From positions 13,397 to 45,396 of the forward strand of contig NZ_LWLG01000017.1 in the NCBI RefSeq assembly GCF_001652585.1: 32,000 nt of DNA, read 5' to 3'. The stretch comes from Thermosulfurimonas dismutans. Its GTDB lineage: Bacteria > Desulfobacterota > Thermodesulfobacteria > Thermodesulfobacteriales > Thermodesulfobacteriaceae. How positions within the stretch are numbered: position 1 is the first letter of the stretch; each line of letters starts with the position of its first letter. The position numbers were made by a program, and so were the translations under genes. This document shows positions 1 to 32,000 of the stretch, piece after piece. Below the pieces are notes generated by a model. That model ran no database searches and was not told the origin of the DNA. It worked only from the letters and a program-made list of their open reading frames with translations.

Positions 1-52
1 ATACTTTAGCTTCATTAATTATTTCATCTTTAAAAATTTCTTCAATTTCCAT
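1..52 (-). CDS. 5' end of a fifth cassette ORF (MEIEEIFKDEIINEAKV...), cut by the window edge
   Basis: The ATG at 52-50 lies 6 nt downstream of an AGGAGG that is fused to the attC core (GTTAGGAGG). Strand and composition match the other cassettes. Confidence 0.4.
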   Translation of the reverse strand, partial: MEIEEIFKDEIINEAKV

Positions 53-60
53 AAAAAACC

Positions 61-121
61 TCCTAACGCCTAAACTCAGCGGCCGGCGATTATCGCCGGT
101 CCGCTGAAGAGGTTTGTTATG
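61..121 (-). repeat. attC recombination site (3' end of the NYN cassette)
   Basis: Plus strand reads tcctaacgcctaaactcagcggccggcgattatcgccggtccgctgaagaggtttgttatga. On the cassette strand it ends in GTTAGGA. The inverse core overlaps the ORF stop codon. The central GGCCGGCGA/TCGCCGGTCC stem has an unpaired base. It is near-identical to the sites at 1826 and 2719. Confidence 0.85.
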
Positions 122-992
122 ATTGCCTTTGTGATTTTTTCATTTCATCTGGAAACAAAATCTCAACTGGCATATCAATATATCCCGAAGCATTCCTTTC
201 CCAACAAAGTTTTATCTGTTTAAATTGATATTCAATATATTTATCATCACTTGCAGCTTTAGGTCCAACATATTCATTATACCTGCCAAACGTTTCCCAT
301 CTAACTTTAATATTTTCTAATTCCATTGCTCCAACTTTTTTAGAAATAAACACAAATCCATCCCAATCAATTCTTAATTGATTTAAAATTCTATCATCTG
401 CTTCAGAAAAAAGTTCTGCACATTTTTCTTTAGTAAAATCATTGATATGAAATTCTGGATAATGATATTTAAATAAATCTCTATAATCTAAAAATATAGT
501 AGCATAAGCTTCATTTCTTAGCTCTATAGGATAATCATTTTTAAGAGATACTAAAAATACTTTCACTTTTCCTCTCAATTTTTTTAAAATAGGAACAAAA
601 TCTCGATCACTAGATAATAAAATTAAAATTTCTACTTCCTTTGCGTAATCCTCTATTTTACTAGAGATAGTTGTATCAACTCCTTTTTCTGAAGAACCAG
701 GAAGATCCACTATATCAACATACACTCCTATTTCAGCTTTAAGTCTTTTTAACAATAATTCTTGCTCTTTTTCAGAAAATCTTTGACTCCTAGGACCGAA
801 TTTTTTTTTAGAACACACAAATTCAACAATTTCTGCCTTTTCCTTTACATCAAAATCAGCAAGTTTTTTATTAATGATTTCTCTTAAACTTTCTAAACTT
901 AATTGTCTAGCAATATGATTTGGTTTAATTCCTAATTCAATAACACGATTAATATAATTAGGTCCATCAACAATAATCGGTATGCCTTGCAT
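117..992 (-). CDS. NYN/LabA-like (PIN-related) predicted ribonuclease with an uncharacterised C-terminal domain; integron cassette product
   Basis: The 291 aa product carries NYN hallmarks: N-terminal IIVDGPNY (Asp/Asn), central GVDTTI, and LLSSDRDFVPILKKLRGKVKVFLV. The C-terminal ~120 aa have no motif I recognise. The stop codon lies inside the attC inverse core. Confidence 0.7.
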   Translation of the reverse strand: MQGIPIIVDGPNYINRVIELGIKPNHIARQLSLESLREIINKKLADFDVKEKAEIVEFVCSKKKFGPRSQRFSEKEQELLLKRLKAEIGVYVDIVDLPGSSEKGVDTTISSKIEDYAKEVEILILLSSDRDFVPILKKLRGKVKVFLVSLKNDYPIELRNEAYATIFLDYRDLFKYHYPEFHINDFTKEKCAELFSEADDRILNQLRIDWDGFVFISKKVGAMELENIKVRWETFGRYNEYVGPKAASDDKYIEYQFKQIKLCWERNASGYIDMPVEILFPDEMKKSQRQS

Positions 993-1008
993 ATTTTTTA
1001 CCTTTACC

Positions 1009-1069
1009 TCCTAACGGCCAAATTCACTCGCCCGCCGTATGGCGGGTCGGGTGAAAAGGTTTGTTAGAT
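1009..1069 (-). repeat. attC recombination site (diverged member of the family)
   Basis: Sequence is tcctaacggccaaattcactcgcccgccgtatggcgggtcgggtgaaaaggtttgttagat. On the cassette strand it runs ATCTAAC ... GTTAGGA. TTCACTCGCCCGCC/GGCGGGTCGGGTGAA form imperfectly paired arms. The stop codon of ORF 1064-1801 sits in the inverse core. Confidence 0.8.
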
Positions 1070-1801
1070 ATTTTTTCTAATATAAAGTATCTCACTATCA
1101 CTAATTCTAGTTTTTATGTCCTCTTCTGAATAATCCAAAAGTTCTACGCATCTGTTGTAATATATTTCATACCATTCACCAAAATATTTATGAAAATCTG
1201 TTACCATTTTATCAAAGGTCAGCTGTTCAAAATTCGGGCAGTCTTCATTACCTATAACTACTTTTGCTCCACCCAACATAATTCCTTGTTGAGTAAAACC
1301 GATAAGGTGCCCACAAAAATATTTAAGGGATGTAACCTGCATTGAACAGTTATCTTCTTTTTTCTTCGGAGAAGCAAAAGCCGTATGAGCGAAAATTTTA
1401 TGTCTATATCTTCTATATTTTTTTATCGCATCTTCTCTCTGTTTTAAGATCTTTTTGTTTACTTCATCGCCAATCTTGTCATGCATATTCTTATATTCTT
1501 TTTTTAAAATATCTGTTAAATTTAAAGCAAAAACAATAAAGGAACCGATACGCCATATTTCTCTTGCTATGAAGGACTCTAATTTAGATTCTTTGACCCC
1601 AATAGCAGGAAATTTTTCTATTAATTTTTTGTTCATCTTAATATCACTTTTATAAGAATTATAAATTTCCAATAATATTCTTAAAATACTATCAATTGAA
1701 GAAAGTATATCTATTGAGGGAATAGTCATTATATAATTTTGAGAATTTCTTCTTAAAGATAGTACTAAATATGGCAAAGAACGAAATGAGTATTCTAACA
1801 T
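1064..1801 (-). CDS. HEPN-like protein (AbiU2-style R-x-K-x-x-A-H motif); integron cassette product
   Basis: The 245 aa, largely helical protein contains YRRYRHKIFAHTA, giving R133-x5-H139 with K at +2 and A at +5. This is the spacing of RNKxxAH-type HEPN RNase motifs. No other family signature was recognised. Confidence 0.5.
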   Translation of the reverse strand: MLEYSFRSLPYLVLSLRRNSQNYIMTIPSIDILSSIDSILRILLEIYNSYKSDIKMNKKLIEKFPAIGVKESKLESFIAREIWRIGSFIVFALNLTDILKKEYKNMHDKIGDEVNKKILKQREDAIKKYRRYRHKIFAHTAFASPKKKEDNCSMQVTSLKYFCGHLIGFTQQGIMLGGAKVVIGNEDCPNFEQLTFDKMVTDFHKYFGEWYEIYYNRCVELLDYSEEDIKTRISDSEILYIRKNI

Positions 1802-1825
1802 TATCCCTTCCTTTTTAGATTTATC

Positions 1826-1886
1826 ATCTAACGCCTAAACTCAGCAGCCGGCGTATACGCCGGTCCGCTGGAGCGAATTGTTAGAT
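1826..1886 (-). repeat. attC recombination site
   Basis: Sequence is atctaacgcctaaactcagcagccggcgtatacgccggtccgctggagcgaattgttagat. On the cassette strand it runs ATCTAAC ... GTTAGAT (a perfect GTTRRRY). Confidence 0.85.
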
Positions 1887-2059
1887 TATTTTCATTTTCC
1901 TGTTCTTTTTCAGAAAAAACGTCCATTATCTTCTTGTTCTCTTCCTTTTAAACCTAAAATCCTGCGAAGCAGTATTCAATTTCTTTTTTATCCTGATTCG
2001 CCCGACTCTTGAAGTGTATTTCTTACCGATTTATGCAATCAATTCTACGGACCGATCTC

Positions 2060-2707
2060 TCAATTTCTCCTTTTTGCAGAGCTGATTATTGAATTAATAT
2101 AATCGTTGATCTCTTTAATTCTTGACCCAAGTATAATATTATAGCCCTTTAGTCTTTTATCCCATACTCTTTTTGCTAAGCGAACAAAATGTAAAAAATC
2201 ATTTTTCATATCTTCTTGAAACTCTTCATCAATTATGACTCCAGAAACAGGACCAGTACCTGTGATCCGTTCTGTAAATGATTCTTTTTTATATGCAGTT
2301 TTCATATCTAAATCGTATCTTACTCCTATACCCAGCTTATCTATCTTCTGGATCCTTTCAAAAGTTTGTTTGGTACATATTCTATATTTGCCATTCGCTC
2401 TTTCTTTGCATTCTGCAATAATTTTACTTAAATTGTGACTGCATTTTCTTGCTACTATATATGCCTCTTTAGCGGTTTCGTCTTTTTTAGATAATCCTAT
2501 CAGTATTGCTTTTAATATGCACTCGAGTGCCATTCTGAGCATAATGAACTGTTTAGTCATAATAGACATGTTGTGAACAGGGAAACTTTGACTGTGATGA
2601 TATAGAGCAATCCAATCAGCTGCATCTCTGAAGAAATGGCCAAATAAAACAGCTTTTACATGTGACTCTAAGGAAAACCGTTTGCCAATCTTTTTTAATG
2701 TAGTCAT
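2060..2707 (-). CDS. Helical protein with a weak classical-HEPN-like signature; integron cassette product
   Basis: The 215 aa product contains LRMALECILKAILIGL...ARKCSHNLSKII, which resembles the a-x-e-x-aLKAlL ... tHdL-x-x-L pattern of HEPN domains. The spacing is R-x3-H, which is not canonical. The ORF stops 173 nt before its attC. Confidence 0.35.
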   Translation of the reverse strand: MTTLKKIGKRFSLESHVKAVLFGHFFRDAADWIALYHHSQSFPVHNMSIMTKQFIMLRMALECILKAILIGLSKKDETAKEAYIVARKCSHNLSKIIAECKERANGKYRICTKQTFERIQKIDKLGIGVRYDLDMKTAYKKESFTERITGTGPVSGVIIDEEFQEDMKNDFLHFVRLAKRVWDKRLKGYNIILGSRIKEINDYINSIISSAKRRN

Positions 2708-2718
2708 TTATTTATCGT

Positions 2719-2777
2719 GTCTAACGCCAAACTCAGCGGCGCCATGTAATGGCGTCCGCTGAAGAGATTTGTTAGGT
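2719..2777 (-). repeat. attC recombination site
   Basis: Sequence is gtctaacgccaaactcagcggcgccatgtaatggcgtccgctgaagagatttgttaggt. On the cassette strand it runs ACCTAAC ... GTTAGAC. The CTTCAGC arm against GCTGAG leaves an extra T, the kind of extrahelical base expected in attC. The TAA stop of ORF 2772-3614 lies in the inverse core. Confidence 0.85.
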
Positions 2778-3614
2778 CTTTTCATTAATAATCCTATTTG
2801 CAAAATAATTATCAAAAAAGTTTAAAAAGTCTCGAAGTCCCAAAATAATAGAATTAAGTAGTTTCTCTACCTCAAATCTGTCTTGAATTATTGTAACTAA
2901 GTAATGGTCTCCTCGTTCATAAAAAGAAATATCAATAGAACCAACATGAGTAACATAATCTCTTATATCGCGAACAATAAAAAACCATTCCATGTGATTT
3001 TTTATGTATTGTTTCATAGTATCATCTGAAATTTCTCCCGATCTATGTTTATCTTTGCAAATATATTTTATATAATCAGAAAAACTACAGAATTGACGAG
3101 AACTAGGACCATACAAGAAATGGAGCATAGTAGCAATTGAATCCATAATACTTCTTACATTAAATAAAAGACCAGCGATCTCTGATTTTAATGCATAAAC
3201 TTGGTCACCTATATTAAATGAAGGCTGTCCTGTTCTTGGAAGTATTTTCCGAGTTTTTTGGTAATAAACTTGGATGTCTTTAATTATTTTTTGTATCCTT
3301 TCAATATTCAAAGTTAAAGAATAAAGCTTATCAGCTATGTATTTAAAGTTAAATACATAATATTGTCCTGCTAAAAAATATTGTCGAATATATCCATTTT
3401 TAGTTTCTATATAATATCCTATATGATGAAATCTTTCCCAATATCTAGTCTTTAAAATAGCTTTTCTAAGTTGTGGAAAAGGATCTTTTAAAGCAGGTAT
3501 TGTATAACTAACTAGTTTACCCCGGGAGGGAGATAAGCTTACTCTGTAAGTATTCCTTAATCTTTCTTGTATTTTCTCTTGCGCTTGTTTAGTTTTTATA
3601 ATTTCAAAACGCAT
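2772..3614 (-). CDS. Hypothetical protein with a C-terminal HEPN-type R-x4-H motif; first (attI-proximal) cassette
   Basis: The 280 aa product contains FFIVRDIRDYVTHVGS (R218-x4-H223) in a helical C-terminal region. It lies immediately downstream of the attI core and the candidate Pc promoter. Confidence 0.4.
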   Translation of the reverse strand: MRFEIIKTKQAQEKIQERLRNTYRVSLSPSRGKLVSYTIPALKDPFPQLRKAILKTRYWERFHHIGYYIETKNGYIRQYFLAGQYYVFNFKYIADKLYSLTLNIERIQKIIKDIQVYYQKTRKILPRTGQPSFNIGDQVYALKSEIAGLLFNVRSIMDSIATMLHFLYGPSSRQFCSFSDYIKYICKDKHRSGEISDDTMKQYIKNHMEWFFIVRDIRDYVTHVGSIDISFYERGDHYLVTIIQDRFEVEKLLNSIILGLRDFLNFFDNYFANRIINEKT

Positions 3615-3679
3615 TTTTATTTATCTAACATTACTTTTATACTTTCTTAGATTTAAAGCCTATTGCCAATATTTTTGGA

Positions 3680-3709
3680 ATGATAGCTTTTTACAATAAA
3701 AAATGTCAA
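3680..3709 (-). promoter_or_regulatory. Candidate cassette promoter Pc
   Basis: The minus strand reads TTGACA (3709-3704), an 18 nt spacer, then TATCAT (3685-3680). It points into the cassette array about 65 nt upstream of the first cassette ATG. Confidence 0.45.
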
Positions 3710-3826
3710 ACATTAAGATTAAATCTTATTACGAATCTCTTGAGATAATAGAGGATAAAAATGTTTATTTTTATTTTTATGTCTTAAAATTTCTTAAAAT
3801 CTAACTTTCTGGATAATACACAAAAT

Positions 3827-3855
3827 TTGCCTAATTTTGCAAAGTAAAATAAGAT
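3827..3855 (+). promoter_or_regulatory. Candidate intI promoter
   Basis: TTGCCT, a 17 nt spacer, then TAAGAT, about 40 nt upstream of the ATG at 3895. Both hexamers are weak. Confidence 0.25.
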
Positions 3856-3894
3856 GGCTTGCAGATAATATCTTTGCTGGCAAAAAGGATCAAA

Positions 3895-4962
3895 ATGGAA
3901 TCGCAAGAAAAGTTGATGGAAAAATTTGGGGCCTTTCTCAAGAAGGTGGAAAAGCGAGAAAGGGTGGTCCCCTTCATGGTGCGGTGGGTGGTGCAGGCCC
4001 TGCAGGAATATGAACTGCCCCCCGGACAAAAGTTAGCCCCCGCTCAGAAAAAACAATTTCTCTTTAAATTATCCCAAAAATACGAGCCTTGGCAAGTAGA
4101 ACAGGCTGATCGGGCCTTAAAGCTATATGAGTATTTCCTGAACACCTTATCCCAAAAATCTCCGACAGAGAGGACAGAGGCCGAATGGGCGGAGGCCTTG
4201 GAGAAGGCCAGAGAGGTCCTCAGGCGCAAACGGTACTCCTACCGCACCGAAAAATCTTACCTTGACTGGATAAGATGCCTGGCCGAATATCTGGACTACA
4301 AATCACCGGAAGAAGTTTCCGGCGAGGATTTTCAGGATTTTCTCACCCATCTTGCCGTGGAAAGAAACGTAGCCCCTTCCACCCAGAATCAGGCTTTAAA
4401 TGCCCTGGTGTTCTTTTATCGCCATGTGCTCGAAAAAGAAATTGATCCCTATATTGAGGCCGTAAAGGCCCGGGAGAGAAGAAGGCTTCCGGTGGTGCTA
4501 AGCCGGGAAGAGGTGGAGGCCGTGCTCTCGGTCTCGGAACTTGAGGAAACCTATTATCTAATCTGTGCCCTCATGTATGGAGGGGGCTTGAGAGTAAGTG
4601 AGACGGTAAGACTCCGGGTAAAAGATCTGGATTTTGAACGAGGCTTGATCACGGTATTTTCCGGCAAGGGAGACAAAGACCGGGTAACCGTAGATCCGCG
4701 GACTGAGACCGTGCGTCGGCATCACATCCATCCCAGTGCGGTGCAACGGGCCTTCAAGAAGGCGCTACGGAAGGCCAGAGTGGAAAAACCCGCTACGGTG
4801 CATTCCCTGCGGCACAGCTTCGCTACCCACCTCCTTGAGGACGGCTACGATATTCGTACCATTCAGGAACTTCTGGGGCACAAGAGTCTGAGCACCACTA
4901 TGATTTACACTCATATCGTGGGACGGCGGGTCACCGGGGTGGTGAGTCCGCTTGACCGCTAA
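3895..4962 (+). CDS. intI: Integron integrase IntI (tyrosine recombinase) with an N-terminal extension and an apparent in-frame loss of the IntI-specific additional domain
   Basis: IntI-type motifs are present: YSYRTEKSYLDWIRC, APSTQNQALNALVFFY, LRVSETVRLRVKDLDFERG, VRRHHIHPSAVQRAFKKA, HSLRHSFATHLLEDGYDIRTIQELLGH and TMIYTH. The ATG at 3895 (AAAGGA RBS) is preferred over the TTG at 3859. GKGDKDRVT is followed directly by VDPRTETVRRHH, whereas IntI1 has about 60 residues between these two blocks. Confidence 0.8.
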   Translation: MESQEKLMEKFGAFLKKVEKRERVVPFMVRWVVQALQEYELPPGQKLAPAQKKQFLFKLSQKYEPWQVEQADRALKLYEYFLNTLSQKSPTERTEAEWAEALEKAREVLRRKRYSYRTEKSYLDWIRCLAEYLDYKSPEEVSGEDFQDFLTHLAVERNVAPSTQNQALNALVFFYRHVLEKEIDPYIEAVKARERRRLPVVLSREEVEAVLSVSELEETYYLICALMYGGGLRVSETVRLRVKDLDFERGLITVFSGKGDKDRVTVDPRTETVRRHHIHPSAVQRAFKKALRKARVEKPATVHSLRHSFATHLLEDGYDIRTIQELLGHKSLSTTMIYTHIVGRRVTGVVSPLDR

Positions 4963-4978
4963 TTTAAAGGAGAAAAGT

Positions 4979-5305
4979 ATGCGTATACTAGCCACGATTC
5001 TGATGGTGATCGGGTATCTTTTAATAGGGGCCCATTTTCTGCGGGCTGGGCATTCGTTGGTGGCCCTGGGGCTTGCCTTTGCGCCGGCTCTTCTCTTTCT
5101 CAAACACCGGATGGTGCGCCTGATCCTTTCCGCAGGCCTGGGGCTGGCCCTTATTGAATGGGGCCGGACTTTCGTTTTCCTGAAACGGATCTATGAGGCT
5201 CACGGCCTTCCTTTCAGCAAGTCTGGTTTCATCCTGGGAGGAGTAATGGCCGTTACCTTTCTGGCCGTAGCCCTCAACCTGCGGGAGGATCTGCGGAACA
5301 AATGA
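4979..5305 (+). CDS. Small integral membrane protein (3-4 predicted TM helices), function unknown
   Basis: The ATG at 4979 follows an AAAGGAG RBS. The sequence is hydrophobic (ILATILMVIGYLLIGA..., LVALGLAFAPALLFL..., GFILGGVMAVTFLAVAL). Its stop overlaps the ATG of the downstream ABC remnant (ATGA). Confidence 0.5.
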   Translation: MRILATILMVIGYLLIGAHFLRAGHSLVALGLAFAPALLFLKHRMVRLILSAGLGLALIEWGRTFVFLKRIYEAHGLPFSKSGFILGGVMAVTFLAVALNLREDLRNK

Positions 5306-5576
5306 TCCGGGTCCGCCATCTGCACTATCGTTACCCGGAAGGAACTCGGGAGGCCCTTTCCGGGATCTCGCTTACGGTAAATCCGGGAGAGGTGCTGCTT
5401 CTTTCCGTCCTCTGCTGACTTATTCCTTCACAGGCCGGAGGTGAGTTTTCCGGAGAGGTGAAGGTTCTGGGGCGAAAGGCTCCCTTTTCTCCCGCGGAGG
5501 TCTTTCCCGAGGTGGCCTTCGGGCTTGAAAACCTGGGGTATCCGGAAAGGGAACTCGAAAATAAACTAAGCATCAA
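5302..5576 (+). pseudogene. Degraded ABC-transporter ATPase (EcfA/CbiO-like) remnant
   Basis: MIRVRHLHYRYPEGTREALSGISLTVNPGEVLLL matches an ABC ATPase N-terminus, but the frame stops before a Walker A motif. A second frame continues with GEVKVLGRKA...EVAFGLENLGYPERELE. The Walker A and Q-loop regions, and everything after about residue 100, are missing. Confidence 0.6.
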
Positions 5577-5899
5577 CCCAAGCTATCGCCAACAAAAGTG
5601 GCGGATAGTCGTCTACTCCCAACTTTAAGCTCAAATGCAAACGCAGGGACATGAACTATAAGGGAGTAAAGAGCATCCTTTAGTAAACGCGAATCGGCCT
5701 CTACAGAAAGAAAAACGCCTAGAGGTAAGGAAAGAGACGAATTGGCAGCAGAAGAAACAAAACCTGTAAGACGGGTCTTGAAACCATCTGCTATTTCCAC
5801 TAATTCAAACTCGGGCATACGAACCTTTCCTACTACCTGCTTAGTATCCTTGTCTATTATATCAATAACCATATAAAAGGCCTCAAAGGATTCAAGCAC
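5573..5899 (-). CDS. Hypothetical protein (orphan ORF, no motif recognised)
   Basis: This 108 aa ORF abuts the truncation point of the ABC pseudogene. It has no convincing RBS and no recognisable family signature. Confidence 0.25.
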   Translation of the reverse strand: MLESFEAFYMVIDIIDKDTKQVVGKVRMPEFELVEIADGFKTRLTGFVSSAANSSLSLPLGVFLSVEADSRLLKDALYSLIVHVPAFAFELKVGSRRLSATFVGDSLG

Positions 5900-6091
5900 T
5901 GGCTCTACCGAAGGCTTCCTTTTTTCCAGGTGGTTTATCCAGAAAGCTTGGCAAAGGAAATAGAAGAGGATCTTTCTTTTTTCCTAAGTAAGCTAAAGAA
6001 AGATGATCTCCAATGATTTAATTGCCTATATCAAACAAATCCTTTCGGACACCTAAATTAAGGCGGAGGACTGAAACCCTTGATCCTCAAG

Positions 6092-6164
6092 TGGGCCGGG
6101 CAGGATTCGAACCTGCGACTCCTGGCTTAAAAGGCCAGTACTCTGCCAGCTGAGTTACCGGCCC
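6092..6164 (-). tRNA. tRNA-Lys: tRNA-Lys (anticodon UUU)
   Basis: The minus strand folds as a 73 nt cloverleaf: GGGCCGG TA ACTC AGCTGGCA GAGT A CTGGC CTTTTAA GCCAG GAGTC GCAGG TTCGAAT CCTGC CCGGCCC A. The anticodon loop is CU-UUU-AA. CCA is not encoded. Confidence 0.9.
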
Positions 6165-6215
6165 GGTTATGGGCTTAAATTACCCTTGAACTCCAGGGCT
6201 GTCAAGAATTATTAA

Positions 6216-7165
6216 GAGGGTGTTCGAAAAAACTAGATATTGACGTTGGGGGAGCCTAGAATTAACTCCCCCAACATGAGAAGAAGCAAACTGCGTCTCA
6301 AGACCATCTTCAAAATAACCCGAGCCATAATAAATGAAAAGCCCCTGGCCTTTCGAGGTCGCCCAAAAACTTATTCCGATGCCTTCATTATCTCTATCTT
6401 CCTCTACCAAACCCTAAAAAATCTATCCTACCGAGAAGCACTAGAAGAGGCCTTCGATATATTGGGACGAAGACCCGCCCTTTCTACCTACCACTACCGA
6501 GTCTCAAAATTCCCTAAACAATCCCTGAAAATCCTTCTCCAAGAATTGGCCCGAAAACTTCTAGCAAAAGAACATCACCTCTTTTCCTTTATCTCTGATG
6601 GCACCGGCTTTAGTTATCATGACCTCTACCCTTTAAAATTCTTAAGAGGCTCAGAAATCAGAAAAGTAAAAGCCCATATAAGAGTGGTCCCCATAATCGG
6701 AGTAACTTCATCCGGAAAAAGAATCGTCATTACCGCTGAAACCGGAGGTCCCTATGCCAGCGAGGTAAAACTTCTCCTGGAAGCTCTGGCAGAAATTGAT
6801 CCAGTCACTTTTAAAGCCGAATGTTTTATAGCAGATAAATGCTATGACAGTCTCAAGGTCATGGAAAAACTTGTAGAGCTTGGATTAAAACCGGCCATAA
6901 AAGTAAAAGAAACCTTCAGGCAGAAGGTAAAACATCCTCTGCGGAAAGATTCCAGAATTTTCTGGGAGAAATGGGGCCGAAATAGATATCTGATTGAAAG
7001 TTTGTTTGGTACGGTAAAACTGAAAATAGGCTCGCATTTTAGGGTAAGAAAGGAAGAAATAGCCCAGAAGAGAGGACTGGCCGCTTTTGTGCTCTATAAT
7101 ATGTACCTCCTGGCTACCCTCCTCTATATCTCGTTGCTCCTTAAAAACTATTTTCGAACACTCTC
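6216..7165 (+). mobile_element. Insertion sequence (IS4/IS5 superfamily, DDE transposase) with terminal inverted repeats and an 11 bp target-site duplication
   Basis: IRL is GAGGGTGTTCGAAAA (6216-6230). IRR is the reverse complement of TTTTCGAACACTCTC (7151-7165), matching 14/15. The direct repeat AGAATTATTAA lies at 6205-6215 and 7166-7176, immediately outside the IRs. Confidence 0.8.
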
Positions 7166-7196
7166 AGAATTATTAAAAGCCTTTTCATCCCAATAA
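6276..7196 (+). CDS. DDE transposase (PF01609-like, IS4/IS5 superfamily)
   Basis: The DDE triad candidates are SDGTGFSY, FIADKCYDS and NRYLIESLFGTVK, the last fitting the R-x3-E-x6-K signature. The ATG at 6276 is preferred over the TTG at 6240. The reading frame runs through IRR and stops in flanking DNA. Confidence 0.75.
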   Translation: MRRSKLRLKTIFKITRAIINEKPLAFRGRPKTYSDAFIISIFLYQTLKNLSYREALEEAFDILGRRPALSTYHYRVSKFPKQSLKILLQELARKLLAKEHHLFSFISDGTGFSYHDLYPLKFLRGSEIRKVKAHIRVVPIIGVTSSGKRIVITAETGGPYASEVKLLLEALAEIDPVTFKAECFIADKCYDSLKVMEKLVELGLKPAIKVKETFRQKVKHPLRKDSRIFWEKWGRNRYLIESLFGTVKLKIGSHFRVRKEEIAQKRGLAAFVLYNMYLLATLLYISLLLKNYFRTLSELLKAFSSQ

Positions 7197-7218
7197 TAAC
7201 CAAGGCAATTTAGTTTCC

Positions 7219-7247
7219 TTGACAAGCAACTCCAGCAATGTTAATAA
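7219..7247 (+). promoter_or_regulatory. Candidate sigma70-type promoter of the TonB-dependent receptor gene
   Basis: TTGACA (7219-7224), a 17 nt spacer, then TAATAA (7242-7247), about 45 nt upstream of the ATG at 7292. Confidence 0.45.
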
Positions 7248-7254
7248 TTCGTGC

Positions 7255-7273
7255 TACGAATATAAAATTCGTA
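7255..7273 (+). promoter_or_regulatory. Perfect 7-5-7 inverted repeat TACGAAT-ATAAA-ATTCGTA (candidate operator or 5'-UTR hairpin)
   Basis: The repeat is read directly from the sequence. It lies between the candidate -10 and the AAGGAGG RBS of the receptor gene. Confidence 0.4.
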
Positions 7274-7291
7274 ATACTAAGGAGGTCGGAG

Positions 7292-9220
7292 ATGCCGAAA
7301 AGTTTTTCATGGTTTCTTCTGGTAGTCAGTATCTGGCTAGCTATGTCCTCCGGAGCCTTGGCCGGTGAAAAGTCCACGGAGGAGAGCACCTGGGGTCTCG
7401 GGGAGGTAGTAATAACAGCCACCAAAACCCCGCACCCCCTGAAAGATGTCCCAGTAGAGACGGTGGTAATAACCAAGGAGGAAATTGAACGTTCCAGCGC
7501 TCAGACCGTAAGTGACCTCTTGCGTTACGTTCCCGGGATATTTGTCAGGGACGAAGATGCCCCCGGCATTTCGAGTTGGCGGGCAACTATAAGGGGCCTG
7601 AGCTTCAACGATGGCTACGGACTCATCCTGATTGATGGAGAACGGGTAAGAGGCGAGGGCATGGGGGATTCCGGGATAGGACTTAACCAGATACCGCCTC
7701 AGATGATCGAAAAGATAGAGGTGGTCAAGGGCCCAAGTTCGGTCCTCTACGGAAGCGACGCCCTTGCGGGTGTAGTAAACATCATCACCAAACCTACTCC
7801 CGACAGAACCATCTATGGTTTCGAGGGAGGTTACGGGAGTTACTGGACGAACATGGAGTATCTCTACTGGGGAACGAAGGCCGCCCCTTGGGGCGTGCTC
7901 TTTCAGGCCTCCCGTGAGGAATCAGAGATGGGACAGTACGGTGTAAGGACCTATCGAGACGAAACTTATAAAAGAGAAAGTTTCTTATCTAACTTCTCTT
8001 ATGAGGTAAATCCAAATCTCGTCCTAGGACTCAAGTTTACGGCCCAGGAAGAGGAACGGAAGATCGAATACCTGACCCAGGACACCGTAGTAAACAGAAA
8101 GGGCTACAAATATCGCATCGCCCCTCACCTCAAAATGATCTTCGATGACGATTCGGAATTGATTGTGAAGGGATATTACTATGACTGGAAATTCGATGCA
8201 GACTCCTACGGCACGGATCCGTATCCCTACGCCCTCTATAAAGGAGATATGTACTATCGAGACCTTGAGGTCCGCTATACCAAACCCGTAAAAACGAGTC
8301 ATCTGGTTACCCTGGGTGCCGAGTATCGGCAAGAGGAATTGGATTACACCTTCTCACAAAGAAAACTTGATATCACTAGTGCCTACTTCCAGGATGAAAT
8401 CGAATTCCATATGGGGTTTCCCATGGAGGTGGTGGCAGGTGCCCGTCTGGATCATCATTCCCGGTATGGCACGGAGTTTTGTCCCAAAGTAAGTCTCCTG
8501 GTGAAACTGGATGAGGCTACCAGAGTAAGGGCTTCCGTAGGAAGAGGCTTCAAATCTCCCACCATCAGACAGGCCTTCTATACCGAACCCTATCCCCACG
8601 GAGATTATTTCTATGTTTCAAACCCGGACCTTGAGGCCGAAACCTCTTGGGGTTATTCCGTGGGAATTGAACGAAATATCGGCGATATCTTCTGGGGGAA
8701 TATCACTTTTTTCAGGAACGACATCGAAGATATGATTATAAGATATTACGACTATAAAGACATCAATAACGACGGCGTTGTCGAAAAAATAAGAACTTTT
8801 AGGAATGCTAAGGAAGCCTACACGCAGGGTATAGAAGTAGCCCTGAAGTTAGCCTTAATTAAAGATGTCTTATGGTTTAATATAGCTTATACCTATTTAG
8901 ATACGGAAGACGAAGATACCGGTAAAGAACTCACCTTTATCCCTGACCATAATCTGGCAGGCCATATAGTTTTCAAGCATAAACCTCTGGGAATATCCTT
9001 TGATATCGGTATCCAATATGTCAGTGAAATGTATACCAATCCTACTAATACTGAGCAAACCAGCAGTTATTCCGTTGTGGATGTGAAACTCGTCAAGACA
9101 ATCGGCAAGCACGCCTCCTTGTCCGTGGAAGGCAATAACATTTTTGACTCTGATTATGGTGAACCAGATCGTGAATGGTGGGGAGCCACTTGGCTGGCCC
9201 GCTTTAAGATGGATTTCTAA
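7292..9220 (+). CDS. TonB-dependent outer-membrane receptor
   Basis: The ATG follows an AAGGAGG RBS. A signal peptide (SFSWFLLVVSIWLAMSSGALA) is followed by a plug domain (EVVITATKTPHPLKDVPVETVVITKEEIERSSAQTVSDLLRYVPGI, IDGERV, VKGPSSVLYGSDALAGVVNIITK). The beta-barrel ends in a terminal ...RFKMDF. Confidence 0.9.
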   Translation: MPKSFSWFLLVVSIWLAMSSGALAGEKSTEESTWGLGEVVITATKTPHPLKDVPVETVVITKEEIERSSAQTVSDLLRYVPGIFVRDEDAPGISSWRATIRGLSFNDGYGLILIDGERVRGEGMGDSGIGLNQIPPQMIEKIEVVKGPSSVLYGSDALAGVVNIITKPTPDRTIYGFEGGYGSYWTNMEYLYWGTKAAPWGVLFQASREESEMGQYGVRTYRDETYKRESFLSNFSYEVNPNLVLGLKFTAQEEERKIEYLTQDTVVNRKGYKYRIAPHLKMIFDDDSELIVKGYYYDWKFDADSYGTDPYPYALYKGDMYYRDLEVRYTKPVKTSHLVTLGAEYRQEELDYTFSQRKLDITSAYFQDEIEFHMGFPMEVVAGARLDHHSRYGTEFCPKVSLLVKLDEATRVRASVGRGFKSPTIRQAFYTEPYPHGDYFYVSNPDLEAETSWGYSVGIERNIGDIFWGNITFFRNDIEDMIIRYYDYKDINNDGVVEKIRTFRNAKEAYTQGIEVALKLALIKDVLWFNIAYTYLDTEDEDTGKELTFIPDHNLAGHIVFKHKPLGISFDIGIQYVSEMYTNPTNTEQTSSYSVVDVKLVKTIGKHASLSVEGNNIFDSDYGEPDREWWGATWLARFKMDF

Positions 9221-9246
9221 ATCCTAATCGGTAAAGGAGGAAAAAC

Positions 9247-9717
9247 ATGAAAAAATTATTAATAGTACCCTTTAGTTTTATGTGTCTTTTAGTTTTCAGT
9301 AGTTTAGTCAAAGCTCACGATCTTTGGCTCCAAGCCCAAAATTATTATCTCGATTCTATGGAAAACATTGAAATAAAAGTTGTGTTTGGTCATAACTTTC
9401 CTTATGAAGATATTTTAATACCAAAAAAAGATATAAGTGAATTTTCATATGTAACTCCTGAAGGAGTTAAAAAATCGGTTACAAATATTTGGGAAAGCAT
9501 AAAGGGTAACAGGAAAAGAGAATACAAAAAAGGAAGTTTGATAGGAGAGATTGATTTATCTAAATGCACAAAATGCAAAGAGGGGACTTATATTATTGCT
9601 GCTTCTAGAGTTAGAAAAGGAGACAAGTTTCATGTACCTTCAGGAAAATATGGTAAAGCTATAATTATAGTAGGCCAAAAAGGTACGCAAAAAATAACTA
9701 AAGGGGGTGTCTTATGA
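9247..9717 (+). CDS. Secreted DUF4198/CbiK(COG5266)-like protein, short form (N-terminal half only)
   Basis: A signal peptide ends ...SLVKA|HDLWLQ. The VFGHNFP and GTYIIAA motifs resemble the neighbouring full-length paralog. It is 156 aa and low in GC. The family assignment comes from memory of the AH-x-W-L N-terminus typical of these Ni/Co-associated periplasmic proteins. Confidence 0.45.
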   Translation: MKKLLIVPFSFMCLLVFSSLVKAHDLWLQAQNYYLDSMENIEIKVVFGHNFPYEDILIPKKDISEFSYVTPEGVKKSVTNIWESIKGNRKREYKKGSLIGEIDLSKCTKCKEGTYIIAASRVRKGDKFHVPSGKYGKAIIIVGQKGTQKITKGGVL

Positions 9718-10514
9718 AGATAAAGAAAAAATTTGTGATTGGTATTTTGACAAGTCTTTTTCTTCTGCTGGCCTTTATTCCTAAAACCTATGCTCACTTT
9801 CTGTGGTTAAACGTTGATGATTATACCCCTAAAAAAGGACAAGAGGTCCGCATCACCCTCGGTTGGGGACACAAGTTCCCCGAAACACCAACCCCTCCTA
9901 GAGAGGAGATGGTAAAGAAACTCTCCCTCTTTTTGATAGATCCTGATGGTCAAAAAATTCCTCTTAATATTCCCGTAAAAGACGGAAAACCACAGCCCGT
10001 TAGAGTAAAGGTAACCAAAAACGGCATTTATTTAGCCGTAGCTATCGCCAAACACTTTGTTTCCAAAACCACGGAAGGTTATTTCTATAAATCCAGAGAC
10101 GAGTTAAAAGACAAAGAAATTATTTATTCCAAGTGGTCTGAAACTACTGCGATCGCTATTATAAGTGTGGGTAAATCTAAAAAATTTGATACTCCTAACA
10201 ATCTAGACTCTAGCTTTTACATCCTTCCTCTGGTTAATCCCTCGGTTTTAAAAGAGGGAGAAACCTTTCAGGTAAAGGCAATATTTTACGGTAAACCCTA
10301 TCGCACCTGGGTGTATGCTACTTATGCGGGATTCAGTAAATTTAAAGATACCTATGCTTGGGCAACCAAAACAGACAAGAGGGGCATAGCTAATATTAAA
10401 ATTTTGAAGAGTGGGGTAAACTGGTTGCTTAAAAGCGAGGTTGAGAAACACTATCCAGATCCAAAGAAAGCCGATATAGCAAGTTACAAATGTTCCGTAA
10501 CATTTGGATTCTAG
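9714..10514 (+). CDS. Secreted DUF4198/CbiK(COG5266)-like periplasmic protein (putative Ni/Co uptake component)
   Basis: The start overlaps the upstream stop (ATGA). A signal peptide ends ...PKTYA|HFLWLN, followed by LGWGHKFPE. It is 266 aa, and the C-terminal half is beta-rich. Confidence 0.5.
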   Translation: MKIKKKFVIGILTSLFLLLAFIPKTYAHFLWLNVDDYTPKKGQEVRITLGWGHKFPETPTPPREEMVKKLSLFLIDPDGQKIPLNIPVKDGKPQPVRVKVTKNGIYLAVAIAKHFVSKTTEGYFYKSRDELKDKEIIYSKWSETTAIAIISVGKSKKFDTPNNLDSSFYILPLVNPSVLKEGETFQVKAIFYGKPYRTWVYATYAGFSKFKDTYAWATKTDKRGIANIKILKSGVNWLLKSEVEKHYPDPKKADIASYKCSVTFGF

Positions 10515-11005
10515 TTTTGATTTTATTTTTATTTCTAGCTTCGCGAGAAGTCCTTGCTCACGGAGTTGAAGGAGAAATTGAATATCTCCGTGGGGCGGTT
10601 GTTGTTACCGCCTGGTATGACACCGGAGAACCGATGAGTTATGCAAAAGTAGAGGTTTATGCCCCTGATAGTAATATCAAATTTCAATCTGGAAGAACAG
10701 ACCGGAATGGTCGTATCGCTTTCGTACCCGATGTACCCGGAAAGTGGCGAGTAGTGATCTCGGATGAACTCGGACACAAGCTCGATCTTTCCGCAAATAT
10801 AACAAGTATTTCTCCGGAGAAACCGGTAGAAAATACTCAAATCACCGAAGCTAGAAAAAGCACATTATTATCGCGCAAAATAAGTATTATTATAGGACTT
10901 TTGTTAATATTCGGCCTCTTCGGCTGGATAAAGGAAATTAAGCAATTTCGTCAAAAGGTTTACGGCGGAGACGATGAGGTAGGGCCAGGCGTTCGGCCAC
11001 CCTGA
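10490..11005 (+). CDS. Secreted beta-sandwich (carboxypeptidase-regulatory/transthyretin-like) protein with a C-terminal TM anchor
   Basis: A signal peptide ends ...EVLA|HGVEGE, followed by GRTDRNGRIAFVPDVPGKWRVV, a typical CarboxypepD_reg-like strand pattern. The hydrophobic anchor is IIIGLLLIFGLFGW. The last 68 nt overlap the convergent chlI-like gene. Confidence 0.4.
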   Translation: MFRNIWILVLILFLFLASREVLAHGVEGEIEYLRGAVVVTAWYDTGEPMSYAKVEVYAPDSNIKFQSGRTDRNGRIAFVPDVPGKWRVVISDELGHKLDLSANITSISPEKPVENTQITEARKSTLLSRKISIIIGLLLIFGLFGWIKEIKQFRQKVYGGDDEVGPGVRPP

Positions 11006-11924
11006 GATCCTCCTCGGTGACCTCGGTCCTCCCGGAAAAGGCCGCGTGAGCCCTAGCCGCACGGGCCATGGTAAGATCGGCTCGGTGCCCGTCAACCCCC
11101 AGCGTTATGGTCTTTTTGGCGATGGCATAAAGCATCTCCTCTGGAAGCCTTACCTCCGGAAGCCTCTCCTTGGCTTCCACGATACGGGCGACCAAGGCTT
11201 CGGTTTCACTCTGAAATTTTTCTTTGAACCCTTCAGGATCCCGCGCAAATTCCTCCCAGCGCTCCATGATGAGCACCCTGGCCTTTGGGTCTTTTAAGCC
11301 CTCGACCGTCACGCAGAGACCGAAACGATCAAGGAGTTGGGGACGAAGTTCTCCCTCTTCTGGATTCATGGTACCCACCAGGACGAAACGGGCGGCGTGA
11401 GAGAAACTTACCCCTTCCCTTTCCACGTAATTCATCCCCATAGCCGCCACATCGAGGAGGGTATCCACCAAGTGATCCGGTAAAAGATTTACCTCGTCCA
11501 CATAGAGAAAACCCCGGTGGGCGGCGGCCAGAAGGCCGGGCTCAAAGCGTCTCTCTCCCCGGGTTAGGGCCGCTTCGAGGTCAATGCTTCCCACCAGGCG
11601 ATCCTCGGTGGCTGAGAGCGGAAGCTCCACCACCCGCACCTTTCGCCTCGTGCGGGGAAGCCGGCCTTCCTTCTCAAGGCGCTCTTTACAGAAAGGACAG
11701 AGGCTTTCGGGTGAGTCCGGATCGCAGGAAAAAGGACAACCCTCCACTACCTCTATCTCCGGAAGGATGTCCGCTAGGGCCCGTACCACCGTAGATTTAC
11801 CGGTGCCCTTTTCACCCCGAATGAGGACTCCCCCGATTCCGGGGTCAATCACGTTAAGAAGCAGAGCTAACTTCATGTCCTCCTGACCTACGATGGCGGT
11901 AAAAGGAAAAAGGTATCTCTTCAT
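10938..11924 (-). CDS. chlI: Class I chelatase AAA+ ATPase subunit (ChlI/BchI-type)
   Basis: The sequence contains FPFTAIVGQEDMKLALLLNVIDPGIGGVLIRGEKGTGKST (Walker A), FLYVDEVNLL (Walker B) and GTMNPEEGELRPQLLDRF. There is a Cys-rich insert, GCPFSCDPDSPESLCPFC. The start overlaps the upstream stop by ATGA. Confidence 0.9.
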   Translation of the reverse strand: MKRYLFPFTAIVGQEDMKLALLLNVIDPGIGGVLIRGEKGTGKSTVVRALADILPEIEVVEGCPFSCDPDSPESLCPFCKERLEKEGRLPRTRRKVRVVELPLSATEDRLVGSIDLEAALTRGERRFEPGLLAAAHRGFLYVDEVNLLPDHLVDTLLDVAAMGMNYVEREGVSFSHAARFVLVGTMNPEEGELRPQLLDRFGLCVTVEGLKDPKARVLIMERWEEFARDPEGFKEKFQSETEALVARIVEAKERLPEVRLPEEMLYAIAKKTITLGVDGHRADLTMARAARAHAAFSGRTEVTEEDLRVAERLALPHRLRRKPFDEIA

Positions 11925-13780
11925 GGTTCACCTCTCGCAATTTCGTAAAGTCTATCAGCCCGGAGGGCTTCAGGGGTAAAGTAACGGGCAGAAAGGAGTT
12001 CGGCGAGCCTCCGGGCCATTTCAAGTCTTAAGCCCCCTGTTTCGGTATCTACCACCACGAATTCGGTCTGCGGAAAGTTCGCCGAAAGTCTTCCGGCCAA
12101 GACCTCGATTTCCTCCCGCGGTGGTTTCCCGGTAAGGCTAACATTACCTCGGCCGTCAGTGATTAGAATGACGGTAGTGAGGAGCCGAGAATCTTTTCGA
12201 CGTATCTCTTCAAGCAATCGGTAAAGTTCGCTAAGGGCGGCGGGAAGCGGGGTTGAGCCTCCTACCGCAAGCTCCGAAAGGACCCTTGCGGCCCGATCCA
12301 CAGAATTGGTAGGCGGGAGAACAATCCGGGCCTTATCCCCGCGGAACACCATAAGGGCCACTCGGTCCCGCCTCTGATAGGCCGAAAGGAGGAGACTCAT
12401 AATAGCACCCTTGGTTTCCCTCATGCGGGCCTCGGCGGCCATGGAACCCGAGCCGTCCACACAGAAGACCACGAGGCGAGAGCTTCTCACCAGCTTGAGC
12501 TTGGCCCGCAGATCCTCCTTACGGATTACAAACCTTCCGGGACCACCACCGCGGATCTTCTGTTTTAAGGCCGCCGAAAGAAAGGTGGGGATAAGGGCTA
12601 TCTCCCCCTCCCCCTTATAGGGAACAGCCCTTACGAAATATCCCCTTCCGGTAAGAGAAAATCCCTTAGATCTCTTACCGAAAATCTTGACCTGCTGTGG
12701 CCGTTCGCGATGACCGCTAAACTCCCTCACCCGGAAGATCTCTCCCACGGAAAAGACTTTGTCCTCGCCCTCTTCGGGCCTTACCTCCTCGGGTTCGGCA
12801 AATTTTGTATCGGTACGACTGTTCTCTCCTCTATCTTGCCCCTCCGTCGGCGTTTCGTGAGAACGACCTCTAGGGGCCTCTTTTTCCCTCGGGGAGGAAT
12901 TCTCTTCAGGAGGCTTGCGGTCTTCTTTGTTTTCTTCCCCGGGCTTACTTTCGGGCTGAGGTTTAGGTCTGCCCCGTGATCTCTCCCGTCTCCGGTGGGC
13001 GAGAACCAGTTCGGCCACGGACTCCACATCCTCGGGGGTGGCCTCGGAGCGGCCCTTTAGGGCCGCGTGGGCCCGAACGGCCTCTAAAAGAAAAATTTCC
13101 GCCCGGTGACCAGCCGCGGCGGCCTCAAGCGCAAGCCGTGCTATGAGGGCACGAAGGTAGCCAGAAATCCTGACCCCGGGAAGCAAGCTTCTGGCCTTTA
13201 AGATTTCCTCACGGAGCCCCCTTTCCTCCTCCGCAAAGGTCTCCTCAAAACCCTCGGGATCCATCTCCCAGAAGAGGCGTCGTCTCAGGATCTCAACCCG
13301 CAGGCTCGGGTCCCTTTCGGCAGAGACCTCCACATAGAGACCGAAACGGTCAAGGAGTTGCGGTGAAAGGGGACCCTCCTCGGGATTCATGGAACCGATC
13401 AAGAGGAATCGCCCGGACTCCGAGGCGGAAAGCAAGAGGGAAACGATGGATGGAGGCAAAAGATTTATCTCGTCCACATAAAGCACTCCGCCCTCGGCCT
13501 GAGCGAAAAGGCCAGGGACAAAGACCCTTCGACCGTGCTTTAAGGCCTCCTCCAGGCAAAGATGACCGGTCAATCGTTCCTCCGTTACTGAAAGGGGAAG
13601 ATTCACAAAAGGGCCTTCGATGAGGCGAGCTAAGGCCCGGCCTGCGGTGGACTTGCCCGTGCCCTTTTCTCCGGAAAGGAGCACCCCCGAAAGCCGCGGG
13701 TTTATCGCGCAGAGCATAAGGGCAAGCTTCATTTCTTCCTGCCCTACAATGGCCGAAAGGGGATAGAGCCTCTTGGTCAT
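11921..13780 (-). CDS. chlD: Class I chelatase bridging subunit (ChlD/BchD-type: AAA-like N-domain, acidic/Pro-rich linker, C-terminal vWA domain)
   Basis: The N-terminal region is AAA-like (LSGEKGTGKST, LYVDEINLL, GSMNPEEGPLSPQLLDRF). A charged linker follows (RRRERSRGRPKPQPESKPGEENKEDRKPPEE...). The vWA MIDAS motif is VFCVDGSGSM. The preferred start at 13780 is an ATGA overlap with the cobN stop, preceded by GGAGAG 8 nt upstream. The longest ORF begins at 13831. Confidence 0.88.
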   Translation of the reverse strand: MTKRLYPLSAIVGQEEMKLALMLCAINPRLSGVLLSGEKGTGKSTAGRALARLIEGPFVNLPLSVTEERLTGHLCLEEALKHGRRVFVPGLFAQAEGGVLYVDEINLLPPSIVSLLLSASESGRFLLIGSMNPEEGPLSPQLLDRFGLYVEVSAERDPSLRVEILRRRLFWEMDPEGFEETFAEEERGLREEILKARSLLPGVRISGYLRALIARLALEAAAAGHRAEIFLLEAVRAHAALKGRSEATPEDVESVAELVLAHRRRERSRGRPKPQPESKPGEENKEDRKPPEENSSPREKEAPRGRSHETPTEGQDRGENSRTDTKFAEPEEVRPEEGEDKVFSVGEIFRVREFSGHRERPQQVKIFGKRSKGFSLTGRGYFVRAVPYKGEGEIALIPTFLSAALKQKIRGGGPGRFVIRKEDLRAKLKLVRSSRLVVFCVDGSGSMAAEARMRETKGAIMSLLLSAYQRRDRVALMVFRGDKARIVLPPTNSVDRAARVLSELAVGGSTPLPAALSELYRLLEEIRRKDSRLLTTVILITDGRGNVSLTGKPPREEIEVLAGRLSANFPQTEFVVVDTETGGLRLEMARRLAELLSARYFTPEALRADRLYEIARGEP

Positions 13781-16700
13781 TTCCATATCTCTCCGATTTC
13801 CTTGCGGAGATCCTTCATTCTCGCCTGCCATTCAGCTACCTCATCTACGGAATACATATCCACGGCCCCGCCCTGAAAACCGCCTTCGGTCTCTCCTATC
13901 GCATCCTCGAGTCGTCCTTCGAGCTCAAGGTAAGCGTCTCTCAATTTTTCAAGTAAACCAGCCTCCGGCCTCCAGAGACCTCTCTTCTCGGCCTCAAGTA
14001 GCCTTCGGGCGATTTCTTCCAGGGCGTAAGGGTTGTGTTTCATAAAGAAATCCCGATTTTCTTTGTCTACGACAAATTTACGGGTAATTTCGTCGAAGAT
14101 CCAGTCGTCAACCTCGCCGGTGGTGGCCTGCCAGCCGAATAGGCGTCCGATGCGTTTGGAGATCTCCGCCGCTCCCTTGTAGCCGTGTTGCTTCATGCCT
14201 TCTATCCAGCGCGGATTCAAGAGTTTAGCCCTTGCCACCCGCCGGATTTCATCGGCAAGGTCACGAACCGCAACCGCCGCCCTCTCCCTGGTATCACCGT
14301 AGTAGGCCTTTACCTTTTTCCCGGAGAGTTCCCTTGCGGCCACCGTAAGTCCGCCGTGGGTACCGAAGTAGCAGCAGCAACCGAAAAGATCGTATTCATC
14401 GGTGAAGGAATTGTTGAAGGTCGCCTCTACCGTGCGCAGGCCTTCGGCAAATTCCCGGTGGGCCTTCTCTCCGAAGACGCCTTTTCCGTAGGCGTAGCCG
14501 TTCCAGTATAGGAAGACCTCGGCGAGATCCTTCTCAGTCTTCCAGGCCGAGGCGTAAACCGCAAGGTTCACCCCGGACTGGTAGGTACCCGGAGGAGAGG
14601 CGAAGATCCGAAAGGTGGCCCTGCGGAAGGCGTCCTTTTTGCCTCCCAACTTTTCAAGCCGTTCCAGGGTGTGCTTGCGCACAAAGTTCATCTCCAGGGG
14701 TTCCTCAAGCTCCGCCACCAGGCACACAGCCTCGTCCACCAGCTCCAGACATCGAGAAAAATTGTCCCGGGTGATTCCGGAAACCCTTACCGTGACATCT
14801 ATGCGGGGGCGACCGAGTTCGTGAAGCGGGATGACCTCAAGCCCTTTTACCCGGCCGTTGGGGAGCCATACCGGTCTTACCCCCAGTAAGTAAAGTATCT
14901 GGCTCATGACCTCCCCTTCGCTCCACATGATGTCCGTGCACATCCAGTAAAAAGCTACGTTTTCGGGGAGCCGCCCCTCGTCTTTCCGGAATTTCTCAAG
15001 GAGGGCCTCGGCCAGCTTGACGCCCACGGCGTAGGCCGCTTTCGTGGGAACCCTTTCAGGATCAAGGGAGTAAAAATTTCTTCCGGTAGGAAGAATGTCA
15101 TCCCGGCCGCGGGTTATGAGCCCGGAGGGCCCGGGAGGGATGTAGCCTCCGGAAATCCCGTAAAGTAAAGCCCCCATCTCGTCCGAGGCCTCTATGCGGC
15201 TTCTAAGATCCTTTATCCGGGAGGCCAGCTTTTCCAGGTGTTCCATAGGAACCCTCTCTACAGCCTCCTTTCCGCAGAGACGGACGAGAACTTCTCTGGC
15301 CTTTTCCCCCTCAAGGACGCCGCGGACGAATTTTCCGGATAGTTTCTCCACCCGCTCAAGGAGCCGACCTTTGGTGGGATCATTCAGGAGATCCTCCAGC
15401 CGAAAACCCAGAGCCCGGGCCATTACCCGCCGAAGATCCGAAGGCTCCCCAGAATCGTAGCGCAGAACGGCTCGTATAAATTCGGCCAGTTTTTCGCCTC
15501 GGGGAATCTCTCCAAAGATGTGCATACCTTTGGGCACCTGGGTACTTCGCAGGCGGGTTAGGGCCTCGTGAATGCGGCGGATAAACTCCTCCGGCTCAGT
15601 CTCCTTCGAGGGTTTCACCTCTCGGTCAAGACCGGTTTTCCGAACAAGGTCAACCAGACGGTGAAGTATCTCGTGGGCCCGTGCTGGACTTCCGGCAGCC
15701 GCCTTTTCGTATTCCTCAAGGAGTCGATCCAGCTCAAGATAACCCTCATAAAGCTCTCCGGCCTCAAGTACCGTCTGCAGGTGATCTACCAGAACGGCAT
15801 AACTTCGCCGTTTGGCGATAGTGCCCTCCGGGGGGTTATCAGAATTATAAATGTAAAGATGGGGCCGTTCGTGAATGGAGAGATCCGGAAAACAGGCCGC
15901 AGAGAGCCCTACCCCCTTTCCCGGAAGAAATTCCAGATTGCCGTGGGTGCCCACATGGATGATCACATCCGCCCCGAAGACCCTCTCGAGCCAGCGGTAG
16001 GTGGCCACATACTGGTGGGGAGGGGGAACCTCGGGGTCGTGGAGGATCTTGCATACCTTCCCATCACAACGCGGCCCGGCACAGCCCCGCTTGGGTTGAA
16101 CGCAGACCACCGCGTTTCCGAAACGAAGCCCGGTAACCACGATCTTTCCATCATGGACCATGGCCGCGGGTACACCGTTCTTCTCCTCCCCCGGAGGGTC
16201 TCCCCAAGCCTCTCTCATCCGCAGGCGAACTCCTTCCGGGAATTCCTCCCACCAGGGGAGGTATTCCTCAAGCGGGACCATAGCCAGGGCGCCTCCCTTT
16301 TTCACAATTTCCTCCACCGTGGTCCACCGGAACTCCGAAATAGCCTTCCTTTTGAGGATCAGATCAATCAATTCCTTTCCGTTTTCGGGCTCTCCCTCAA
16401 CACGATAGCCCTCCAGTTTGAGACGTTTCAGGATCCGGGCCACACTCTCAAGGGTATCCAAATGGGCCCCGGACCCCACCGTGGCCTCCACCGAGGCACA
16501 GGGGTTATTGTGCAACACGAAGACCACCCGGCGTTCCGCAGGAGGTTTGCGACGAAGTTCAATCCAGGCCTTGACCCTCTTTACCAGCCTCTGAACCCTC
16601 TCCCTCACCGGGACTCGACGTTCCAAAACGGCCCCGGTCAAGGGATCCTCTTCCCTTTTCATAGCACCAATGAAAAGGGGCTCTATGACTCCCTCAAATT

Positions 16701-17634
16701 CCGGAAGGGCTACCGACCAGGCGACCTCTGCTGAAAGTCCCTGGGGATCCTCTTCCCACTCGCTCACCGTGCGATAGTAAGCCACTACCGGCTGAAATAC
16801 CGGAACTCCAAGCCGGCGAAGGACCTCCACCCCGGAGGTAGAAACCGAAGGATCCGAAAGGTCCTTCTCCCGGGTACTTCCCAGGAAGAAAAGGATAAGT
16901 TTGATCAGGGCCTCTATTCGGGGAAGCCCATCGGCCAGCAGAAATTTTCTTATCGCCTCCCCCGGACCCTCGCTTCCGAGACTCTCGTCCTTTACGCTAT
17001 AGCTGAACACCGGTACAACCCCAAGCCCCTGAGCCTCAAATTCCTCTATCAAAGCCCTCTCCACCTCCATTTCCCCGTTTACCCAGTTGTGACGAGAGTA
17101 AAGGATCCCTACAAGGGGAGTTTTCGGGGAGGGCCGGTACCACGCGAGGTATTCCCCGGTGTCGGTAAAGACTTTAGGGGCCCGAGGGTGATATATACCG
17201 GCCATAGGAAGGGGCTCGGGGTCCCGATGGGAAACATCGAGGCCCCCGAGCCCGGAGGCTAGATATAGGAGGAGGTTGGCAAAGTTTTCTTCCCCTCCAT
17301 AGATAACATAGCGCAGGGCCTTCTGGACCACCTCCGGAGAGACATTAGAAAGTGTTAAATAAGTGGGATCGTATCCCAGGGATACCAGGGGACGGGTTTT
17401 CCCCAGCTCGGCAAGGCGAGGAAGCATCTCCTCCCAGAAAGAATCCCCGGAGCGGTAAAGGAGGATAATATCCGCCTGGGCAAGCTCGAGAAGGGCCTCC
17501 TCCCTCTTTTCGGGATGGGTCTCGAGGGTGCGGGAAGAGAAAATCCTGACCTCAAGGCCCAGATCCCTGAGTCTTGCAGCGGCTCTTACAAGGACGGGAA
17601 CATAACTAGCCCATAAAATGGCCCCGATTTTCAT
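13777..17634 (-). CDS. cobN: CobN/ChlH-family large chelatase subunit (about 1285 aa)
   Basis: Length and motifs are typical of CobN/Mg-chelatase H (HVGTHGNLEFLPGK, DNPPEG, YGDT..., PRWIEGMKQHGYKGAAEI). The start at 17634 (MKIGAILW) follows a GGAGGTG RBS. The ORF-track start at 17727 would add 31 unlikely residues. Confidence 0.92.
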   Translation of the reverse strand: MKIGAILWASYVPVLVRAAARLRDLGLEVRIFSSRTLETHPEKREEALLELAQADIILLYRSGDSFWEEMLPRLAELGKTRPLVSLGYDPTYLTLSNVSPEVVQKALRYVIYGGEENFANLLLYLASGLGGLDVSHRDPEPLPMAGIYHPRAPKVFTDTGEYLAWYRPSPKTPLVGILYSRHNWVNGEMEVERALIEEFEAQGLGVVPVFSYSVKDESLGSEGPGEAIRKFLLADGLPRIEALIKLILFFLGSTREKDLSDPSVSTSGVEVLRRLGVPVFQPVVAYYRTVSEWEEDPQGLSAEVAWSVALPEFEGVIEPLFIGAMKREEDPLTGAVLERRVPVRERVQRLVKRVKAWIELRRKPPAERRVVFVLHNNPCASVEATVGSGAHLDTLESVARILKRLKLEGYRVEGEPENGKELIDLILKRKAISEFRWTTVEEIVKKGGALAMVPLEEYLPWWEEFPEGVRLRMREAWGDPPGEEKNGVPAAMVHDGKIVVTGLRFGNAVVCVQPKRGCAGPRCDGKVCKILHDPEVPPPHQYVATYRWLERVFGADVIIHVGTHGNLEFLPGKGVGLSAACFPDLSIHERPHLYIYNSDNPPEGTIAKRRSYAVLVDHLQTVLEAGELYEGYLELDRLLEEYEKAAAGSPARAHEILHRLVDLVRKTGLDREVKPSKETEPEEFIRRIHEALTRLRSTQVPKGMHIFGEIPRGEKLAEFIRAVLRYDSGEPSDLRRVMARALGFRLEDLLNDPTKGRLLERVEKLSGKFVRGVLEGEKAREVLVRLCGKEAVERVPMEHLEKLASRIKDLRSRIEASDEMGALLYGISGGYIPPGPSGLITRGRDDILPTGRNFYSLDPERVPTKAAYAVGVKLAEALLEKFRKDEGRLPENVAFYWMCTDIMWSEGEVMSQILYLLGVRPVWLPNGRVKGLEVIPLHELGRPRIDVTVRVSGITRDNFSRCLELVDEAVCLVAELEEPLEMNFVRKHTLERLEKLGGKKDAFRRATFRIFASPPGTYQSGVNLAVYASAWKTEKDLAEVFLYWNGYAYGKGVFGEKAHREFAEGLRTVEATFNNSFTDEYDLFGCCCYFGTHGGLTVAARELSGKKVKAYYGDTRERAAVAVRDLADEIRRVARAKLLNPRWIEGMKQHGYKGAAEISKRIGRLFGWQATTGEVDDWIFDEITRKFVVDKENRDFFMKHNPYALEEIARRLLEAEKRGLWRPEAGLLEKLRDAYLELEGRLEDAIGETEGGFQGGAVDMYSVDEVAEWQARMKDLRKEIGEIWK

Positions 17635-18421
17635 GGTTTTCACCTCCGAGAGGATTTCCCGGGAAGGCTCCAGTGAGGGATACCAAGGGATAGCCACGAA
17701 AATAGAGGATCTCAAGGGGAATCTCATAGAGTTCTTCTAAAAGTTCCTGAGCCCTAGGATGTTTCCGGGGGTTCATCTCCGCAAGTATCCGTCCCTTTTT
17801 GATAAGGACTACCCGATCGGCAAAACCGAAGGCCAGATTTGGGTCGTGAAGGGTGGCTACCACTGTAAGCCCCCTTTCTCCGGCGAGTCTGTGGACGGTG
17901 GTGAGGACTTCGATCTGGTGTTTCAGGTCCAGATTGGCGGTAGGTTCGTCAAGAAGAAAGATCGGAGCCTCCTGAAGTAGGGCCCTCGCGAAAAGCACCA
18001 GCTGGCGCTCACCGCCGGAAAGATCCGTAAGGCGACGGCGGACAAGGGCCTCAAGTCCTAGACTTCGGAGCACTTCCCGGGCCTTGATCTCATCCCTTTT
18101 TCCAGGACGAGAGAGAAATCCGAGATGAGGAGTGCGTCCCAGCAGGACAAATTCTAGCACGGTATAGGGAAAGACCGGATGATAGGACTGGGGAACATAG
18201 GCCAGGAGACGGGCCCTCTCTTTGTAGGTAAGGTGTTTCAGGGGCCGCCCGCAAACGAGAACCTCGCCCCTCGTCGGGGTATAGAGCCCCAGAAGGCATT
18301 TCAACAAAGTAGTTTTCCCGGCTCCATTAGGTCCGAGAAGGACCACAAATTCCCCCTTGTGCAGGGTCAAATTCACTTCCTGAAGAATCTGGGCGAAGGA
18401 GAGGTCACGGACCTCAAGCAT
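17606..18421 (-). CDS. ABC importer ATPase (FepC/BtuD/FecE type)
   Basis: The sequence carries Walker A GPNGAGKTT, the signature LSGGERQ and Walker B IFLLDEPT. It overlaps the permease gene upstream and cobN downstream. Confidence 0.9.
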   Translation of the reverse strand: MLEVRDLSFAQILQEVNLTLHKGEFVVLLGPNGAGKTTLLKCLLGLYTPTRGEVLVCGRPLKHLTYKERARLLAYVPQSYHPVFPYTVLEFVLLGRTPHLGFLSRPGKRDEIKAREVLRSLGLEALVRRRLTDLSGGERQLVLFARALLQEAPIFLLDEPTANLDLKHQIEVLTTVHRLAGERGLTVVATLHDPNLAFGFADRVVLIKKGRILAEMNPRKHPRAQELLEELYEIPLEILYFRGYPLVSLTGAFPGNPLGGENHENRGHFMG

Positions 18422-19448
18422 ACTCCCAGCCCCCGGTCCGTTGTTGTTTGAGGAGATAGATAAAAAAAGGAATACCGGTGAGAGAGGTAATGATGCCTAC
18501 CGGGAGATCAAAGGCGGTAAGCGTACGGGCCAGAGTGTCAGAAACCACCAAGAGGCCTGCTCCGGTACACATGGAAAGGGGAATCAGCCGTCGATGGTCC
18601 GGTCCTACCGAGAGCCGAACCAGGTGGGGCACCATCAATCCCACCCAGCCCACAATACCGGCTGCGGCCACACCGGCCCCCACCACTAGGGCCGCAAGGC
18701 CCATAACGGCAGCCCTTTCCTTCTCCACCGAGACTCCCAGGCTTCTGGCCTCGTCCTCCGGAAGGGAAAGGAGATTTAGCCGGAATCTCAGCAGATATAG
18801 CCCTGCAAGGCCTAGGGCCACGGGTGGAAAGGTTTGCTTGACGACCTCCCAGGTGCTCAAAGCGAAGCTTCCCATCATCCAGGTCACGATTTCGGCCATG
18901 CGGTGCGGATCCACCATGAATTTTATGAGGGAGACCAGGGCCATGAGCCCGGCGGAGACGATAATCCCGGAGAGAATTAGACTTATACGGGAGACCTCTC
19001 CAGATAGCCGGGCTACCCCATAGGTCAGAAAAGCGGCCAGATAAGCGAAAAGAAAGGCCGCCAGCGATACCGGTACCCGCGGCAACCAAGCCACGGCCAC
19101 CGCACACCCCAGCGCTCCCCCGGCGGAAAGACCTAAGAGATAAGGATCTACCAACGGATTACGAAAGACGGCTTGAAGGGCCGCCCCGGAGGAGGCCAGA
19201 GCCGCCCCTACCAGGGCCGCGAGCAGGACCCTAGGGGTTCGGATCTCCCAAAAAATATTTAAAATTCCGGGACTTATTCCGGAATCTCCCTCCCAGAGTT
19301 TTACCCAGAGGACCTTGAGAGCCAAACCGGGTTTAAAACCCGCCGGTCCCAGGGAAAGAGAGAGATAAATCGCCAGGATACTTGCCGTTACAATGAAGGC
19401 CTCCTTCCGCCAAAGGCCTTTTGGGGAAGGGAGGATTTTAGATGGCAT
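18414..19448 (-). CDS. ABC importer permease (FecCD/BtuC family)
   Basis: This 344 aa polytopic membrane protein has a sequence pattern typical of FecCD (PRVLLAALVGAALASSGAALQAVFRNPLVDPYLLGLSAGGALG ... GIPFFIYLL). Confidence 0.88.
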   Translation of the reverse strand: MPSKILPSPKGLWRKEAFIVTASILAIYLSLSLGPAGFKPGLALKVLWVKLWEGDSGISPGILNIFWEIRTPRVLLAALVGAALASSGAALQAVFRNPLVDPYLLGLSAGGALGCAVAVAWLPRVPVSLAAFLFAYLAAFLTYGVARLSGEVSRISLILSGIIVSAGLMALVSLIKFMVDPHRMAEIVTWMMGSFALSTWEVVKQTFPPVALGLAGLYLLRFRLNLLSLPEDEARSLGVSVEKERAAVMGLAALVVGAGVAAAGIVGWVGLMVPHLVRLSVGPDHRRLIPLSMCTGAGLLVVSDTLARTLTAFDLPVGIITSLTGIPFFIYLLKQQRTGGWEYA

Positions 19449-20406
19449 TCCTGTTGAACCTCTCTACTAGGGTCTTGAAAGAAATCCCGCGAAACCTTTC
19501 GGGATAGATCTTCATGGCCACCCACAGGGTTATCAGAGCCACCCTAGGCGACCAGGTGGACCAGGCAGGGGCCTTGTAGACGGCTCCGTGTTTTACGGCC
19601 GCAACCGCGGCCAGCCTCCGGTCCTGGAGGATGTCCTCCGCTCCGTAGGAGGCGTTTCCCCAAATGAAAATGACCTCCGGGTCCCAAAGGACAATCCTTT
19701 CGGGAGAGACCCTGGGATAGGGATGATCTAGGGCCTCGGCACAATTTTTCCCGCCGGCAAGGCGCAAAATGTCCGCCACCACCCCTCTTCCGCCGGCCAC
19801 CTGGCAGTGACAATGGTCCCCCCAGAGCCAGAGGACCCGTTTCTTTTCGTTTTCCCTGAGGTCCGAAAGACGTTTATCGATAAGTGAGAAGACCTCCTCC
19901 ATGGCCCGGTTCACTCGTAGGAGACGTTCCTCTTTGCCAAAGAGTTCGGCCAGAAGCCTCATGGTAGAGCGCAGATCCTTCAGGCTCTCCGGAGAGATGG
20001 CGATAATCGCCGTTTGATTTCTCTGACCGAACTCCTCAAGGACCTTAAGGGTTTCCGGGCGATAGGTCCAGGTAACGATGAGATCCGGGGAAAAGAGGGC
20101 CAGGGCCTCCAGATTCGCCTGGGTAGCCGTTCCCACCGAAGGAATCTCCTTTAGCCTTTCTGCGCCGACTTCTTTAAGGAGATCACTATATCGTTTGGCC
20201 CAGAGGCTAATCCCTACCGTCTGGTCCCAGAGATCGAGATAGGGAATGAGCTCGTAGCCAATGAGGAAAACCGCCCTCCTTACCGGAACCCGCACCTCAA
20301 CCTTGCGACCGGAAGCATCTCTGACCACTAGGGTGCGCGGGGCAGCCAGAGCAACCTCAAGGCCCAACAAAATAATTATGAAAAGAAGCGCGAGCCTCAC
20401 CTTCAT
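19438..20406 (-). CDS. Periplasmic substrate-binding protein (BtuF/FepB class, for cobalamin, haem or siderophore-type ligands)
   Basis: A signal peptide (MKVRLALLFIIILLGLEVALA) is followed by PDLIV and EVIFIW motifs typical of cluster A/class III SBPs. The gene sits in an operon with FecCD/FepC-type partners. Confidence 0.8.
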   Translation of the reverse strand: MKVRLALLFIIILLGLEVALAAPRTLVVRDASGRKVEVRVPVRRAVFLIGYELIPYLDLWDQTVGISLWAKRYSDLLKEVGAERLKEIPSVGTATQANLEALALFSPDLIVTWTYRPETLKVLEEFGQRNQTAIIAISPESLKDLRSTMRLLAELFGKEERLLRVNRAMEEVFSLIDKRLSDLRENEKKRVLWLWGDHCHCQVAGGRGVVADILRLAGGKNCAEALDHPYPRVSPERIVLWDPEVIFIWGNASYGAEDILQDRRLAAVAAVKHGAVYKAPAWSTWSPRVALITLWVAMKIYPERFRGISFKTLVERFNRNAI

Positions 20407-21209
20407 GACAGCATGTCCTTCTCAAGGATACGGCTCTGAATACCTTGGAGGATGTGGACCAACTCCTCCCGGATTTCTCCGGACAGAGGAAGCCTCTCGC
20501 CCCTAAGAGAGGCTGCGGTGAACTCCGGTCTCACCCAGAACCTTCCTAAAACCGGAAGATGCCTCTTCCCGATCTCCTCTTCCACAATGGCCTCGGCCTC
20601 GGGGGTAAGCCGGTTCAAAACCACTCCCATAAAACGAGCTCCGGAGCCGGTCGCAAGGTCCCTGATCCTTTCGGCGAGCATCACCGACTCTAAGGAGGGT
20701 TCAACTACTGCAAGCACCCCATCTACCGCGGTCTCAAGCCCCCTTCCGAAGTGTTCCACCCCGGCCTCGGTATCCACCAGCACGATCTCTCCGGAAGGAG
20801 TTTCAAGCCGCTTCATGAACTCCCTGGCCACTACTCCCATCGGGCAAGCGCAACCCTCTCGGGCCTCAACGACTTTCCCTACCACTACCAGCAGGCAGTT
20901 ACCCCTCTGCCGCCGAAAGTCCTTCGGGATATCCTCAGGAAAGATCCTCTCCTTTTCAAAAAGACTCACCTCCTCTTTTCCTTCCCGGATTTTCCGCCTC
21001 AGCTTTTCTCGGACGGAATCCTTGCCTCCCAGAAGATCCATTAGGGTGCGGGGAGGACTCTCAAAACCGAGCAGCCGGTGAAGCCCGGGATTGGATTCAT
21101 CCGCATCCACTACCAGCACCCCCCGGTTTTGTTCTGCTAAAAACTCGGCCAATAAGGCGGTAAGAGTGCTCTTACCGCTTCCTCCCTTACCACAAATTAC
21201 AATCTTCAT
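20403..21209 (-). CDS. CooC/MinD/ParA-family P-loop ATPase with a CxC metal motif (CooC-like metallochaperone)
   Basis: It has a deviant Walker A (ICGKGGSGKST), a VVDADESNPG motif, and REGCACPMG, a C-x-C like the Ni-binding motif of CooC. Confidence 0.7.
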   Translation of the reverse strand: MKIVICGKGGSGKSTLTALLAEFLAEQNRGVLVVDADESNPGLHRLLGFESPPRTLMDLLGGKDSVREKLRRKIREGKEEVSLFEKERIFPEDIPKDFRRQRGNCLLVVVGKVVEAREGCACPMGVVAREFMKRLETPSGEIVLVDTEAGVEHFGRGLETAVDGVLAVVEPSLESVMLAERIRDLATGSGARFMGVVLNRLTPEAEAIVEEEIGKRHLPVLGRFWVRPEFTAASLRGERLPLSGEIREELVHILQGIQSRILEKDMLS

Positions 21210-21660
21210 AATTACCCCCCTCCTTCCCCGAAATTCGGAAAAGTCTATAGGTTGGAGCCGAAAGTATTTCTTCTATCCAATTTTTAAAAAGAAGAAGGTA
21301 CTCCTCCTTTTCCTGAAGAGTTATGATCTGGCGCAAGATCTTACTCTCAAGGTCCCGTAATTTTTCGGGCGCTCGGACAAAGGCCCTTCTTGTCCGGAGG
21401 AAAAGAAGATTTTCCCCGCGAGCGTTGAGGAGACTGTAAACCTCTTCATCCATATCCTCGGAAAAGGCAGGAAATCCCATCAATTCCAGAGCCCTTGCGG
21501 CACAGCCCCGGTTATAGGCACACACGGAAAAATCCTCTAAGGACCTTTCCAGGATATAGGTCCTGAATACGAGACCCACCCTCCAGCCTATGGCCAGGTA
21601 AGGGCAGAGATGACCGTGTCTATGGACAATGGTTTTGAGTTCAAGATCTAAGAAAAGCAT
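21187..21660 (-). CDS. FmdE/FwdE-domain protein
   Basis: The N-terminal HRHGHLCPYLAIGWRVG matches the HGH-x-CP-x-x-x-x-G-x-R signature of FmdE-family domains. The product is 157 aa. Confidence 0.6.
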   Translation of the reverse strand: MLFLDLELKTIVHRHGHLCPYLAIGWRVGLVFRTYILERSLEDFSVCAYNRGCAARALELMGFPAFSEDMDEEVYSLLNARGENLLFLRTRRAFVRAPEKLRDLESKILRQIITLQEKEEYLLLFKNWIEEILSAPTYRLFRISGKEGGNYEDCNLW

Positions 21661-21678
21661 CCTTTTTTAATCCCTACC

Positions 21679-23871
21679 TCAGTATTCAAACTTCAACTCC
21701 GCAAACCAGGTCCTTCCCGGGGCCTGGTAGTAGTCGTAGTAATCCTCGTCAAAAACATTGTTGACAGAAAAAGAGAGGGTTGCTTTGTGCCAGGTAAGAC
21801 TCACCTTGACATCGGCCACGAAGTATTCCTCCGAAGTCCCGTAAACGCCTTCAGCCTTGTCGGAGTTGTCGTCGTAACGGAAGACCTTACCTACATAATG
21901 GCCAAAGATGGAGAACTTGAGCCCAGGTAGATTTCCGGGGAGGGGGGGGTTAGCCGAGAGCTCGAAATTCCAGATCCAGGGCGGAACGCCAACGAAACGT
22001 TTACCCTCGGATTCGGGTTTGGCCGGATTGTCCGTGATCTTGGTGTCGTTGCGGGTGTAGTTAACCTTAGCGGAAAGCCAGGAAAAGGGTTTGAGTTCAA
22101 GCTCGCCCTCAAATCCCAGGATCTCTCCTTCCCCGGAGTTGGTCCAGATGTATTCCTTGGTATCGGAATAATAGGCCCGGTAGATGAAGTCCTCCATCCA
22201 GGTACGGAAGAGAGAGGCGCTAAGACGCAGGCGCTTTCCGAACCACCACCTCTCTCCCCCTACCTCCACGGTCCAGGAGGTCTCGGGATCAAGATCGGGA
22301 TTTGAGCGGTAGGTGCGCCCGTACCAGCTCCAGGTGCGGTAGAGCTCATAAAGGTTGGGGGGACGGAAGGCCTTGCCGACCGAAAGTCTCAGGTTAGTGG
22401 AACCGTCTGGACGCCAGACCAGGGCCGCCTTCGGGGAGAAGGCCCCGTCGTCCCGATCGTCGTATCCTTCAACGGCCCCAACGTCACCGGCCTTACCGTC
22501 ATAGGTCCACCAGTGGTCATAGCGCAGCCCCAGGTAAAGGGAGAGATCCTCTCTTACGGTCCAGATGTCCTGCACGAAGAGCCCGAGCGCGCGGCTCTTT
22601 CCCCGAGAAAGATAAAGCTTTTCCTCCTCGGAGTCCTCATCCCGATAGAAAACCAGTTTATGACTCTCTACATTCGACCAATCCCTCCGCAGGGTAAGAC
22701 CGGCGGTAAGGAGGTGGCTTTCTCCTAAGGGAAGATTGCCCTTCACATCTAGATAATAGGTTTCACTATCGCTCTCGTTCTTTTCTCCGGAAGCGGTGTA
22801 GTAGTCCCCGCCTCGGTAGGGTTTTGTATAGTATCCGTCCCTCCTCAGAAAGCCAAAGTTGAATTCGGTTTCGAGTTTTCCGAAGACATCCCGATAGTTG
22901 AGGGAGACGATGCTCGTCTGATAGTCCCCGAGACCGGCATAGGAGATGAAGTCATAAGGAGAAACCGAGGCCGCAAGTCCTCCTGGAATACTCACCGTTC
23001 CGGAGAAGGCCGGCTTTCCGGCAGGATCGGTCAGATAGGTGTGAGGATGGCCGTAATCGTAGCGCTGCACCCCGTGCTGGAACCCGAGCCTTACTTCGCC
23101 CTCATCCCTTACATCAATCCCGATCTTCAGGTGATAGTTCCAGCGTTCACCCCGTTGATCTCCCTTGTCTCCCACCACCCAGCGCAATTTTTCTCCGGTG
23201 GGATCGGTGGTGGGGTAGCCCCCAATCAGGGTTCCGGTTCCGGTTTTAGGCGATTTCAATACCGGGACCGTGGGATACCCCTCCGTGCGGTCCTCTTCGT
23301 AGCCGGCGAGAAAGGCCAGACGCCCCACCCGGTCTCCCATGCTTATGCGCCAGCGGCGGGTTACATCCTCCCCCAGTCCGCCCGTGGCCGAAAAGGTAAA
23401 CTTTTCCGGAAGACGGGTAAGGATATTGATGACCCCTCCCATGGCGTTTCCGCCCCAGAGGGAGGAAAAGGGCCCCCGTACCACCTCCACCCTTTCCACT
23501 TCGTCCAGCGAAAGGGTAGCCCAACGGACGCTATTTGAATAGCCGTCGTTTACCGGAATACCGTCAAGCAGAACCAGAGTCCGCCCCTGGCGGGGCAGTC
23601 CCCGGAGCTCCACCGAGGCTATGGTATCCATGAGCCCTTTCCTGCGGTGCACGAAGACCCCGGCCTCGTGTTTGAGGGCCTCGTCCAGGGTCTGAAGATT
23701 CTTTTTTTCCATGTCCTTACGGGTGATCACGCTCACTGCAGCCGGGGCCTCGGAGACTGCCTGCGGCACCCTAGTGGCCGTGACCACCACTTCCGGGACT
23801 TCTTCCTCCTCGGCCCATGCCGAGCCCATGGCAACGAGAATCAAGATCAACAGTCCCAGTCTGGTTAGCAT
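21679..23871 (-). CDS. TonB-dependent outer-membrane receptor (first gene of the 13 kb operon)
   Basis: The start at 23871 (MLTRLGLLILILVAMGSAWA) follows a GGAGGGGGAG RBS. The plug domain reads VVVTATRVPQAVSEAPAAVSVITRKDMEKKNLQTLDEALKHEAGVFV, LDGIPVND and VRGPFSSLWGGNAMGGVINILT. The barrel ends in a terminal ...WFAELKFEY. Confidence 0.9.
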   Translation of the reverse strand: MLTRLGLLILILVAMGSAWAEEEEVPEVVVTATRVPQAVSEAPAAVSVITRKDMEKKNLQTLDEALKHEAGVFVHRRKGLMDTIASVELRGLPRQGRTLVLLDGIPVNDGYSNSVRWATLSLDEVERVEVVRGPFSSLWGGNAMGGVINILTRLPEKFTFSATGGLGEDVTRRWRISMGDRVGRLAFLAGYEEDRTEGYPTVPVLKSPKTGTGTLIGGYPTTDPTGEKLRWVVGDKGDQRGERWNYHLKIGIDVRDEGEVRLGFQHGVQRYDYGHPHTYLTDPAGKPAFSGTVSIPGGLAASVSPYDFISYAGLGDYQTSIVSLNYRDVFGKLETEFNFGFLRRDGYYTKPYRGGDYYTASGEKNESDSETYYLDVKGNLPLGESHLLTAGLTLRRDWSNVESHKLVFYRDEDSEEEKLYLSRGKSRALGLFVQDIWTVREDLSLYLGLRYDHWWTYDGKAGDVGAVEGYDDRDDGAFSPKAALVWRPDGSTNLRLSVGKAFRPPNLYELYRTWSWYGRTYRSNPDLDPETSWTVEVGGERWWFGKRLRLSASLFRTWMEDFIYRAYYSDTKEYIWTNSGEGEILGFEGELELKPFSWLSAKVNYTRNDTKITDNPAKPESEGKRFVGVPPWIWNFELSANPPLPGNLPGLKFSIFGHYVGKVFRYDDNSDKAEGVYGTSEEYFVADVKVSLTWHKATLSFSVNNVFDEDYYDYYQAPGRTWFAELKFEY

Positions 23872-23987
23872 CTCCCCCTCCTTGATTTTTTGTATCACTT
23901 TTTTAAAATTTGTAACACAAAGAGTAACGAGACCAAAAATGGATGTCAAGGGTAAGATAAGTAAACGTAAAGACTTGGAGAGGTCCT

Positions 23988-24617
23988 ATGAGTCTATGGT
24001 GGTTGATAGAGAAAGGCGGGGTTCTGATATGGCCCCTTTTGGGGTGTTCAGTACTCGGGCTTGCGGTCTTTTTTGAAAGACTCGTCCGGCTTTTCCGGGC
24101 GGCCTCGAGGGATCCAGGACTTGTAGAAAGAGTAGCTGAGAAAGTACTTACCGGGGATCTTGAAGGGGCCAGACGGGAGTCCGCCCGAGAAGGAGGAGCC
24201 GTGGGCCGTATGCTCTATGAGGGACTCTCCATGGGGCTTACAGATGTGGAGACCGTGGAAAGGCTTCTTGCCTCGGCGGTGGAAAGAGAACTCGCTGGCC
24301 TTTCCCGGTATTTCGGACTCTTGGCCCTTATAGGAAACCTGGCCCCGCTTCTGGGGCTCCTCGGTACCGTAATCGGCATGATCAAGGCCTTTCAAACCGT
24401 AGAGGCCTTGGGGGAACGGGTCACGCCCTCACACCTTGCCGGAGGTATTTGGGAGGCCATGCTTACTACGGCAGCGGGCCTCACGGTGGCTATCCCGGTA
24501 ATGATAGGACTCTCTTACCTTGAAGGCCGGCTCTCCCGCATAGAAAACGAGATGGAGGAGGCCGCCACCCTTCTATTAAAAGCCCTTAAAGAGAGGAGCC
24601 GTCATGCTTCGCATTAA
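23988..24617 (+). CDS. exbB: MotA/TolQ/ExbB-family proton channel
   Basis: The product has 3 TM helices and the sequence LALIGNLAPLLGLLGTVIGMIKAF...GIWEAMLTTAAGLTVAIP typical of ExbB/TolQ. A GGAGAGG RBS precedes it. Confidence 0.88.
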   Translation: MSLWWLIEKGGVLIWPLLGCSVLGLAVFFERLVRLFRAASRDPGLVERVAEKVLTGDLEGARRESAREGGAVGRMLYEGLSMGLTDVETVERLLASAVERELAGLSRYFGLLALIGNLAPLLGLLGTVIGMIKAFQTVEALGERVTPSHLAGGIWEAMLTTAAGLTVAIPVMIGLSYLEGRLSRIENEMEEAATLLLKALKERSRHASH

Positions 24618-25011
24618 AACTCGCCGAAGACCCACGGTTACCCTTCCACTTACGGCCTTGATTGACATCGTGTTCCTCCTGTTGATTTATTTCCTCCTGA
24701 CCTCAAGCTTTATCAACCGGGAGGGCCTTAAACTGGATCTTCCGAAGGCGGTCTCCGGCAGGGCCATTAAAGCTCCCCTTACCGTTTACGTGGATCAGAA
24801 GGGCGAGATACACTTTCAGGGCCGAAAAATGAACGGGGCAGAGCTGCTGGAAGCCCTTGCCGAGGAACTTTCAAAAACTCCGGAAAAAAAGGTTGAGATT
24901 GAGGCCGATCGGAGGGCCCCGCTTGAGGCTGTGGTTTCCGCCATGGATGCCGCTCGGCTTGCCGGGGCCAAAACTCTCAGCCTGGCTACGGAGAAACCCG
25001 CAGAACCGTGA
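24604..25011 (+). CDS. exbD: ExbD/TolR-family protein
   Basis: This 135 aa product has an N-terminal TM with LTALIDIVFLLLIYFL and a periplasmic domain. It overlaps exbB and tonB. Confidence 0.88.
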   Translation: MLRIKTRRRPTVTLPLTALIDIVFLLLIYFLLTSSFINREGLKLDLPKAVSGRAIKAPLTVYVDQKGEIHFQGRKMNGAELLEALAEELSKTPEKKVEIEADRRAPLEAVVSAMDAARLAGAKTLSLATEKPAEP

Positions 25012-25868
25012 AACTAAACCGCCTCTTAATCCTGACTCTGGCGATCTCTCTGGTCCTTCATCTCTCGTTATTCCTCTGGGTAAACATTCCCCGAATCGGA
25101 AGGGCCGAAAAGGCCTCCCCGGATGGGAAGAAGATCCTCCTCTCCTTCCATTTACCATCCACACCTTCATCCCCCTCACTGGCAACCCAAAACCCCTCTC
25201 AGACCAAAAAACCGAACCCCTCGAAAAAGAGACCACATCCCCCCAGAAAGGCTTCCGAAAAACCTATTCCAAAAAAGACTTCCGCAAGACCTATCCCGAA
25301 AAAAATTGTCAGAAGCCCCACCCCCAAAAAGACCAAAAGGCCACAGTCCAAAACTCGAGACCCCCAAAAATCTTCCAAGAGCCCCCAAGAAGTTCATCAG
25401 GAGAAAGCTCCACCAGGACCTCCGGAGCCCGAGGAGGCCGAAACAAAAACTGAGGCCCAAAGGCTTTCGGGAACTTCCTCTAAGGAGAAAACCCACCTTA
25501 CGAATGACCATCCCGCGCAAGTTCGCGGGGCTCCCTCCCCTTCAACCGGGCCTTCAAGGGCAGAGATAAAGACATCTTATCTTGCCATGATCCTTGCCCG
25601 TATCGAAAAAAAACGGTACTACCCTCGACTAGCCCGGATGCGGAACTACGAGGGCCGGGTGGGACTTCTCCTCGAAATCTCGGCCGAAGGAAAACTCCTT
25701 TCCGTAAAAATAGTAAAGGGCTCCGGGCATCGTATACTCGACCGGGCTGCCCTGAAGATAACCCGCATGGCCGCTCCCTTTCCACCCCCTCCACCAGAAC
25801 TCGGTCCCCCTCCCCTAAAATTAAAGATTTTTTTGAGATTCCATCTCAAAAATGGAACTGTTCCTTAA
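25008..25868 (+). CDS. tonB: TonB energy-transducer
   Basis: A GTG start overlaps the exbD stop. The N-terminal TM is followed by a long Pro/Lys-rich spacer (PKKTSARPIPKKIVRSPTPKKTKRPQSK...). The C-terminal TonB domain reads YPRLARMRNYEGRVGLLLEISAEGKLLSVKIVKGSGHRILDRAALKI. Confidence 0.88.
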   Translation: MKLNRLLILTLAISLVLHLSLFLWVNIPRIGRAEKASPDGKKILLSFHLPSTPSSPSLATQNPSQTKKPNPSKKRPHPPRKASEKPIPKKTSARPIPKKIVRSPTPKKTKRPQSKTRDPQKSSKSPQEVHQEKAPPGPPEPEEAETKTEAQRLSGTSSKEKTHLTNDHPAQVRGAPSPSTGPSRAEIKTSYLAMILARIEKKRYYPRLARMRNYEGRVGLLLEISAEGKLLSVKIVKGSGHRILDRAALKITRMAAPFPPPPPELGPPPLKLKIFLRFHLKNGTVP

Positions 25869-25985
25869 AACGTCCTCAAACAATCCTTAAGAGATCTCAA
25901 ATTAATGAGATTTAACCCTCACACTTTAGTATTCCAAACTCAAGCGCCCATCTTTAAAAAGGAACCTCTTCTGGTGGCTGCGTGC

Positions 25986-26013
25986 TTGACATTCATCACT
26001 CCATTTCTATTAT
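25986..26013 (+). promoter_or_regulatory. Candidate promoter of the cytochrome operon
   Basis: TTGACA (25986-25991), a 16 nt spacer, then TATTAT (26008-26013), about 37 nt upstream of the ATG at 26050. Confidence 0.45.
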
Positions 26014-26049
26014 TTTTTTGGAGACTAAATTTCAACAAGGAGAGAGAAA

Positions 26050-27657
26050 ATGGGGGGGTGGATTCTTTTGGCTTTATTGCTTATGGTTTCCTCTGTTTGG
26101 AGCGGCCAGATTTCTTCCGGGGAGCGCAGTTATTTCAAACCACCGGCTTCAACCGCTGATCACTCGAAATTCGAAAGCCTAAAAAAGGATTTTAAGACCC
26201 CGGAGGAGGTAACCAAGGCCTGTCTTTCCTGCCACAATAAAGCCGGAGAACAGTTTGGCGGGACTTTGCATTATACCTGGACCTGGAAGGGGAAGGATGG
26301 GCGCCTCCTAGGGAAGTCTTGGGTAATAAATAATTTCTGAGTGGCGGTTACATCCAACTGGTGCAGGTGCACCAGCTGTCACGCAGGTTACGGTTGGAAA
26401 GACAGACATTTCGATTTCGCTCCAGAAAAAATCGATTGTCTGGTTTGTCACGACACCACCGGGACTTACAAAAAGTTCCCCACGGATTGTGGTTATCCTC
26501 CCCTGAAGGATAAGCTCTTTGCAGGCAAGAAACTCTTTAAGGCGGTGAATCTCTCTTATGTAGCCCAGCACGTGGGTCGTACCTCTCGGGAGTCCTGTGG
26601 AAAGTGCCATTTTTATTCCGGCGGTGGCGATGGTGTGAAGCGAGGCGATCTCGACTCCACCCTCAGGGCTCCGAGCCGAGAGCTTGACGTCCACATGGAT
26701 GCCGAAGGGTTAAATTTCACCTGTGCCACCTGTCATACTACTGTGGCCCACGAAATCGATGGTCGGCATTACGATACCCCGGCTCCTGGGGCCCGAAGGT
26801 TCGCCCTCCCAAAGGATGACGGACATCGGGTGCGCTGTGAGTCCTGTCATGGCCGCCGTCCACACAGGGCCGAAAAGAAACTTATCAGTCTGAAACATCT
26901 TAAATTAAACGACCATACGGATCGATTGGCTTGTCAGACTTGCCATATTCCCTTCTATGGCCGCGGCCTTCCTACCAATATCTACTGGGACTGGTCAACC
27001 GCCGGAAGGTTTAAAAATGGAAAACCCATCGTGGAAAAGGGGCCTCTGGGAAGACCTATTTACCACACGAAGAAGGGAACCCTCAAATGGGGCAAAAATC
27101 TAGTGCCAGAATATCATTGGTATAACGGCACCATGCGATATCTCCTGGCTGGAGAGCCTCTGAGACTTAACGCCAAAGGCCAGGTGCTGCTCATCGCCCC
27201 GGCAGGGGAACCAGACGATCCGCAATCCCGCATCTTTCCCTTTAAACCCCATTACGGACGGCAACCCTTTGATCCCGTAAAGAGAACCATGGTTATCCCC
27301 AAACTCTTTGGAAACAAGGGAAGTGGGGCCTTCTGGACGGAATACGATTGGCAGAAAGCCGTAACCGCAGGTATGACCGAAGCCGGACTTCCCTTCAGCG
27401 GAAAAGTGGCTTTTATCGAAACGGTTCACTATATCCCCCTTTCTCACATGATTCCGCCCAAGGAAAAGGCCCTCAAATGTGCGGAATGTCACGTGAGGCA
27501 AGGGGGACGTATGGAAAAGATCACCGGTATCTATATCCCCGGACGGGACAGCTTCCTGTGGGTGGACCGGATTGGGATCTTTATTTGTGTTCTAACTCTG
27601 TTCCTAGTCACGGTTCATGGTCTGTTCCGTATGGTTATGTCCTTAAAAAGAAGATAG
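26050..27657 (+). CDS. Octahaem c-type cytochrome (tetrathionate-reductase/Otr-like family) with one in-frame TGA at 26338-26340; candidate selenoprotein or pseudogene
   Basis: ORFs 26050-26340 and 26341-27657 share one frame and are separated only by TGA. Together they carry a signal peptide, 8 CxxCH motifs (CLSCH, CTSCH, CLVCH, CGKCH, CATCH, CESCH, CQTCH, CAECH) and a C-terminal TM helix. The second piece has no RBS of its own. Confidence 0.75.
26358..26375 (+). other. Candidate bacterial SECIS hairpin
   Basis: CUGGUGC-AGGU-GCACCAG forms a 7 bp perfect stem with an apical loop containing GGU. It starts 17 nt after the UGA. Its core GGUGCAGGUGCACC resembles the E. coli fdhF SECIS upper stem-loop GGUUGCAGGUCUGCACC. 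Confidence 0.5.
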
Positions 27658-27667
27658 GGGGGAAGCC

Positions 27668-28267
27668 ATGAAGGAAAAGATTTTCCTCTACCCCAGATTT
27701 GAACGCTTCTGGCATTGGACTCAGGCCTTTCTTATCGTTCTTCTACTCCTTTCGGGCTTTGAAATTCATGGAAGCTTGAGGATATGGGGCTTCGAGAAAG
27801 CCTATTACCTACACGTGTATTGCGCCGCCGGACTACTGATACTCACAGCCTTTTCCATTTTTTGGCATCTTACCACTGGAAGTTGGCGGCATTACTGGCC
27901 GGTAAAGGAAAAAATCCCACAAATTTGCTACTATTATGCCGTGGGAATATTCCGAAGAGAGGCCCACCCCTTTGAAAAGCGGCCAGACCAAAAACTCAAC
28001 CCTCTTCAGCGTATAGTTTATCTTTTTTTAAAAATATTTCTCTATCCTCTTCAGTTTGTCACCGGTGGGATGCTTTTCCTCTATAAATGGTGGCCGAAAC
28101 TCGGAATCAAGGCCACTTTTTCTGGAACGGTATATTGGCATCTTCTAGGAGCCTACGCCTTTCTCCTCTTTTTCATTCTCCACATCTACCTGACCACTAC
28201 TACTCGGCCTTGGTACAATCACATCCGGGCAATGGTCTTGGGTTGGGAAGAAGTCGAAGTCCGGTAG
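27668..28267 (+). CDS. Membrane dihaem cytochrome b (PhsC/FdnI/HyaC-like, PF01292-type)
   Basis: The sequence RFERFWHWTQAFLIVLLLLSGFEIHG is typical of this family. There are 4 TM helices with conserved His candidates (H16, H34, H157/H172 region). It lies 10 nt downstream of the octahaem gene. Confidence 0.75.
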   Translation: MKEKIFLYPRFERFWHWTQAFLIVLLLLSGFEIHGSLRIWGFEKAYYLHVYCAAGLLILTAFSIFWHLTTGSWRHYWPVKEKIPQICYYYAVGIFRREAHPFEKRPDQKLNPLQRIVYLFLKIFLYPLQFVTGGMLFLYKWWPKLGIKATFSGTVYWHLLGAYAFLLFFILHIYLTTTTRPWYNHIRAMVLGWEEVEVR

Positions 28268-28428
28268 ATGGTCGTGTCACGGAGGACGTTCCTGATCCAG
28301 CCCTAGCCCTCAGCGGTGGCTAGGCATAAGAAAAAGACCCTCCCAAAACAGGATATACCTCTACCTTCTCCACACACTAATCATTATTAGAAATTAGTTT
28401 CAGTATCGATTTCGACTTTCAACATCTA

Positions 28429-28479
28429 TTGACATACTTGGAATTTTTGCTATTAGTTATTGCAAATAAAAATCAATAA
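28429..28479 (+). promoter_or_regulatory. Candidate feo promoter with an overlapping AT-rich inverted repeat (possible Fur-type operator)
   Basis: TTGACA (28429-28434), a 16 nt spacer, then TATTAG. This is followed by TTATTG-N11-CAATAA (28457-28479). By eye the match to the E. coli Fur box is only about 11/19. Confidence 0.3.
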
Positions 28480-28498
28480 TATTAAAGGAGGTGGGGAC

Positions 28499-28864
28499 AT
28501 GAAAGGCGGAGCCGTTACTGTTTTAGAACTGAAGCCAGGAGAAAGGGGGGAGGTGTGCGAGATCCTTCCCGGGGGAGGAGAAAAAAGGGGAGGTGGAAAA
28601 GGGCTCGCATATGGACACCGGCACTGTCACAGGCATCGGCATTGTCAGGGCAGAGGGCGCTCTCGCAGAGGTGGCGAAGGCAAGGGATGCGGAGAGAGAT
28701 TGCTTGAGGTCCTTGGGGTTTACCGGGGACAGGTGCTGGAGGTCATGGAAAATCGGGGCTGCGGTCCCGTGGTCTTGAAGGTGGGAGATAGCCGGTTCGT
28801 TCTAGGGCGCGGCCAGGCCGCCCGTATCCTGGTCAACCGAATCGGGGAGGAGGTGAAATCATGA
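28499..28864 (+). CDS. feoA: FeoA-domain protein carrying a ~40 aa Gly/Arg/His/Cys-rich insertion
   Basis: The ATG at 28499 follows AAAGGAGGTGGGG. The FeoA SH3-like pattern is present (LELKPGERGEVCEI ... RLLEVLGVYRGQVLEVMENRGCGPVVLKVGDSRFVLGRGQAARILV). It is interrupted by GGGEKRGGGKGLAYGHRHCHRHRHCQGRGRSRRGGEGKGCG. Confidence 0.7.
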   Translation: MKGGAVTVLELKPGERGEVCEILPGGGEKRGGGKGLAYGHRHCHRHRHCQGRGRSRRGGEGKGCGERLLEVLGVYRGQVLEVMENRGCGPVVLKVGDSRFVLGRGQAARILVNRIGEEVKS

Positions 28865-29091
28865 AACTTTCAGAAGTTAGTCCCGGCATGAAAGTAAAGA
28901 TCATTAGGCTCGGCCAGGGCTTCCCAGCCCTTAGAAAGCGATTGCTCGATATGGGAGTCCTTTCCGGAGAGCCTATTACGGTGGAACGGGTAGCCCCGTT
29001 GGGTGATCCTCTGGAAGTAAAAATTAAGGGCTACCGGCTCTCCCTCCGTAAGGAGGAAGCCGATGAAATCTTGGTGGAGGTGGTCTCATGA
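28861..29091 (+). CDS. feoA: FeoA (canonical, 76 aa)
   Basis: LSEVSPGMKVKIIRLGQGFPALRKRLLDMGVLSGEPITVERVAPLGDPLEVKIKGYRLSLRKEEADEILV is a full FeoA domain. The gene has ATGA overlaps on both sides. Confidence 0.88.
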   Translation: MKLSEVSPGMKVKIIRLGQGFPALRKRLLDMGVLSGEPITVERVAPLGDPLEVKIKGYRLSLRKEEADEILVEVVS

Positions 29092-31238
29092 GCAAAGAAA
29101 TAGTAGTAGCGGTGGCCGGCAATCCCAATACCGGAAAGACCACCTTCGTGAATGCCATCGCAGGCACAAGGCTCAAAGTCGGAAATTGGCCCGGGGTCAC
29201 GGTAGAGAAGAAGGAGGCCCGGCTCGAAGTAGGCGATGTAAAGGTTCGCCTGGTGGACCTCCCCGGCACCTACAGCCTAAGTCCCTTCAGTACTGAAGAG
29301 ATTATAGCCCGTGATTTTCTAGTAAAGGAAAGGCCTGATGTAGTGCTGAATGTGGTAGACGCCACCAATCTGGAAAGGAACCTCTATCTTACCCTCCAGC
29401 TCATCGAAACCGGAAGACCCGTAGTATTAGTACTAAACATGTATGACGAGGCCCTAAAAAGAGGGTTGCGAATAGAGGTCGAAAAACTGGAAAAGCTCCT
29501 CGGAATCCCGGTGGTGCCCACAGTGGCGGTAAAGGGCGAAGGGGTGAGAGAGGCCCTTGAGACCGCGGTGAGGATCGCCGGAAGCGTTGCGAAATTGGAC
29601 GGGCACGTAAGCTACGGGGAGGAGGTAGAAAAAGCGATCTCGGAAGTGGAAGACTGGTTGCTTAAAAAAGGATCGGCTGTTCTCGGCAAATATCCGACCC
29701 GATGGCTGGCTATCAAGCTCCTTGAAGGAGACCAGAAGGTCAGCGAGGAGACGGGTATACGAGAGCTTCCCGATCTTCCGATGGTCAAACATCTCCTCTC
29801 GGCCCACGGAGAACTGGGGGAGGTCTTGGCCGAAGTTCGTTACGGTATAGCCTCTGGCATAGTGAGGGAAAGTGTCCATAAAGAGGATGCACGTCCAGAC
29901 CTTTCGGAGAAACTGGATCGCCTTTTTCTTAACCGCTACCTCGGGCTTCCCGTATTTATGGCTATGATGTGGCTACTCTTCAAACTAGCTTTTGATTTGT
30001 CTTCTCCCTTCGTGGACTGGCTCGATGGCCTCGTTGCCGGGGCTTTTACCGAAACCCTGGCCTGGGGCCTTTATAAACTTTCAGCACCCGAATGGTTCCA
30101 ATCACTGGTGCTGGATGGAATAGTCGCGGGAGTAGGCACAGTAGCGGTTTTTCTACCGGTAATCTTTGCCATGATGTTTCTCATCACCTTTCTTGAGGGA
30201 AGTGGATATCTCGCGCGGGCGGCCTTTGTAATGGATCGAGCCATGCATACCGTGGGGCTTCACGGGAAGAGCTTCATCCCGCTCCTTCTCGGCTTTGGTT
30301 GTAATGTACCCGCGGTTTATGCCACCCGAGTGCTCGAATCTCGGAGAGATCGCGTCCTTACGGCCTTCCTCGCTCCGCTCATGTCCTGTGGAGCAAGGCT
30401 TCCCGTATATGTCCTTTTTGCAGGAGCCTTTTTCGGCTCGCGAGCCGGAACGGTAATCTGGTCCCTTTACATGGTTGGGATAGGCGCGGCCCTCCTGCTG
30501 GGGGCCATCCTGCAAAGGCTTCTCTTCCGGGGAGAGGCCACCTTTTTTGTAATGGAACTGCCTCCCTACCGTCTCCCTAGGGCGAAGTATCTCCTGGTTC
30601 ATACTTGGGAGAAGACCCGTCACTTCGTTGTTAAGGCTGGAACTTACATTCTTGCGATGTCTATAGCGGTCTGGTTCCTATTTCATCTCCCACCAGGAGC
30701 GAAAGGGTTAGAGGAATCCTATTTGGGGCGCCTAAGCAAGGCGGTAGCCCCGGTGTTCAGCCCTCTGGGATTCGGTAACTGGGAAGCAGCTGCTTCTCTG
30801 GTTACGGGTTTTCTAGCTAAAGAAGTGGTGGTGAGCACTATGGGTGAAATATACGGCTTGAGCTCAGCGGAAGAAGACGAAATCCCTCAGGAATTCCCAA
30901 GCCATAGTTGGGGCGAGGTCTTCAAGGGATTGCCACTGGCCTTCGTAGAGGCCGGCCGTAATCTTTTGGCCGGGCTTTATCCGGTAAGCCTTGAACCGGA
31001 CGAAGCTGAGGCTTCGCTGCTTTCAAGAATACGAGAAGTCTTCACCCCCCTTTCGGCTTACGCTTTCATGGTTTTTGTCCTGTTATATGTGCCGTGCATG
31101 GTAGTTTTGGCGGCCTTTTATATGGAATTTCGTAGTCTCCGCCTGACAGGGCTTATGTTGATCTCACATTTTGCCCTGGCCTATGGTCTTACTTATTTCC
31201 TCTACCAGGCCGGGAAACTTCTCGGATATGGGGGTTAA
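29088..31238 (+). CDS. feoB: Ferrous iron transporter FeoB (G-domain plus permease)
   Basis: The G-domain motifs are GNPNTGKTT (G1), DLPGTYSL (G3) and NMYD (G4). The polytopic C-terminal domain has gate motifs. The product is 716 aa. Confidence 0.93.
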   Translation: MSKEIVVAVAGNPNTGKTTFVNAIAGTRLKVGNWPGVTVEKKEARLEVGDVKVRLVDLPGTYSLSPFSTEEIIARDFLVKERPDVVLNVVDATNLERNLYLTLQLIETGRPVVLVLNMYDEALKRGLRIEVEKLEKLLGIPVVPTVAVKGEGVREALETAVRIAGSVAKLDGHVSYGEEVEKAISEVEDWLLKKGSAVLGKYPTRWLAIKLLEGDQKVSEETGIRELPDLPMVKHLLSAHGELGEVLAEVRYGIASGIVRESVHKEDARPDLSEKLDRLFLNRYLGLPVFMAMMWLLFKLAFDLSSPFVDWLDGLVAGAFTETLAWGLYKLSAPEWFQSLVLDGIVAGVGTVAVFLPVIFAMMFLITFLEGSGYLARAAFVMDRAMHTVGLHGKSFIPLLLGFGCNVPAVYATRVLESRRDRVLTAFLAPLMSCGARLPVYVLFAGAFFGSRAGTVIWSLYMVGIGAALLLGAILQRLLFRGEATFFVMELPPYRLPRAKYLLVHTWEKTRHFVVKAGTYILAMSIAVWFLFHLPPGAKGLEESYLGRLSKAVAPVFSPLGFGNWEAAASLVTGFLAKEVVVSTMGEIYGLSSAEEDEIPQEFPSHSWGEVFKGLPLAFVEAGRNLLAGLYPVSLEPDEAEASLLSRIREVFTPLSAYAFMVFVLLYVPCMVVLAAFYMEFRSLRLTGLMLISHFALAYGLTYFLYQAGKLLGYGG

Positions 31239-31241
31239 GGC

Positions 31242-31388
31242 ATGGGGACTATGGACGCTGTTTTCGGGGTTATCGTAGCAACTGGTTTGTGGCTTTTGGG
31301 ACGAAAGATCCGGCGGTTTTTACGCGAGGGTGGTCCGTGTTGCGGTTGCTCCGCCAAAAATTGTCCGGCTAAAACCCAAAAACCTTAA
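31242..31388 (+). CDS. FeoB-associated Cys-rich small membrane protein (48 aa; not in the ORF track)
   Basis: The product is MGTMDAVFGVIVATGLWLLGRKIRRFLREGGPCCGCSAKNCPAKTQKP. It has one TM helix and then a CCGC...C cluster, the typical architecture and position (directly after feoB) of this family. Confidence 0.6.
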   Translation: MGTMDAVFGVIVATGLWLLGRKIRRFLREGGPCCGCSAKNCPAKTQKP

Positions 31389-31449
31389 ATTTTTTTGTCT
31401 ATTTAATGAGAAAGAAAATCAATAAAAATAAAAAAGGAGGAGGTATAAG

Positions 31450-32000
31450 ATGAACCAGAGGAAAAGTAATATCTTGGCAATGGTTATAGGGTTGACGGTG
31501 ATTTTTTGGCTGGGTTTTACGGGGAAGGTTTTAGCCATCTCCCCGGAGGTGGAGGAGTTGAAACAGATGTTGCGGCAGGTGATAGAGGAGAACCGGAGGC
31601 TTTCGCAGAGGGTATCCGAGCTTGAAAGACGTCTTGCGGAATACGAAAGGGTGGAGCGGCCGGCCGTAGAAGTGGAAACCTCCGAAACCGGAGATAAGTG
31701 GTACGACCGGATTGAGGTTGGTCTTACGGCTGCGGGTCTGGTGCAGGGCCTCGTGGGGGTGGACAAGCACCTGGCCAACATCCATGCGCATGCCGGAAGA
31801 GAGCCTCAAGGGCAGTCGGACATAGTCATGCGAGATGAAGACAAGACCTATGCGGCCGCGGCGGTGGATCTTGAGCTTTCTACGGAGTTTTCGGAGAGGG
31901 ATCGGGCCTACGTGCTTCTGGAGATGGGTTCGGGCAAGAATCCGGACTCCGAGGTGCCATCGTTTTCCGGGATAGTGGACGAGGCCTTGTCCATGGTCCC
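31450..32000 (+). CDS. Secreted coiled-coil/porin-like outer-membrane protein (OprB-type guess), 3' end outside the window; not in the ORF track
   Basis: The ATG at 31450 follows AAAAGGAGGAGG. A signal peptide (NILAMVIGLTVIFWLGFTGKVLA) is followed by a heptad-like segment (EVEELKQMLRQVIEENRRLSQRVSELERRLAEYE). Then comes WYDRIEVGLTAAGLVQG, resembling the start of a beta-barrel. The frame stays open to the window end. Confidence 0.5.
   Translation, partial: MNQRKSNILAMVIGLTVIFWLGFTGKVLAISPEVEELKQMLRQVIEENRRLSQRVSELERRLAEYERVERPAVEVETSETGDKWYDRIEVGLTAAGLVQGLVGVDKHLANIHAHAGREPQGQSDIVMRDEDKTYAAAAVDLELSTEFSERDRAYVLLEMGSGKNPDSEVPSFSGIVDEALSMV

What the first reader, a model, noticed from the sequence alone, without database searches (positions are those of the whole stretch)
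1..3860. Cassette array of a sedentary-type integron with one homogeneous attC family
Four ~60 bp imperfect palindromes lie at 61-121, 1009-1069, 1826-1886 and 2719-2777. They share the frame CTAACGCC-AAACTCAGC...TCCGCTGAAGAG-TTTGTTAG. On the cassette (minus) strand each starts with an RYYYAAC-like inverse core containing the TAA stop of the preceding ORF, and each ends in GTTAGRN. The arms pair imperfectly; for example CTTCAGC against GCTGAG leaves an extra T, as expected for the extrahelical bases of folded attC. Each interval of 817-948 bp holds one ORF in the same orientation. A GTTAGAT lies 8 nt upstream of the first cassette ATG, next to a divergent intI. The cassettes are far more AT-rich than the attC sites and the rest of the window. 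High attC similarity is the hallmark of chromosomal (sedentary) integrons, and the array continues beyond position 1.
Basis: partly seen in the sequence, partly recalled or inferred. Interest (0 to 1): 0.75.

Follow-up and report, generated by a model that had tools for sequence, protein, structure and literature searches.

The report
Integron cassette array, crippled integrase
The left end of this Thermosulfurimonas dismutans contig is a genuine integron gene-cassette array with textbook attC recombination sites. The integrase gene beside it has lost the 61-residue segment that defines integron integrases, so it is an ordinary, probably frozen, member of a well-known kind of element.

Summary
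Four co-oriented ~61-nt imperfect palindromes lie at 60-122, 1008-1069, 1825-1886 and 2718-2777, and each follows one minus-strand ORF. They have attC anatomy on the + (bottom) strand: a CTAAC/GTTAG R box, an unpaired spacer, an L box, and two extrahelical bases on the same arm spaced T-N6-A/G. Their stems change by compensatory substitutions. A covariance model built from them finds nothing else in the other 29 kb of the window. It does find co-oriented arrays in a sister species, beside intI genes of other phyla, and in dozens of metagenome contigs.

Comparison with a close relative shows homology starting exactly at GTTAG (3625-3629). That marks a used attI crossover.

Two corrections. First, the divergent intI (3895-4962) is an in-frame 183-bp deletion derivative. 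It lacks the IntI-specific domain that every close homologue keeps, so it is probably inactive. Second, "sedentary" cannot be established. Only 4-5 cassettes are visible, the flanks are not syntenic with the sister species, and the attC family is shared with a wide environmental cassette pool rather than private to this array.

The cassettes are 28-33% GC against about 52% for the host. They encode NYN-like and HEPN-like proteins. Verdict: a new member of a known kind, of modest interest.

The parts
1..66 (-). Start of a fifth cassette (E). It has TTAGGAGG (an SD within and after the R' core) and an ATG at 52->50, and its ORF runs off the window.
   Evidence: frame 0 translation FFMEIEEIFKDEIINEAKV
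60..122 (+). attC of cassette D, with the bottom strand on +. R' is CTAAC and R'' is GTTAT(G). [quoted passage not shown]
   Evidence: R1 72.6 bits on + against 14 bits on -; fold -19 kcal/mol, z -5.8
67..1014 (-). Cassette D (948 nt). ORF 117-992 encodes 291 aa with a NYN (LabA-like nuclease) domain. Its TAA stop lies inside the R'' box.
   Evidence: Pfam PF01936 E 4.5e-08, 34.2 bits, cut-off 24.2; weak PADLOC NYN match
1008..1069 (+). attC of cassette C. It is the most divergent copy, and its stem is rebuilt by compensatory changes.
   Evidence: R1 65.4 bits
1015..1831 (-). Cassette C (817 nt). ORF 1064-1801 encodes 245 aa of a family with an invariant R-N-K-x-F-A-H motif. It is weakly AbiU2-like HEPN.
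   Evidence: 87 representatives at E<=1e-3; invariant R133/K135/H139; 4 of 29 members hit PF18734, best E 4.8e-06. The query itself is only E 0.05.
1825..1886 (+). attC of cassette B, with the canonical T-N6-G extrahelical pattern.
   Evidence: R1 76.5 bits
1832..2724 (-). Cassette B (893 nt). ORF 2060-2707 encodes 215 aa of unknown function. A 173-nt non-coding tail (1887-2059) precedes the attC.
   Evidence: No Pfam, NCBIfam, PADLOC or PHROG hit; homologues are 211-212 aa, so the ORF is not truncated
2718..2777 (+). attC of cassette A.
   Evidence: R1 67.5 bits
2725..3628 (-). Cassette A, the first after attI (904 nt). ORF 2772-3614 encodes 280 aa of a Cthe_2314-like HEPN family.
   Evidence: 80 homologues; 6 of 26 members hit PF18730, best E 3.2e-06; the UniRef name for the identical protein is 'Cthe-2314-like HEPN'
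3623..3664 (-). attI. The crossover core is GTTAGAT (3629->3623). The conserved TAACATTACTTTTATACTTTCTTAGAT block lies on the intI side.
   Evidence: Homology with metagenome contig L206 (intact intI, 93% aa identity) and with F29 starts exactly at CTAAC. The first cassettes are unrelated.
3680..3709 (-). Candidate Pc promoter reading into the cassettes: TTGACA, 18 nt, TATCAT (11 of 12 matches).
   Evidence: TTGACA is conserved in S012_5. This is a consensus match only and is not tested.
3895..4962 (+). intI deletion derivative, 355 aa. All six catalytic residues are kept. A 183-bp in-frame deletion sits at the retained CCGT (4688-4691). The N-terminal ~105-aa extension typical of this clade is intact.
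   Evidence: TIGR02249 310.7 bits, cut-off 265, in two stretches; VchIntIA residues 168-227 have no counterpart; 61 columns are missing against 9 and 77 homologues; DNA junction; an HMM of the missing segment scores -0.3 bits in the window against 101 bits in F29

Best explanation
This is the platform and the promoter-proximal end of a chromosomal integron of Thermosulfurimonas dismutans.

Layout. On the minus strand, a candidate Pc promoter and an attI site (crossover in GTTAG at 3625-3629) are followed by at least five promoterless cassettes. Each visible cassette has one ORF with its own ribosome-binding site and one attC.

attC sites. As single strands, the + (bottom) strands of the attC sites fold into the canonical hairpin. 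It has a 5-bp R box, a 6-7-nt unpaired spacer, an L box, and two extrahelical bases on the 3' arm spaced T-N6-A/G. These are the features an integron integrase reads.

Past activity. Cassettes were inserted at attI by IntI-catalysed attI x attC recombination. This is inferred from the canonical mechanism and from the comparative breakpoint.

Present state. The divergent intI has since lost 183 bp between two CCGT repeats. The loss removes the IntI-specific domain, which contacts the second extrahelical base, together with an adjacent core helix. The resident enzyme is therefore most likely inactive. The array is now a fixed operon-like set of AT-rich genes (NYN-like and HEPN-like, so possibly nuclease, toxin or defence functions). 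It could be mobilised only by an integrase supplied in trans.
For: attC identity:
- Four co-oriented sites occur only in the array. R1 scores 65-77 bits on + and 13-17 bits on -. Nothing scores better than E=1 in the other 29 kb.
- The folds have z-scores of -2.9 to -5.8, with an invariant bulged T.
- Six of 17 pairs show compensatory changes among 8 sites.
- Among 116 related sites, 93.3% of cells are paired. Covariation is 0.299, against 0.108 for shuffles and 0.03-0.06 for slid controls.
- The T-N6-R spacing matches the canonical T-N6-G reported in PMC3053210.

Association with integrons:
- R1 finds untrained sites in the F29 array next to an intact intI.
- It finds sites beside intI genes in other phyla.
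- It finds co-oriented arrays with 430-1300-nt spacing in metagenome contigs.

attI: homology with L206 and F29 begins exactly at CTAAC, and the first cassettes are unrelated.

intI:
- It belongs to the IntI lineage (TIGR02249 310.7 bits against a cut-off of 265; best PDB match VchIntIA 2A3V).
- It lacks the counterpart of VchIntIA 168-227, which includes K209, Y210 and W219, the contacts of the extrahelical G20''.
- All close homologues of 407-415 aa keep this segment.
- The junction shows 4-bp microhomology.
- The segment is absent from all six frames of the window.
- In the AF2 model of full-length P0003, the lost residues 257-317 include helix 260-283, the ALERKYP helix and a beta-strand.
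- The IntI additional domain is described as required for activity (PMC3053210, background).
Against: - IntegronFinder's own attC covariance model was not available. Rfam has no attC family, so one search is uninformative. R1 is home-made and partly circular for the sites it was built from.
- Inactivity of the deleted IntI is inferred, not measured. The ORF is intact and all catalytic residues are kept.
- The deletion cannot be checked against reads.
- Another intI elsewhere in the genome cannot be excluded, because the genome itself was not retrievable.
- Pc is only a consensus match.
- The cassette functions rest on weak or indirect domain matches.
Confidence: 0.8

Rival explanations
1. The integron is complete and active. 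The 355-aa IntI still recombines these attC sites despite the missing segment.
For: The ORF is uninterrupted. The catalytic R, K, H, R, H and Y residues are kept, as are the P/HH residues that contact the extrahelical T. TIGR02249 still scores above its cut-off.
Against: The protein lacks about 60 residues that every one of 77 homologues keeps. These include the IntI-specific domain described as required for activity and the G20'' contacts K209, Y210 and W219. About 30 residues shared with XerA are also gone. The AF2 model places a 24-residue core helix in the lost part.
Confidence: 0.06
2. The 183-bp deletion is an assembly or sequencing artefact, and the real genome carries an intact integron.
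For: This is a draft 454/Newbler assembly of 61 contigs (PMC4911364). The reads were not available here.
Against: The deletion is exactly 61 codons and in frame. It is bounded by a CCGT microhomology typical of a biological slippage deletion. Mean read length was 635 nt, which would span the region. The same gene carries a second small lineage-specific change, a 2-aa insertion at a tandem TCTCGG.
Confidence: 0.07
3. The repeats are REP-like or other structured intergenic repeats unrelated to integron recombination.
For: They are GC-rich palindromes in intergenic positions, and no curated attC model could be run.
Against: They are confined to the array in 32 kb and are strictly co-oriented with one ORF per unit. 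They carry RYYYAAC/GTTRRRY cores and T-N6-R bulges. They recur next to intI genes in F29 and in other phyla. The attI breakpoint falls at GTTAG.
Confidence: 0.02
4. The element is a recently acquired or mobile integron rather than a long-resident sedentary one.
For: There is no synteny of flanks or cassettes with the F29 integron. Cassettes and the attI-intI spacer are 24-33% GC in a 50-52% GC genome. An IS and tRNA-Lys lie 1.1-2.2 kb from intI. The attC family is shared with many metagenome arrays.
Against: intI itself has host-like GC of 52%. Its closest relatives are in the same genus or family. No transposition or plasmid genes flank the platform. The rest of the window is chromosomal metal-uptake and cobalamin genes.
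Confidence: 0.3

Closest known systems
Sedentary chromosomal integron of Vibrio cholerae (VchIntIA with VCR attC sites)
   Same: It has a divergent intI, an attI, and co-oriented one-ORF cassettes. The attC sites belong to one sequence family and fold on the bottom strand. The two extrahelical bases are on the same arm, with T first. The TAA stop is often inside the R'' box (TAACAAAC...). The best solved-structure match of the integrase is 2A3V.
   Different: The attC sites here are ~61 nt rather than ~120 nt. The second extrahelical base is usually A. Pairwise attC identity is 68-79%. Only 4-5 cassettes are visible. The integrase belongs to the ~410-aa N-terminally extended clade and carries a 61-aa internal deletion. 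The cassettes are about 20 GC points below the host.
Integrons with decayed intI ('pseudo-integrons', e.g. Xanthomonas; about one third of genomic intI genes in Nemergut et al. 2008, PMC2426708)
   Same: A chromosomal array is retained next to an intI predicted to be non-functional through a major deletion. The decay is lineage-specific, since close relatives keep the intact gene.
   Different: The lesion here is in frame and leaves an intact ORF with all catalytic residues. Annotation pipelines therefore call it a normal recombinase or 'integron integrase'.
CALIN (cluster of attC sites lacking an integron integrase; Cury et al. 2016, PMC4889954)
   Same: There are at least two attC sites, and no protein nearby carries the IntI-specific region.
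   Different: A recognisable intI remnant, attI and probable Pc are still attached, so this is a complete platform caught just after integrase decay. Only 15 of 279 CALIN had an intI pseudogene nearby.
Thermosulfurimonas sp. F29 integron (L081) and metagenome contig Ga0256840 (L206)
   Same: They share the IntI clade (82-93% aa identity), the attI block, the attC family and the AT-rich cassettes.
   Different: Their intI genes are intact (416/381 aa and 414 aa). Their cassette contents and flanks are entirely different. The F29 array is interrupted by two transposase genes.

Membership tests
attC recombination site | Inverse core R'' (RYYYAAC) and core R' (GTTRRRY) at the two ends, in cassette orientation | tested here: met
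   R'' is ATCTAAC, ATCTAAC, ACCTAAC and tcATAAC (three of four perfect). R' is GTTAGAT, GTTAGAC and GTTAGGA twice (two of four perfect; the last position is A in two)..
attC recombination site | Imperfect palindrome whose bottom strand folds with R box, unpaired spacer, L box and variable terminal stem-loop; structure is conserved more than sequence | tested here: met
   Folds. There are 6 compensatory pairs among 8 sites. On 116 sites, 93.3% of cells are paired and covariation exceeds all 500 shuffles and all slid controls (that alignment was fitted to the model).
attC recombination site | Two extrahelical bases on the same arm of the bottom strand, canonical spacing T-N6-G | tested here: met
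   A bulged T is invariant. Six nt later the bulged base is G in attC 1825-1886 and A in the other three. The canonical pattern is from PMC3053210. A in place of G is a variant.
attC recombination site | Scored by IntegronFinder's attC covariance model | not testable with these tools
   That model is not available here, and Rfam 15 has no attC family. As a surrogate, the home-made model R1 also detects untrained sites beside intI genes of other phyla.
Complete integron (IntegronFinder definition) | Integron integrase matching both PF00589 and the IntI-specific region (intI_Cterm) | tested here: not met
   PF00589 is met. The IntI-specific 61-residue segment is absent. An HMM of that segment gives -0.3 bits over all six frames of the window against 101 bits in F29. 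The original intI_Cterm profile itself was not run.
Complete integron (IntegronFinder definition) | At least one attC site within a few kb of intI | tested here: met
   The nearest attC (2718-2777) is 1.1 kb from the intI start.
Integron platform | attI site adjacent to intI at which cassettes are inserted (crossover in GTTRRRY) | tested here: met
   Sequence shared with L206 and F29 runs from intI to CTAAC (3625-3629) and stops there. The cassettes beyond it are unrelated. Recombination itself was not assayed.
Integron platform | Pc promoter directing transcription into the array | tested here: inconclusive
   An 11-of-12 sigma-70-like match on the minus strand at 3709-3680. This is a consensus scan only.
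Integron integrase (IntI) lineage | Sequence membership: TIGR02249 above cut-off and IntI as closest relatives | tested here: met
   310.7 bits against a cut-off of 265. The top homologues are annotated integron integrases. 2A3V is the best PDB match.
Sedentary chromosomal integron (Cury et al. 2016) | More than 19 attC sites, or presence in at least 60% of the genomes of the species | not testable with these tools
   Only 4 attC sites and a fifth cassette start are in the window. The source contig and other strains were not retrievable. The criteria are from PMC4889954.
Sedentary chromosomal integron | attC sites more similar within the array than to other arrays | tested here: not met
   Mean identity is 74% within the window, 77% between window and metagenome sites, and 65% between window and F29. 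The metagenome set was chosen with a window-derived motif, which inflates its similarity.
REP-like dispersed repeats | Copies scattered through the genome outside arrays, in either orientation | tested here: not met
   There are none in the remaining 29 kb. The whole genome is not testable here.

The most novel reading that the evidence does not exclude
The ~410-aa integron integrases form a distinct integron lineage. Their extra N-terminal domain appears to be a second, degenerate copy of the core-binding (SAM-like) domain. Their cognate ~60-nt T-N6-A attC family accompanies them. This lineage would serve a widely shared environmental pool of AT-rich nuclease-type (HEPN, NYN) cassettes that moves between GC-richer hosts, including vent thermophiles. 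T. dismutans would show that platform caught just after being frozen by loss of the IntI-specific domain.
Probability: 0.25. Interest if true: 0.5.

Novelty: new member of a known kind. Interest (0 to 1): 0.3.

Why it matters
The result adds a documented integron to a thermophilic vent bacterium of the Thermodesulfobacteria. Neither published genome paper for this genus mentions integrons or integrases.

It also carries a practical warning. An intI that looks intact to gene callers and is named 'integron integrase' in UniRef can lack the very domain that defines the family. Counting such loci as active integrons overestimates recombination potential.

The locus gives a clean natural pair for testing what the IntI-specific domain contributes: the deleted T. 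dismutans gene against the 93%-identical intact metagenome gene and the F29 gene, all sharing attI and attC types.

The strong GC contrast between cassettes and hosts, repeated in several arrays, bears on the open question of where integron cassettes come from.

Tried and rejected
- Rfam scan for an attC family: none exists, and only tRNA-Lys was found.
- Retrieving the source contig to extend the array leftward: the exact protein is not on record, and the genome was not among the genome-contig hits.
- Synteny or cassette sharing with 81 related intI loci: none beyond intI, attI and attC.
- Testing whether homologues of cassette A sit in arrays of the same attC type: R1 found nothing in L082, L083 or L085. 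Those loci look like arrays of small defence-type genes but were not resolved.
- PADLOC and PHROGs on the cassette proteins: essentially nothing.
- Looking for a replication origin to orient the bottom strands relative to replication: the GC-skew minimum near 28 kb coincides with a change of gene orientation, and no dnaA is present. This remains not testable.
- Hairpin stability at growth temperature: folding with DNA parameters is sensible up to 60 C, where the central hairpin is -8 to -13 kcal/mol. It gives meaningless structures at 74-90 C, so it was not used.
- Frameshift explanation for the 173-nt tail of cassette B: rejected, because the ORF is full length relative to its homologues.
- Pfam on the ORF fragments at 5304-5628, which look to me like remnants of an ABC ATPase N-terminus: no support.


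Full report
SOURCE AND SETTING. The integrase ORF at 3895-4962 is 100% identical to a 355-aa protein of Thermosulfurimonas dismutans on a 45,396-bp contig. T. dismutans is a deep-sea-vent thermophile whose draft genome has 61 contigs from 454 reads of about 635 nt and is 50.1% G+C (PMC4911364). The rest of the window (about 7-32 kb) carries ordinary chromosomal genes. These include TonB-dependent receptors, CobN and Mg-chelatase subunits, a FecCD-type ABC importer, ExbB/TonB, cytochromes and FeoAB. Between intI and these genes lie a small membrane-protein ORF, a degenerate stretch, tRNA-Lys (6091-6164) and an IS with 24-nt inverted repeats (6207-7174).

THE OBSERVATION. The four palindromes are real and non-random. 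The 3' half-motif occurs four times against 0.01 expected. All copies are in one orientation, with start-to-start spacings of 948, 817 and 893 nt. Each interval contains one long minus-strand ORF. Three of the four ORFs end in the TAA of the ...TAAC inverse core. The fourth (2060-2707) stops 173 nt earlier and is full length compared with its homologues, so the tail is simply non-coding. GC is 28-33% in the cassettes, 53-56% in the sites and 52% in intI and the rest of the window. Left of the last site, GGAGG and an ATG (52->50) open a fifth ORF that runs off the window.

ARE THEY attC SITES? With the cassette ORFs on the minus strand, the + strand is the bottom strand. Folded as DNA, each + strand gives the same hairpin:
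- a 4-5-bp R box, CTAAC/GTTAG;
- a 6-7-nt unpaired spacer on each side;
- a 7-bp helix, TCAGCGG/CCGCTGA;
- a single bulged T;
- a 6-7-bp GC-rich terminal stem with a 3-4-nt loop.

The free energies are -13.7 to -19 kcal/mol, with z-scores of -2.9 to -5.8.

The bulged T is invariant. Exactly six nucleotides 3' of it, the motif GCTG-R-AG leaves one purine unpaired against CT-CAGC. That purine is A in three sites and G in the site at 1825-1886. Two extrahelical bases on the same arm with spacing T-N6-G is the canonical attC bottom-strand signature (PMC3053210). The cores are RYYYAAC in three of four sites and GTTRRRY in two of four (GTTAGGA in the other two). The stems differ between copies by compensatory changes: 6 of 17 pairs among eight Thermosulfurimonas sites.

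Rfam has no attC family, and IntegronFinder's model was not available. I therefore built a covariance model (R1) from the four window sites plus four sites found next to the intact intI of Thermosulfurimonas sp. F29. With filters off, R1 scores the four sites at 65-77 bits on the + strand and only 13-17 bits on the minus strand. Nothing else in the other 29 kb does better than E=1.

R1 also generalises:
- It finds three further untrained sites in the F29 array.
- It finds 31 sites beside integron-integrase genes of unrelated phyla, including runs of 5-7 co-oriented sites in two of those loci, L028 and L080.
- After a metagenome scan with TCCGCTGAAGNGNNTTGTTA (at least 120 contigs), it finds 116 sites in 80 loci. 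Many form co-oriented arrays with 430-1300-nt spacing.

On those 116 sites, 93.3% of pair cells are standard pairs. The covariation score is 0.299, against 0.108 for shuffles (0 of 500 reach it) and 0.03-0.06 for slid controls. That alignment is fitted to the model, so the figures lean towards it.

attI. The intergenic region next to intI is shared with F29, with MAG S012_5 and, at about 85% identity, with metagenome contig Ga0256840 (L206). The L206 intI is intact and 93% identical in protein. In each comparison, similarity runs from intI down to TAAC (CTAAC in T. dismutans and L206, ATAAC in F29) and ends there. In T. dismutans and L206 the cassette strand reads ...GTAATGTTAG and then diverges (AT... 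against CT...). The adjacent ORFs are unrelated. That is the footprint expected of different cassettes inserted at the same attI by recombination in G/TTRRRY. A strong sigma-70-like match (TTGACA, 18 nt, TATCAT; 3709->3680, minus strand) is a plausible Pc, but it is untested.

THE INTEGRASE IS NOT INTACT. The protein belongs to the IntI lineage. TIGR02249 scores 310.7 bits against a cut-off of 265, and the best PDB relative is VchIntIA 2A3V. However, every match comes in two pieces. Query residues up to ...GKGDKDRVT align to VchIntIA 6-167, and the next residues, VDPRTETVRRHH..., align to 228-319. VchIntIA 168-227 has no counterpart.

All close homologues are 407-415 aa and carry 61 extra residues at this point: VFPRKL...[29 protein letters not shown]. 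This segment holds the IntI signature. At the DNA level, S012_5 and F29 have 183 bp between two CCGT tetranucleotides, and T. dismutans has a single CCGT at 4688-4691. That is a classic microhomology deletion.

An HMM of the 61-residue segment built from 77 homologues scores 101 bits in the F29 locus and -0.3 bits across all six frames of the window. The lost part includes the counterparts of K209, Y210 and W219, which contact the extrahelical G20''. P232, H240 and H241 (contacts of T12''), K160 and the catalytic R-K-H-R-H-Y residues are kept. It also includes about 30 residues that XerA shares. In the AF2 model of full-length P0003 (mean pLDDT 83), the lost residues 257-317 comprise a 24-residue helix, the ALERKYP helix and most of a beta-strand.

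The IntI additional domain is reported to be required for activity (PMC3053210). I therefore infer that the resident integrase is inactive. This is an inference, not a measurement.

Decayed intI genes are common; nearly one third of genomic intI genes were decayed in PMC2426708. This one is unusual only in being in frame and therefore invisible to gene callers. Under IntegronFinder's rule (PF00589 plus intI_Cterm, PMC4889954), the locus would probably be reported as CALIN with an adjacent recombinase.

'SEDENTARY' AND 'HOMOGENEOUS'. The four sites are 68-79% identical and clearly form one family. They are no closer to one another (74%) than to sites on metagenome contigs (77%; that set was selected with a window-derived motif), and they are 65% identical to F29 sites. 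The conserved parts are the R', spacer, L' and first-helix segments, and the terminal stem-loop is free to vary. The family is therefore a property of a shared cassette pool or integrase clade, not of this array.

Flanks and cassettes show no similarity to the F29 integron or to 80 other intI loci. The published operational criteria for sedentary integrons (more than 19 attC sites, or presence in most genomes of the species) cannot be evaluated. The chromosomal context and the host-like GC of intI favour residence. The lack of synteny, the nearby IS and tRNA, and the foreign composition of the cassettes leave a more recent acquisition open.

CASSETTE CONTENT.
- Cassette D encodes a NYN-domain protein (PF01936, E 4.5e-08).
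- Cassette A belongs to a family of about 280-aa proteins. Six of 26 members reach PF18730, Cthe_2314-like HEPN.
- Cassette C belongs to a family with an invariant R-N-K-x-F-A-H motif. Four of 29 members reach PF18734, AbiU2 HEPN.
- Cassette B has only four relatives and no domain match.

These are nuclease, toxin or defence-type folds by family annotation only. No function was tested, and PADLOC gave only a marginal NYN match for cassette D (E 0.015).

VERDICT. This is a real integron platform and cassette array with canonical attC sites and a demonstrably used attI. It is attached to an integrase that has lost its family-specific domain. It is a new member of a known kind and of modest interest. 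The 'sedentary' label and the implied functional intI were not.

Noticed in passing
window 3895-4209 (IntI residues 1-105); alignments A12/A13; model of P0003: The ~105-aa N-terminal extension shared by all ~410-aa IntI homologues looks like a degenerate second copy of the SAM-like core-binding domain (PF13495). hhalign of the extension against the SAM region gives probability 83.6% and E 8.2e-06, with the motifs Y-x-x-W-V and Q-x-Q-A-x-x-A-L-x-L-Y aligned. AF2 models it as five confident helices. Nemergut et al. 2008 noted a clade of IntI about 120 aa longer and called it a gene fusion. Its role is unknown.
   Followed up: partly
window 1-3622; L081 208-9324; L088, L103, L107, L115, L121, L157: Cassettes carrying this attC family are consistently very AT-rich (25-34% GC), while their attC sites are 46-60% GC. 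Where the host flank is known (T. dismutans, F29), it is about 52% GC. Two other metagenome arrays of the family (L093, L162) have GC-rich cassettes (48-55%). This suggests cassette genesis in, or exchange with, low-GC organisms. It is unexplained.
   Followed up: partly
window 4526-4537: A tandem TCTCGG TCTCGG in intI coincides with a two-residue insertion (VS) absent from all aligned homologues. This is a second slippage-type lesion in the same gene.
   Followed up: no
window 1887-2059: Cassette B has a 173-nt non-coding tail between its stop codon and its attC, with slightly higher GC than the other cassettes. The ORF is full length. No function was looked for, such as a promoter, sRNA or remnant of a second gene.
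   Followed up: no
window 5304-5900: There are broken reading frames just right of intI. The peptide MIRVRHLHYRYPEGTREALSGISLTVNPGEV... and a later ...EVAFGLENLG... fragment look to me like remains of an ABC-transporter ATPase with its Walker A region missing. Pfam gives no support at this length. The neighbourhood seems to be decaying.
   Followed up: partly
window 6091-7196: tRNA-Lys(UUU) on the minus strand is followed immediately by an IS of about 970 bp. The IS has 24-nt inverted repeats (6207-6230 and 7151-7174) and a DDE_Tnp_1 transposase ORF.
   Followed up: partly
L152 (metagenome contig Ga0256914_1029330) 788-1777 and 2559-2622: This is another platform with a top-scoring attC of the same family (67 bits) in the same divergent layout. 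Its intI is split over three frames and truncated after about residue 272, next to an unrelated gene. It is an independent example of intI decay in this clade.
   Followed up: partly
L081 (Thermosulfurimonas sp. F29) 2522-5311 and 4196-4259: The F29 array is interrupted by two transposase genes (DDE_Tnp_1, DDE_3). One attC-like site (41.6 bits) between them lies in the opposite orientation to all the others. This suggests an IS-mediated inversion inside the array.
   Followed up: no
L091, L143, L014, L028, L080: In several related loci the attC sites lie downstream of intI, with cassettes co-directional with it. This 'inverted intI' layout is unlike the divergent layout in the window.
   Followed up: no
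window 9000-10500: A second low-GC stretch (36-38%) covers two DUF4198 genes downstream of a TonB-dependent receptor. It is unrelated to the integron and was not examined further.
   Followed up: no

Follow-up and report, generated by a model that had tools for sequence, protein, structure and literature searches.

Organisation of the integron and its cassettes

The 32,000-nt window analysed from the deep-sea thermophile Thermosulfurimonas dismutans contains a chromosomal integron in which four complete cassettes on the minus strand adjoin the integrase gene intI (Table 1). Cassettes 1 to 4 carry ORF4, ORF3, ORF2 and ORF1 respectively, each being a single-gene unit of 817-948 bp closed by an attC hairpin of 58-61 nt, with the ORF starting 10-30 nt past the crossover point and ending inside or beside the attC. 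A first-pass annotation made from the letters of the window had described four such cassettes; the ORFs proved to be real in position, length and strand and to contain every motif that it quoted, and their cassette status was borne out by the TIGR02249 match of the integrase, the attC hairpins and the attI crossover. The four attC sites score 68-87 bits by the covariance model and share 81 % mutual identity with compensatory changes in their stems, and as single-stranded DNA of the cassette strand their folding clearly exceeds that of shuffled controls (z -3.3 to -6.5).

IntI homology begins at about residue 114 of the intI product, where alignment with VchIntIA (2a3v) pairs query residues 114-277 with chain residues 6-167 and query residues 276-367 with chain residues 228-319. 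About 60 amino acids are absent in frame, the integron-specific extra domain among them, and because the integrase lacks this domain the array may be a fossil. The top promoter-like site of the region, a candidate Pc, lies approximately 65 nt upstream of the ATG of the first cassette and could drive all four cassettes from the attI region, being a consensus match only in a region where the number of such sites is not above shuffled controls.

Each cassette encodes one protein and leaves no room for a partner gene. The sole free space across the four is the 174-nt spacer of cassette 2, in which we found neither an ORF of more than 44 amino acids nor an Rfam family match, confirming the earlier statement that no partner antitoxin ORF is present; domain searches likewise found no MNT or other antitoxin domain near the cassettes. 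No signal-peptide-like N-termini were seen in the four products and the sole hydrophobic 19-mer above 1.6, residues 54-72 of ORF3, forms a bundle helix in the model and carries the invariant residues E62 and K66, so that a cytoplasmic location of the four proteins is reasonable.

Table 1 Features of the integron region (positions within the window)
Feature	Position	Strand	Remarks
Start of fifth cassette ORF	1..52	-	ATG at 52-50; runs off window
attC of cassette 4, 61 nt	61..121	-	86.9 bits (covariance model); z -6.5; R'' overlaps ORF1 stop codon
ORF1, cassette 4, 291 aa	117..992	-	Motifs DGPNY, GVDTTI, SSDRDFVPIL
ORF1 C-terminal module, aa 185-291, ~105 aa, no family name	120..440	-	Also a stand-alone protein of ~100 aa
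ORF1 predicted N-terminal NYN/LabA-like nuclease domain, aa 1 to ~170	483..992	-	PF01936, 34.2 bits (cut-off 24.2)
attC of cassette 3, 60 nt	1009..1068	-	83.3 bits (covariance model); compensatory stem changes
ORF2, cassette 3, 245 aa, probable AbiU2-like HEPN, sub-threshold	1064..1801	-	10 homologs
ORF2 R133-H-K-I-F-A-H139 (Rx5H), end of third long helix	1385..1405	-	R133, K135, F137, A138, H139 10/10
attC of cassette 2, 60 nt	1826..1885	-	85.3 bits (covariance model)
Non-coding spacer, 174 nt, ORF3 stop to its attC	1886..2059	-	GC 0.345
ORF3, cassette 2, 215 aa, probable divergent classical (HEPN-T/PF05168-like) HEPN	2060..2707	-	132 representative clusters
ORF3 R130-Y131-D-L-D134	2306..2320	-	R130 82/83, Y131 83/83, position 134 D/E 67/83
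ORF3 H91, alternative conserved His	2435..2437	-	81/83
attC of cassette 1, 58 nt	2719..2776	-	68.1 bits (covariance model); z -6.1; R'' overlaps ORF4 stop codon
ORF4, cassette 1, 280 aa, predicted outlying Cthe_2314-like HEPN	2772..3614	-	At least 80 homologs; UniRef name
ORF4 R218-D-Y-V-T-H223 (Rx4H)	2946..2963	-	H223 36/36; R218 29 R, 6 H, 1 W
attI crossover core GTTAGAT	3623..3629	-	Cassette 1 starts after G
Candidate Pc promoter, TTGACA-18 nt-TATCAT, attI region	3680..3709	-	11/12 consensus matches
Integron integrase gene (intI)	3859..4962	+	TIGR02249, 310.7 bits (cut-off 265)

Predicted folds of the cassette proteins

The cassettes combine three HEPN-type proteins with one of NYN type, all predicted RNA-cutting folds without a partner. 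The NYN assignment of ORF1, already made in the first-pass annotation, is the strongest of the four and appears close to certain from the Pfam score, which lies above the cut-off. All four acidic positions of the domain are present in the translation (D9, D105, D130 and D132), in keeping with an NYN active site of four acidic residues (PMC5499597), and PADLOC returned a weak NYN match. The C-terminal module has no Pfam match; it shows 34 % identity over 89 amino acids to XAI97248.1 of the Dolichospermum phage Dfl-JY45 (pairwise E 8e-15) and matches an unannotated 101-aa ORF on the megaplasmid of Burkholderia sp. YI23. Homolog searches detected no close full-length relatives of ORF1. Bacterial NYN/LabA proteins have been tied to regulation and to tRNA and rRNA processing contexts, a nuclease or defence role not having been demonstrated for them in the literature.

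ORF4 very probably adopts a HEPN fold, as judged from its family. The HEPN region (approximately residues 120-245) lies behind an N-terminal part of about 120 amino acids of no assigned family and contains the Rx4H motif, in which D219 and Y220 are each conserved in 35 of 36 homologs. ORF4 itself gave no match to PF18730 at E ≤ 1, while 11 of the 36 homologs matched this family and eight matched HEPN_Apea; one (P0031) reached 27.7 bits against the curated cut-off of 27.1 across residues 146-241, the motif-bearing region. Most homologs fall below the PF18730 threshold and the ORF4 family is thus an outlying clade. The HEPN reading of ORF4 in the first-pass annotation stands through this family evidence and through the conserved R and H; its remark that no family could be named for the cassette proteins was overstated, since public databases already label ORF1 an NYN protein and UniRef names ORF4 a Cthe-2314-like HEPN. 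Among six ORF4-family contexts examined three were defence or mobile islands and three ordinary chromosomal sites, two of the latter with chaperone genes alongside, and no attC was found at the loci examined elsewhere.

ORF3 is probably a divergent variant of the classical HEPN, with a core at approximately residues 13-150 followed by a C-terminal two-helix extension. The LKAIL (65-69) and SHNL (90-93) motifs, from which a weaker classical-HEPN-like pattern had been guessed correctly, fall within a conserved set of residues: K52, E62, K66 and Y131 are invariant among 83 relatives, conservation reaches at least 97 % at D28, H91 and R130, and L65 is present in 76. ORF3 itself has no direct Pfam match; across its relatives PF05168 ranks first of the Pfam families, with matches in five of the 83 (best E 9.8e-5). 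For the AF2 model (pLDDT 78) the highest Foldseek probabilities were those of HEPN structures, sacsin (3o10, 0.93), AF_0298 (2hsb, 0.90) and ST0689 (1wol, 0.69), with HepT toxins also returned, all E-values being 0.37 or weaker. An acidic residue at position 134 stands where the canonical motif His would be, and because this His is missing the catalytic capacity of ORF3 is uncertain. An acidic residue in place of the motif His is described for HEPN-T in an earlier survey, whose Table 1 notes an alternative His and in which some PF05168-type HEPN domains, for example that of human sacsin, were thought to be non-catalytic (PMC3710099).

An AbiU2-like HEPN fold for ORF2 is the weakest of the four assignments and is favoured by a slight margin over the chance that it is wrong. 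Its RxKxFAH motif, which closes the third long helix, together with a conserved acidic E81 in the second helix, gives the layout described for HEPN domains (PMC3710099), and the AF2 model, poor around residues 139-190, places a helix at 127-136 followed by a loop in a HEPN-compatible topology. PF18734 (AbiU2) was the commonest Pfam match, found weakly in seven of the 10 homologs (PF18738 in three), with all AbiU2 matches far below threshold (best E 0.038; 13.5 bits against a cut-off of 26.8). Comparison with a true AbiU2 protein by hhalign aligned the motif alone (probability 0.3 %), Foldseek returned no HEPN structure for the model, and neither the ORF2 nor the ORF4 profile found a sequence match in the PDB. 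Peculiar to the family are an invariant REIWRIGSFIVFALN helix and a beta-hairpin N-terminus. Of the Abi-type HEPN call made at first pass, the invariant motif and the AbiU2 matches of the homologs therefore speak for it while the sub-threshold scores and the Foldseek result do not.

That annotation had tied its nuclease reading to conservation of the R and H residues, which we observed in both motifs (R133 and H139 in 10/10 ORF2 homologs; H223 in 36/36 and R218 in 29/36 for ORF4). These motifs, like that of ORF3, are not fortuitous. It had also raised recurrence in other arrays or defence islands, and here the outcome was divided. ORF2 and ORF3 homologs do occur in other integron cassettes: ORF2 homologs were found in a Syntrophales attC array (L006) and another (L020) is probably cassette-borne likewise, while the closest ORF3 homolog (L016) has an attC directly after the gene. 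The ORF4 family is split between defence islands and ordinary sites.

Proposed function and alternatives

The best explanation overall, to which we assign a probability of roughly 0.55, is that the cassette proteins are latent stand-alone RNase effectors of conflict or defence type; a defence or abortive-infection function as such is put forward more tentatively, at somewhat below even odds. On dimerisation of the HEPN domains their R and H residues would come together as a composite active site that needs no metal, and ORF1 would rely on a metal ion and the four aspartates of its NYN domain. The additional N- or C-terminal segments may keep each enzyme silent until phage infection, stress or another such trigger sets it free, after which the RNase would cleave cellular or invader RNA, leading to a stop in translation (abortive infection or dormancy). 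We found no relatives of the cassette proteins in viral contigs.

The same folds would also suit RNases of the stress response or of RNA metabolism, which would tune or halt translation when conditions turn harsh, or process particular RNAs, and for which travel in cassettes is incidental. We consider this the foremost of the alternatives, at about half the weight of the RNase-effector reading or a little less. Exactly this role was proposed for integron HEPN cassettes by Anantharaman et al. (PMC3710099), and it agrees with the regulatory and RNA-processing links of the NYN/LabA family, with the ordinary chromosomal neighbourhoods of the largest ORF4-family clade by HSP20, GroES/GroEL and an iron permease (L004, L023), with the non-defence context of a further ORF4-family locus (L024), and with an ORF3 homolog beside a subtilase and a PEP-CTERM protein (L005). 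However, the three ORF4-family islands have AbiU2, Mrr with a helicase-methyltransferase, and TIR genes as neighbours, patchy spread over unrelated phyla and cassette mobility suit conflict genes better than housekeeping, and those HEPN and PIN-like cassettes that have been tested protect against phage (10.64898/2026.03.17.712381, 10.1101/2024.07.02.601719).

An unlikely alternative is a frozen array in which all four proteins, or some of them, lack catalysis or are decaying, being either helical or PIN-like scaffolds that bind RNA, nucleotides or protein or cargo with no current function; the R...H motif of ORF2 would then be no sign of a HEPN active site. The truncated integrase, the missing motif His of ORF3, the absence of a supra-threshold family or HEPN fold match for ORF2 and of detectable close relatives for ORF1 would all fit, as would GC3 values of 0.13-0.27 for the cassette genes in a genome of 52 % GC, which suggest foreign, poorly adapted genes. 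Yet none of the four ORFs is disrupted, every family-invariant residue is retained in T. dismutans, the attC hairpins are whole and structured, and homologs of ORF2, ORF3 and ORF4 at 37-66 % identity with conserved cores indicate purifying selection. Least probable by far are toxins of addiction systems stabilising the array, whose unrecognised antitoxin would be a small RNA, the product of a micro-ORF or encoded elsewhere. Toxin-antitoxin cassettes are frequent in chromosomal integrons, in HEPN-MNT pairs the HEPN protein serves as toxin, the spacer of cassette 2 is untranslated, and the GenBank accessions leave out OAQ20036 between ORF2 and ORF3, a hint of a small annotated CDS; but a protein partner would have no space in any cassette, the vicinity yielded neither an antitoxin domain nor an Rfam RNA, and the homologs likewise stand singly in the cassettes or islands that carry them.

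Comparison with known systems

Read as RNase effectors, the cassettes fit the known role of integrons as small banks of defence and stress genes and do not represent a new type of system. HEPN integron cassettes have been known since 2013, when Anantharaman et al. described an integron-cassette HEPN family (PDB 3jrt) and proposed an RNase role (PMC3710099), and in 2025-2026 phage resistance was demonstrated for single-gene cassettes of HEPN and PIN-like type; the suggestion at first pass of an undescribed effector type was accordingly too strong. The Vibrio mimicus HEPN AbiU2 cassette HNPBCG_15845 gives T4/T7 resistance (10.64898/2026.03.17.712381), and the brcN (AbiV family) and PIN-like Brc24 'Cosus' cassettes also confer phage resistance (10.1101/2024.07.02.601719). 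With 3jrt, HNPBCG_15845 and brcN, for which an abortive infection or RNase mechanism has been proposed or shown, the HEPN-type proteins described here share the single-gene cassette, the stand-alone HEPN-type domain and the lack of an antitoxin, but they belong to different HEPN families and come from a thermophile of the Thermodesulfobacteriota, whereas the tested HEPN cassettes come from a gammaproteobacterium.

At the level of individual families, ORF4 shares the C-terminal HEPN region and Rx4H motif of Cthe_2314-like HEPN proteins (PF18730) and differs in its additional N-terminal part; that family had no conserved context in the 2013 survey (PMC3710099), in contrast to the defence-island and integron contexts seen here. 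ORF3 has the E-x-x-L-K helix, the His before helix 3, the R-Y and the acidic replacement of the motif His in common with HEPN-T/PF05168 (sacsin, AF_0298, ST0689), although at about 210 amino acids and with its C-terminal extension it is longer than that MNT-associated family (~120-140 aa) and has no MNT partner. The R-[NDH]-K-x-x-A-H motif (RNKxxAH type) closing helix 3 and the stand-alone length of about 220-250 amino acids liken ORF2 to AbiU2 (PF18734), from which it is set apart by scores far below the cut-off and a non-significant profile-profile comparison. The N-terminal domain of ORF1, with its four acidic residues, is a member of the NYN/LabA-like family (PF01936, COG1432), joined to an unnamed module rather than to the usual OST-HTH/LOTUS, and as a single-gene NYN cassette ORF1 parallels the phage-protective Brc24, a single-gene cassette of the PIN superfamily.

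Organisation of the cassette array

Exact protein matches place the window on a 45-kb contig of Thermosulfurimonas dismutans, a thermophile that grows at approximately 74 C. Each of the first four cassettes of its integron array has one gene and no partner gene. Translation of the minus strand recovered the four ORFs of the first-pass annotation together with all of the motifs quoted for them, and their status as cassettes was confirmed by an integron integrase, by attC sites after the ORFs and by an attI crossover. The four attC sites, 58-61 nt each, directly follow the ORFs in a single orientation divergent from intI and carry R'' (..TAAC) and R' (GTTAG..) cores around an imperfect hairpin with bulged bases. 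Pairwise identity among them is 81%, with compensatory stem changes in the cassette 3 site, and as single-stranded DNA of the cassette strand each folds into an imperfect hairpin with one bulged base (z -3.3 to -6.5 versus shuffled controls). A strict RYYYAAC...GTTRRRY regular expression missed two of these sites, and the pattern was therefore relaxed and a covariance model added; the model, built from the same four sites, scored them at 68-87 bits. The cassettes measure 904, 893, 817 and 948 bp, and a fifth, beginning at position 66, extends past the window edge. A candidate Pc lies approximately 65 nt upstream of the ATG of the first cassette, the expected Pc position; among the region's sigma-70-like sites this TTGACA-18-TATCAT element ranks first (11/12), as a consensus match alone.

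Features of the integron, its flanks and related loci (window positions unless a locus is named)
Feature	Position	Strand	Remark
ORF1 (cassette 4)	117-992	-	291 aa
ORF1 C-terminal module	120-440	-	
ORF2 (cassette 3)	1064-1801	-	245 aa
ORF3 (cassette 2)	2060-2707	-	215 aa
ORF4 (cassette 1)	2772-3614	-	280 aa
attC, cassette 1	2776-2719	-	
attC, cassette 2	1885-1826	-	
attC, cassette 3	1068-1009	-	
attC, cassette 4	121-61	-	
Spacer, cassette 2	1886-2059		between ORF3 stop and attC
attI crossover	3629-3623	-	GTTAGAT
intI, integron integrase	3859-4962	+	TIGR02249, 310.7 bits (cut-off 265); divergent from cassettes
DDE transposase	6240-7196		flanks integron
TonB-dependent receptor	7238-9220		flanks integron
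Two DUF4198 proteins	9247-10514		lower-GC stretch (GC 0.37-0.40)
CobN/ChlI/ChlD-type chelatase operon	10938-17727	-	
Stand-alone module, phage Dfl-JY45	L012 2971-3273		ORF1 module relative
Stand-alone module, Burkholderia megaplasmid	L013 2959-3264		ORF1 module relative
Syntrophales cassette array	L006 2396-8545		carries ORF2 homolog
ORF4 homolog and AbiU2-HEPN gene	L001 6001-7583		
ORF4 homolog, chaperone-adjacent	L004 5372-7377		
ORF4 homolog, chaperone-adjacent	L023 1-5849		

The absence of a partner antitoxin ORF, remarked on previously, held on closer analysis: the cassettes are too tight for a second gene, and neither MNT nor antitoxin domains were detected. No candidate for a second gene was present in any cassette, the sole free stretch being 174 nt in cassette 2, which holds just ORFs of 23-44 aa and has no Rfam match. 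This untranslated spacer has no equivalent in the other cassettes. GenBank numbering jumps over OAQ20036 between ORF2 (OAQ20035) and ORF3 (OAQ20037), which suggests that the depositors annotated a small CDS within it. A search of Rfam over positions 1-4000 gave nothing credible, its only match being a sub-threshold speF across ORF1 and its attC.

The integrase has VchIntIA (2a3v) as its best PDB match (E 1.6e-59) but has no counterpart of VchIntIA chain residues 168-227, an in-frame deletion of approximately 60 aa that includes the integron-specific additional domain. In integron integrases the additional domain lies between patches II and III and makes contact with extrahelical attC bases; here the C-terminal catalytic boxes have been retained. 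With the TTG at 3859 as start codon, the protein would also carry an N-terminal extension of approximately 113 aa. Lacking the additional domain, the integrase is probably recombination-defective, and the array may thus be frozen. Comparison of positions 1-3858 with 5000-32000 revealed a marked contrast in composition: GC is 0.28-0.33 in the cassette ORFs (GC3 0.13-0.27), 0.22 in the attI region and 0.53-0.56 in the attC sites, against 0.52 in the rest of the window. The cassettes look foreign for this genome, although their attC sites are near-identical and host-type; homologs of the cassette proteins elsewhere come from GC-richer contexts. The flank (6240-17727) is an ordinary chromosomal setting.

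Predicted folds of the cassette proteins

The first-pass annotation read all four cassette proteins as stand-alone RNase folds of NYN or HEPN type belonging to no nameable family. The folds proved largely right, whereas "undescribed" was an overstatement, the domains of ORF1 and ORF4 being already annotated publicly. For ORF1 the NYN domain was confirmed by PF01936 at 34.2 bits (cut-off 24.2, aa 30-167), making it, by profile match, an NYN protein, and both NCBI and UniRef name it NYN domain-containing protein. Its translation contains the acidic residues D9 (VDGPN), D105 (GVD) and D130 and D132 (SSDRDF), four conserved acidic metal-binding residues being the criterion for NYN (PMC5499597). 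According to the literature, bacterial PF01936 members have not yet been tested for ribonuclease activity. Pattern-based scans of genomes and metagenomes gave no full-length relatives of ORF1, and phmmer or profile searches of PDB sequences returned nothing relevant.

No Pfam family name was found for the C-terminal part of ORF1 (aa 185-291), which matches a 100-aa hypothetical protein of Dolichospermum phage Dfl-JY45 (34% identity over 89 residues, pairwise E 8e-15) and an unannotated 101-aa ORF on a Burkholderia sp. YI23 megaplasmid. The copies have in common the pattern QLR..G..Y/F.S..VG....RxET....N.YVG..AA.D., and comparison with these stand-alone relatives marks the region as a separable module.

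Direct scans of Pfam, NCBIfam, PADLOC and PHROGs placed neither ORF2 nor ORF4 over threshold, and ORF4 itself had no Pfam match at E <=1. Its homologs, at 36-47% identity, number at least 80. Among 36 of these, 11 matched PF18730 (HEPN_Cthe2314) and eight HEPN_Apea, the former at an E of 1 or below; one homolog, P0031, exceeded the curated PF18730 cut-off (27.7 versus 27.1 bits) across aa 146-241, the motif-bearing region, while four others scored under it at 14.6-23.4 bits. Within the Rx4H motif H223 is present in 36/36, and position 218 is R in 29, H in six and W in one. The ORF4 family profile retrieved nothing relevant from PDB sequences. UniRef names ORF4 a Cthe-2314-like HEPN domain-containing protein. 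Taken together, the homolog matches, the conserved motif and this name mark ORF4, at the level of its family, as most probably an outlying member of the Cthe_2314-type HEPNs with an N-terminal part of approximately 120 aa of no assigned family, and the earlier HEPN reading stands.

ORF2 had been likened to Abi-type HEPN proteins on account of its R-x5-H motif. In its 10 detectable homologs R133, K135, F137, A138 and H139 are invariant, as is the helix REIWRIGSFIVFALN. [quoted passage not shown] Pfam matches of the family are weak (HEPN_AbiU2 in 7/10, HEPN_DZIP3 in 3/10, best E 0.038), ORF2 itself scoring 13.5 bits against AbiU2 HEPN (PF18734), under the curated cut-off of 26.8. The model is poor over residues 139-190, its Foldseek comparison with PDB and BFVD returned unspecific helical matches and no HEPN entry, and neither the sequence nor the family profile found anything relevant among PDB sequences. 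A match between the ORF2 family and a genuine AbiU2 protein was rejected as hhalign covered the motif alone, at 0.3% probability. Weighing the motif and helix fit against the poor model region, the missing fold match and the motif-only alignment, we consider a HEPN assignment for ORF2 probable by a small margin, short of established: the motif bears out the earlier comparison, the sub-threshold profile scores and the fold searches do not.

ORF3 matched nothing directly in Pfam, NCBIfam, PADLOC or PHROGs. Exhaustive profile searching recovered 132 representative clusters of relatives, most of approximately 210 aa, 83 of them at E <=1e-10; one pattern-based scan found none, and the family profile gave nothing relevant against PDB sequences. 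In the alignment of the 83 members K52, E62, K66 and Y131 are present in all, D28 and R130 in 82 and H91 in 81, with D or E at position 134 in 67. The canonical His is absent, and the motif takes the documented form of the HEPN-T variant, in which an acidic residue replaces the motif H and a conserved H lies elsewhere (Table 1 of PMC3710099). PF05168 (classical HEPN) was the top-ranked family, matching 5/83 members (best E 9.8e-5). The AlphaFold model is all-helical (pLDDT 78, pTM 0.78), and although no Foldseek match had an E better than 0.2, the highest probabilities all belonged to HEPN structures: sacsin HEPN 3o10 (0.93), AF_0298 2hsb (0.90) and ST0689 1wol (0.69), with the HepT toxins 7bxo and 6m6u also among them. 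These observations favour the initial guess of a classical-type HEPN, and ORF3 probably adopts a divergent form of this fold, of uncertain catalytic competence, with a C-terminal two-helix extension. We rejected a membrane protein, since the hydrophobic stretch 54-72, one of the helices of the modelled bundle, contains two invariant charged residues, E62 and K66.

The three HEPN-like proteins are not copies of one repeated family. With hhalign probabilities below 1% among their families there is no relation at profile level, and the array is thus not a set of paralogues.

Relatives and their genomic contexts

The R...H pairs of ORF2 and ORF4 are conserved among homologs, and relatives of the cassette proteins recur in attC settings (ORF2 and ORF3) or, for half of the ORF4-family contexts, in defence or mobile islands. 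The ORF2 family is found in MAGs of Syntrophales, Dehalococcoidales, Planctomycetota, Polyangiaceae and Parcubacteria. In the Syntrophales MAG (L006, JBAQLR010000150.1) an attC-like site comes directly after a homolog with 41% identity, and six or more of these sites on one strand, beside an IS91 transposase and an HNH gene, identify the locus as another cassette array; no integrase was recognised within 12.6 kb. One of its attC sites has the inner boxes CAGCGGA / CCGCTGA in common with those of T. dismutans. At a further ORF2-family locus (L020) a long attC-like hairpin follows the neighbouring gene. The closest ORF3 homolog (L016, 65% identity) has an attC-like element beginning at its stop codon. 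Another ORF3 homolog, beside a subtilase and a PEP-CTERM protein (L005), was considered and rejected as a multi-gene defence system.

Six ORF4-family contexts divided equally between defence or mobile islands and ordinary chromosomal sites, and no attC was found around any of them. In the islands the neighbours are a Pfam-confirmed AbiU2-HEPN gene (L001), Mrr with a helicase-methyltransferase (L014) and a TIR protein (L015). At L001 the two genes share a strand, the AbiU2-HEPN gene lying 60 nt after the ORF4-family gene, and the island also contains transposases and a serine recombinase; the gene pair may constitute a two-HEPN module, and another HEPN family, Bxe_C0808, has been listed as "in operon with AbiU2" (Anantharaman et al., PMC3710099). 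The ordinary sites are L004, L023 and L024, the first two beside chaperone genes. L004 and L023 represent the largest clade of ORF4 homologs (approximately 276-282 aa), where an iron permease, a TetR regulator and either HSP20 or GroES/GroEL are recurring neighbours, and this chaperone neighbourhood hints at a stress-linked rather than a defence role for the clade. Searches of viral contigs for members of the ORF2 and ORF4 families came back empty.

Proposed function and comparison with known systems

We propose that the four proteins may be latent stand-alone RNases. The HEPN domains would pair into dimers whose composite R/H site needs no metal, as established for the superfamily (PMC3710099), and ORF2 and ORF3 carry family-invariant residue sets that fit HEPN variants; the NYN domain would use its four aspartates and a metal ion. 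The ORF4 N-terminus, the C-terminal helices of ORF3, the beta elements of ORF2 and the C-terminal module of ORF1 could serve as sensors or autoinhibitors, such that infection or stress would activate the enzymes, leading to RNA cleavage and growth arrest.

A defence role is suggested along two lines, the analogy with cassettes that have been tested and the gene neighbourhoods seen for half of the ORF4 homologs. A rival reading is a role in stress or dormancy, which was proposed in 2013 for integron HEPN cassettes (PMC3710099) and agrees with the chaperone-adjacent ORF4 clade. Another rival is decayed or non-catalytic cargo of a frozen array, a reading consistent with the truncated integrase; that every invariant residue has been retained speaks against decay. 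Toxin-antitoxin modules are unlikely as no partner gene exists in any cassette. A more far-reaching form of the defence reading is that ORF2 and ORF3 represent two unnamed HEPN clades carried mainly by cassettes across distant phyla, Thermodesulfobacteriota and Syntrophales among them, that ORF1 is a new single-protein abortive-infection enzyme in which the cyanophage-shared module is a phage-sensing or autoinhibitory switch of the NYN RNase, and that together with ORF4 they form a thermophile "RNase bank" of trigger-activated, antitoxin-free effectors; to this combination we assign a probability of roughly 0.2.

If the function holds, the idea of integrons as defence banks would no longer be confined to Vibrio and clinical mobile integrons but would take in a deep-sea thermophile, with a gain of four compact, probably thermostable RNase effectors. 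The pairing of NYN with a cyanophage-carried module in ORF1 hints at sensor or mimic logic. The value is incremental, lying in better annotation of HEPN diversity and fresh candidates for defence screens, and no long-standing question is opened.

Much of the setting is familiar. A 2013 catalogue already lists HEPN proteins of integron cassettes, one of them with a solved structure (3jrt), and Cthe_2314, AbiU2 and HEPN-T are named families (PMC3710099). What is modestly new is the prediction of RNase folds in each of the first four cassettes of an integron from a thermophile, the putative recurrence of ORF2 and ORF3 as two divergent HEPN-like families in cassettes of unrelated phyla, with no family name or annotation despite approximately 10 and 130 representative clusters in public data, and an ORF1 module of no characterised family that a cyanophage has as well. 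Integrons are well documented as banks of small phage-defence cassettes, often with a single gene (10.64898/2026.03.17.712381; 10.1101/2024.07.02.601719), and the closest experimental parallels are a HEPN-AbiU2 cassette of V. mimicus (10.64898/2026.03.17.712381) and AbiV-family and PIN-like cassettes of mobile integrons (10.1101/2024.07.02.601719), all of which have been tested for phage defence.

Follow-up and report, generated by a model that had tools for sequence, protein, structure and literature searches.

A putative NikR-controlled operon of Thermosulfurimonas dismutans joins TonB-dependent and ABC import to a CobN-ChlD-ChlI chelatase: a possible nickel-acquisition locus

Described relatives of the operon

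Tetrapyrroles are, to our knowledge, the only known substrates of CobN-family proteins. CobNST (PDB 7C6O, 9UK9) and ChlHID (PDB 4ZHJ) combine a large subunit with an AAA+ motor and a VWA adaptor. HmuS, from the Bacteroidota hmu operon (PDB 9D26), is a CobN-superfamily protein whose gene accompanies that of a TonB-dependent receptor (TBDR) in a metal-acquisition locus, and is the precedent for the reverse, metal-removing reaction; it has N- and C-terminal anchors, is periplasmic, carries a Met-rich insertion and the motif LSLDHxxEFMGG, and is NADH-dependent and ATP-independent, without ChlI or ChlD.

The gene module studied here is widespread and was already predicted in 2003: as cited in PMC6460266, Rodionov et al. 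2003 gave the name 'BtuS' to non-B12-regulated CobN-like genes and predicted metalloporphyrin salvage. 'BtuS' clusters (SEED 'CobN-like chelatase BtuS for metalloporphyrine salvage') contain the same kind of module, a non-B12-regulated CobN-family gene with FecCD/BtuFCD-type importers and, in Gram-negatives, a TBDR. However, that prediction concerns metalloporphyrin salvage in general, without experimental support for the clade described below, and the Bacteroides BtuS/HmuS proteins studied are membrane-anchored, periplasmic and from another clade.

In Helicobacter pylori, the TonB-dependent transporter FrpB4 and NiuB/CeuE-NiuD-NiuE form a nickel route under NikR control, with a TonB step, a class III substrate-binding protein (SBP), a FecCD-type permease and an ATPase. 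Downstream of a TonB-dependent receptor, NiuBDE takes up Ni(II)-(L-His)2, and it carries cobalt as well (PMC5140060). The Helicobacter nickel genes lie apart from one another, without a chelatase, CooC or FmdE partner. In the strict anaerobe Methanothermobacter marburgensis, which has CbiX as well, published proteomics found CobN1 (MTBMA_c06860, 143 kDa) to be abundant only when nickel is limiting, rising about 300-fold together with NikR1, but not under iron limitation, where it falls; CobN2 and CbiX are unresponsive (PMC12350162). CobN1 is likened to the CobN of the present operon by size alone; it is archaeal, without a TBDR and outside such an operon.

Gene content and control region

The 32-kb stretch of DNA analysed here (the window), from the thermophilic sulfur bacterium T. 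dismutans, contains a minus-strand operon of nine genes spanning 10938-23871, all nine ORFs being present at the coordinates below.

21679-23871, minus strand: TonB-dependent outer-membrane receptor (TBDR; plug and barrel domains)
21187-21660, minus strand: FmdE-like protein, single-domain, with a His2Cys2 metal site (PF02663, 41 bits)
20403-21209, minus strand: CooC-like P-loop ATPase (CooC/MinD-type), candidate nickel metallochaperone (CooC1 3KJE alignment)
19438-20406, minus strand: periplasmic SBP, NiuB/CeuE-like (Peripla_BP_2)
18414-19448, minus strand: FecCD-family (type II) ABC importer permease (PF01032, 285 bits)
17606-18421, minus strand: ABC importer ATPase (PF00005, ABC_tran)
13777-17634, minus strand: CobN-family large chelatase subunit, soluble, 145 kDa, thiolate ('CCC') class (PF02514, 1303 bits)
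11921-13780, minus strand: ChlD-type subunit with AAA+ module, linker and VWA/MIDAS (AAA and VWA domains)
10938-11924, minus strand: ChlI-type AAA+ motor subunit (TIGR02030, 458 bits, cut-off 467)
23921-23949, minus strand: putative sigma-70-type operon promoter (-35 TTGACA 23949-23944, 17-nt spacer, -10 TACTCT 23926-23921)
23892-23918, minus strand: NikR-type operator in the divergent leader, GTGTTAC-N13-GTGATAC (consensus match, two mismatches)
23988-25868, plus strand: divergent exbB-exbD-tonB energising set, sharing the control region of the operon (Pfam MotA_ExbB, ExbD, TonB_C)
7251-7277, plus strand: second NikR-type operator, at the head of the neighbouring receptor unit, GTGCTAC-N13-GTAATAC (consensus match, two mismatches)
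7292-11005, plus strand: companion unit of a TBDR (7292-9220), two DUF4198 genes (9247-9717 and 9714-10514) and a NikL-like gene (10490-11005) (Pfam)

Domain searches agreed with the gene order of the preliminary description (TBDR, FmdE-like, CooC-like, SBP, permease, ATPase, CobN, ChlD, ChlI), and it was likewise confirmed that one tightly packed operon couples a class I chelatase and its AAA+ partners to import by TonB-dependent and ABC routes. The genes had been said to run without gaps; with the start codons used there, this held for seven junctions, which overlap by 4-29 nt (23, 4, 11, 8, 29, 4 and 4 nt in order), but the first one, TBDR/FmdE, is an 18-nt spacer. A purine-rich Shine-Dalgarno (SD)-like stretch precedes most of the genes. 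The most plausible TBDR start is the ATG at 23871 (strong SD, signal peptide), which gives a divergent leader of 116 nt up to exbB (23988). Such overlaps are ordinary operon architecture, without statistical anomaly; the significant point is the recurrence of the gene combination across related loci. In the 80 related loci, CobN has beside it a FecCD permease (47 loci), ChlI (46), an SBP (38), ChlD (33) and a TBDR (27), and an ABC-2 exporter pair adjoins CobN in 41. CooC and FmdE seldom accompany the module (1/80 and about 6/80 loci), although FmdE genes do recur near it. In other phyla the module is controlled by an undescribed leader RNA element, which precedes FmdE in three loci. In Thermosulfurimonas sp. 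F29, whose TBDR orthologue is 88% identical, the locus has no ChlI, and the companion unit is also linked to the operon, in a different arrangement. The NikL-like protein of that unit in the window matched the NikL family weakly (NF058648, 51 bits, under the cut-off of 100).

The leader had been judged too short for a cobalamin riboswitch, and Rfam searches agreed: no family matched the leader, and at E<=1 the whole window yielded no cobalamin riboswitch. What had been overlooked is a regulatory signal, a NikR-type operator at each of the two TBDR promoters. Sites were scored at up to two mismatches from the delta-proteobacterial NikR consensus GTGTTAC-N13/14-GTAACAC (PMC545781); the 32-kb window holds two, against 0.03 expected. 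If our reading of the operon promoter from the sequence is correct, the leader operator starts 2 nt past the -10 hexamer, a geometry that suggests a repressor, and it is overlapped by a promoter-like site on the plus strand (23882-23909). The second operator has the same geometry (-35 TTGACA 7219-7224, -10 TAATAA 7242-7247, box, SD AAGGAGG, ATG 7292), so that each operator separates a -10 hexamer from the SD of the TBDR gene that follows. The orthologous operator of strain F29 has one mismatch and lies 12 nt 5' of the TBDR ATG. NikR would be predicted to bind both window sites; no nikR gene was found within the window.

In the related loci, perfect NikR-type sites lie 22 nt 5' of CobN in L003 and L005, a one-mismatch site lies 5' of CobN in L006, and L030, L065, L017 and L007 have further sites ahead of FmdE or TBDR genes. 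Four sites are located no more than 200 nt 5' of module genes, compared with 0.58 expected (0/200 shuffles reach 4), whereas overall the 80 loci contain 13 consensus-like sites, no more than the shuffles do (about 14); only the position and quality of the sites are unusual, not their total count. Most module loci have no NikR box. In L017, nikR-hypA is directly upstream of TBDR...CobN-ChlI-exbBD-tonB, and nikR is found near the module in one Methanosarcina locus.

The imported ligand and the CobN-family protein

A BtuFCD-like importer for a bulky tetrapyrrole had been proposed. The SBP argues against it: its best solved relative is the nickel-histidine binder CeuE/NiuB of H. pylori (4INO/4LS3; 106.6 bits, only 31% identity, 276 positions), compared with 31 bits for BtuF and 33-34 bits for haem binders (IsdE 34). 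A molybdate binder is among its next-best relatives. No curated specificity model was over cut-off for the TBDR, and the importer ATPase was under cut-off for all haem, corrinoid and siderophore-type ATPase models.

The CooC-like protein aligned over its full length with CooC1 (3KJE, 68.7 bits) and keeps the deviant Walker A GKGGSGKS and a CxC motif (C120-A-C122). In the FmdE-like protein, HGHLCP (15-20) and C53 align with the Zn/Ni site His15/His17/Cys19/Cys55 of 2GLZ. Together with the NikR-type operators, the metal sites of these two proteins point to nickel. CooC-like and FmdE-like sites also bind zinc. FmdE homologues mostly adjoin metal transporters, and the His2Cys2 site of 2GLZ held Zn/Ni (PMC2954224).

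The CobN-family protein scored 1854 bits with NCBIfam NF004646 (cut-off 1468) and was also over the cut-off of TIGR02257. These two models bear the name 'cobaltochelatase subunit CobN', and the automatic annotation would make the operon an ordinary cobaltochelatase with corrinoid or cobalt uptake for B12. The cobalt carried by NiuBDE (PMC5140060) and the riboswitch-controlled BtuB-like units adjoining the module in four related loci are compatible with this, but we consider it very unlikely. The alignment scores were 587 bits with CobN and 574 with ChlH (full-length alignments to the CobN and ChlH of CobNST and ChlHID gave 535-587 bits), and the BchH model (823.6) practically equalled the CobN model (830.4). 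C1086-C1087-C1088 aligns with Ser-Asp-Asp (SDD) of the solved CobNs and with Val-Ser-His (VSH) of ChlH (VSH/xDH in ChlH/BchH), and every representative at >=47% identity has the CC(C) motif. A clade-specific Cys insertion (C511/C518/C523/C528; RGCAGPRCDGKVC) is absent from CobN of CobNST and ChlH of ChlHID. Unlike in those systems, there are no adjoining cob or bch genes, and the module is not preceded by a cobalamin riboswitch, either in the window or in 20 loci. The clade is found in strict, non-phototrophic anaerobes with the early-cobalt pathway, from which the CobN substrate is absent (M. marburgensis has CbiX; PMC3087415), and the literature calls the functions of such CobN-like proteins unclear (PMC12583661). 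The nearly equal CobN and ChlH scores, the different active-site triple and the lack of cob neighbours set the protein apart from bona fide cobaltochelatases. Its partners are of the ChlI/ChlD type with intact motifs: Walker A GEKGTGKS, Walker B VLYVDE and MIDAS DGSGS in ChlD, and Walker A in ChlI.

The locus had also been compared with hmu, in which case receptor and importer would take up haem and CobN-ChlID would remove its iron. HmuS, a CobN-family protein, is able to de-chelate haem (PMC12583661), and the window CobN belongs to the same six-domain fold family and has the H(F/V)G(T/A)HG motif in common with it. Haem/haemoglobin receptors are the best, sub-threshold, NCBIfam subfamily of the TBDR (203 bits, cut-off 317), feoAB lies 4.5 kb from the operon, and 'BtuS' proteins of M. 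barkeri are up in conditions resembling iron limitation (PMC10846266). Against this, all HmuS-specific features tested failed: no transmembrane segment, Met-rich insertion or LSLDHxxEFMGG motif was found, and ChlI/ChlD are present. The protein is cytoplasmic with an ATP-driven motor where HmuS is periplasmic and ATP-independent. It aligned with HmuS at only 368 bits, compared with about 580 for CobN and ChlH; the leader has a NikR-type box and no Fur box, the SBP prefers NiuB to haem binders, and M. marburgensis CobN1 decreases under iron limitation (PMC12350162). Haem-iron salvage is therefore highly improbable here. Of the dechelatase option of the preliminary description, a metal-extraction role is still plausible; its haem version is unsupported.

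A possible role in nickel acquisition

We tentatively favour a NikR-repressed nickel-acquisition operon in which a thiolate-type class I chelatase handles nickel, a reading we hold with rather less than even confidence. When nickel is scarce, NikR would leave the leader operator just downstream of the -10 hexamer, and the nine genes would be expressed, probably along with the divergent exbB-exbD-tonB and in parallel with the second NikR-boxed receptor unit. The TBDR would carry chelated nickel over the outer membrane, and the NiuBDE-like SBP, permease and ATPase would move the complex into the cytoplasm. There the pocket of the soluble CobN may offer cysteine thiolates where cobalt and magnesium chelatases offer Asp or His; remodelled by the ChlI/ChlD AAA+ motor, CobN would strip the metal from its carrier ligand and hand it on. 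The most likely recipients, which would deliver it to nickel enzymes, are the CooC-like ATPase (CxC) and the FmdE-like protein (His2Cys2). Three points are inferred: nickel as the transported metal, the imported complex as the target of CobN-ChlID, and the direction in which the chelatase works.

The opposite direction is unlikely but deserves serious consideration. The importer would feed free or loosely bound Ni2+ (or Co2+), and CobN-ChlID would use ATP to insert it into an endogenous sirohydrochlorin-like tetrapyrrole, standing in with high affinity for class II chelatases at metal scarcity, with the CooC-like and FmdE-like proteins as metal donors (cf. CobW for CobNST). Every characterised ChlID/CobST-dependent family member is a forward chelatase, and metal transporters often cluster with the metal-consuming chelatase (PMC7689651). 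The SBP is similar to a protein that binds a small, labile nickel complex; after import of such a Ni-histidine-type complex ATP-driven extraction would be unneeded, which favours insertion. Kaster et al. 2011 put forward a possible nickel-chelatase function for the CobN/ChlID-like proteins of methanogens (PMC3087415), the methanogen in which low nickel induces CobN1 makes F430 (PMC12350162), and the ABC-2 exporter pair could export the metallated product. However, a nickel tetrapyrrole is not known in clade-carrying bacteria such as Thermodesulfobacteriota and Firmicutes, nickel insertion for F430 already has an assigned enzyme, the class II CfbA (PMC8179277), a cobalt role would lack a B12 riboswitch or cob context, and a biosynthetic enzyme repressed by its own substrate metal makes sense only as a scavenging device.

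The nickel link and the thiolate active-site class appear new: in the prior literature, the original Rodionov et al. 2003 aside, we found no mention of NikR control, a NiuB-like SBP, CooC/FmdE partners or a thiolate site for such modules. The nickel-acquisition reading gives a testable role to a large group of CobN-type enzymes in anaerobes.

The gene module and its neighbourhood

Nine open reading frames were present on the minus strand at window positions 10938-23871, as the preliminary description had reported, and the order it gave (TonB-dependent receptor (TBDR), FmdE-like protein, CooC-like protein, substrate-binding protein (SBP), permease, ATPase, CobN, ChlD, ChlI) was confirmed with Pfam and NCBIfam models. 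These models assigned a CooC/MinD-type P-loop domain to the CooC-like protein, Peripla_BP_2 to the SBP, FecCD to the permease and AAA+ plus VWA domains to the ChlD-type protein. The genes had been described as running without gaps; with the start codons chosen there, seven overlaps were indeed found at the junctions after TBDR/FmdE (23, 4, 11, 8, 29, 4 and 4 nt), but an 18-nt gap separates the TBDR and FmdE-like genes. The TBDR most plausibly starts at the ATG at 23871, which has a strong Shine-Dalgarno sequence upstream and a signal peptide downstream. A 116-nt control region is common to the operon and to the divergent exbB-exbD-tonB set. No curated model for TBDR specificity passed its cut-off, and the PDB similarities of this protein are restricted to the plug domain and thus uninformative on specificity.

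On the plus strand, a companion unit (7292-11005) encodes a second receptor (TBDR2), two DUF4198 proteins and a protein with a weak NikL-family match. Its last reading frame (10490-11005) is convergent with chlI and overlaps the chlI 3' end by 68 nt. GC content changes abruptly at about 11000, from 37-45% in the companion unit to 55-58% in the operon. In Thermosulfurimonas sp. F29, the homologue of this unit has 51-52% GC, encodes a TBDR2 67% identical to that of the window and is placed divergent to the operon; it is still linked to the operon despite the rearrangement. Further out, positions 1-7196 form a low-GC island (29-33%, versus 55-58% in the operon) that looks like an integrated mobile element. 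On the other side, a FeoA homologue (28460-28864) carries an unusual Gly/His/Cys/Arg-rich insertion (…GGGEKRGGGKGLAYGHRHCHRHRHCQGRGRSRRGGEGKGCG…) before its FeoA domain.

Features flanking the operon and its companion unit
117-3614, minus strand: NYN-domain protein and three reading frames without family match, in the low-GC island
3859-4962: tyrosine integrase, low-GC island region
6091-6164, minus strand: tRNA-Lys(UUU)
6240-7196: DDE transposase, low-GC island region
26341-27657: multihaem cytochrome c, before the FeoA homologue
27668-28267: cytochrome b, before the FeoA homologue
29088-31238: feoB, after the FeoA homologue

The spread of the module was surveyed by scoring the window proteins against 80 genome loci (L-numbers) that encode CobN relatives of 52-66% identity. 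Beside CobN, a FecCD permease was found in 47 loci, ChlI in 46, SBP in 38, ChlD in 33 and a TBDR in 27, often in the same order as in the window. About six loci have FmdE-like genes and a single one has a CooC-like gene. The taxa that carry the module include Desulfobacterota, Nitrospirota, Fibrobacter, Thermodesulfobacterium, many Firmicutes and Methanosarcinales. Gene clusters of this kind are known and had been predicted: as relayed by Rocha et al. (PMC6460266), Rodionov et al. (2003) described the 'BtuS' proteins as a CobN-like family, not B12-regulated, with a predicted role in metalloporphyrin salvage, and the name is in annotation use (PMC10846266).

The closest relative of CobN is that of Thermosulfurimonas sp. 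F29 (94% identity), which places the window in a thermophilic member of the Thermodesulfobacteriota; the core genes of this strain are 82-94% identical to those of the window. In the F29 locus (L081, 13804-16608) the operon ends with chlD, and neither fmdE nor a separate chlI is present in the locus. As the AAA+ module of the F29 ChlD has intact Walker motifs, the motor may need no subunit but ChlD, or may use a ChlI whose gene lies elsewhere.

Two variations of the module were observed. First, an exporter-type ABC-2 pair (a DrrA/NodI-like ATPase and a NodJ/DrrB-like permease) adjoins CobN, usually immediately upstream, in 41 of the 80 loci (for example L017:4137-5707, L042:8458-9974 and L047:1496-3042); the window operon has no such pair. 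Second, Ammonifex degensii (L084) and Thermoanaerobacter kivui (L085) have additional genes downstream of CobN. They encode a short protein with a CobN domain (385-446 aa), a protein of MotA/ExbB type, DUF2149, VWA and ChlI-like proteins, DUF364 and several SBPs, of which some contain a Cu_amine_oxidN1 domain. These Firmicute versions are an hmu-like, ExbB-type device in organisms without an outer membrane.

Predicted control of the operon and of related loci

The delta-proteobacterial NikR signal is GTGTTAC-[N13/14]-GTAACAC (PMC545781). Two sites with at most two mismatches to this consensus were found in the 32-kb window, compared with 0.03 expected.

Putative NikR operators in the window
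23892-23918: GTGTTAC-N13-GTGATAC, operon leader, 2 mismatches
7251-7277: GTGCTAC-N13-GTAATAC, before TBDR2 (true start ATG 7292), 2 mismatches

The two predicted promoters are built alike: a 17-nt spacer separates TTGACA from a -10 hexamer, the box follows after 2-3 nt, and AAGGAGG and ATG come next. A box placed 2-3 nt past the -10 hexamer has the geometry expected of a repressor that blocks initiation. A promoter-like site for exbB on the plus strand overlaps the box of the leader. The orthologous leader of F29 carries GTGTTACAAATTTTATGAAAATAACAC, with a single mismatch, 12 nt before the TBDR start. No nikR gene was found in the 32-kb window; in the Nitrospirota locus L017, nikR (NikR_C, 117 bits) and hypA lie directly before the module, and nikR is close to the module in the Methanosarcina locus L062.

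Over the whole of the 80 loci, NikR-like sites were not enriched (13 observed, about 14 in shuffles). Within 200 nt upstream of module genes, four sites were found for 0.58 expected, a number reached in none of 200 shuffles. L003 and L005 each have a perfect site 22 nt before CobN, L006 has a site with one mismatch before CobN, and further sites are directly upstream of FmdE (L030, Thermodesulfatator) or of a TBDR (L065, L017, L007). Across the 80 loci, significance is confined to the perfect sites and to the enrichment by position.

Other regulators were considered. The best Fur-box matches have 6 mismatches out of 19 and none is in the leader, so Fur control was rejected. Zur was considered because the CooC and FmdE sites bind zinc too, and because a Pseudomonas CobN-like gene is Zur-regulated; the operator is unlike published delta-proteobacterial Zur boxes, and the zinc reading was also discarded.

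That the operon serves B12 is a poorly supported reading. The leader had been described as too short for a cobalamin riboswitch, and neither this nor any other riboswitch was found in the window (E<=1); in 20 loci no riboswitch was found heading the module, and the window contains no cob genes. Cobalamin riboswitches were seen just downstream of the CobN-ChlI module, before separate BtuB-like receptor/ABC units (L042:15865-16052, L052:20400-21604, L049:12009-12987 and L067:15010-15194). As they lie only downstream, on BtuB-like units, the nickel-linked module is often the neighbour of B12 uptake genes that are controlled separately.

A conserved leader hairpin was observed before module genes in 25 loci; these belong to several phyla and do not include the window. 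It consists of 5'-(G/A)(G/A)CCAYGAAGG, a variable inner hairpin, CUUCRUGG(C/U)(C/U) and a U-tract. Pairing in the outer stem is 95.8%, three pairs show compensatory changes, and stem covariation amounts to 22 cells versus 6 expected (0 of 500 shuffles). The element has no match in Rfam 15. A covariance model built on it gave 46 strong gene-strand matches, 39 of which have a module gene at most 700 nt downstream (CobN 13, TBDR 11, ABC-2 5, ChlD 4, FmdE 3, permease 2, SBP 1). Since no locus has both this element and a NikR box, the two may be alternative controls of the same regulon, and this hairpin/terminator is a candidate for a new cis-regulatory RNA. Only five leaders, upstream of TBDR genes, hold a second hairpin, in which compensatory stem changes surround the conserved loop CCGGCAAGAGUCC; it has no Rfam match either.

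Leader hairpins in related loci (for the CCAYGAAGG hairpin, examples)
L033:9910-9971: CCAYGAAGG hairpin
L027:9917-9972: CCAYGAAGG hairpin
L002:1950-2006: CCAYGAAGG hairpin
L004:80-138: CCAYGAAGG hairpin
L021:479-528/3149-3208/6212-6261/6382-6441: CCAYGAAGG hairpin, four copies
L042:~3170-3230: second hairpin
L049:~13160-13230: second hairpin
L067:~2380-2440: second hairpin
L016:~7100-7180: second hairpin
L020:~7240-7300: second hairpin

Family placement and active site of CobN

Compared with solved structures, the window CobN scored 587 bits with Mycobacterium CobN, 574 with Synechocystis ChlH, 535 with a second CobN and 368 with HmuS. The clade-specific model NF004646, whose product name is 'cobaltochelatase', gave 1853.9 for a cut-off of 1468. 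With TIGR02257 (cobaltochelatase) the score was 830.4 for a cut-off of 822.05, and with TIGR02025 (BchH) 823.6 for 829; both are so near their cut-offs that the two models are practically tied for this protein. Beyond Mg-chelatase, aerobic cobaltochelatase and the recently solved HmuS, the functions of CobN-family proteins are described as unknown (PMC12583661).

A resemblance to the hmu haem locus, through HmuS, had been proposed in the preliminary description, and this part of it was not supported. HmuS is periplasmic and membrane-bound, with N- and C-terminal membrane anchors (PMC12583661), and has a Met-79/His-254 haem site, a Met-rich insertion and the motif LSLDHxxEFMGG (His-1209, domain V); it is ATP-independent and has no ChlI/ChlD-type partners. 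In contrast, the window CobN is a soluble 145-kDa protein (maximum 19-residue Kyte-Doolittle hydropathy 1.48) in which a hydropathy scan revealed no signal peptide and no transmembrane segment. It has no Met-rich insertion (at most 3 Met per 60-residue window, 1.6% Met overall), its domain V segment homologous to LSLDH reads DLFGCCCYFGTHGG, and its gene is overlapped by chlD, and chlD by chlI, by 4 nt each. Membership of the HmuS group was therefore ruled out on four features: anchors, Met-rich insertion, LSLDH motif and ChlI/ChlD partners. Beyond the HmuS match of 368 bits, the reading of the operon as a haem or iron system met the absence of a Fur box from the leader and is poorly supported.

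Within the domain V motif, three residues of the active site (hereafter the triple) are C1086-C1087-C1088 in the window CobN, and align with Ser-Asp-Asp of 7C6O and 9UK9 and with Val-Ser-His of ChlH. Adams et al. in 2020 reportedly found the ChlH histidine of the triple to be an essential active-site residue. In HmuS, the corresponding motif contains a cation-binding histidine (PMC12583661). Aerobic CobN proteins have an acidic xDD triple in DxxDSDDY[YF], where the window protein has CCC; they work with CobS/CobT and have cob neighbours and/or a B12 riboswitch, whereas the window has ChlI/ChlD-type partners and neither context. ChlH/BchH proteins have a histidine at the third position (VSH/xDH) and a bch/chl context; here the third position is a cysteine, the window lacks photosynthesis genes and the organism belongs to a non-phototrophic group.

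An exhaustive search of the CobN superfamily returned 6,536 representative clusters, and 129 full-length representatives were aligned with MAFFT and sorted by their triple. All representatives at least 47% identical to the window CobN have a CC(C/G/A) triple. At 34-45% identity the triple is variable and H564 often lost, with the Cys insertion kept. An xDH triple is found in the ChlH/BchH-like group. The xDD triple marks a separate CobN-like group at 30-38% identity, so the window CobN does not group tightly with cobaltochelatases. C379, C518/C523/C528, H560/H564 and the CC at 1086-1087 do not vary across 19 aligned sequences, nor in any representative at or above 47% identity. Three of these cysteines belong to a Cys-rich insertion, C511-x6-C518-x4-C523-x4-C528, which is absent from CobN and ChlH. 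The protein thus has the features of an anaerobe 'CCC-class' clade (NF004646; MJ1441-like). Walker A and B motifs are intact in ChlI and ChlD, and the MIDAS motif of ChlD is kept; judged by these residues, CobN-ChlI-ChlD appears to be a functional class I enzyme that is powered by ATP and binds metal at a site of the thiolate type.

Importer, partner proteins and direction of the reaction

Among PDB entries, the SBP is most similar to H. pylori CeuE/NiuB (4INO/4LS3), with 106.6 bits and 31% identity over nearly the full length; the other scores were 34 bits for IsdE, 33 for a haem binder and 31 for BtuF. Together with the FecCD permease and the ABC_tran ATPase, this NiuB/CeuE-homologous class III SBP makes up a NiuBDE-like set. 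NiuBDE has been shown by experiment to import nickel, in the form of Ni(II)-(L-His)2, as well as cobalt; it acts after the TonB-dependent receptor FrpB4 and is under NikR control (PMC5140060).

Two further proteins resemble handlers of metal. The CooC-like P-loop protein aligns end to end with CooC1 (3KJE), the nickel-insertion ATPase of CO dehydrogenase; it has a deviant Walker A motif, GKGGSGKS, at 7-14, and its C120-A-C122 aligns with the CxC of CooC1. The FmdE-like protein (PF02663) is of the single-domain type, as is 2GLZ, in which His15, His17, Cys19 and Cys55 hold a solvent-exposed metal with Zn:Ni 2.6:1 (PMC2954224). All four ligands are kept, as H15, H17, C19 and C53. Most members of the FmdE family neighbour metal-ion transporters (PMC2954224).

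The best-supported reading of these sequence features is that of a NikR-repressed nickel-acquisition operon, and the operon probably responds to nickel. The TBDR would take up chelated nickel, the NiuBDE-like SBP, permease and ATPase would import it, and the cytoplasmic thiolate-type CobN, driven by ChlI/ChlD, would handle the metal, the CooC-like and FmdE-like proteins being its probable acceptors or donors. The predicted operator, the importer and the chaperone-like partners tie the clade to nickel. In the accessible literature we found no mention of bacterial copies of this module having NikR-type operators, of its SBP being NiuB-like, of its CooC/FmdE metal-site partners, or of the CC(C) triple, as opposed to xDD and xDH, as a separate active-site class of the clade.

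Methanogens provide a parallel. In M. marburgensis, the values for CobN1 (D9PVN3, 143 kDa) rise from about 7x10^6 to 2-2.7x10^9 at 250-50 nM Ni (PMC12350162, supplementary tables) and fall under iron limitation, while CobN2 (164 kDa) and CbiX do not respond (PMC12350162). The likeness of the window CobN (145 kDa) to CobN1 is one of mass. Kaster et al. (2011) speculated that the CobN/ChlID-like proteins of M. marburgensis could be nickel chelatases (PMC3087415). It was also observed that MTBMA_c10530, a nickel-limitation-induced 'Transporter', adjoins the ChlD/ChlI-like genes MTBMA_c10550-10570, and that MTBMA_c09440, another cobaltochelatase-subunit-like protein, is up several-fold at low nickel (PMC12350162, PMC3087415).

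CobN-ChlID could act in either of two directions. Metal extraction or hand-off is suggested by the predicted nickel repression of the chelatase genes themselves (boxes directly before CobN in L003, L005 and L006), by the HmuS precedent for a reverse reaction, by the chaperone-like partners and by the ABC-2 pair present at CobN in 41 of 80 loci, which could expel the emptied ligand. Forward metal insertion is favoured by the fact that all ATP-dependent relatives characterised so far are forward chelatases, by the resemblance of the SBP to a binder of a labile nickel complex, from which extraction is not needed, and by the methanogen case (F430).

We consider it rather unlikely that a nickel-specific thiolate-lined CobN-ChlID constitutes a fourth functional kind of class I chelatase, in its boldest form an ATP-driven nickel de-chelatase. 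Such an enzyme would strip nickel from a macrocyclic carrier imported via the TBDR and a type II ABC importer; the carrier might be a nickel tetrapyrrole from the environment (such as F430 or its degradation products) or a tetrapyrrole 'nickelophore' made by the organism itself, and the ABC-2 exporter, which half of the related loci have next to CobN, would allow the emptied ligand to be used again. Other phyla would control this regulon by the CCAYGAAGG-hairpin leader RNA, not by NikR, and this RNA might respond to the signal that NikR senses.

Strict anaerobes and methanogens are rich in CobN-family proteins that have ChlI/ChlD partners, and this operon offers a testable assignment for one large clade, which the Cys-Cys-(Cys) site cleanly separates from Asp-type (cobalt) and His-type (magnesium) enzymes. 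The CCAYGAAGG element would add a candidate new regulatory RNA to the same regulon. If true, the nickel assignment would account for the induction of methanogen CobN1 under nickel limitation, would show how anaerobes in sulfidic, nickel-poor habitats supply their hydrogenases and CO dehydrogenase, and would correct a widespread 'cobaltochelatase' annotation; the operon makes the question of what CobN homologues do in anaerobes directly testable.

Follow-up and report, generated by a model that had tools for sequence, protein, structure and literature searches.

A predicted selenocysteine-containing octahaem cytochrome c of the Otr family in Thermosulfurimonas dismutans

The stretch of T. dismutans DNA analysed (32,000 nt of contig NZ_LWLG01000017.1, hereafter the window) possesses a reading frame of 535 codons at 26050-27657 on the plus strand, which also carries every other feature located below. 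The frame ends in TAG and is best read as a complete gene for an octahaem cytochrome c of the Otr family. It is interrupted once, by a TGA at 26338-26340 (codon 97), its sole internal stop, as an earlier note on this DNA had described. The translation joined across this codon matches the TIGR04315 profile along its entire length (profile positions 1-440 of 440, with the TGA spanned) at 572.2 bits (cutoff 375). It also aligns with the Otr of Shewanella oneidensis (PDB 1SP3) with E = 8e-108, the alignment ending at query residue 488. Eight CxxCH motifs are present in the joined translation (CLSCH, CTSCH, CLVCH, CGKCH, CATCH, CESCH, CQTCH, and CAECH).

The piece upstream of the TGA carries a Shine-Dalgarno AGGAG, read from the sequence (26038-26042, 7 nt 5' of the ATG), a signal-peptide-like N-terminus recognized by eye, MGGWILLALLLMVSSVWS (26050-26103, boundary approximate), and the haem 1 motif CLSCH (26221-26235). 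The downstream piece carries the seven remaining motifs, the first being the haem 2 motif CTSCH at 26368-26382, and inspection of the sequence ahead of the GTG at 26341, where this piece starts, revealed no Shine-Dalgarno. This division of signals between the pieces had also been claimed in the note, and it was borne out.

In RefSeq the gene is called as a shortened protein of 438 aa, identical to the T. dismutans entry WP_208595697.1, and the N-terminal piece of 96 aa has no entry in the protein collection searched. The 17 closest database homologues were all gene-called in the same manner, as shortened proteins which begin just past the column of Cys64 of Shewanella Otr (residue numbers of this protein follow the chain index of 1sp3_A). 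Two genome papers on T. dismutans include Otr in their metabolic models, citing it as TDIS_1881 and TDIS_1882, which are probably two fragments of this single gene; the genome papers make no mention of selenium. The separate 438-aa product given by gene callers and RefSeq, together with the missing N-terminal piece, would agree with a gene that makes no full-length protein, having become a pseudogene or been split by a nonsense mutation. Against this reading, the downstream piece has neither ribosome-binding site nor signal peptide, and in the cytoplasm it could not be loaded with haem.

Several further features of the protein were located by alignment or by reading of the sequence. Lys89 (26314-26316), eight residues before the TGA codon, aligns with Lys56 of Shewanella Otr, and the GK dipeptide to which it belongs is kept in every homologue aligned. 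An extra cysteine in an NWCRC context, Cys105 (26362-26364), has a codon that forms the final three bases in the 5' arm of a hairpin discussed below. As this residue is missing from one main group of TGA forms (type A, below) and from most Cys forms, it may either have arisen as a by-product of the stem or serve as a partner thiol. A hydrophobic helix was read near the C-terminus (approximately 27559-27627).

Immediately 3' of the Otr gene, at 27668-28267, lies a gene for a cytochrome b membrane subunit of the PhsC / Ni_hydr_CYTB type, annotated as TDIS_1883. Its product scores 91.6 bits with NF011582, under the cutoff of 204. Relatives with a TGA and relatives with a Cys codon alike have a PF01292 gene after Otr, and the cytochrome b subunit of the window is the probable quinol-oxidizing partner of Otr. 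The Otr-cytochrome b pair is the only part of the neighborhood that is conserved in relatives. In the window, TonB/ExbBD genes lie upstream and FeoAB genes downstream of the Otr gene; a functional link of these genes to Otr was considered and rejected, their neighborhood not being conserved in relatives.

Reassignment of UGA in the genetic code can be ruled out, because TGA serves as the normal stop of 10 of the 26 other genes in the window. The codon at 26338-26340 aligns with Cys64 of Shewanella Otr, and this column is Cys in 103/103 full-length homologues. Among 80 genomic loci it is encoded by TGC or TGT in 70 and by TGA in 10, with frames open on both sides of the TGA, and the same arrangement occurs in at least 120 metagenomic contigs, bringing the TGA forms to at least 131 loci, the window included. 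Pairs of homologues with TGA and with Cys were found in many clades, and a rough NJ/Fitch analysis gave at least eight switches between the two states, which, as far as sequences can tell, shows that Sec forms of Otr are common and arose or reverted several times. The earlier note had given an NNFC with a lysine eight residues upstream in Otr; the 1sp3_A alignment gives INNFC with K56 and C64, and both the Cys column and the Sec/Cys pairs which it had proposed to look for are now in evidence.

These counts bear on two of the alternatives. The TGA lies one base away from a Cys codon, and a TGC or TGT could in principle have been misread in sequencing or assembly. The window, however, matches the deposited T. 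dismutans proteins exactly, and other isolates, metagenome-assembled genomes and metagenomes independently contain the TGA; with more than 130 separate assemblies showing it, a read error can be dismissed. A pseudogene, for its part, would hardly account for the identical TGA at the identical column in more than 130 loci of many lineages, nor for flanking frames that are intact on both sides and conserved at the protein level.

A hairpin of 7 bp, CUGGUGC-AGGU-GCACCAG, starts 17 nt 3' of the TGA (26358-26375; arms at 26358-26364 and 26369-26375, loop at 26365-26368), where it had been predicted. It is encoded within the codons for N-W-C-R-C-T-S, so that its 3' arm is the start of the haem 2 CxxCH motif. 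The check by RNA folding had a divided outcome: the hairpin does appear in the minimum-free-energy fold, but this fold of a single sequence is no better than chance (z = -0.8; 43 of 200 shuffled sequences fold equally well), and Rfam returned no SECIS or other match, either for the whole window at the gathering threshold or for 26250-26480 at E <= 10. As bacterial SECIS elements are highly diverse, the Rfam result carries little weight. The significance of the hairpin was therefore judged by comparison across loci. A lower stem in the fold of the window, GUGGCGG/CUGUCAC (26341-26347 / 26376-26382), was dropped from consideration, as it is not conserved across the sequences that share this hairpin.

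Of 115 distinct TGA forms, 111 have, 13-17 nt 3' of the codon, a hairpin with a stem of 6 bp or longer and a G among the first two loop bases; of the 67 Cys forms, 2 do. Folding energies average -11.6 kcal/mol in the TGA forms and -5.4 kcal/mol in the Cys forms (p = 2.6e-23, a value that overstates independence, the two sets being drawn from different collections and phylogenetically non-independent). Two main designs were recognized, type A (GCAACGA-GGC-UCGUUGC) and type B, that of the window. Precisely in the hairpin codons of each design, synonymous variation is zero or near-zero, whereas these positions do vary among Cys forms and among sequences of the other design. Among the type-B-like sequences (34 distinct hairpin regions of 36 nt each, 29 with SNWCRC and five in variant contexts), the hairpin is identical or wobble/compensated throughout and 97.9% of cells are paired; two compensatory pairs were observed, and wobble changes also keep the pairing.

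In type B, the codons N-W-C-R have a synonymous entropy of 0, and C-T-S have low values of 0.22-0.48, the few substitutions there being located outside the stem or leaving the pairing intact; type A and Cys forms, by contrast, show free variation of the T and S codons. The loop Arg codon is AGG in all 29 SNWCRC Sec forms, whereas this codon differs (CGC, AGA, and CGG) in three Cys forms that share the NWCRC peptide and have retained the stem. Taken together, the sequence comparisons support a hairpin that is specific to TGA forms and under selection at the nucleotide level. A conserved hairpin 3' of the TGA would not be expected of a pseudogene, which becomes an extremely improbable reading, and a structure that accompanies the TGA forms and is rare in Cys forms speaks equally against a miscalled base, the probability of which is practically nil.

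A third alternative does without selenium, the UGA being either decoded or bypassed, for instance by near-cognate Trp or Cys insertion, or serving for regulated termination with a monohaem protein of 96 residues as the main product. UGA is generally known as the leakiest stop codon, downstream structures are able to stimulate read-through, and the hairpin would slow ribosomes. This explanation is nevertheless very unlikely, as an invariant Cys position is the classic pattern of Sec/Cys exchange, conservation of the loop G is confined to TGA forms, GenBank already annotates TIGR04315 as a selenoprotein family, and a gene for tRNA-Sec is linked to the Otr gene in a relative. This tRNA-SeC gene lies ~5 kb from the orthologous Otr gene on the relative's contig (L095; 77-80% protein identity). 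Within the window itself, no selA, selB or selD was found among the 28 ORFs scanned, and a search for tRNA-Sec (selC) found only a tRNA-Lys. A Sec-type MccSep has been listed in T. dismutans (PMC13510729), and tRNASec is present in T. indicus (PMC12439589).

The in-frame TGA of the T. dismutans gene thus almost certainly encodes a selenocysteine, Sec97, in place of an invariant cysteine, judging from the conservation of column and hairpin. As a whole, the observations are best explained by a single gene at 26050-27657 whose product belongs to the Otr (TIGR04315) family and contains Sec, a reading to which a probability of roughly 0.9 can be given. The earlier note had taken the protein for an unfamiliar kind of selenoprotein, and on this point it has to be corrected. 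TIGR04315 already figures among the selenoprotein families tabulated in a review of 2026, on the basis of GenBank annotation, with WP_331457571.1 as the example, the motif given as '-', the reference as 'GA' and without characterization (PMC13188914). Since Sec-containing members are already catalogued, this is not a new selenoprotein kind; the T. dismutans Otr is a mis-annotated member of a catalogued but unstudied family.

By analogy with the bacterial Sec pathway, the hairpin 17 nt after UGA97 would act as a SECIS during translation. SelB, carrying Sec-tRNASec, would bind the G-containing apical loop and deliver selenocysteine at the UGA in place of release factor 2. The resulting product would be a precursor of 535 residues, which would then be exported and loaded with eight haems.

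A catalytic role may be considered for the residue. Sec97 lies eight residues after the aligned lysine, and the haem 2 CxxCH follows 10 residues downstream. In Shewanella Otr, Lys56 is reportedly the haem 2 ligand, and haem 2 is said to be the catalytic haem, both from the study of Mowat et al. of 2004; other papers examined that mention Otr gave no detail on Cys64. The penta-coordinate haem of Otr is placed in the N-terminal module (PMC9250108). From the alignment, Lys89 would ligate a haem iron in T. dismutans Otr as well, and the selenocysteine would then be flanked by two elements that bind the putative catalytic haem, namely Lys89 and the haem 2 attachment motif. The C-terminal helix, together with the neighboring cytochrome b, could anchor the enzyme to the membrane, with electrons from quinol passing into the haem chain. 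The selenolate would act as the nucleophile on the S-S bond of tetrathionate or polysulfide, and the Se-S adduct would subsequently be reduced by haem 2. Cleavage of S-S bonds is probably the role of Sec-Otr.

A different role was also considered, in which selenocysteine is inserted but the enzyme reduces nitrite or hydroxylamine to ammonium in sulfur-dependent nitrate ammonification. T. dismutans is without NrfA and its Otr has been proposed as the nitrite reductase, and Shewanella Otr, which is promiscuous in vitro, reduces nitrite and hydroxylamine under such conditions (PMC4911364, PMC5276818, and work cited therein). Reduction of nitrite at a haem, on the other hand, requires no thiol or selenol nucleophile, and MccSep, the one characterized multihaem selenoenzyme, uses its Sec for polysulfide cleavage and showed no nitrite activity. 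This role is possible but the less probable one, and S-S cleavage is preferred here.

The most immediate consequence is for annotation: the metabolic models of the two genome papers should hold one exported selenoprotein, as predicted here, instead of a shortened cytochrome, and the same error is common to WP_208595697.1 and 16 other close database entries. The selenocysteine is placed at the invariant Cys64 column, for which the published catalogue leaves the motif blank, and two SECIS designs are documented, both overlapping the haem 2 attachment codons. After the 2026 study of MccSep, Sec-Otr would be the second multihaem family with a predicted Sec near its putative catalytic haem and offers a target for experiment, with a bearing on sulfur-compound respiration, disproportionation and the importance of selenium to such organisms. 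A broader reading joins these points and is put forward only tentatively, as it is doubtful that all of its parts hold. If true, Sec-Otr with its cytochrome b would form a second, independently evolved haem-selenium enzyme class beside MccSep, widespread in sulfur-cycling anaerobes (at least 120 metagenomic contigs), and in T. dismutans it would supply a key catalyst still missing from sulfur-compound disproportionation or sulfur-dependent nitrate ammonification. The requirement that a SECIS lie no more than 20-40 nt from the UGA would also have rewritten the peptide between Sec and haem 2 from NEPRC to NEARC or NWCRC, in which case RNA structure shaped an active-site loop and may have brought in a partner Cys.

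Among known systems, the closest is Shewanella oneidensis Otr (1SP3), which shares with the T. dismutans protein the TIGR04315 family, the eight CxxCH motifs, the aligned lysine and a segment of the form GK(x5)NN[FY]-C/U-(x9)-CxxCH. The T. dismutans protein differs in having Sec for Cys64, an extra Cys (NWCRC in place of NEPRC), and a C-terminal membrane helix and adjacent cytochrome b gene, in contrast to the soluble Shewanella chain. The GenBank Sec-TIGR04315 protein (WP_331457571.1) is alike at the family level in its UGA-encoded Sec, whereas current annotation still shows shortened proteins for the T. dismutans gene and close relatives.

MccSep, or ExtKL (GSU2937-2936), of Geobacter sulfurreducens is a pentahaem selenoprotein polysulfide reductase located in the periplasm; a single catalytic Sec sits next to the haem of its active site, and the enzyme showed neither tetrathionate nor nitrite activity (PMC13510729). 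It resembles Sec-Otr as a multihaem cytochrome c with a SECIS-like hairpin after the UGA, with interspersed Sec and Cys forms and an occurrence in the same kinds of organisms, T. dismutans included. It differs in its five haems, His/Cys-ligated active haem, tetrameric state and lack of any sequence relationship to TIGR04315. TsdA, a dihaem thiosulfate dehydrogenase / tetrathionate reductase, offers a conceptual likeness, in that a Cys at its active haem takes part in the interconversion of tetrathionate and thiosulfate (PMC5146829), but its fold is unrelated to that of Otr and its Cys is the haem ligand itself. At the RNA level, the hairpin is similar to the SECIS of E. coli fdhF, whose sequence the earlier note had quoted and which is indeed present in that gene. 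The upper core GGU(U)GC-AGGU(CU)-GCACC corresponds to GGUGC-AGGU-GCACC in the window, with G and U in the apical loop and the element inside the coding sequence soon after the UGA. The hairpin of the window differs from that of fdhF in having no bulged U, a loop of 4 nt compared with 6 nt (or 4+2), and a spacer of 17 nt after the UGA compared with 11 nt.

The reading frame at 26050-27657 (+ strand) was found to be open apart from a single interruption, the TGA at 26338-26340. The 96 codons upstream of the TGA are served by a ribosome-binding site (AGGAG, 26038-42, + strand) and encode an N-terminus that is hydrophobic and signal-like, followed by the first CxxCH motif; the 438 codons downstream, on the same strand, carry seven further CxxCH motifs and begin with a GTG lacking a Shine-Dalgarno sequence. 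Joined, with the TGA read as Cys, the two pieces give a 535-residue product that covers the whole of profile TIGR04315 (NCBIfam tetrathionate reductase family octahaem c-type cytochrome; 572 bits, cutoff 375) and matches the Shewanella octahaem tetrathionate reductase (Otr) sequence 1SP3 with E = 8e-108. The TGA is aligned there with the Cys of INNFC (C64 by chain index), with the conserved GK Lys (K56 by chain index) 8 residues upstream, as the earlier note had stated for the family; everything that it had read from the sequence itself (the lone TGA, the hairpin 17 nt on and the contents of the two pieces) was also correct. Shewanella Otr is soluble and lacks a C-terminal hydrophobic helix, whereas the T. 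dismutans product ends in one. The next gene (27668-28267) encodes a cytochrome b of the PhsC / Ni_hydr_CYTB type, and this gene pair is kept in relatives. Exact-sequence look-up identified the downstream 438-aa piece as RefSeq WP_208595697.1, the cytochrome b as OAQ20063.1 and FeoB as OAQ20066.1. In the T. dismutans genome paper the pair is TDIS_1882 (Otr) and TDIS_1883 (cytochrome b), and neither that paper nor its follow-up mentions selenocysteine (PMC4911364, PMC5276818).

The TGA column was predicted to be Cys in homologues, and this was borne out in all 103 full-length proteins among the best 120 database homologues and in 70 of 80 reference-genome loci (TGC/TGT), the other 10 having TGA with an open N-terminal frame upstream. 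The expected Sec/Cys pairs in relatives were found, with at least 8 switches between the two forms on a rough neighbour-joining tree (Fitch parsimony). The 17 closest homologues of the best 120 (55-88% identity) are all gene-called at ~430 aa, starting immediately after the TGA column; these mis-called Sec-type proteins are P0001-P0013, P0019, P0020, P0045 and P0059. The RefSeq entries of T. dismutans (WP_208595697.1) and T. autotrophicus share this systematic post-UGA start mis-call. A metagenome scan with the pattern NN[FY]-TGA-(27 nt)-CxxCH-xG[YF], which leaves the hairpin region almost wholly unconstrained (its one fixed position there being TGY, the first Cys codon of CxxCH, within the 3' arm), recovered at least 120 contigs with TGA, and the frames are open on both sides in all matches listed. 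Reassignment of UGA was considered and rejected, since TGA functions as a normal stop in 10 of the 26 other genes in the window. One of the Sec/Cys switches is an independent third pair, loci L191 (TGA) and L078 (Cys), observed in a distant subfamily with the haem-2 motif CAQCH; the hairpin of L191 is of a third design, GGGCA-UGUG-UGCCC.

The hairpin CTGGTGC-AGGT-GCACCAG (26358-26375, + strand) lies in the minimum-free-energy fold, but for the window sequence alone the fold is not significant (z = -0.8, with 43 of 200 shuffles folding as well) and Rfam gave no match at its gathering threshold, nor when the limit was relaxed to E <= 10. The proposed likeness of its core, GGUGC-AGGU-GCACC, to the element GGUUGC-AGGUCU-GCACC holds, and the latter was confirmed to be present in E. 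coli fdhF; however, the fdhF element has a bulged U, which the window hairpin lacks, and lies 11 nt rather than 17 nt from the UGA. Significance came instead from comparing homologues. Among the matches listed, 111 of the 115 distinct TGA forms, against 2 of 67 distinct Cys forms, have a hairpin that starts 13-17 nt after the codon, with a stem of 6 bp or more and G in the first two loop positions. Mean segment folding energies are -11.6 and -5.4 kcal/mol, respectively (Mann-Whitney p = 2.6e-23, a generous value as the samples are phylogenetically non-independent).

Two main designs were found, type A (context SNEARC, hairpin GCAACGA-GGC-UCGUUGC, at least 73 distinct sequences) and type B (SNWCRC, CUGGUGC-AGGU-GCACCAG, at least 29, window included). 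At each type's own hairpin codons, and exactly there, synonymous-codon entropy falls to zero or close to it, and residues frozen in one type have freely varying codons in the other and in Cys forms. For example, the Ser of CTSCH is spread over six codons in type A (H = 2.39) and is AGC, or AGT in 3 of 29, in type B (among matches listed); the Arg codon is CGT throughout type A, AGG throughout type B and any of five among NEPRC Cys forms. Pairing holds in 97.9% of cells across 34 distinct type-B-like sequences, with four G-C to G-U changes and compensatory double changes at two pairs (C-G to U-A in L163, G-C to A-U in L109). Judged from these sequences, both designs are under nucleotide-level selection. 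Cys forms encoding NWCRC (a weak point, with three genes) keep the stem and have CGC, AGA or CGG, not AGG, for the loop Arg, as expected if the loop Gs matter only with UGA. Cys forms with Sec-typical contexts (GNEARC, NWCRC) were seen at L026 (Chlorobium sp. N1) and L202-L204, the latter with stem retained and loops altered; these may be recent Sec-to-Cys conversions.

The hairpin overlaps coding sequence, its 5' arm being AA-C UGG UGC (N-W-C) and its 3' arm U-GC ACC AG-C of the haem-2 CTSCH motif. The context before haem 2 is NEPRC in most Cys forms of the best 120 homologues; among 67 distinct genomic Cys loci SNYASC (27/67) is commoner than SNEPRC (13/67). Sec forms have NEARC or NWCRC, residues most simply explained as imposed by the need for a SECIS. 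This would also account for the extra Cys105 of type B, which is not generally required as type A lacks it.

No Sec machinery genes occur within the 32,000-nt window. ARAGORN predicted a tRNA-SeC (anticodon TCA; 6945-7040, minus strand) on metagenomic contig L095, ~5 kb downstream of a type-B Sec-Otr-cytochrome b pair whose Otr is ~77-80% identical to the window product (estimated via P0019 and L001, the latter carrying the identical local peptide). This tRNA lies in a cluster (tRNA-Met, tRNA-SeC, tRNA-Ser(GGA); 6647-7278). T. dismutans TDIS_RS01570 is listed among the Sec-containing representatives of MccSep, the pentahaem polysulfide reductase of Geobacter sulfurreducens (PMC13510729), and tRNASec is present in T. 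indicus (PMC12439589). Column identity, recurrence, hairpin, machinery and switching together make a pseudogene, an assembly error or a chance hairpin unlikely, and the presence of a Sec codon and SECIS element is given a probability of about 0.9.

The start of the window (1-4962) is a chromosomal integron, with an integrase at 3859-4962 (+ strand; TIGR02249, 310.7 bits, cutoff 265) and, divergent from it on the minus strand, four ORFs without family match (117-992, 1064-1801, 2060-2707, 2772-3614) separated by ~57-nt CTAAC...GTTA repeats (63-119, 1011-1066, 1828-1883, 2746-2774) that look like attC sites. A tRNA-Lys(UUU) (6091-6164) adjoins an IS5-family transposase ORF (6240-7196). The Otr-cytochrome b pair is flanked by a metal/corrinoid-uptake island (7238-25868 and 28861-31238) encoding two TonB-dependent receptors, CobN and a ChlD/ChlI-type chelatase, a FecCD/BtuC-type ABC importer, ExbB-ExbD-TonB and FeoAB; these surroundings are not conserved for the T. 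autotrophicus (L201) and L095 orthologues. A 134-aa ORF with no NCBIfam match (28460-28864) separates the cytochrome b gene from feoA.

By the established bacterial pathway, SelB with Sec-tRNASec would recognise the hairpin loop and insert Sec at codon 97. The Sec position is flanked on one side by the Lys that aligns with Lys56 and on the other by the attachment motif of haem 2. In the 2004 work of Mowat et al., haem 2 is reportedly the penta-coordinate haem of Otr and Lys56 its ligand. Reviews place the penta-coordinate haem in the N-terminal module (PMC9250108). By analogy with MccSep and TsdA, tetrathionate or polysulfide may be attacked at its S-S bond by the selenolate; MccSep uses its Sec to attack polysulfide and reduces the resulting adduct by way of the active haem (PMC13510729). 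Quinol would feed the haem chain through the cytochrome b. Reduction of nitrite or hydroxylamine is a live alternative, the follow-up paper having proposed, on the ground that NrfA is absent, that Otr (there TDIS_1881) might be a nitrite reductase (PMC4911364, PMC5276818).

The suggestion that this selenoprotein family was unrecorded is out of date, as TIGR04315 is already listed among those known only from GenBank annotation, with Sec motif and reference left blank (PMC13188914); no further analysis of it as a selenoprotein family was found in the literature searched. The T. dismutans gene is a mis-annotated member of this catalogued but unstudied family. The present analysis adds where Sec sits (at the column of Cys64), how abundant and polyphyletic the Sec forms are, a pair of SECIS designs that overlap the haem-2 motif, and a corrected annotation for T. 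dismutans Otr, which makes a solid experimental target and no conceptual surprise. MccSep, the only characterised multihaem selenoenzyme, is pentahaem and belongs to a different family from the octahaem Otr (PMC13510729).
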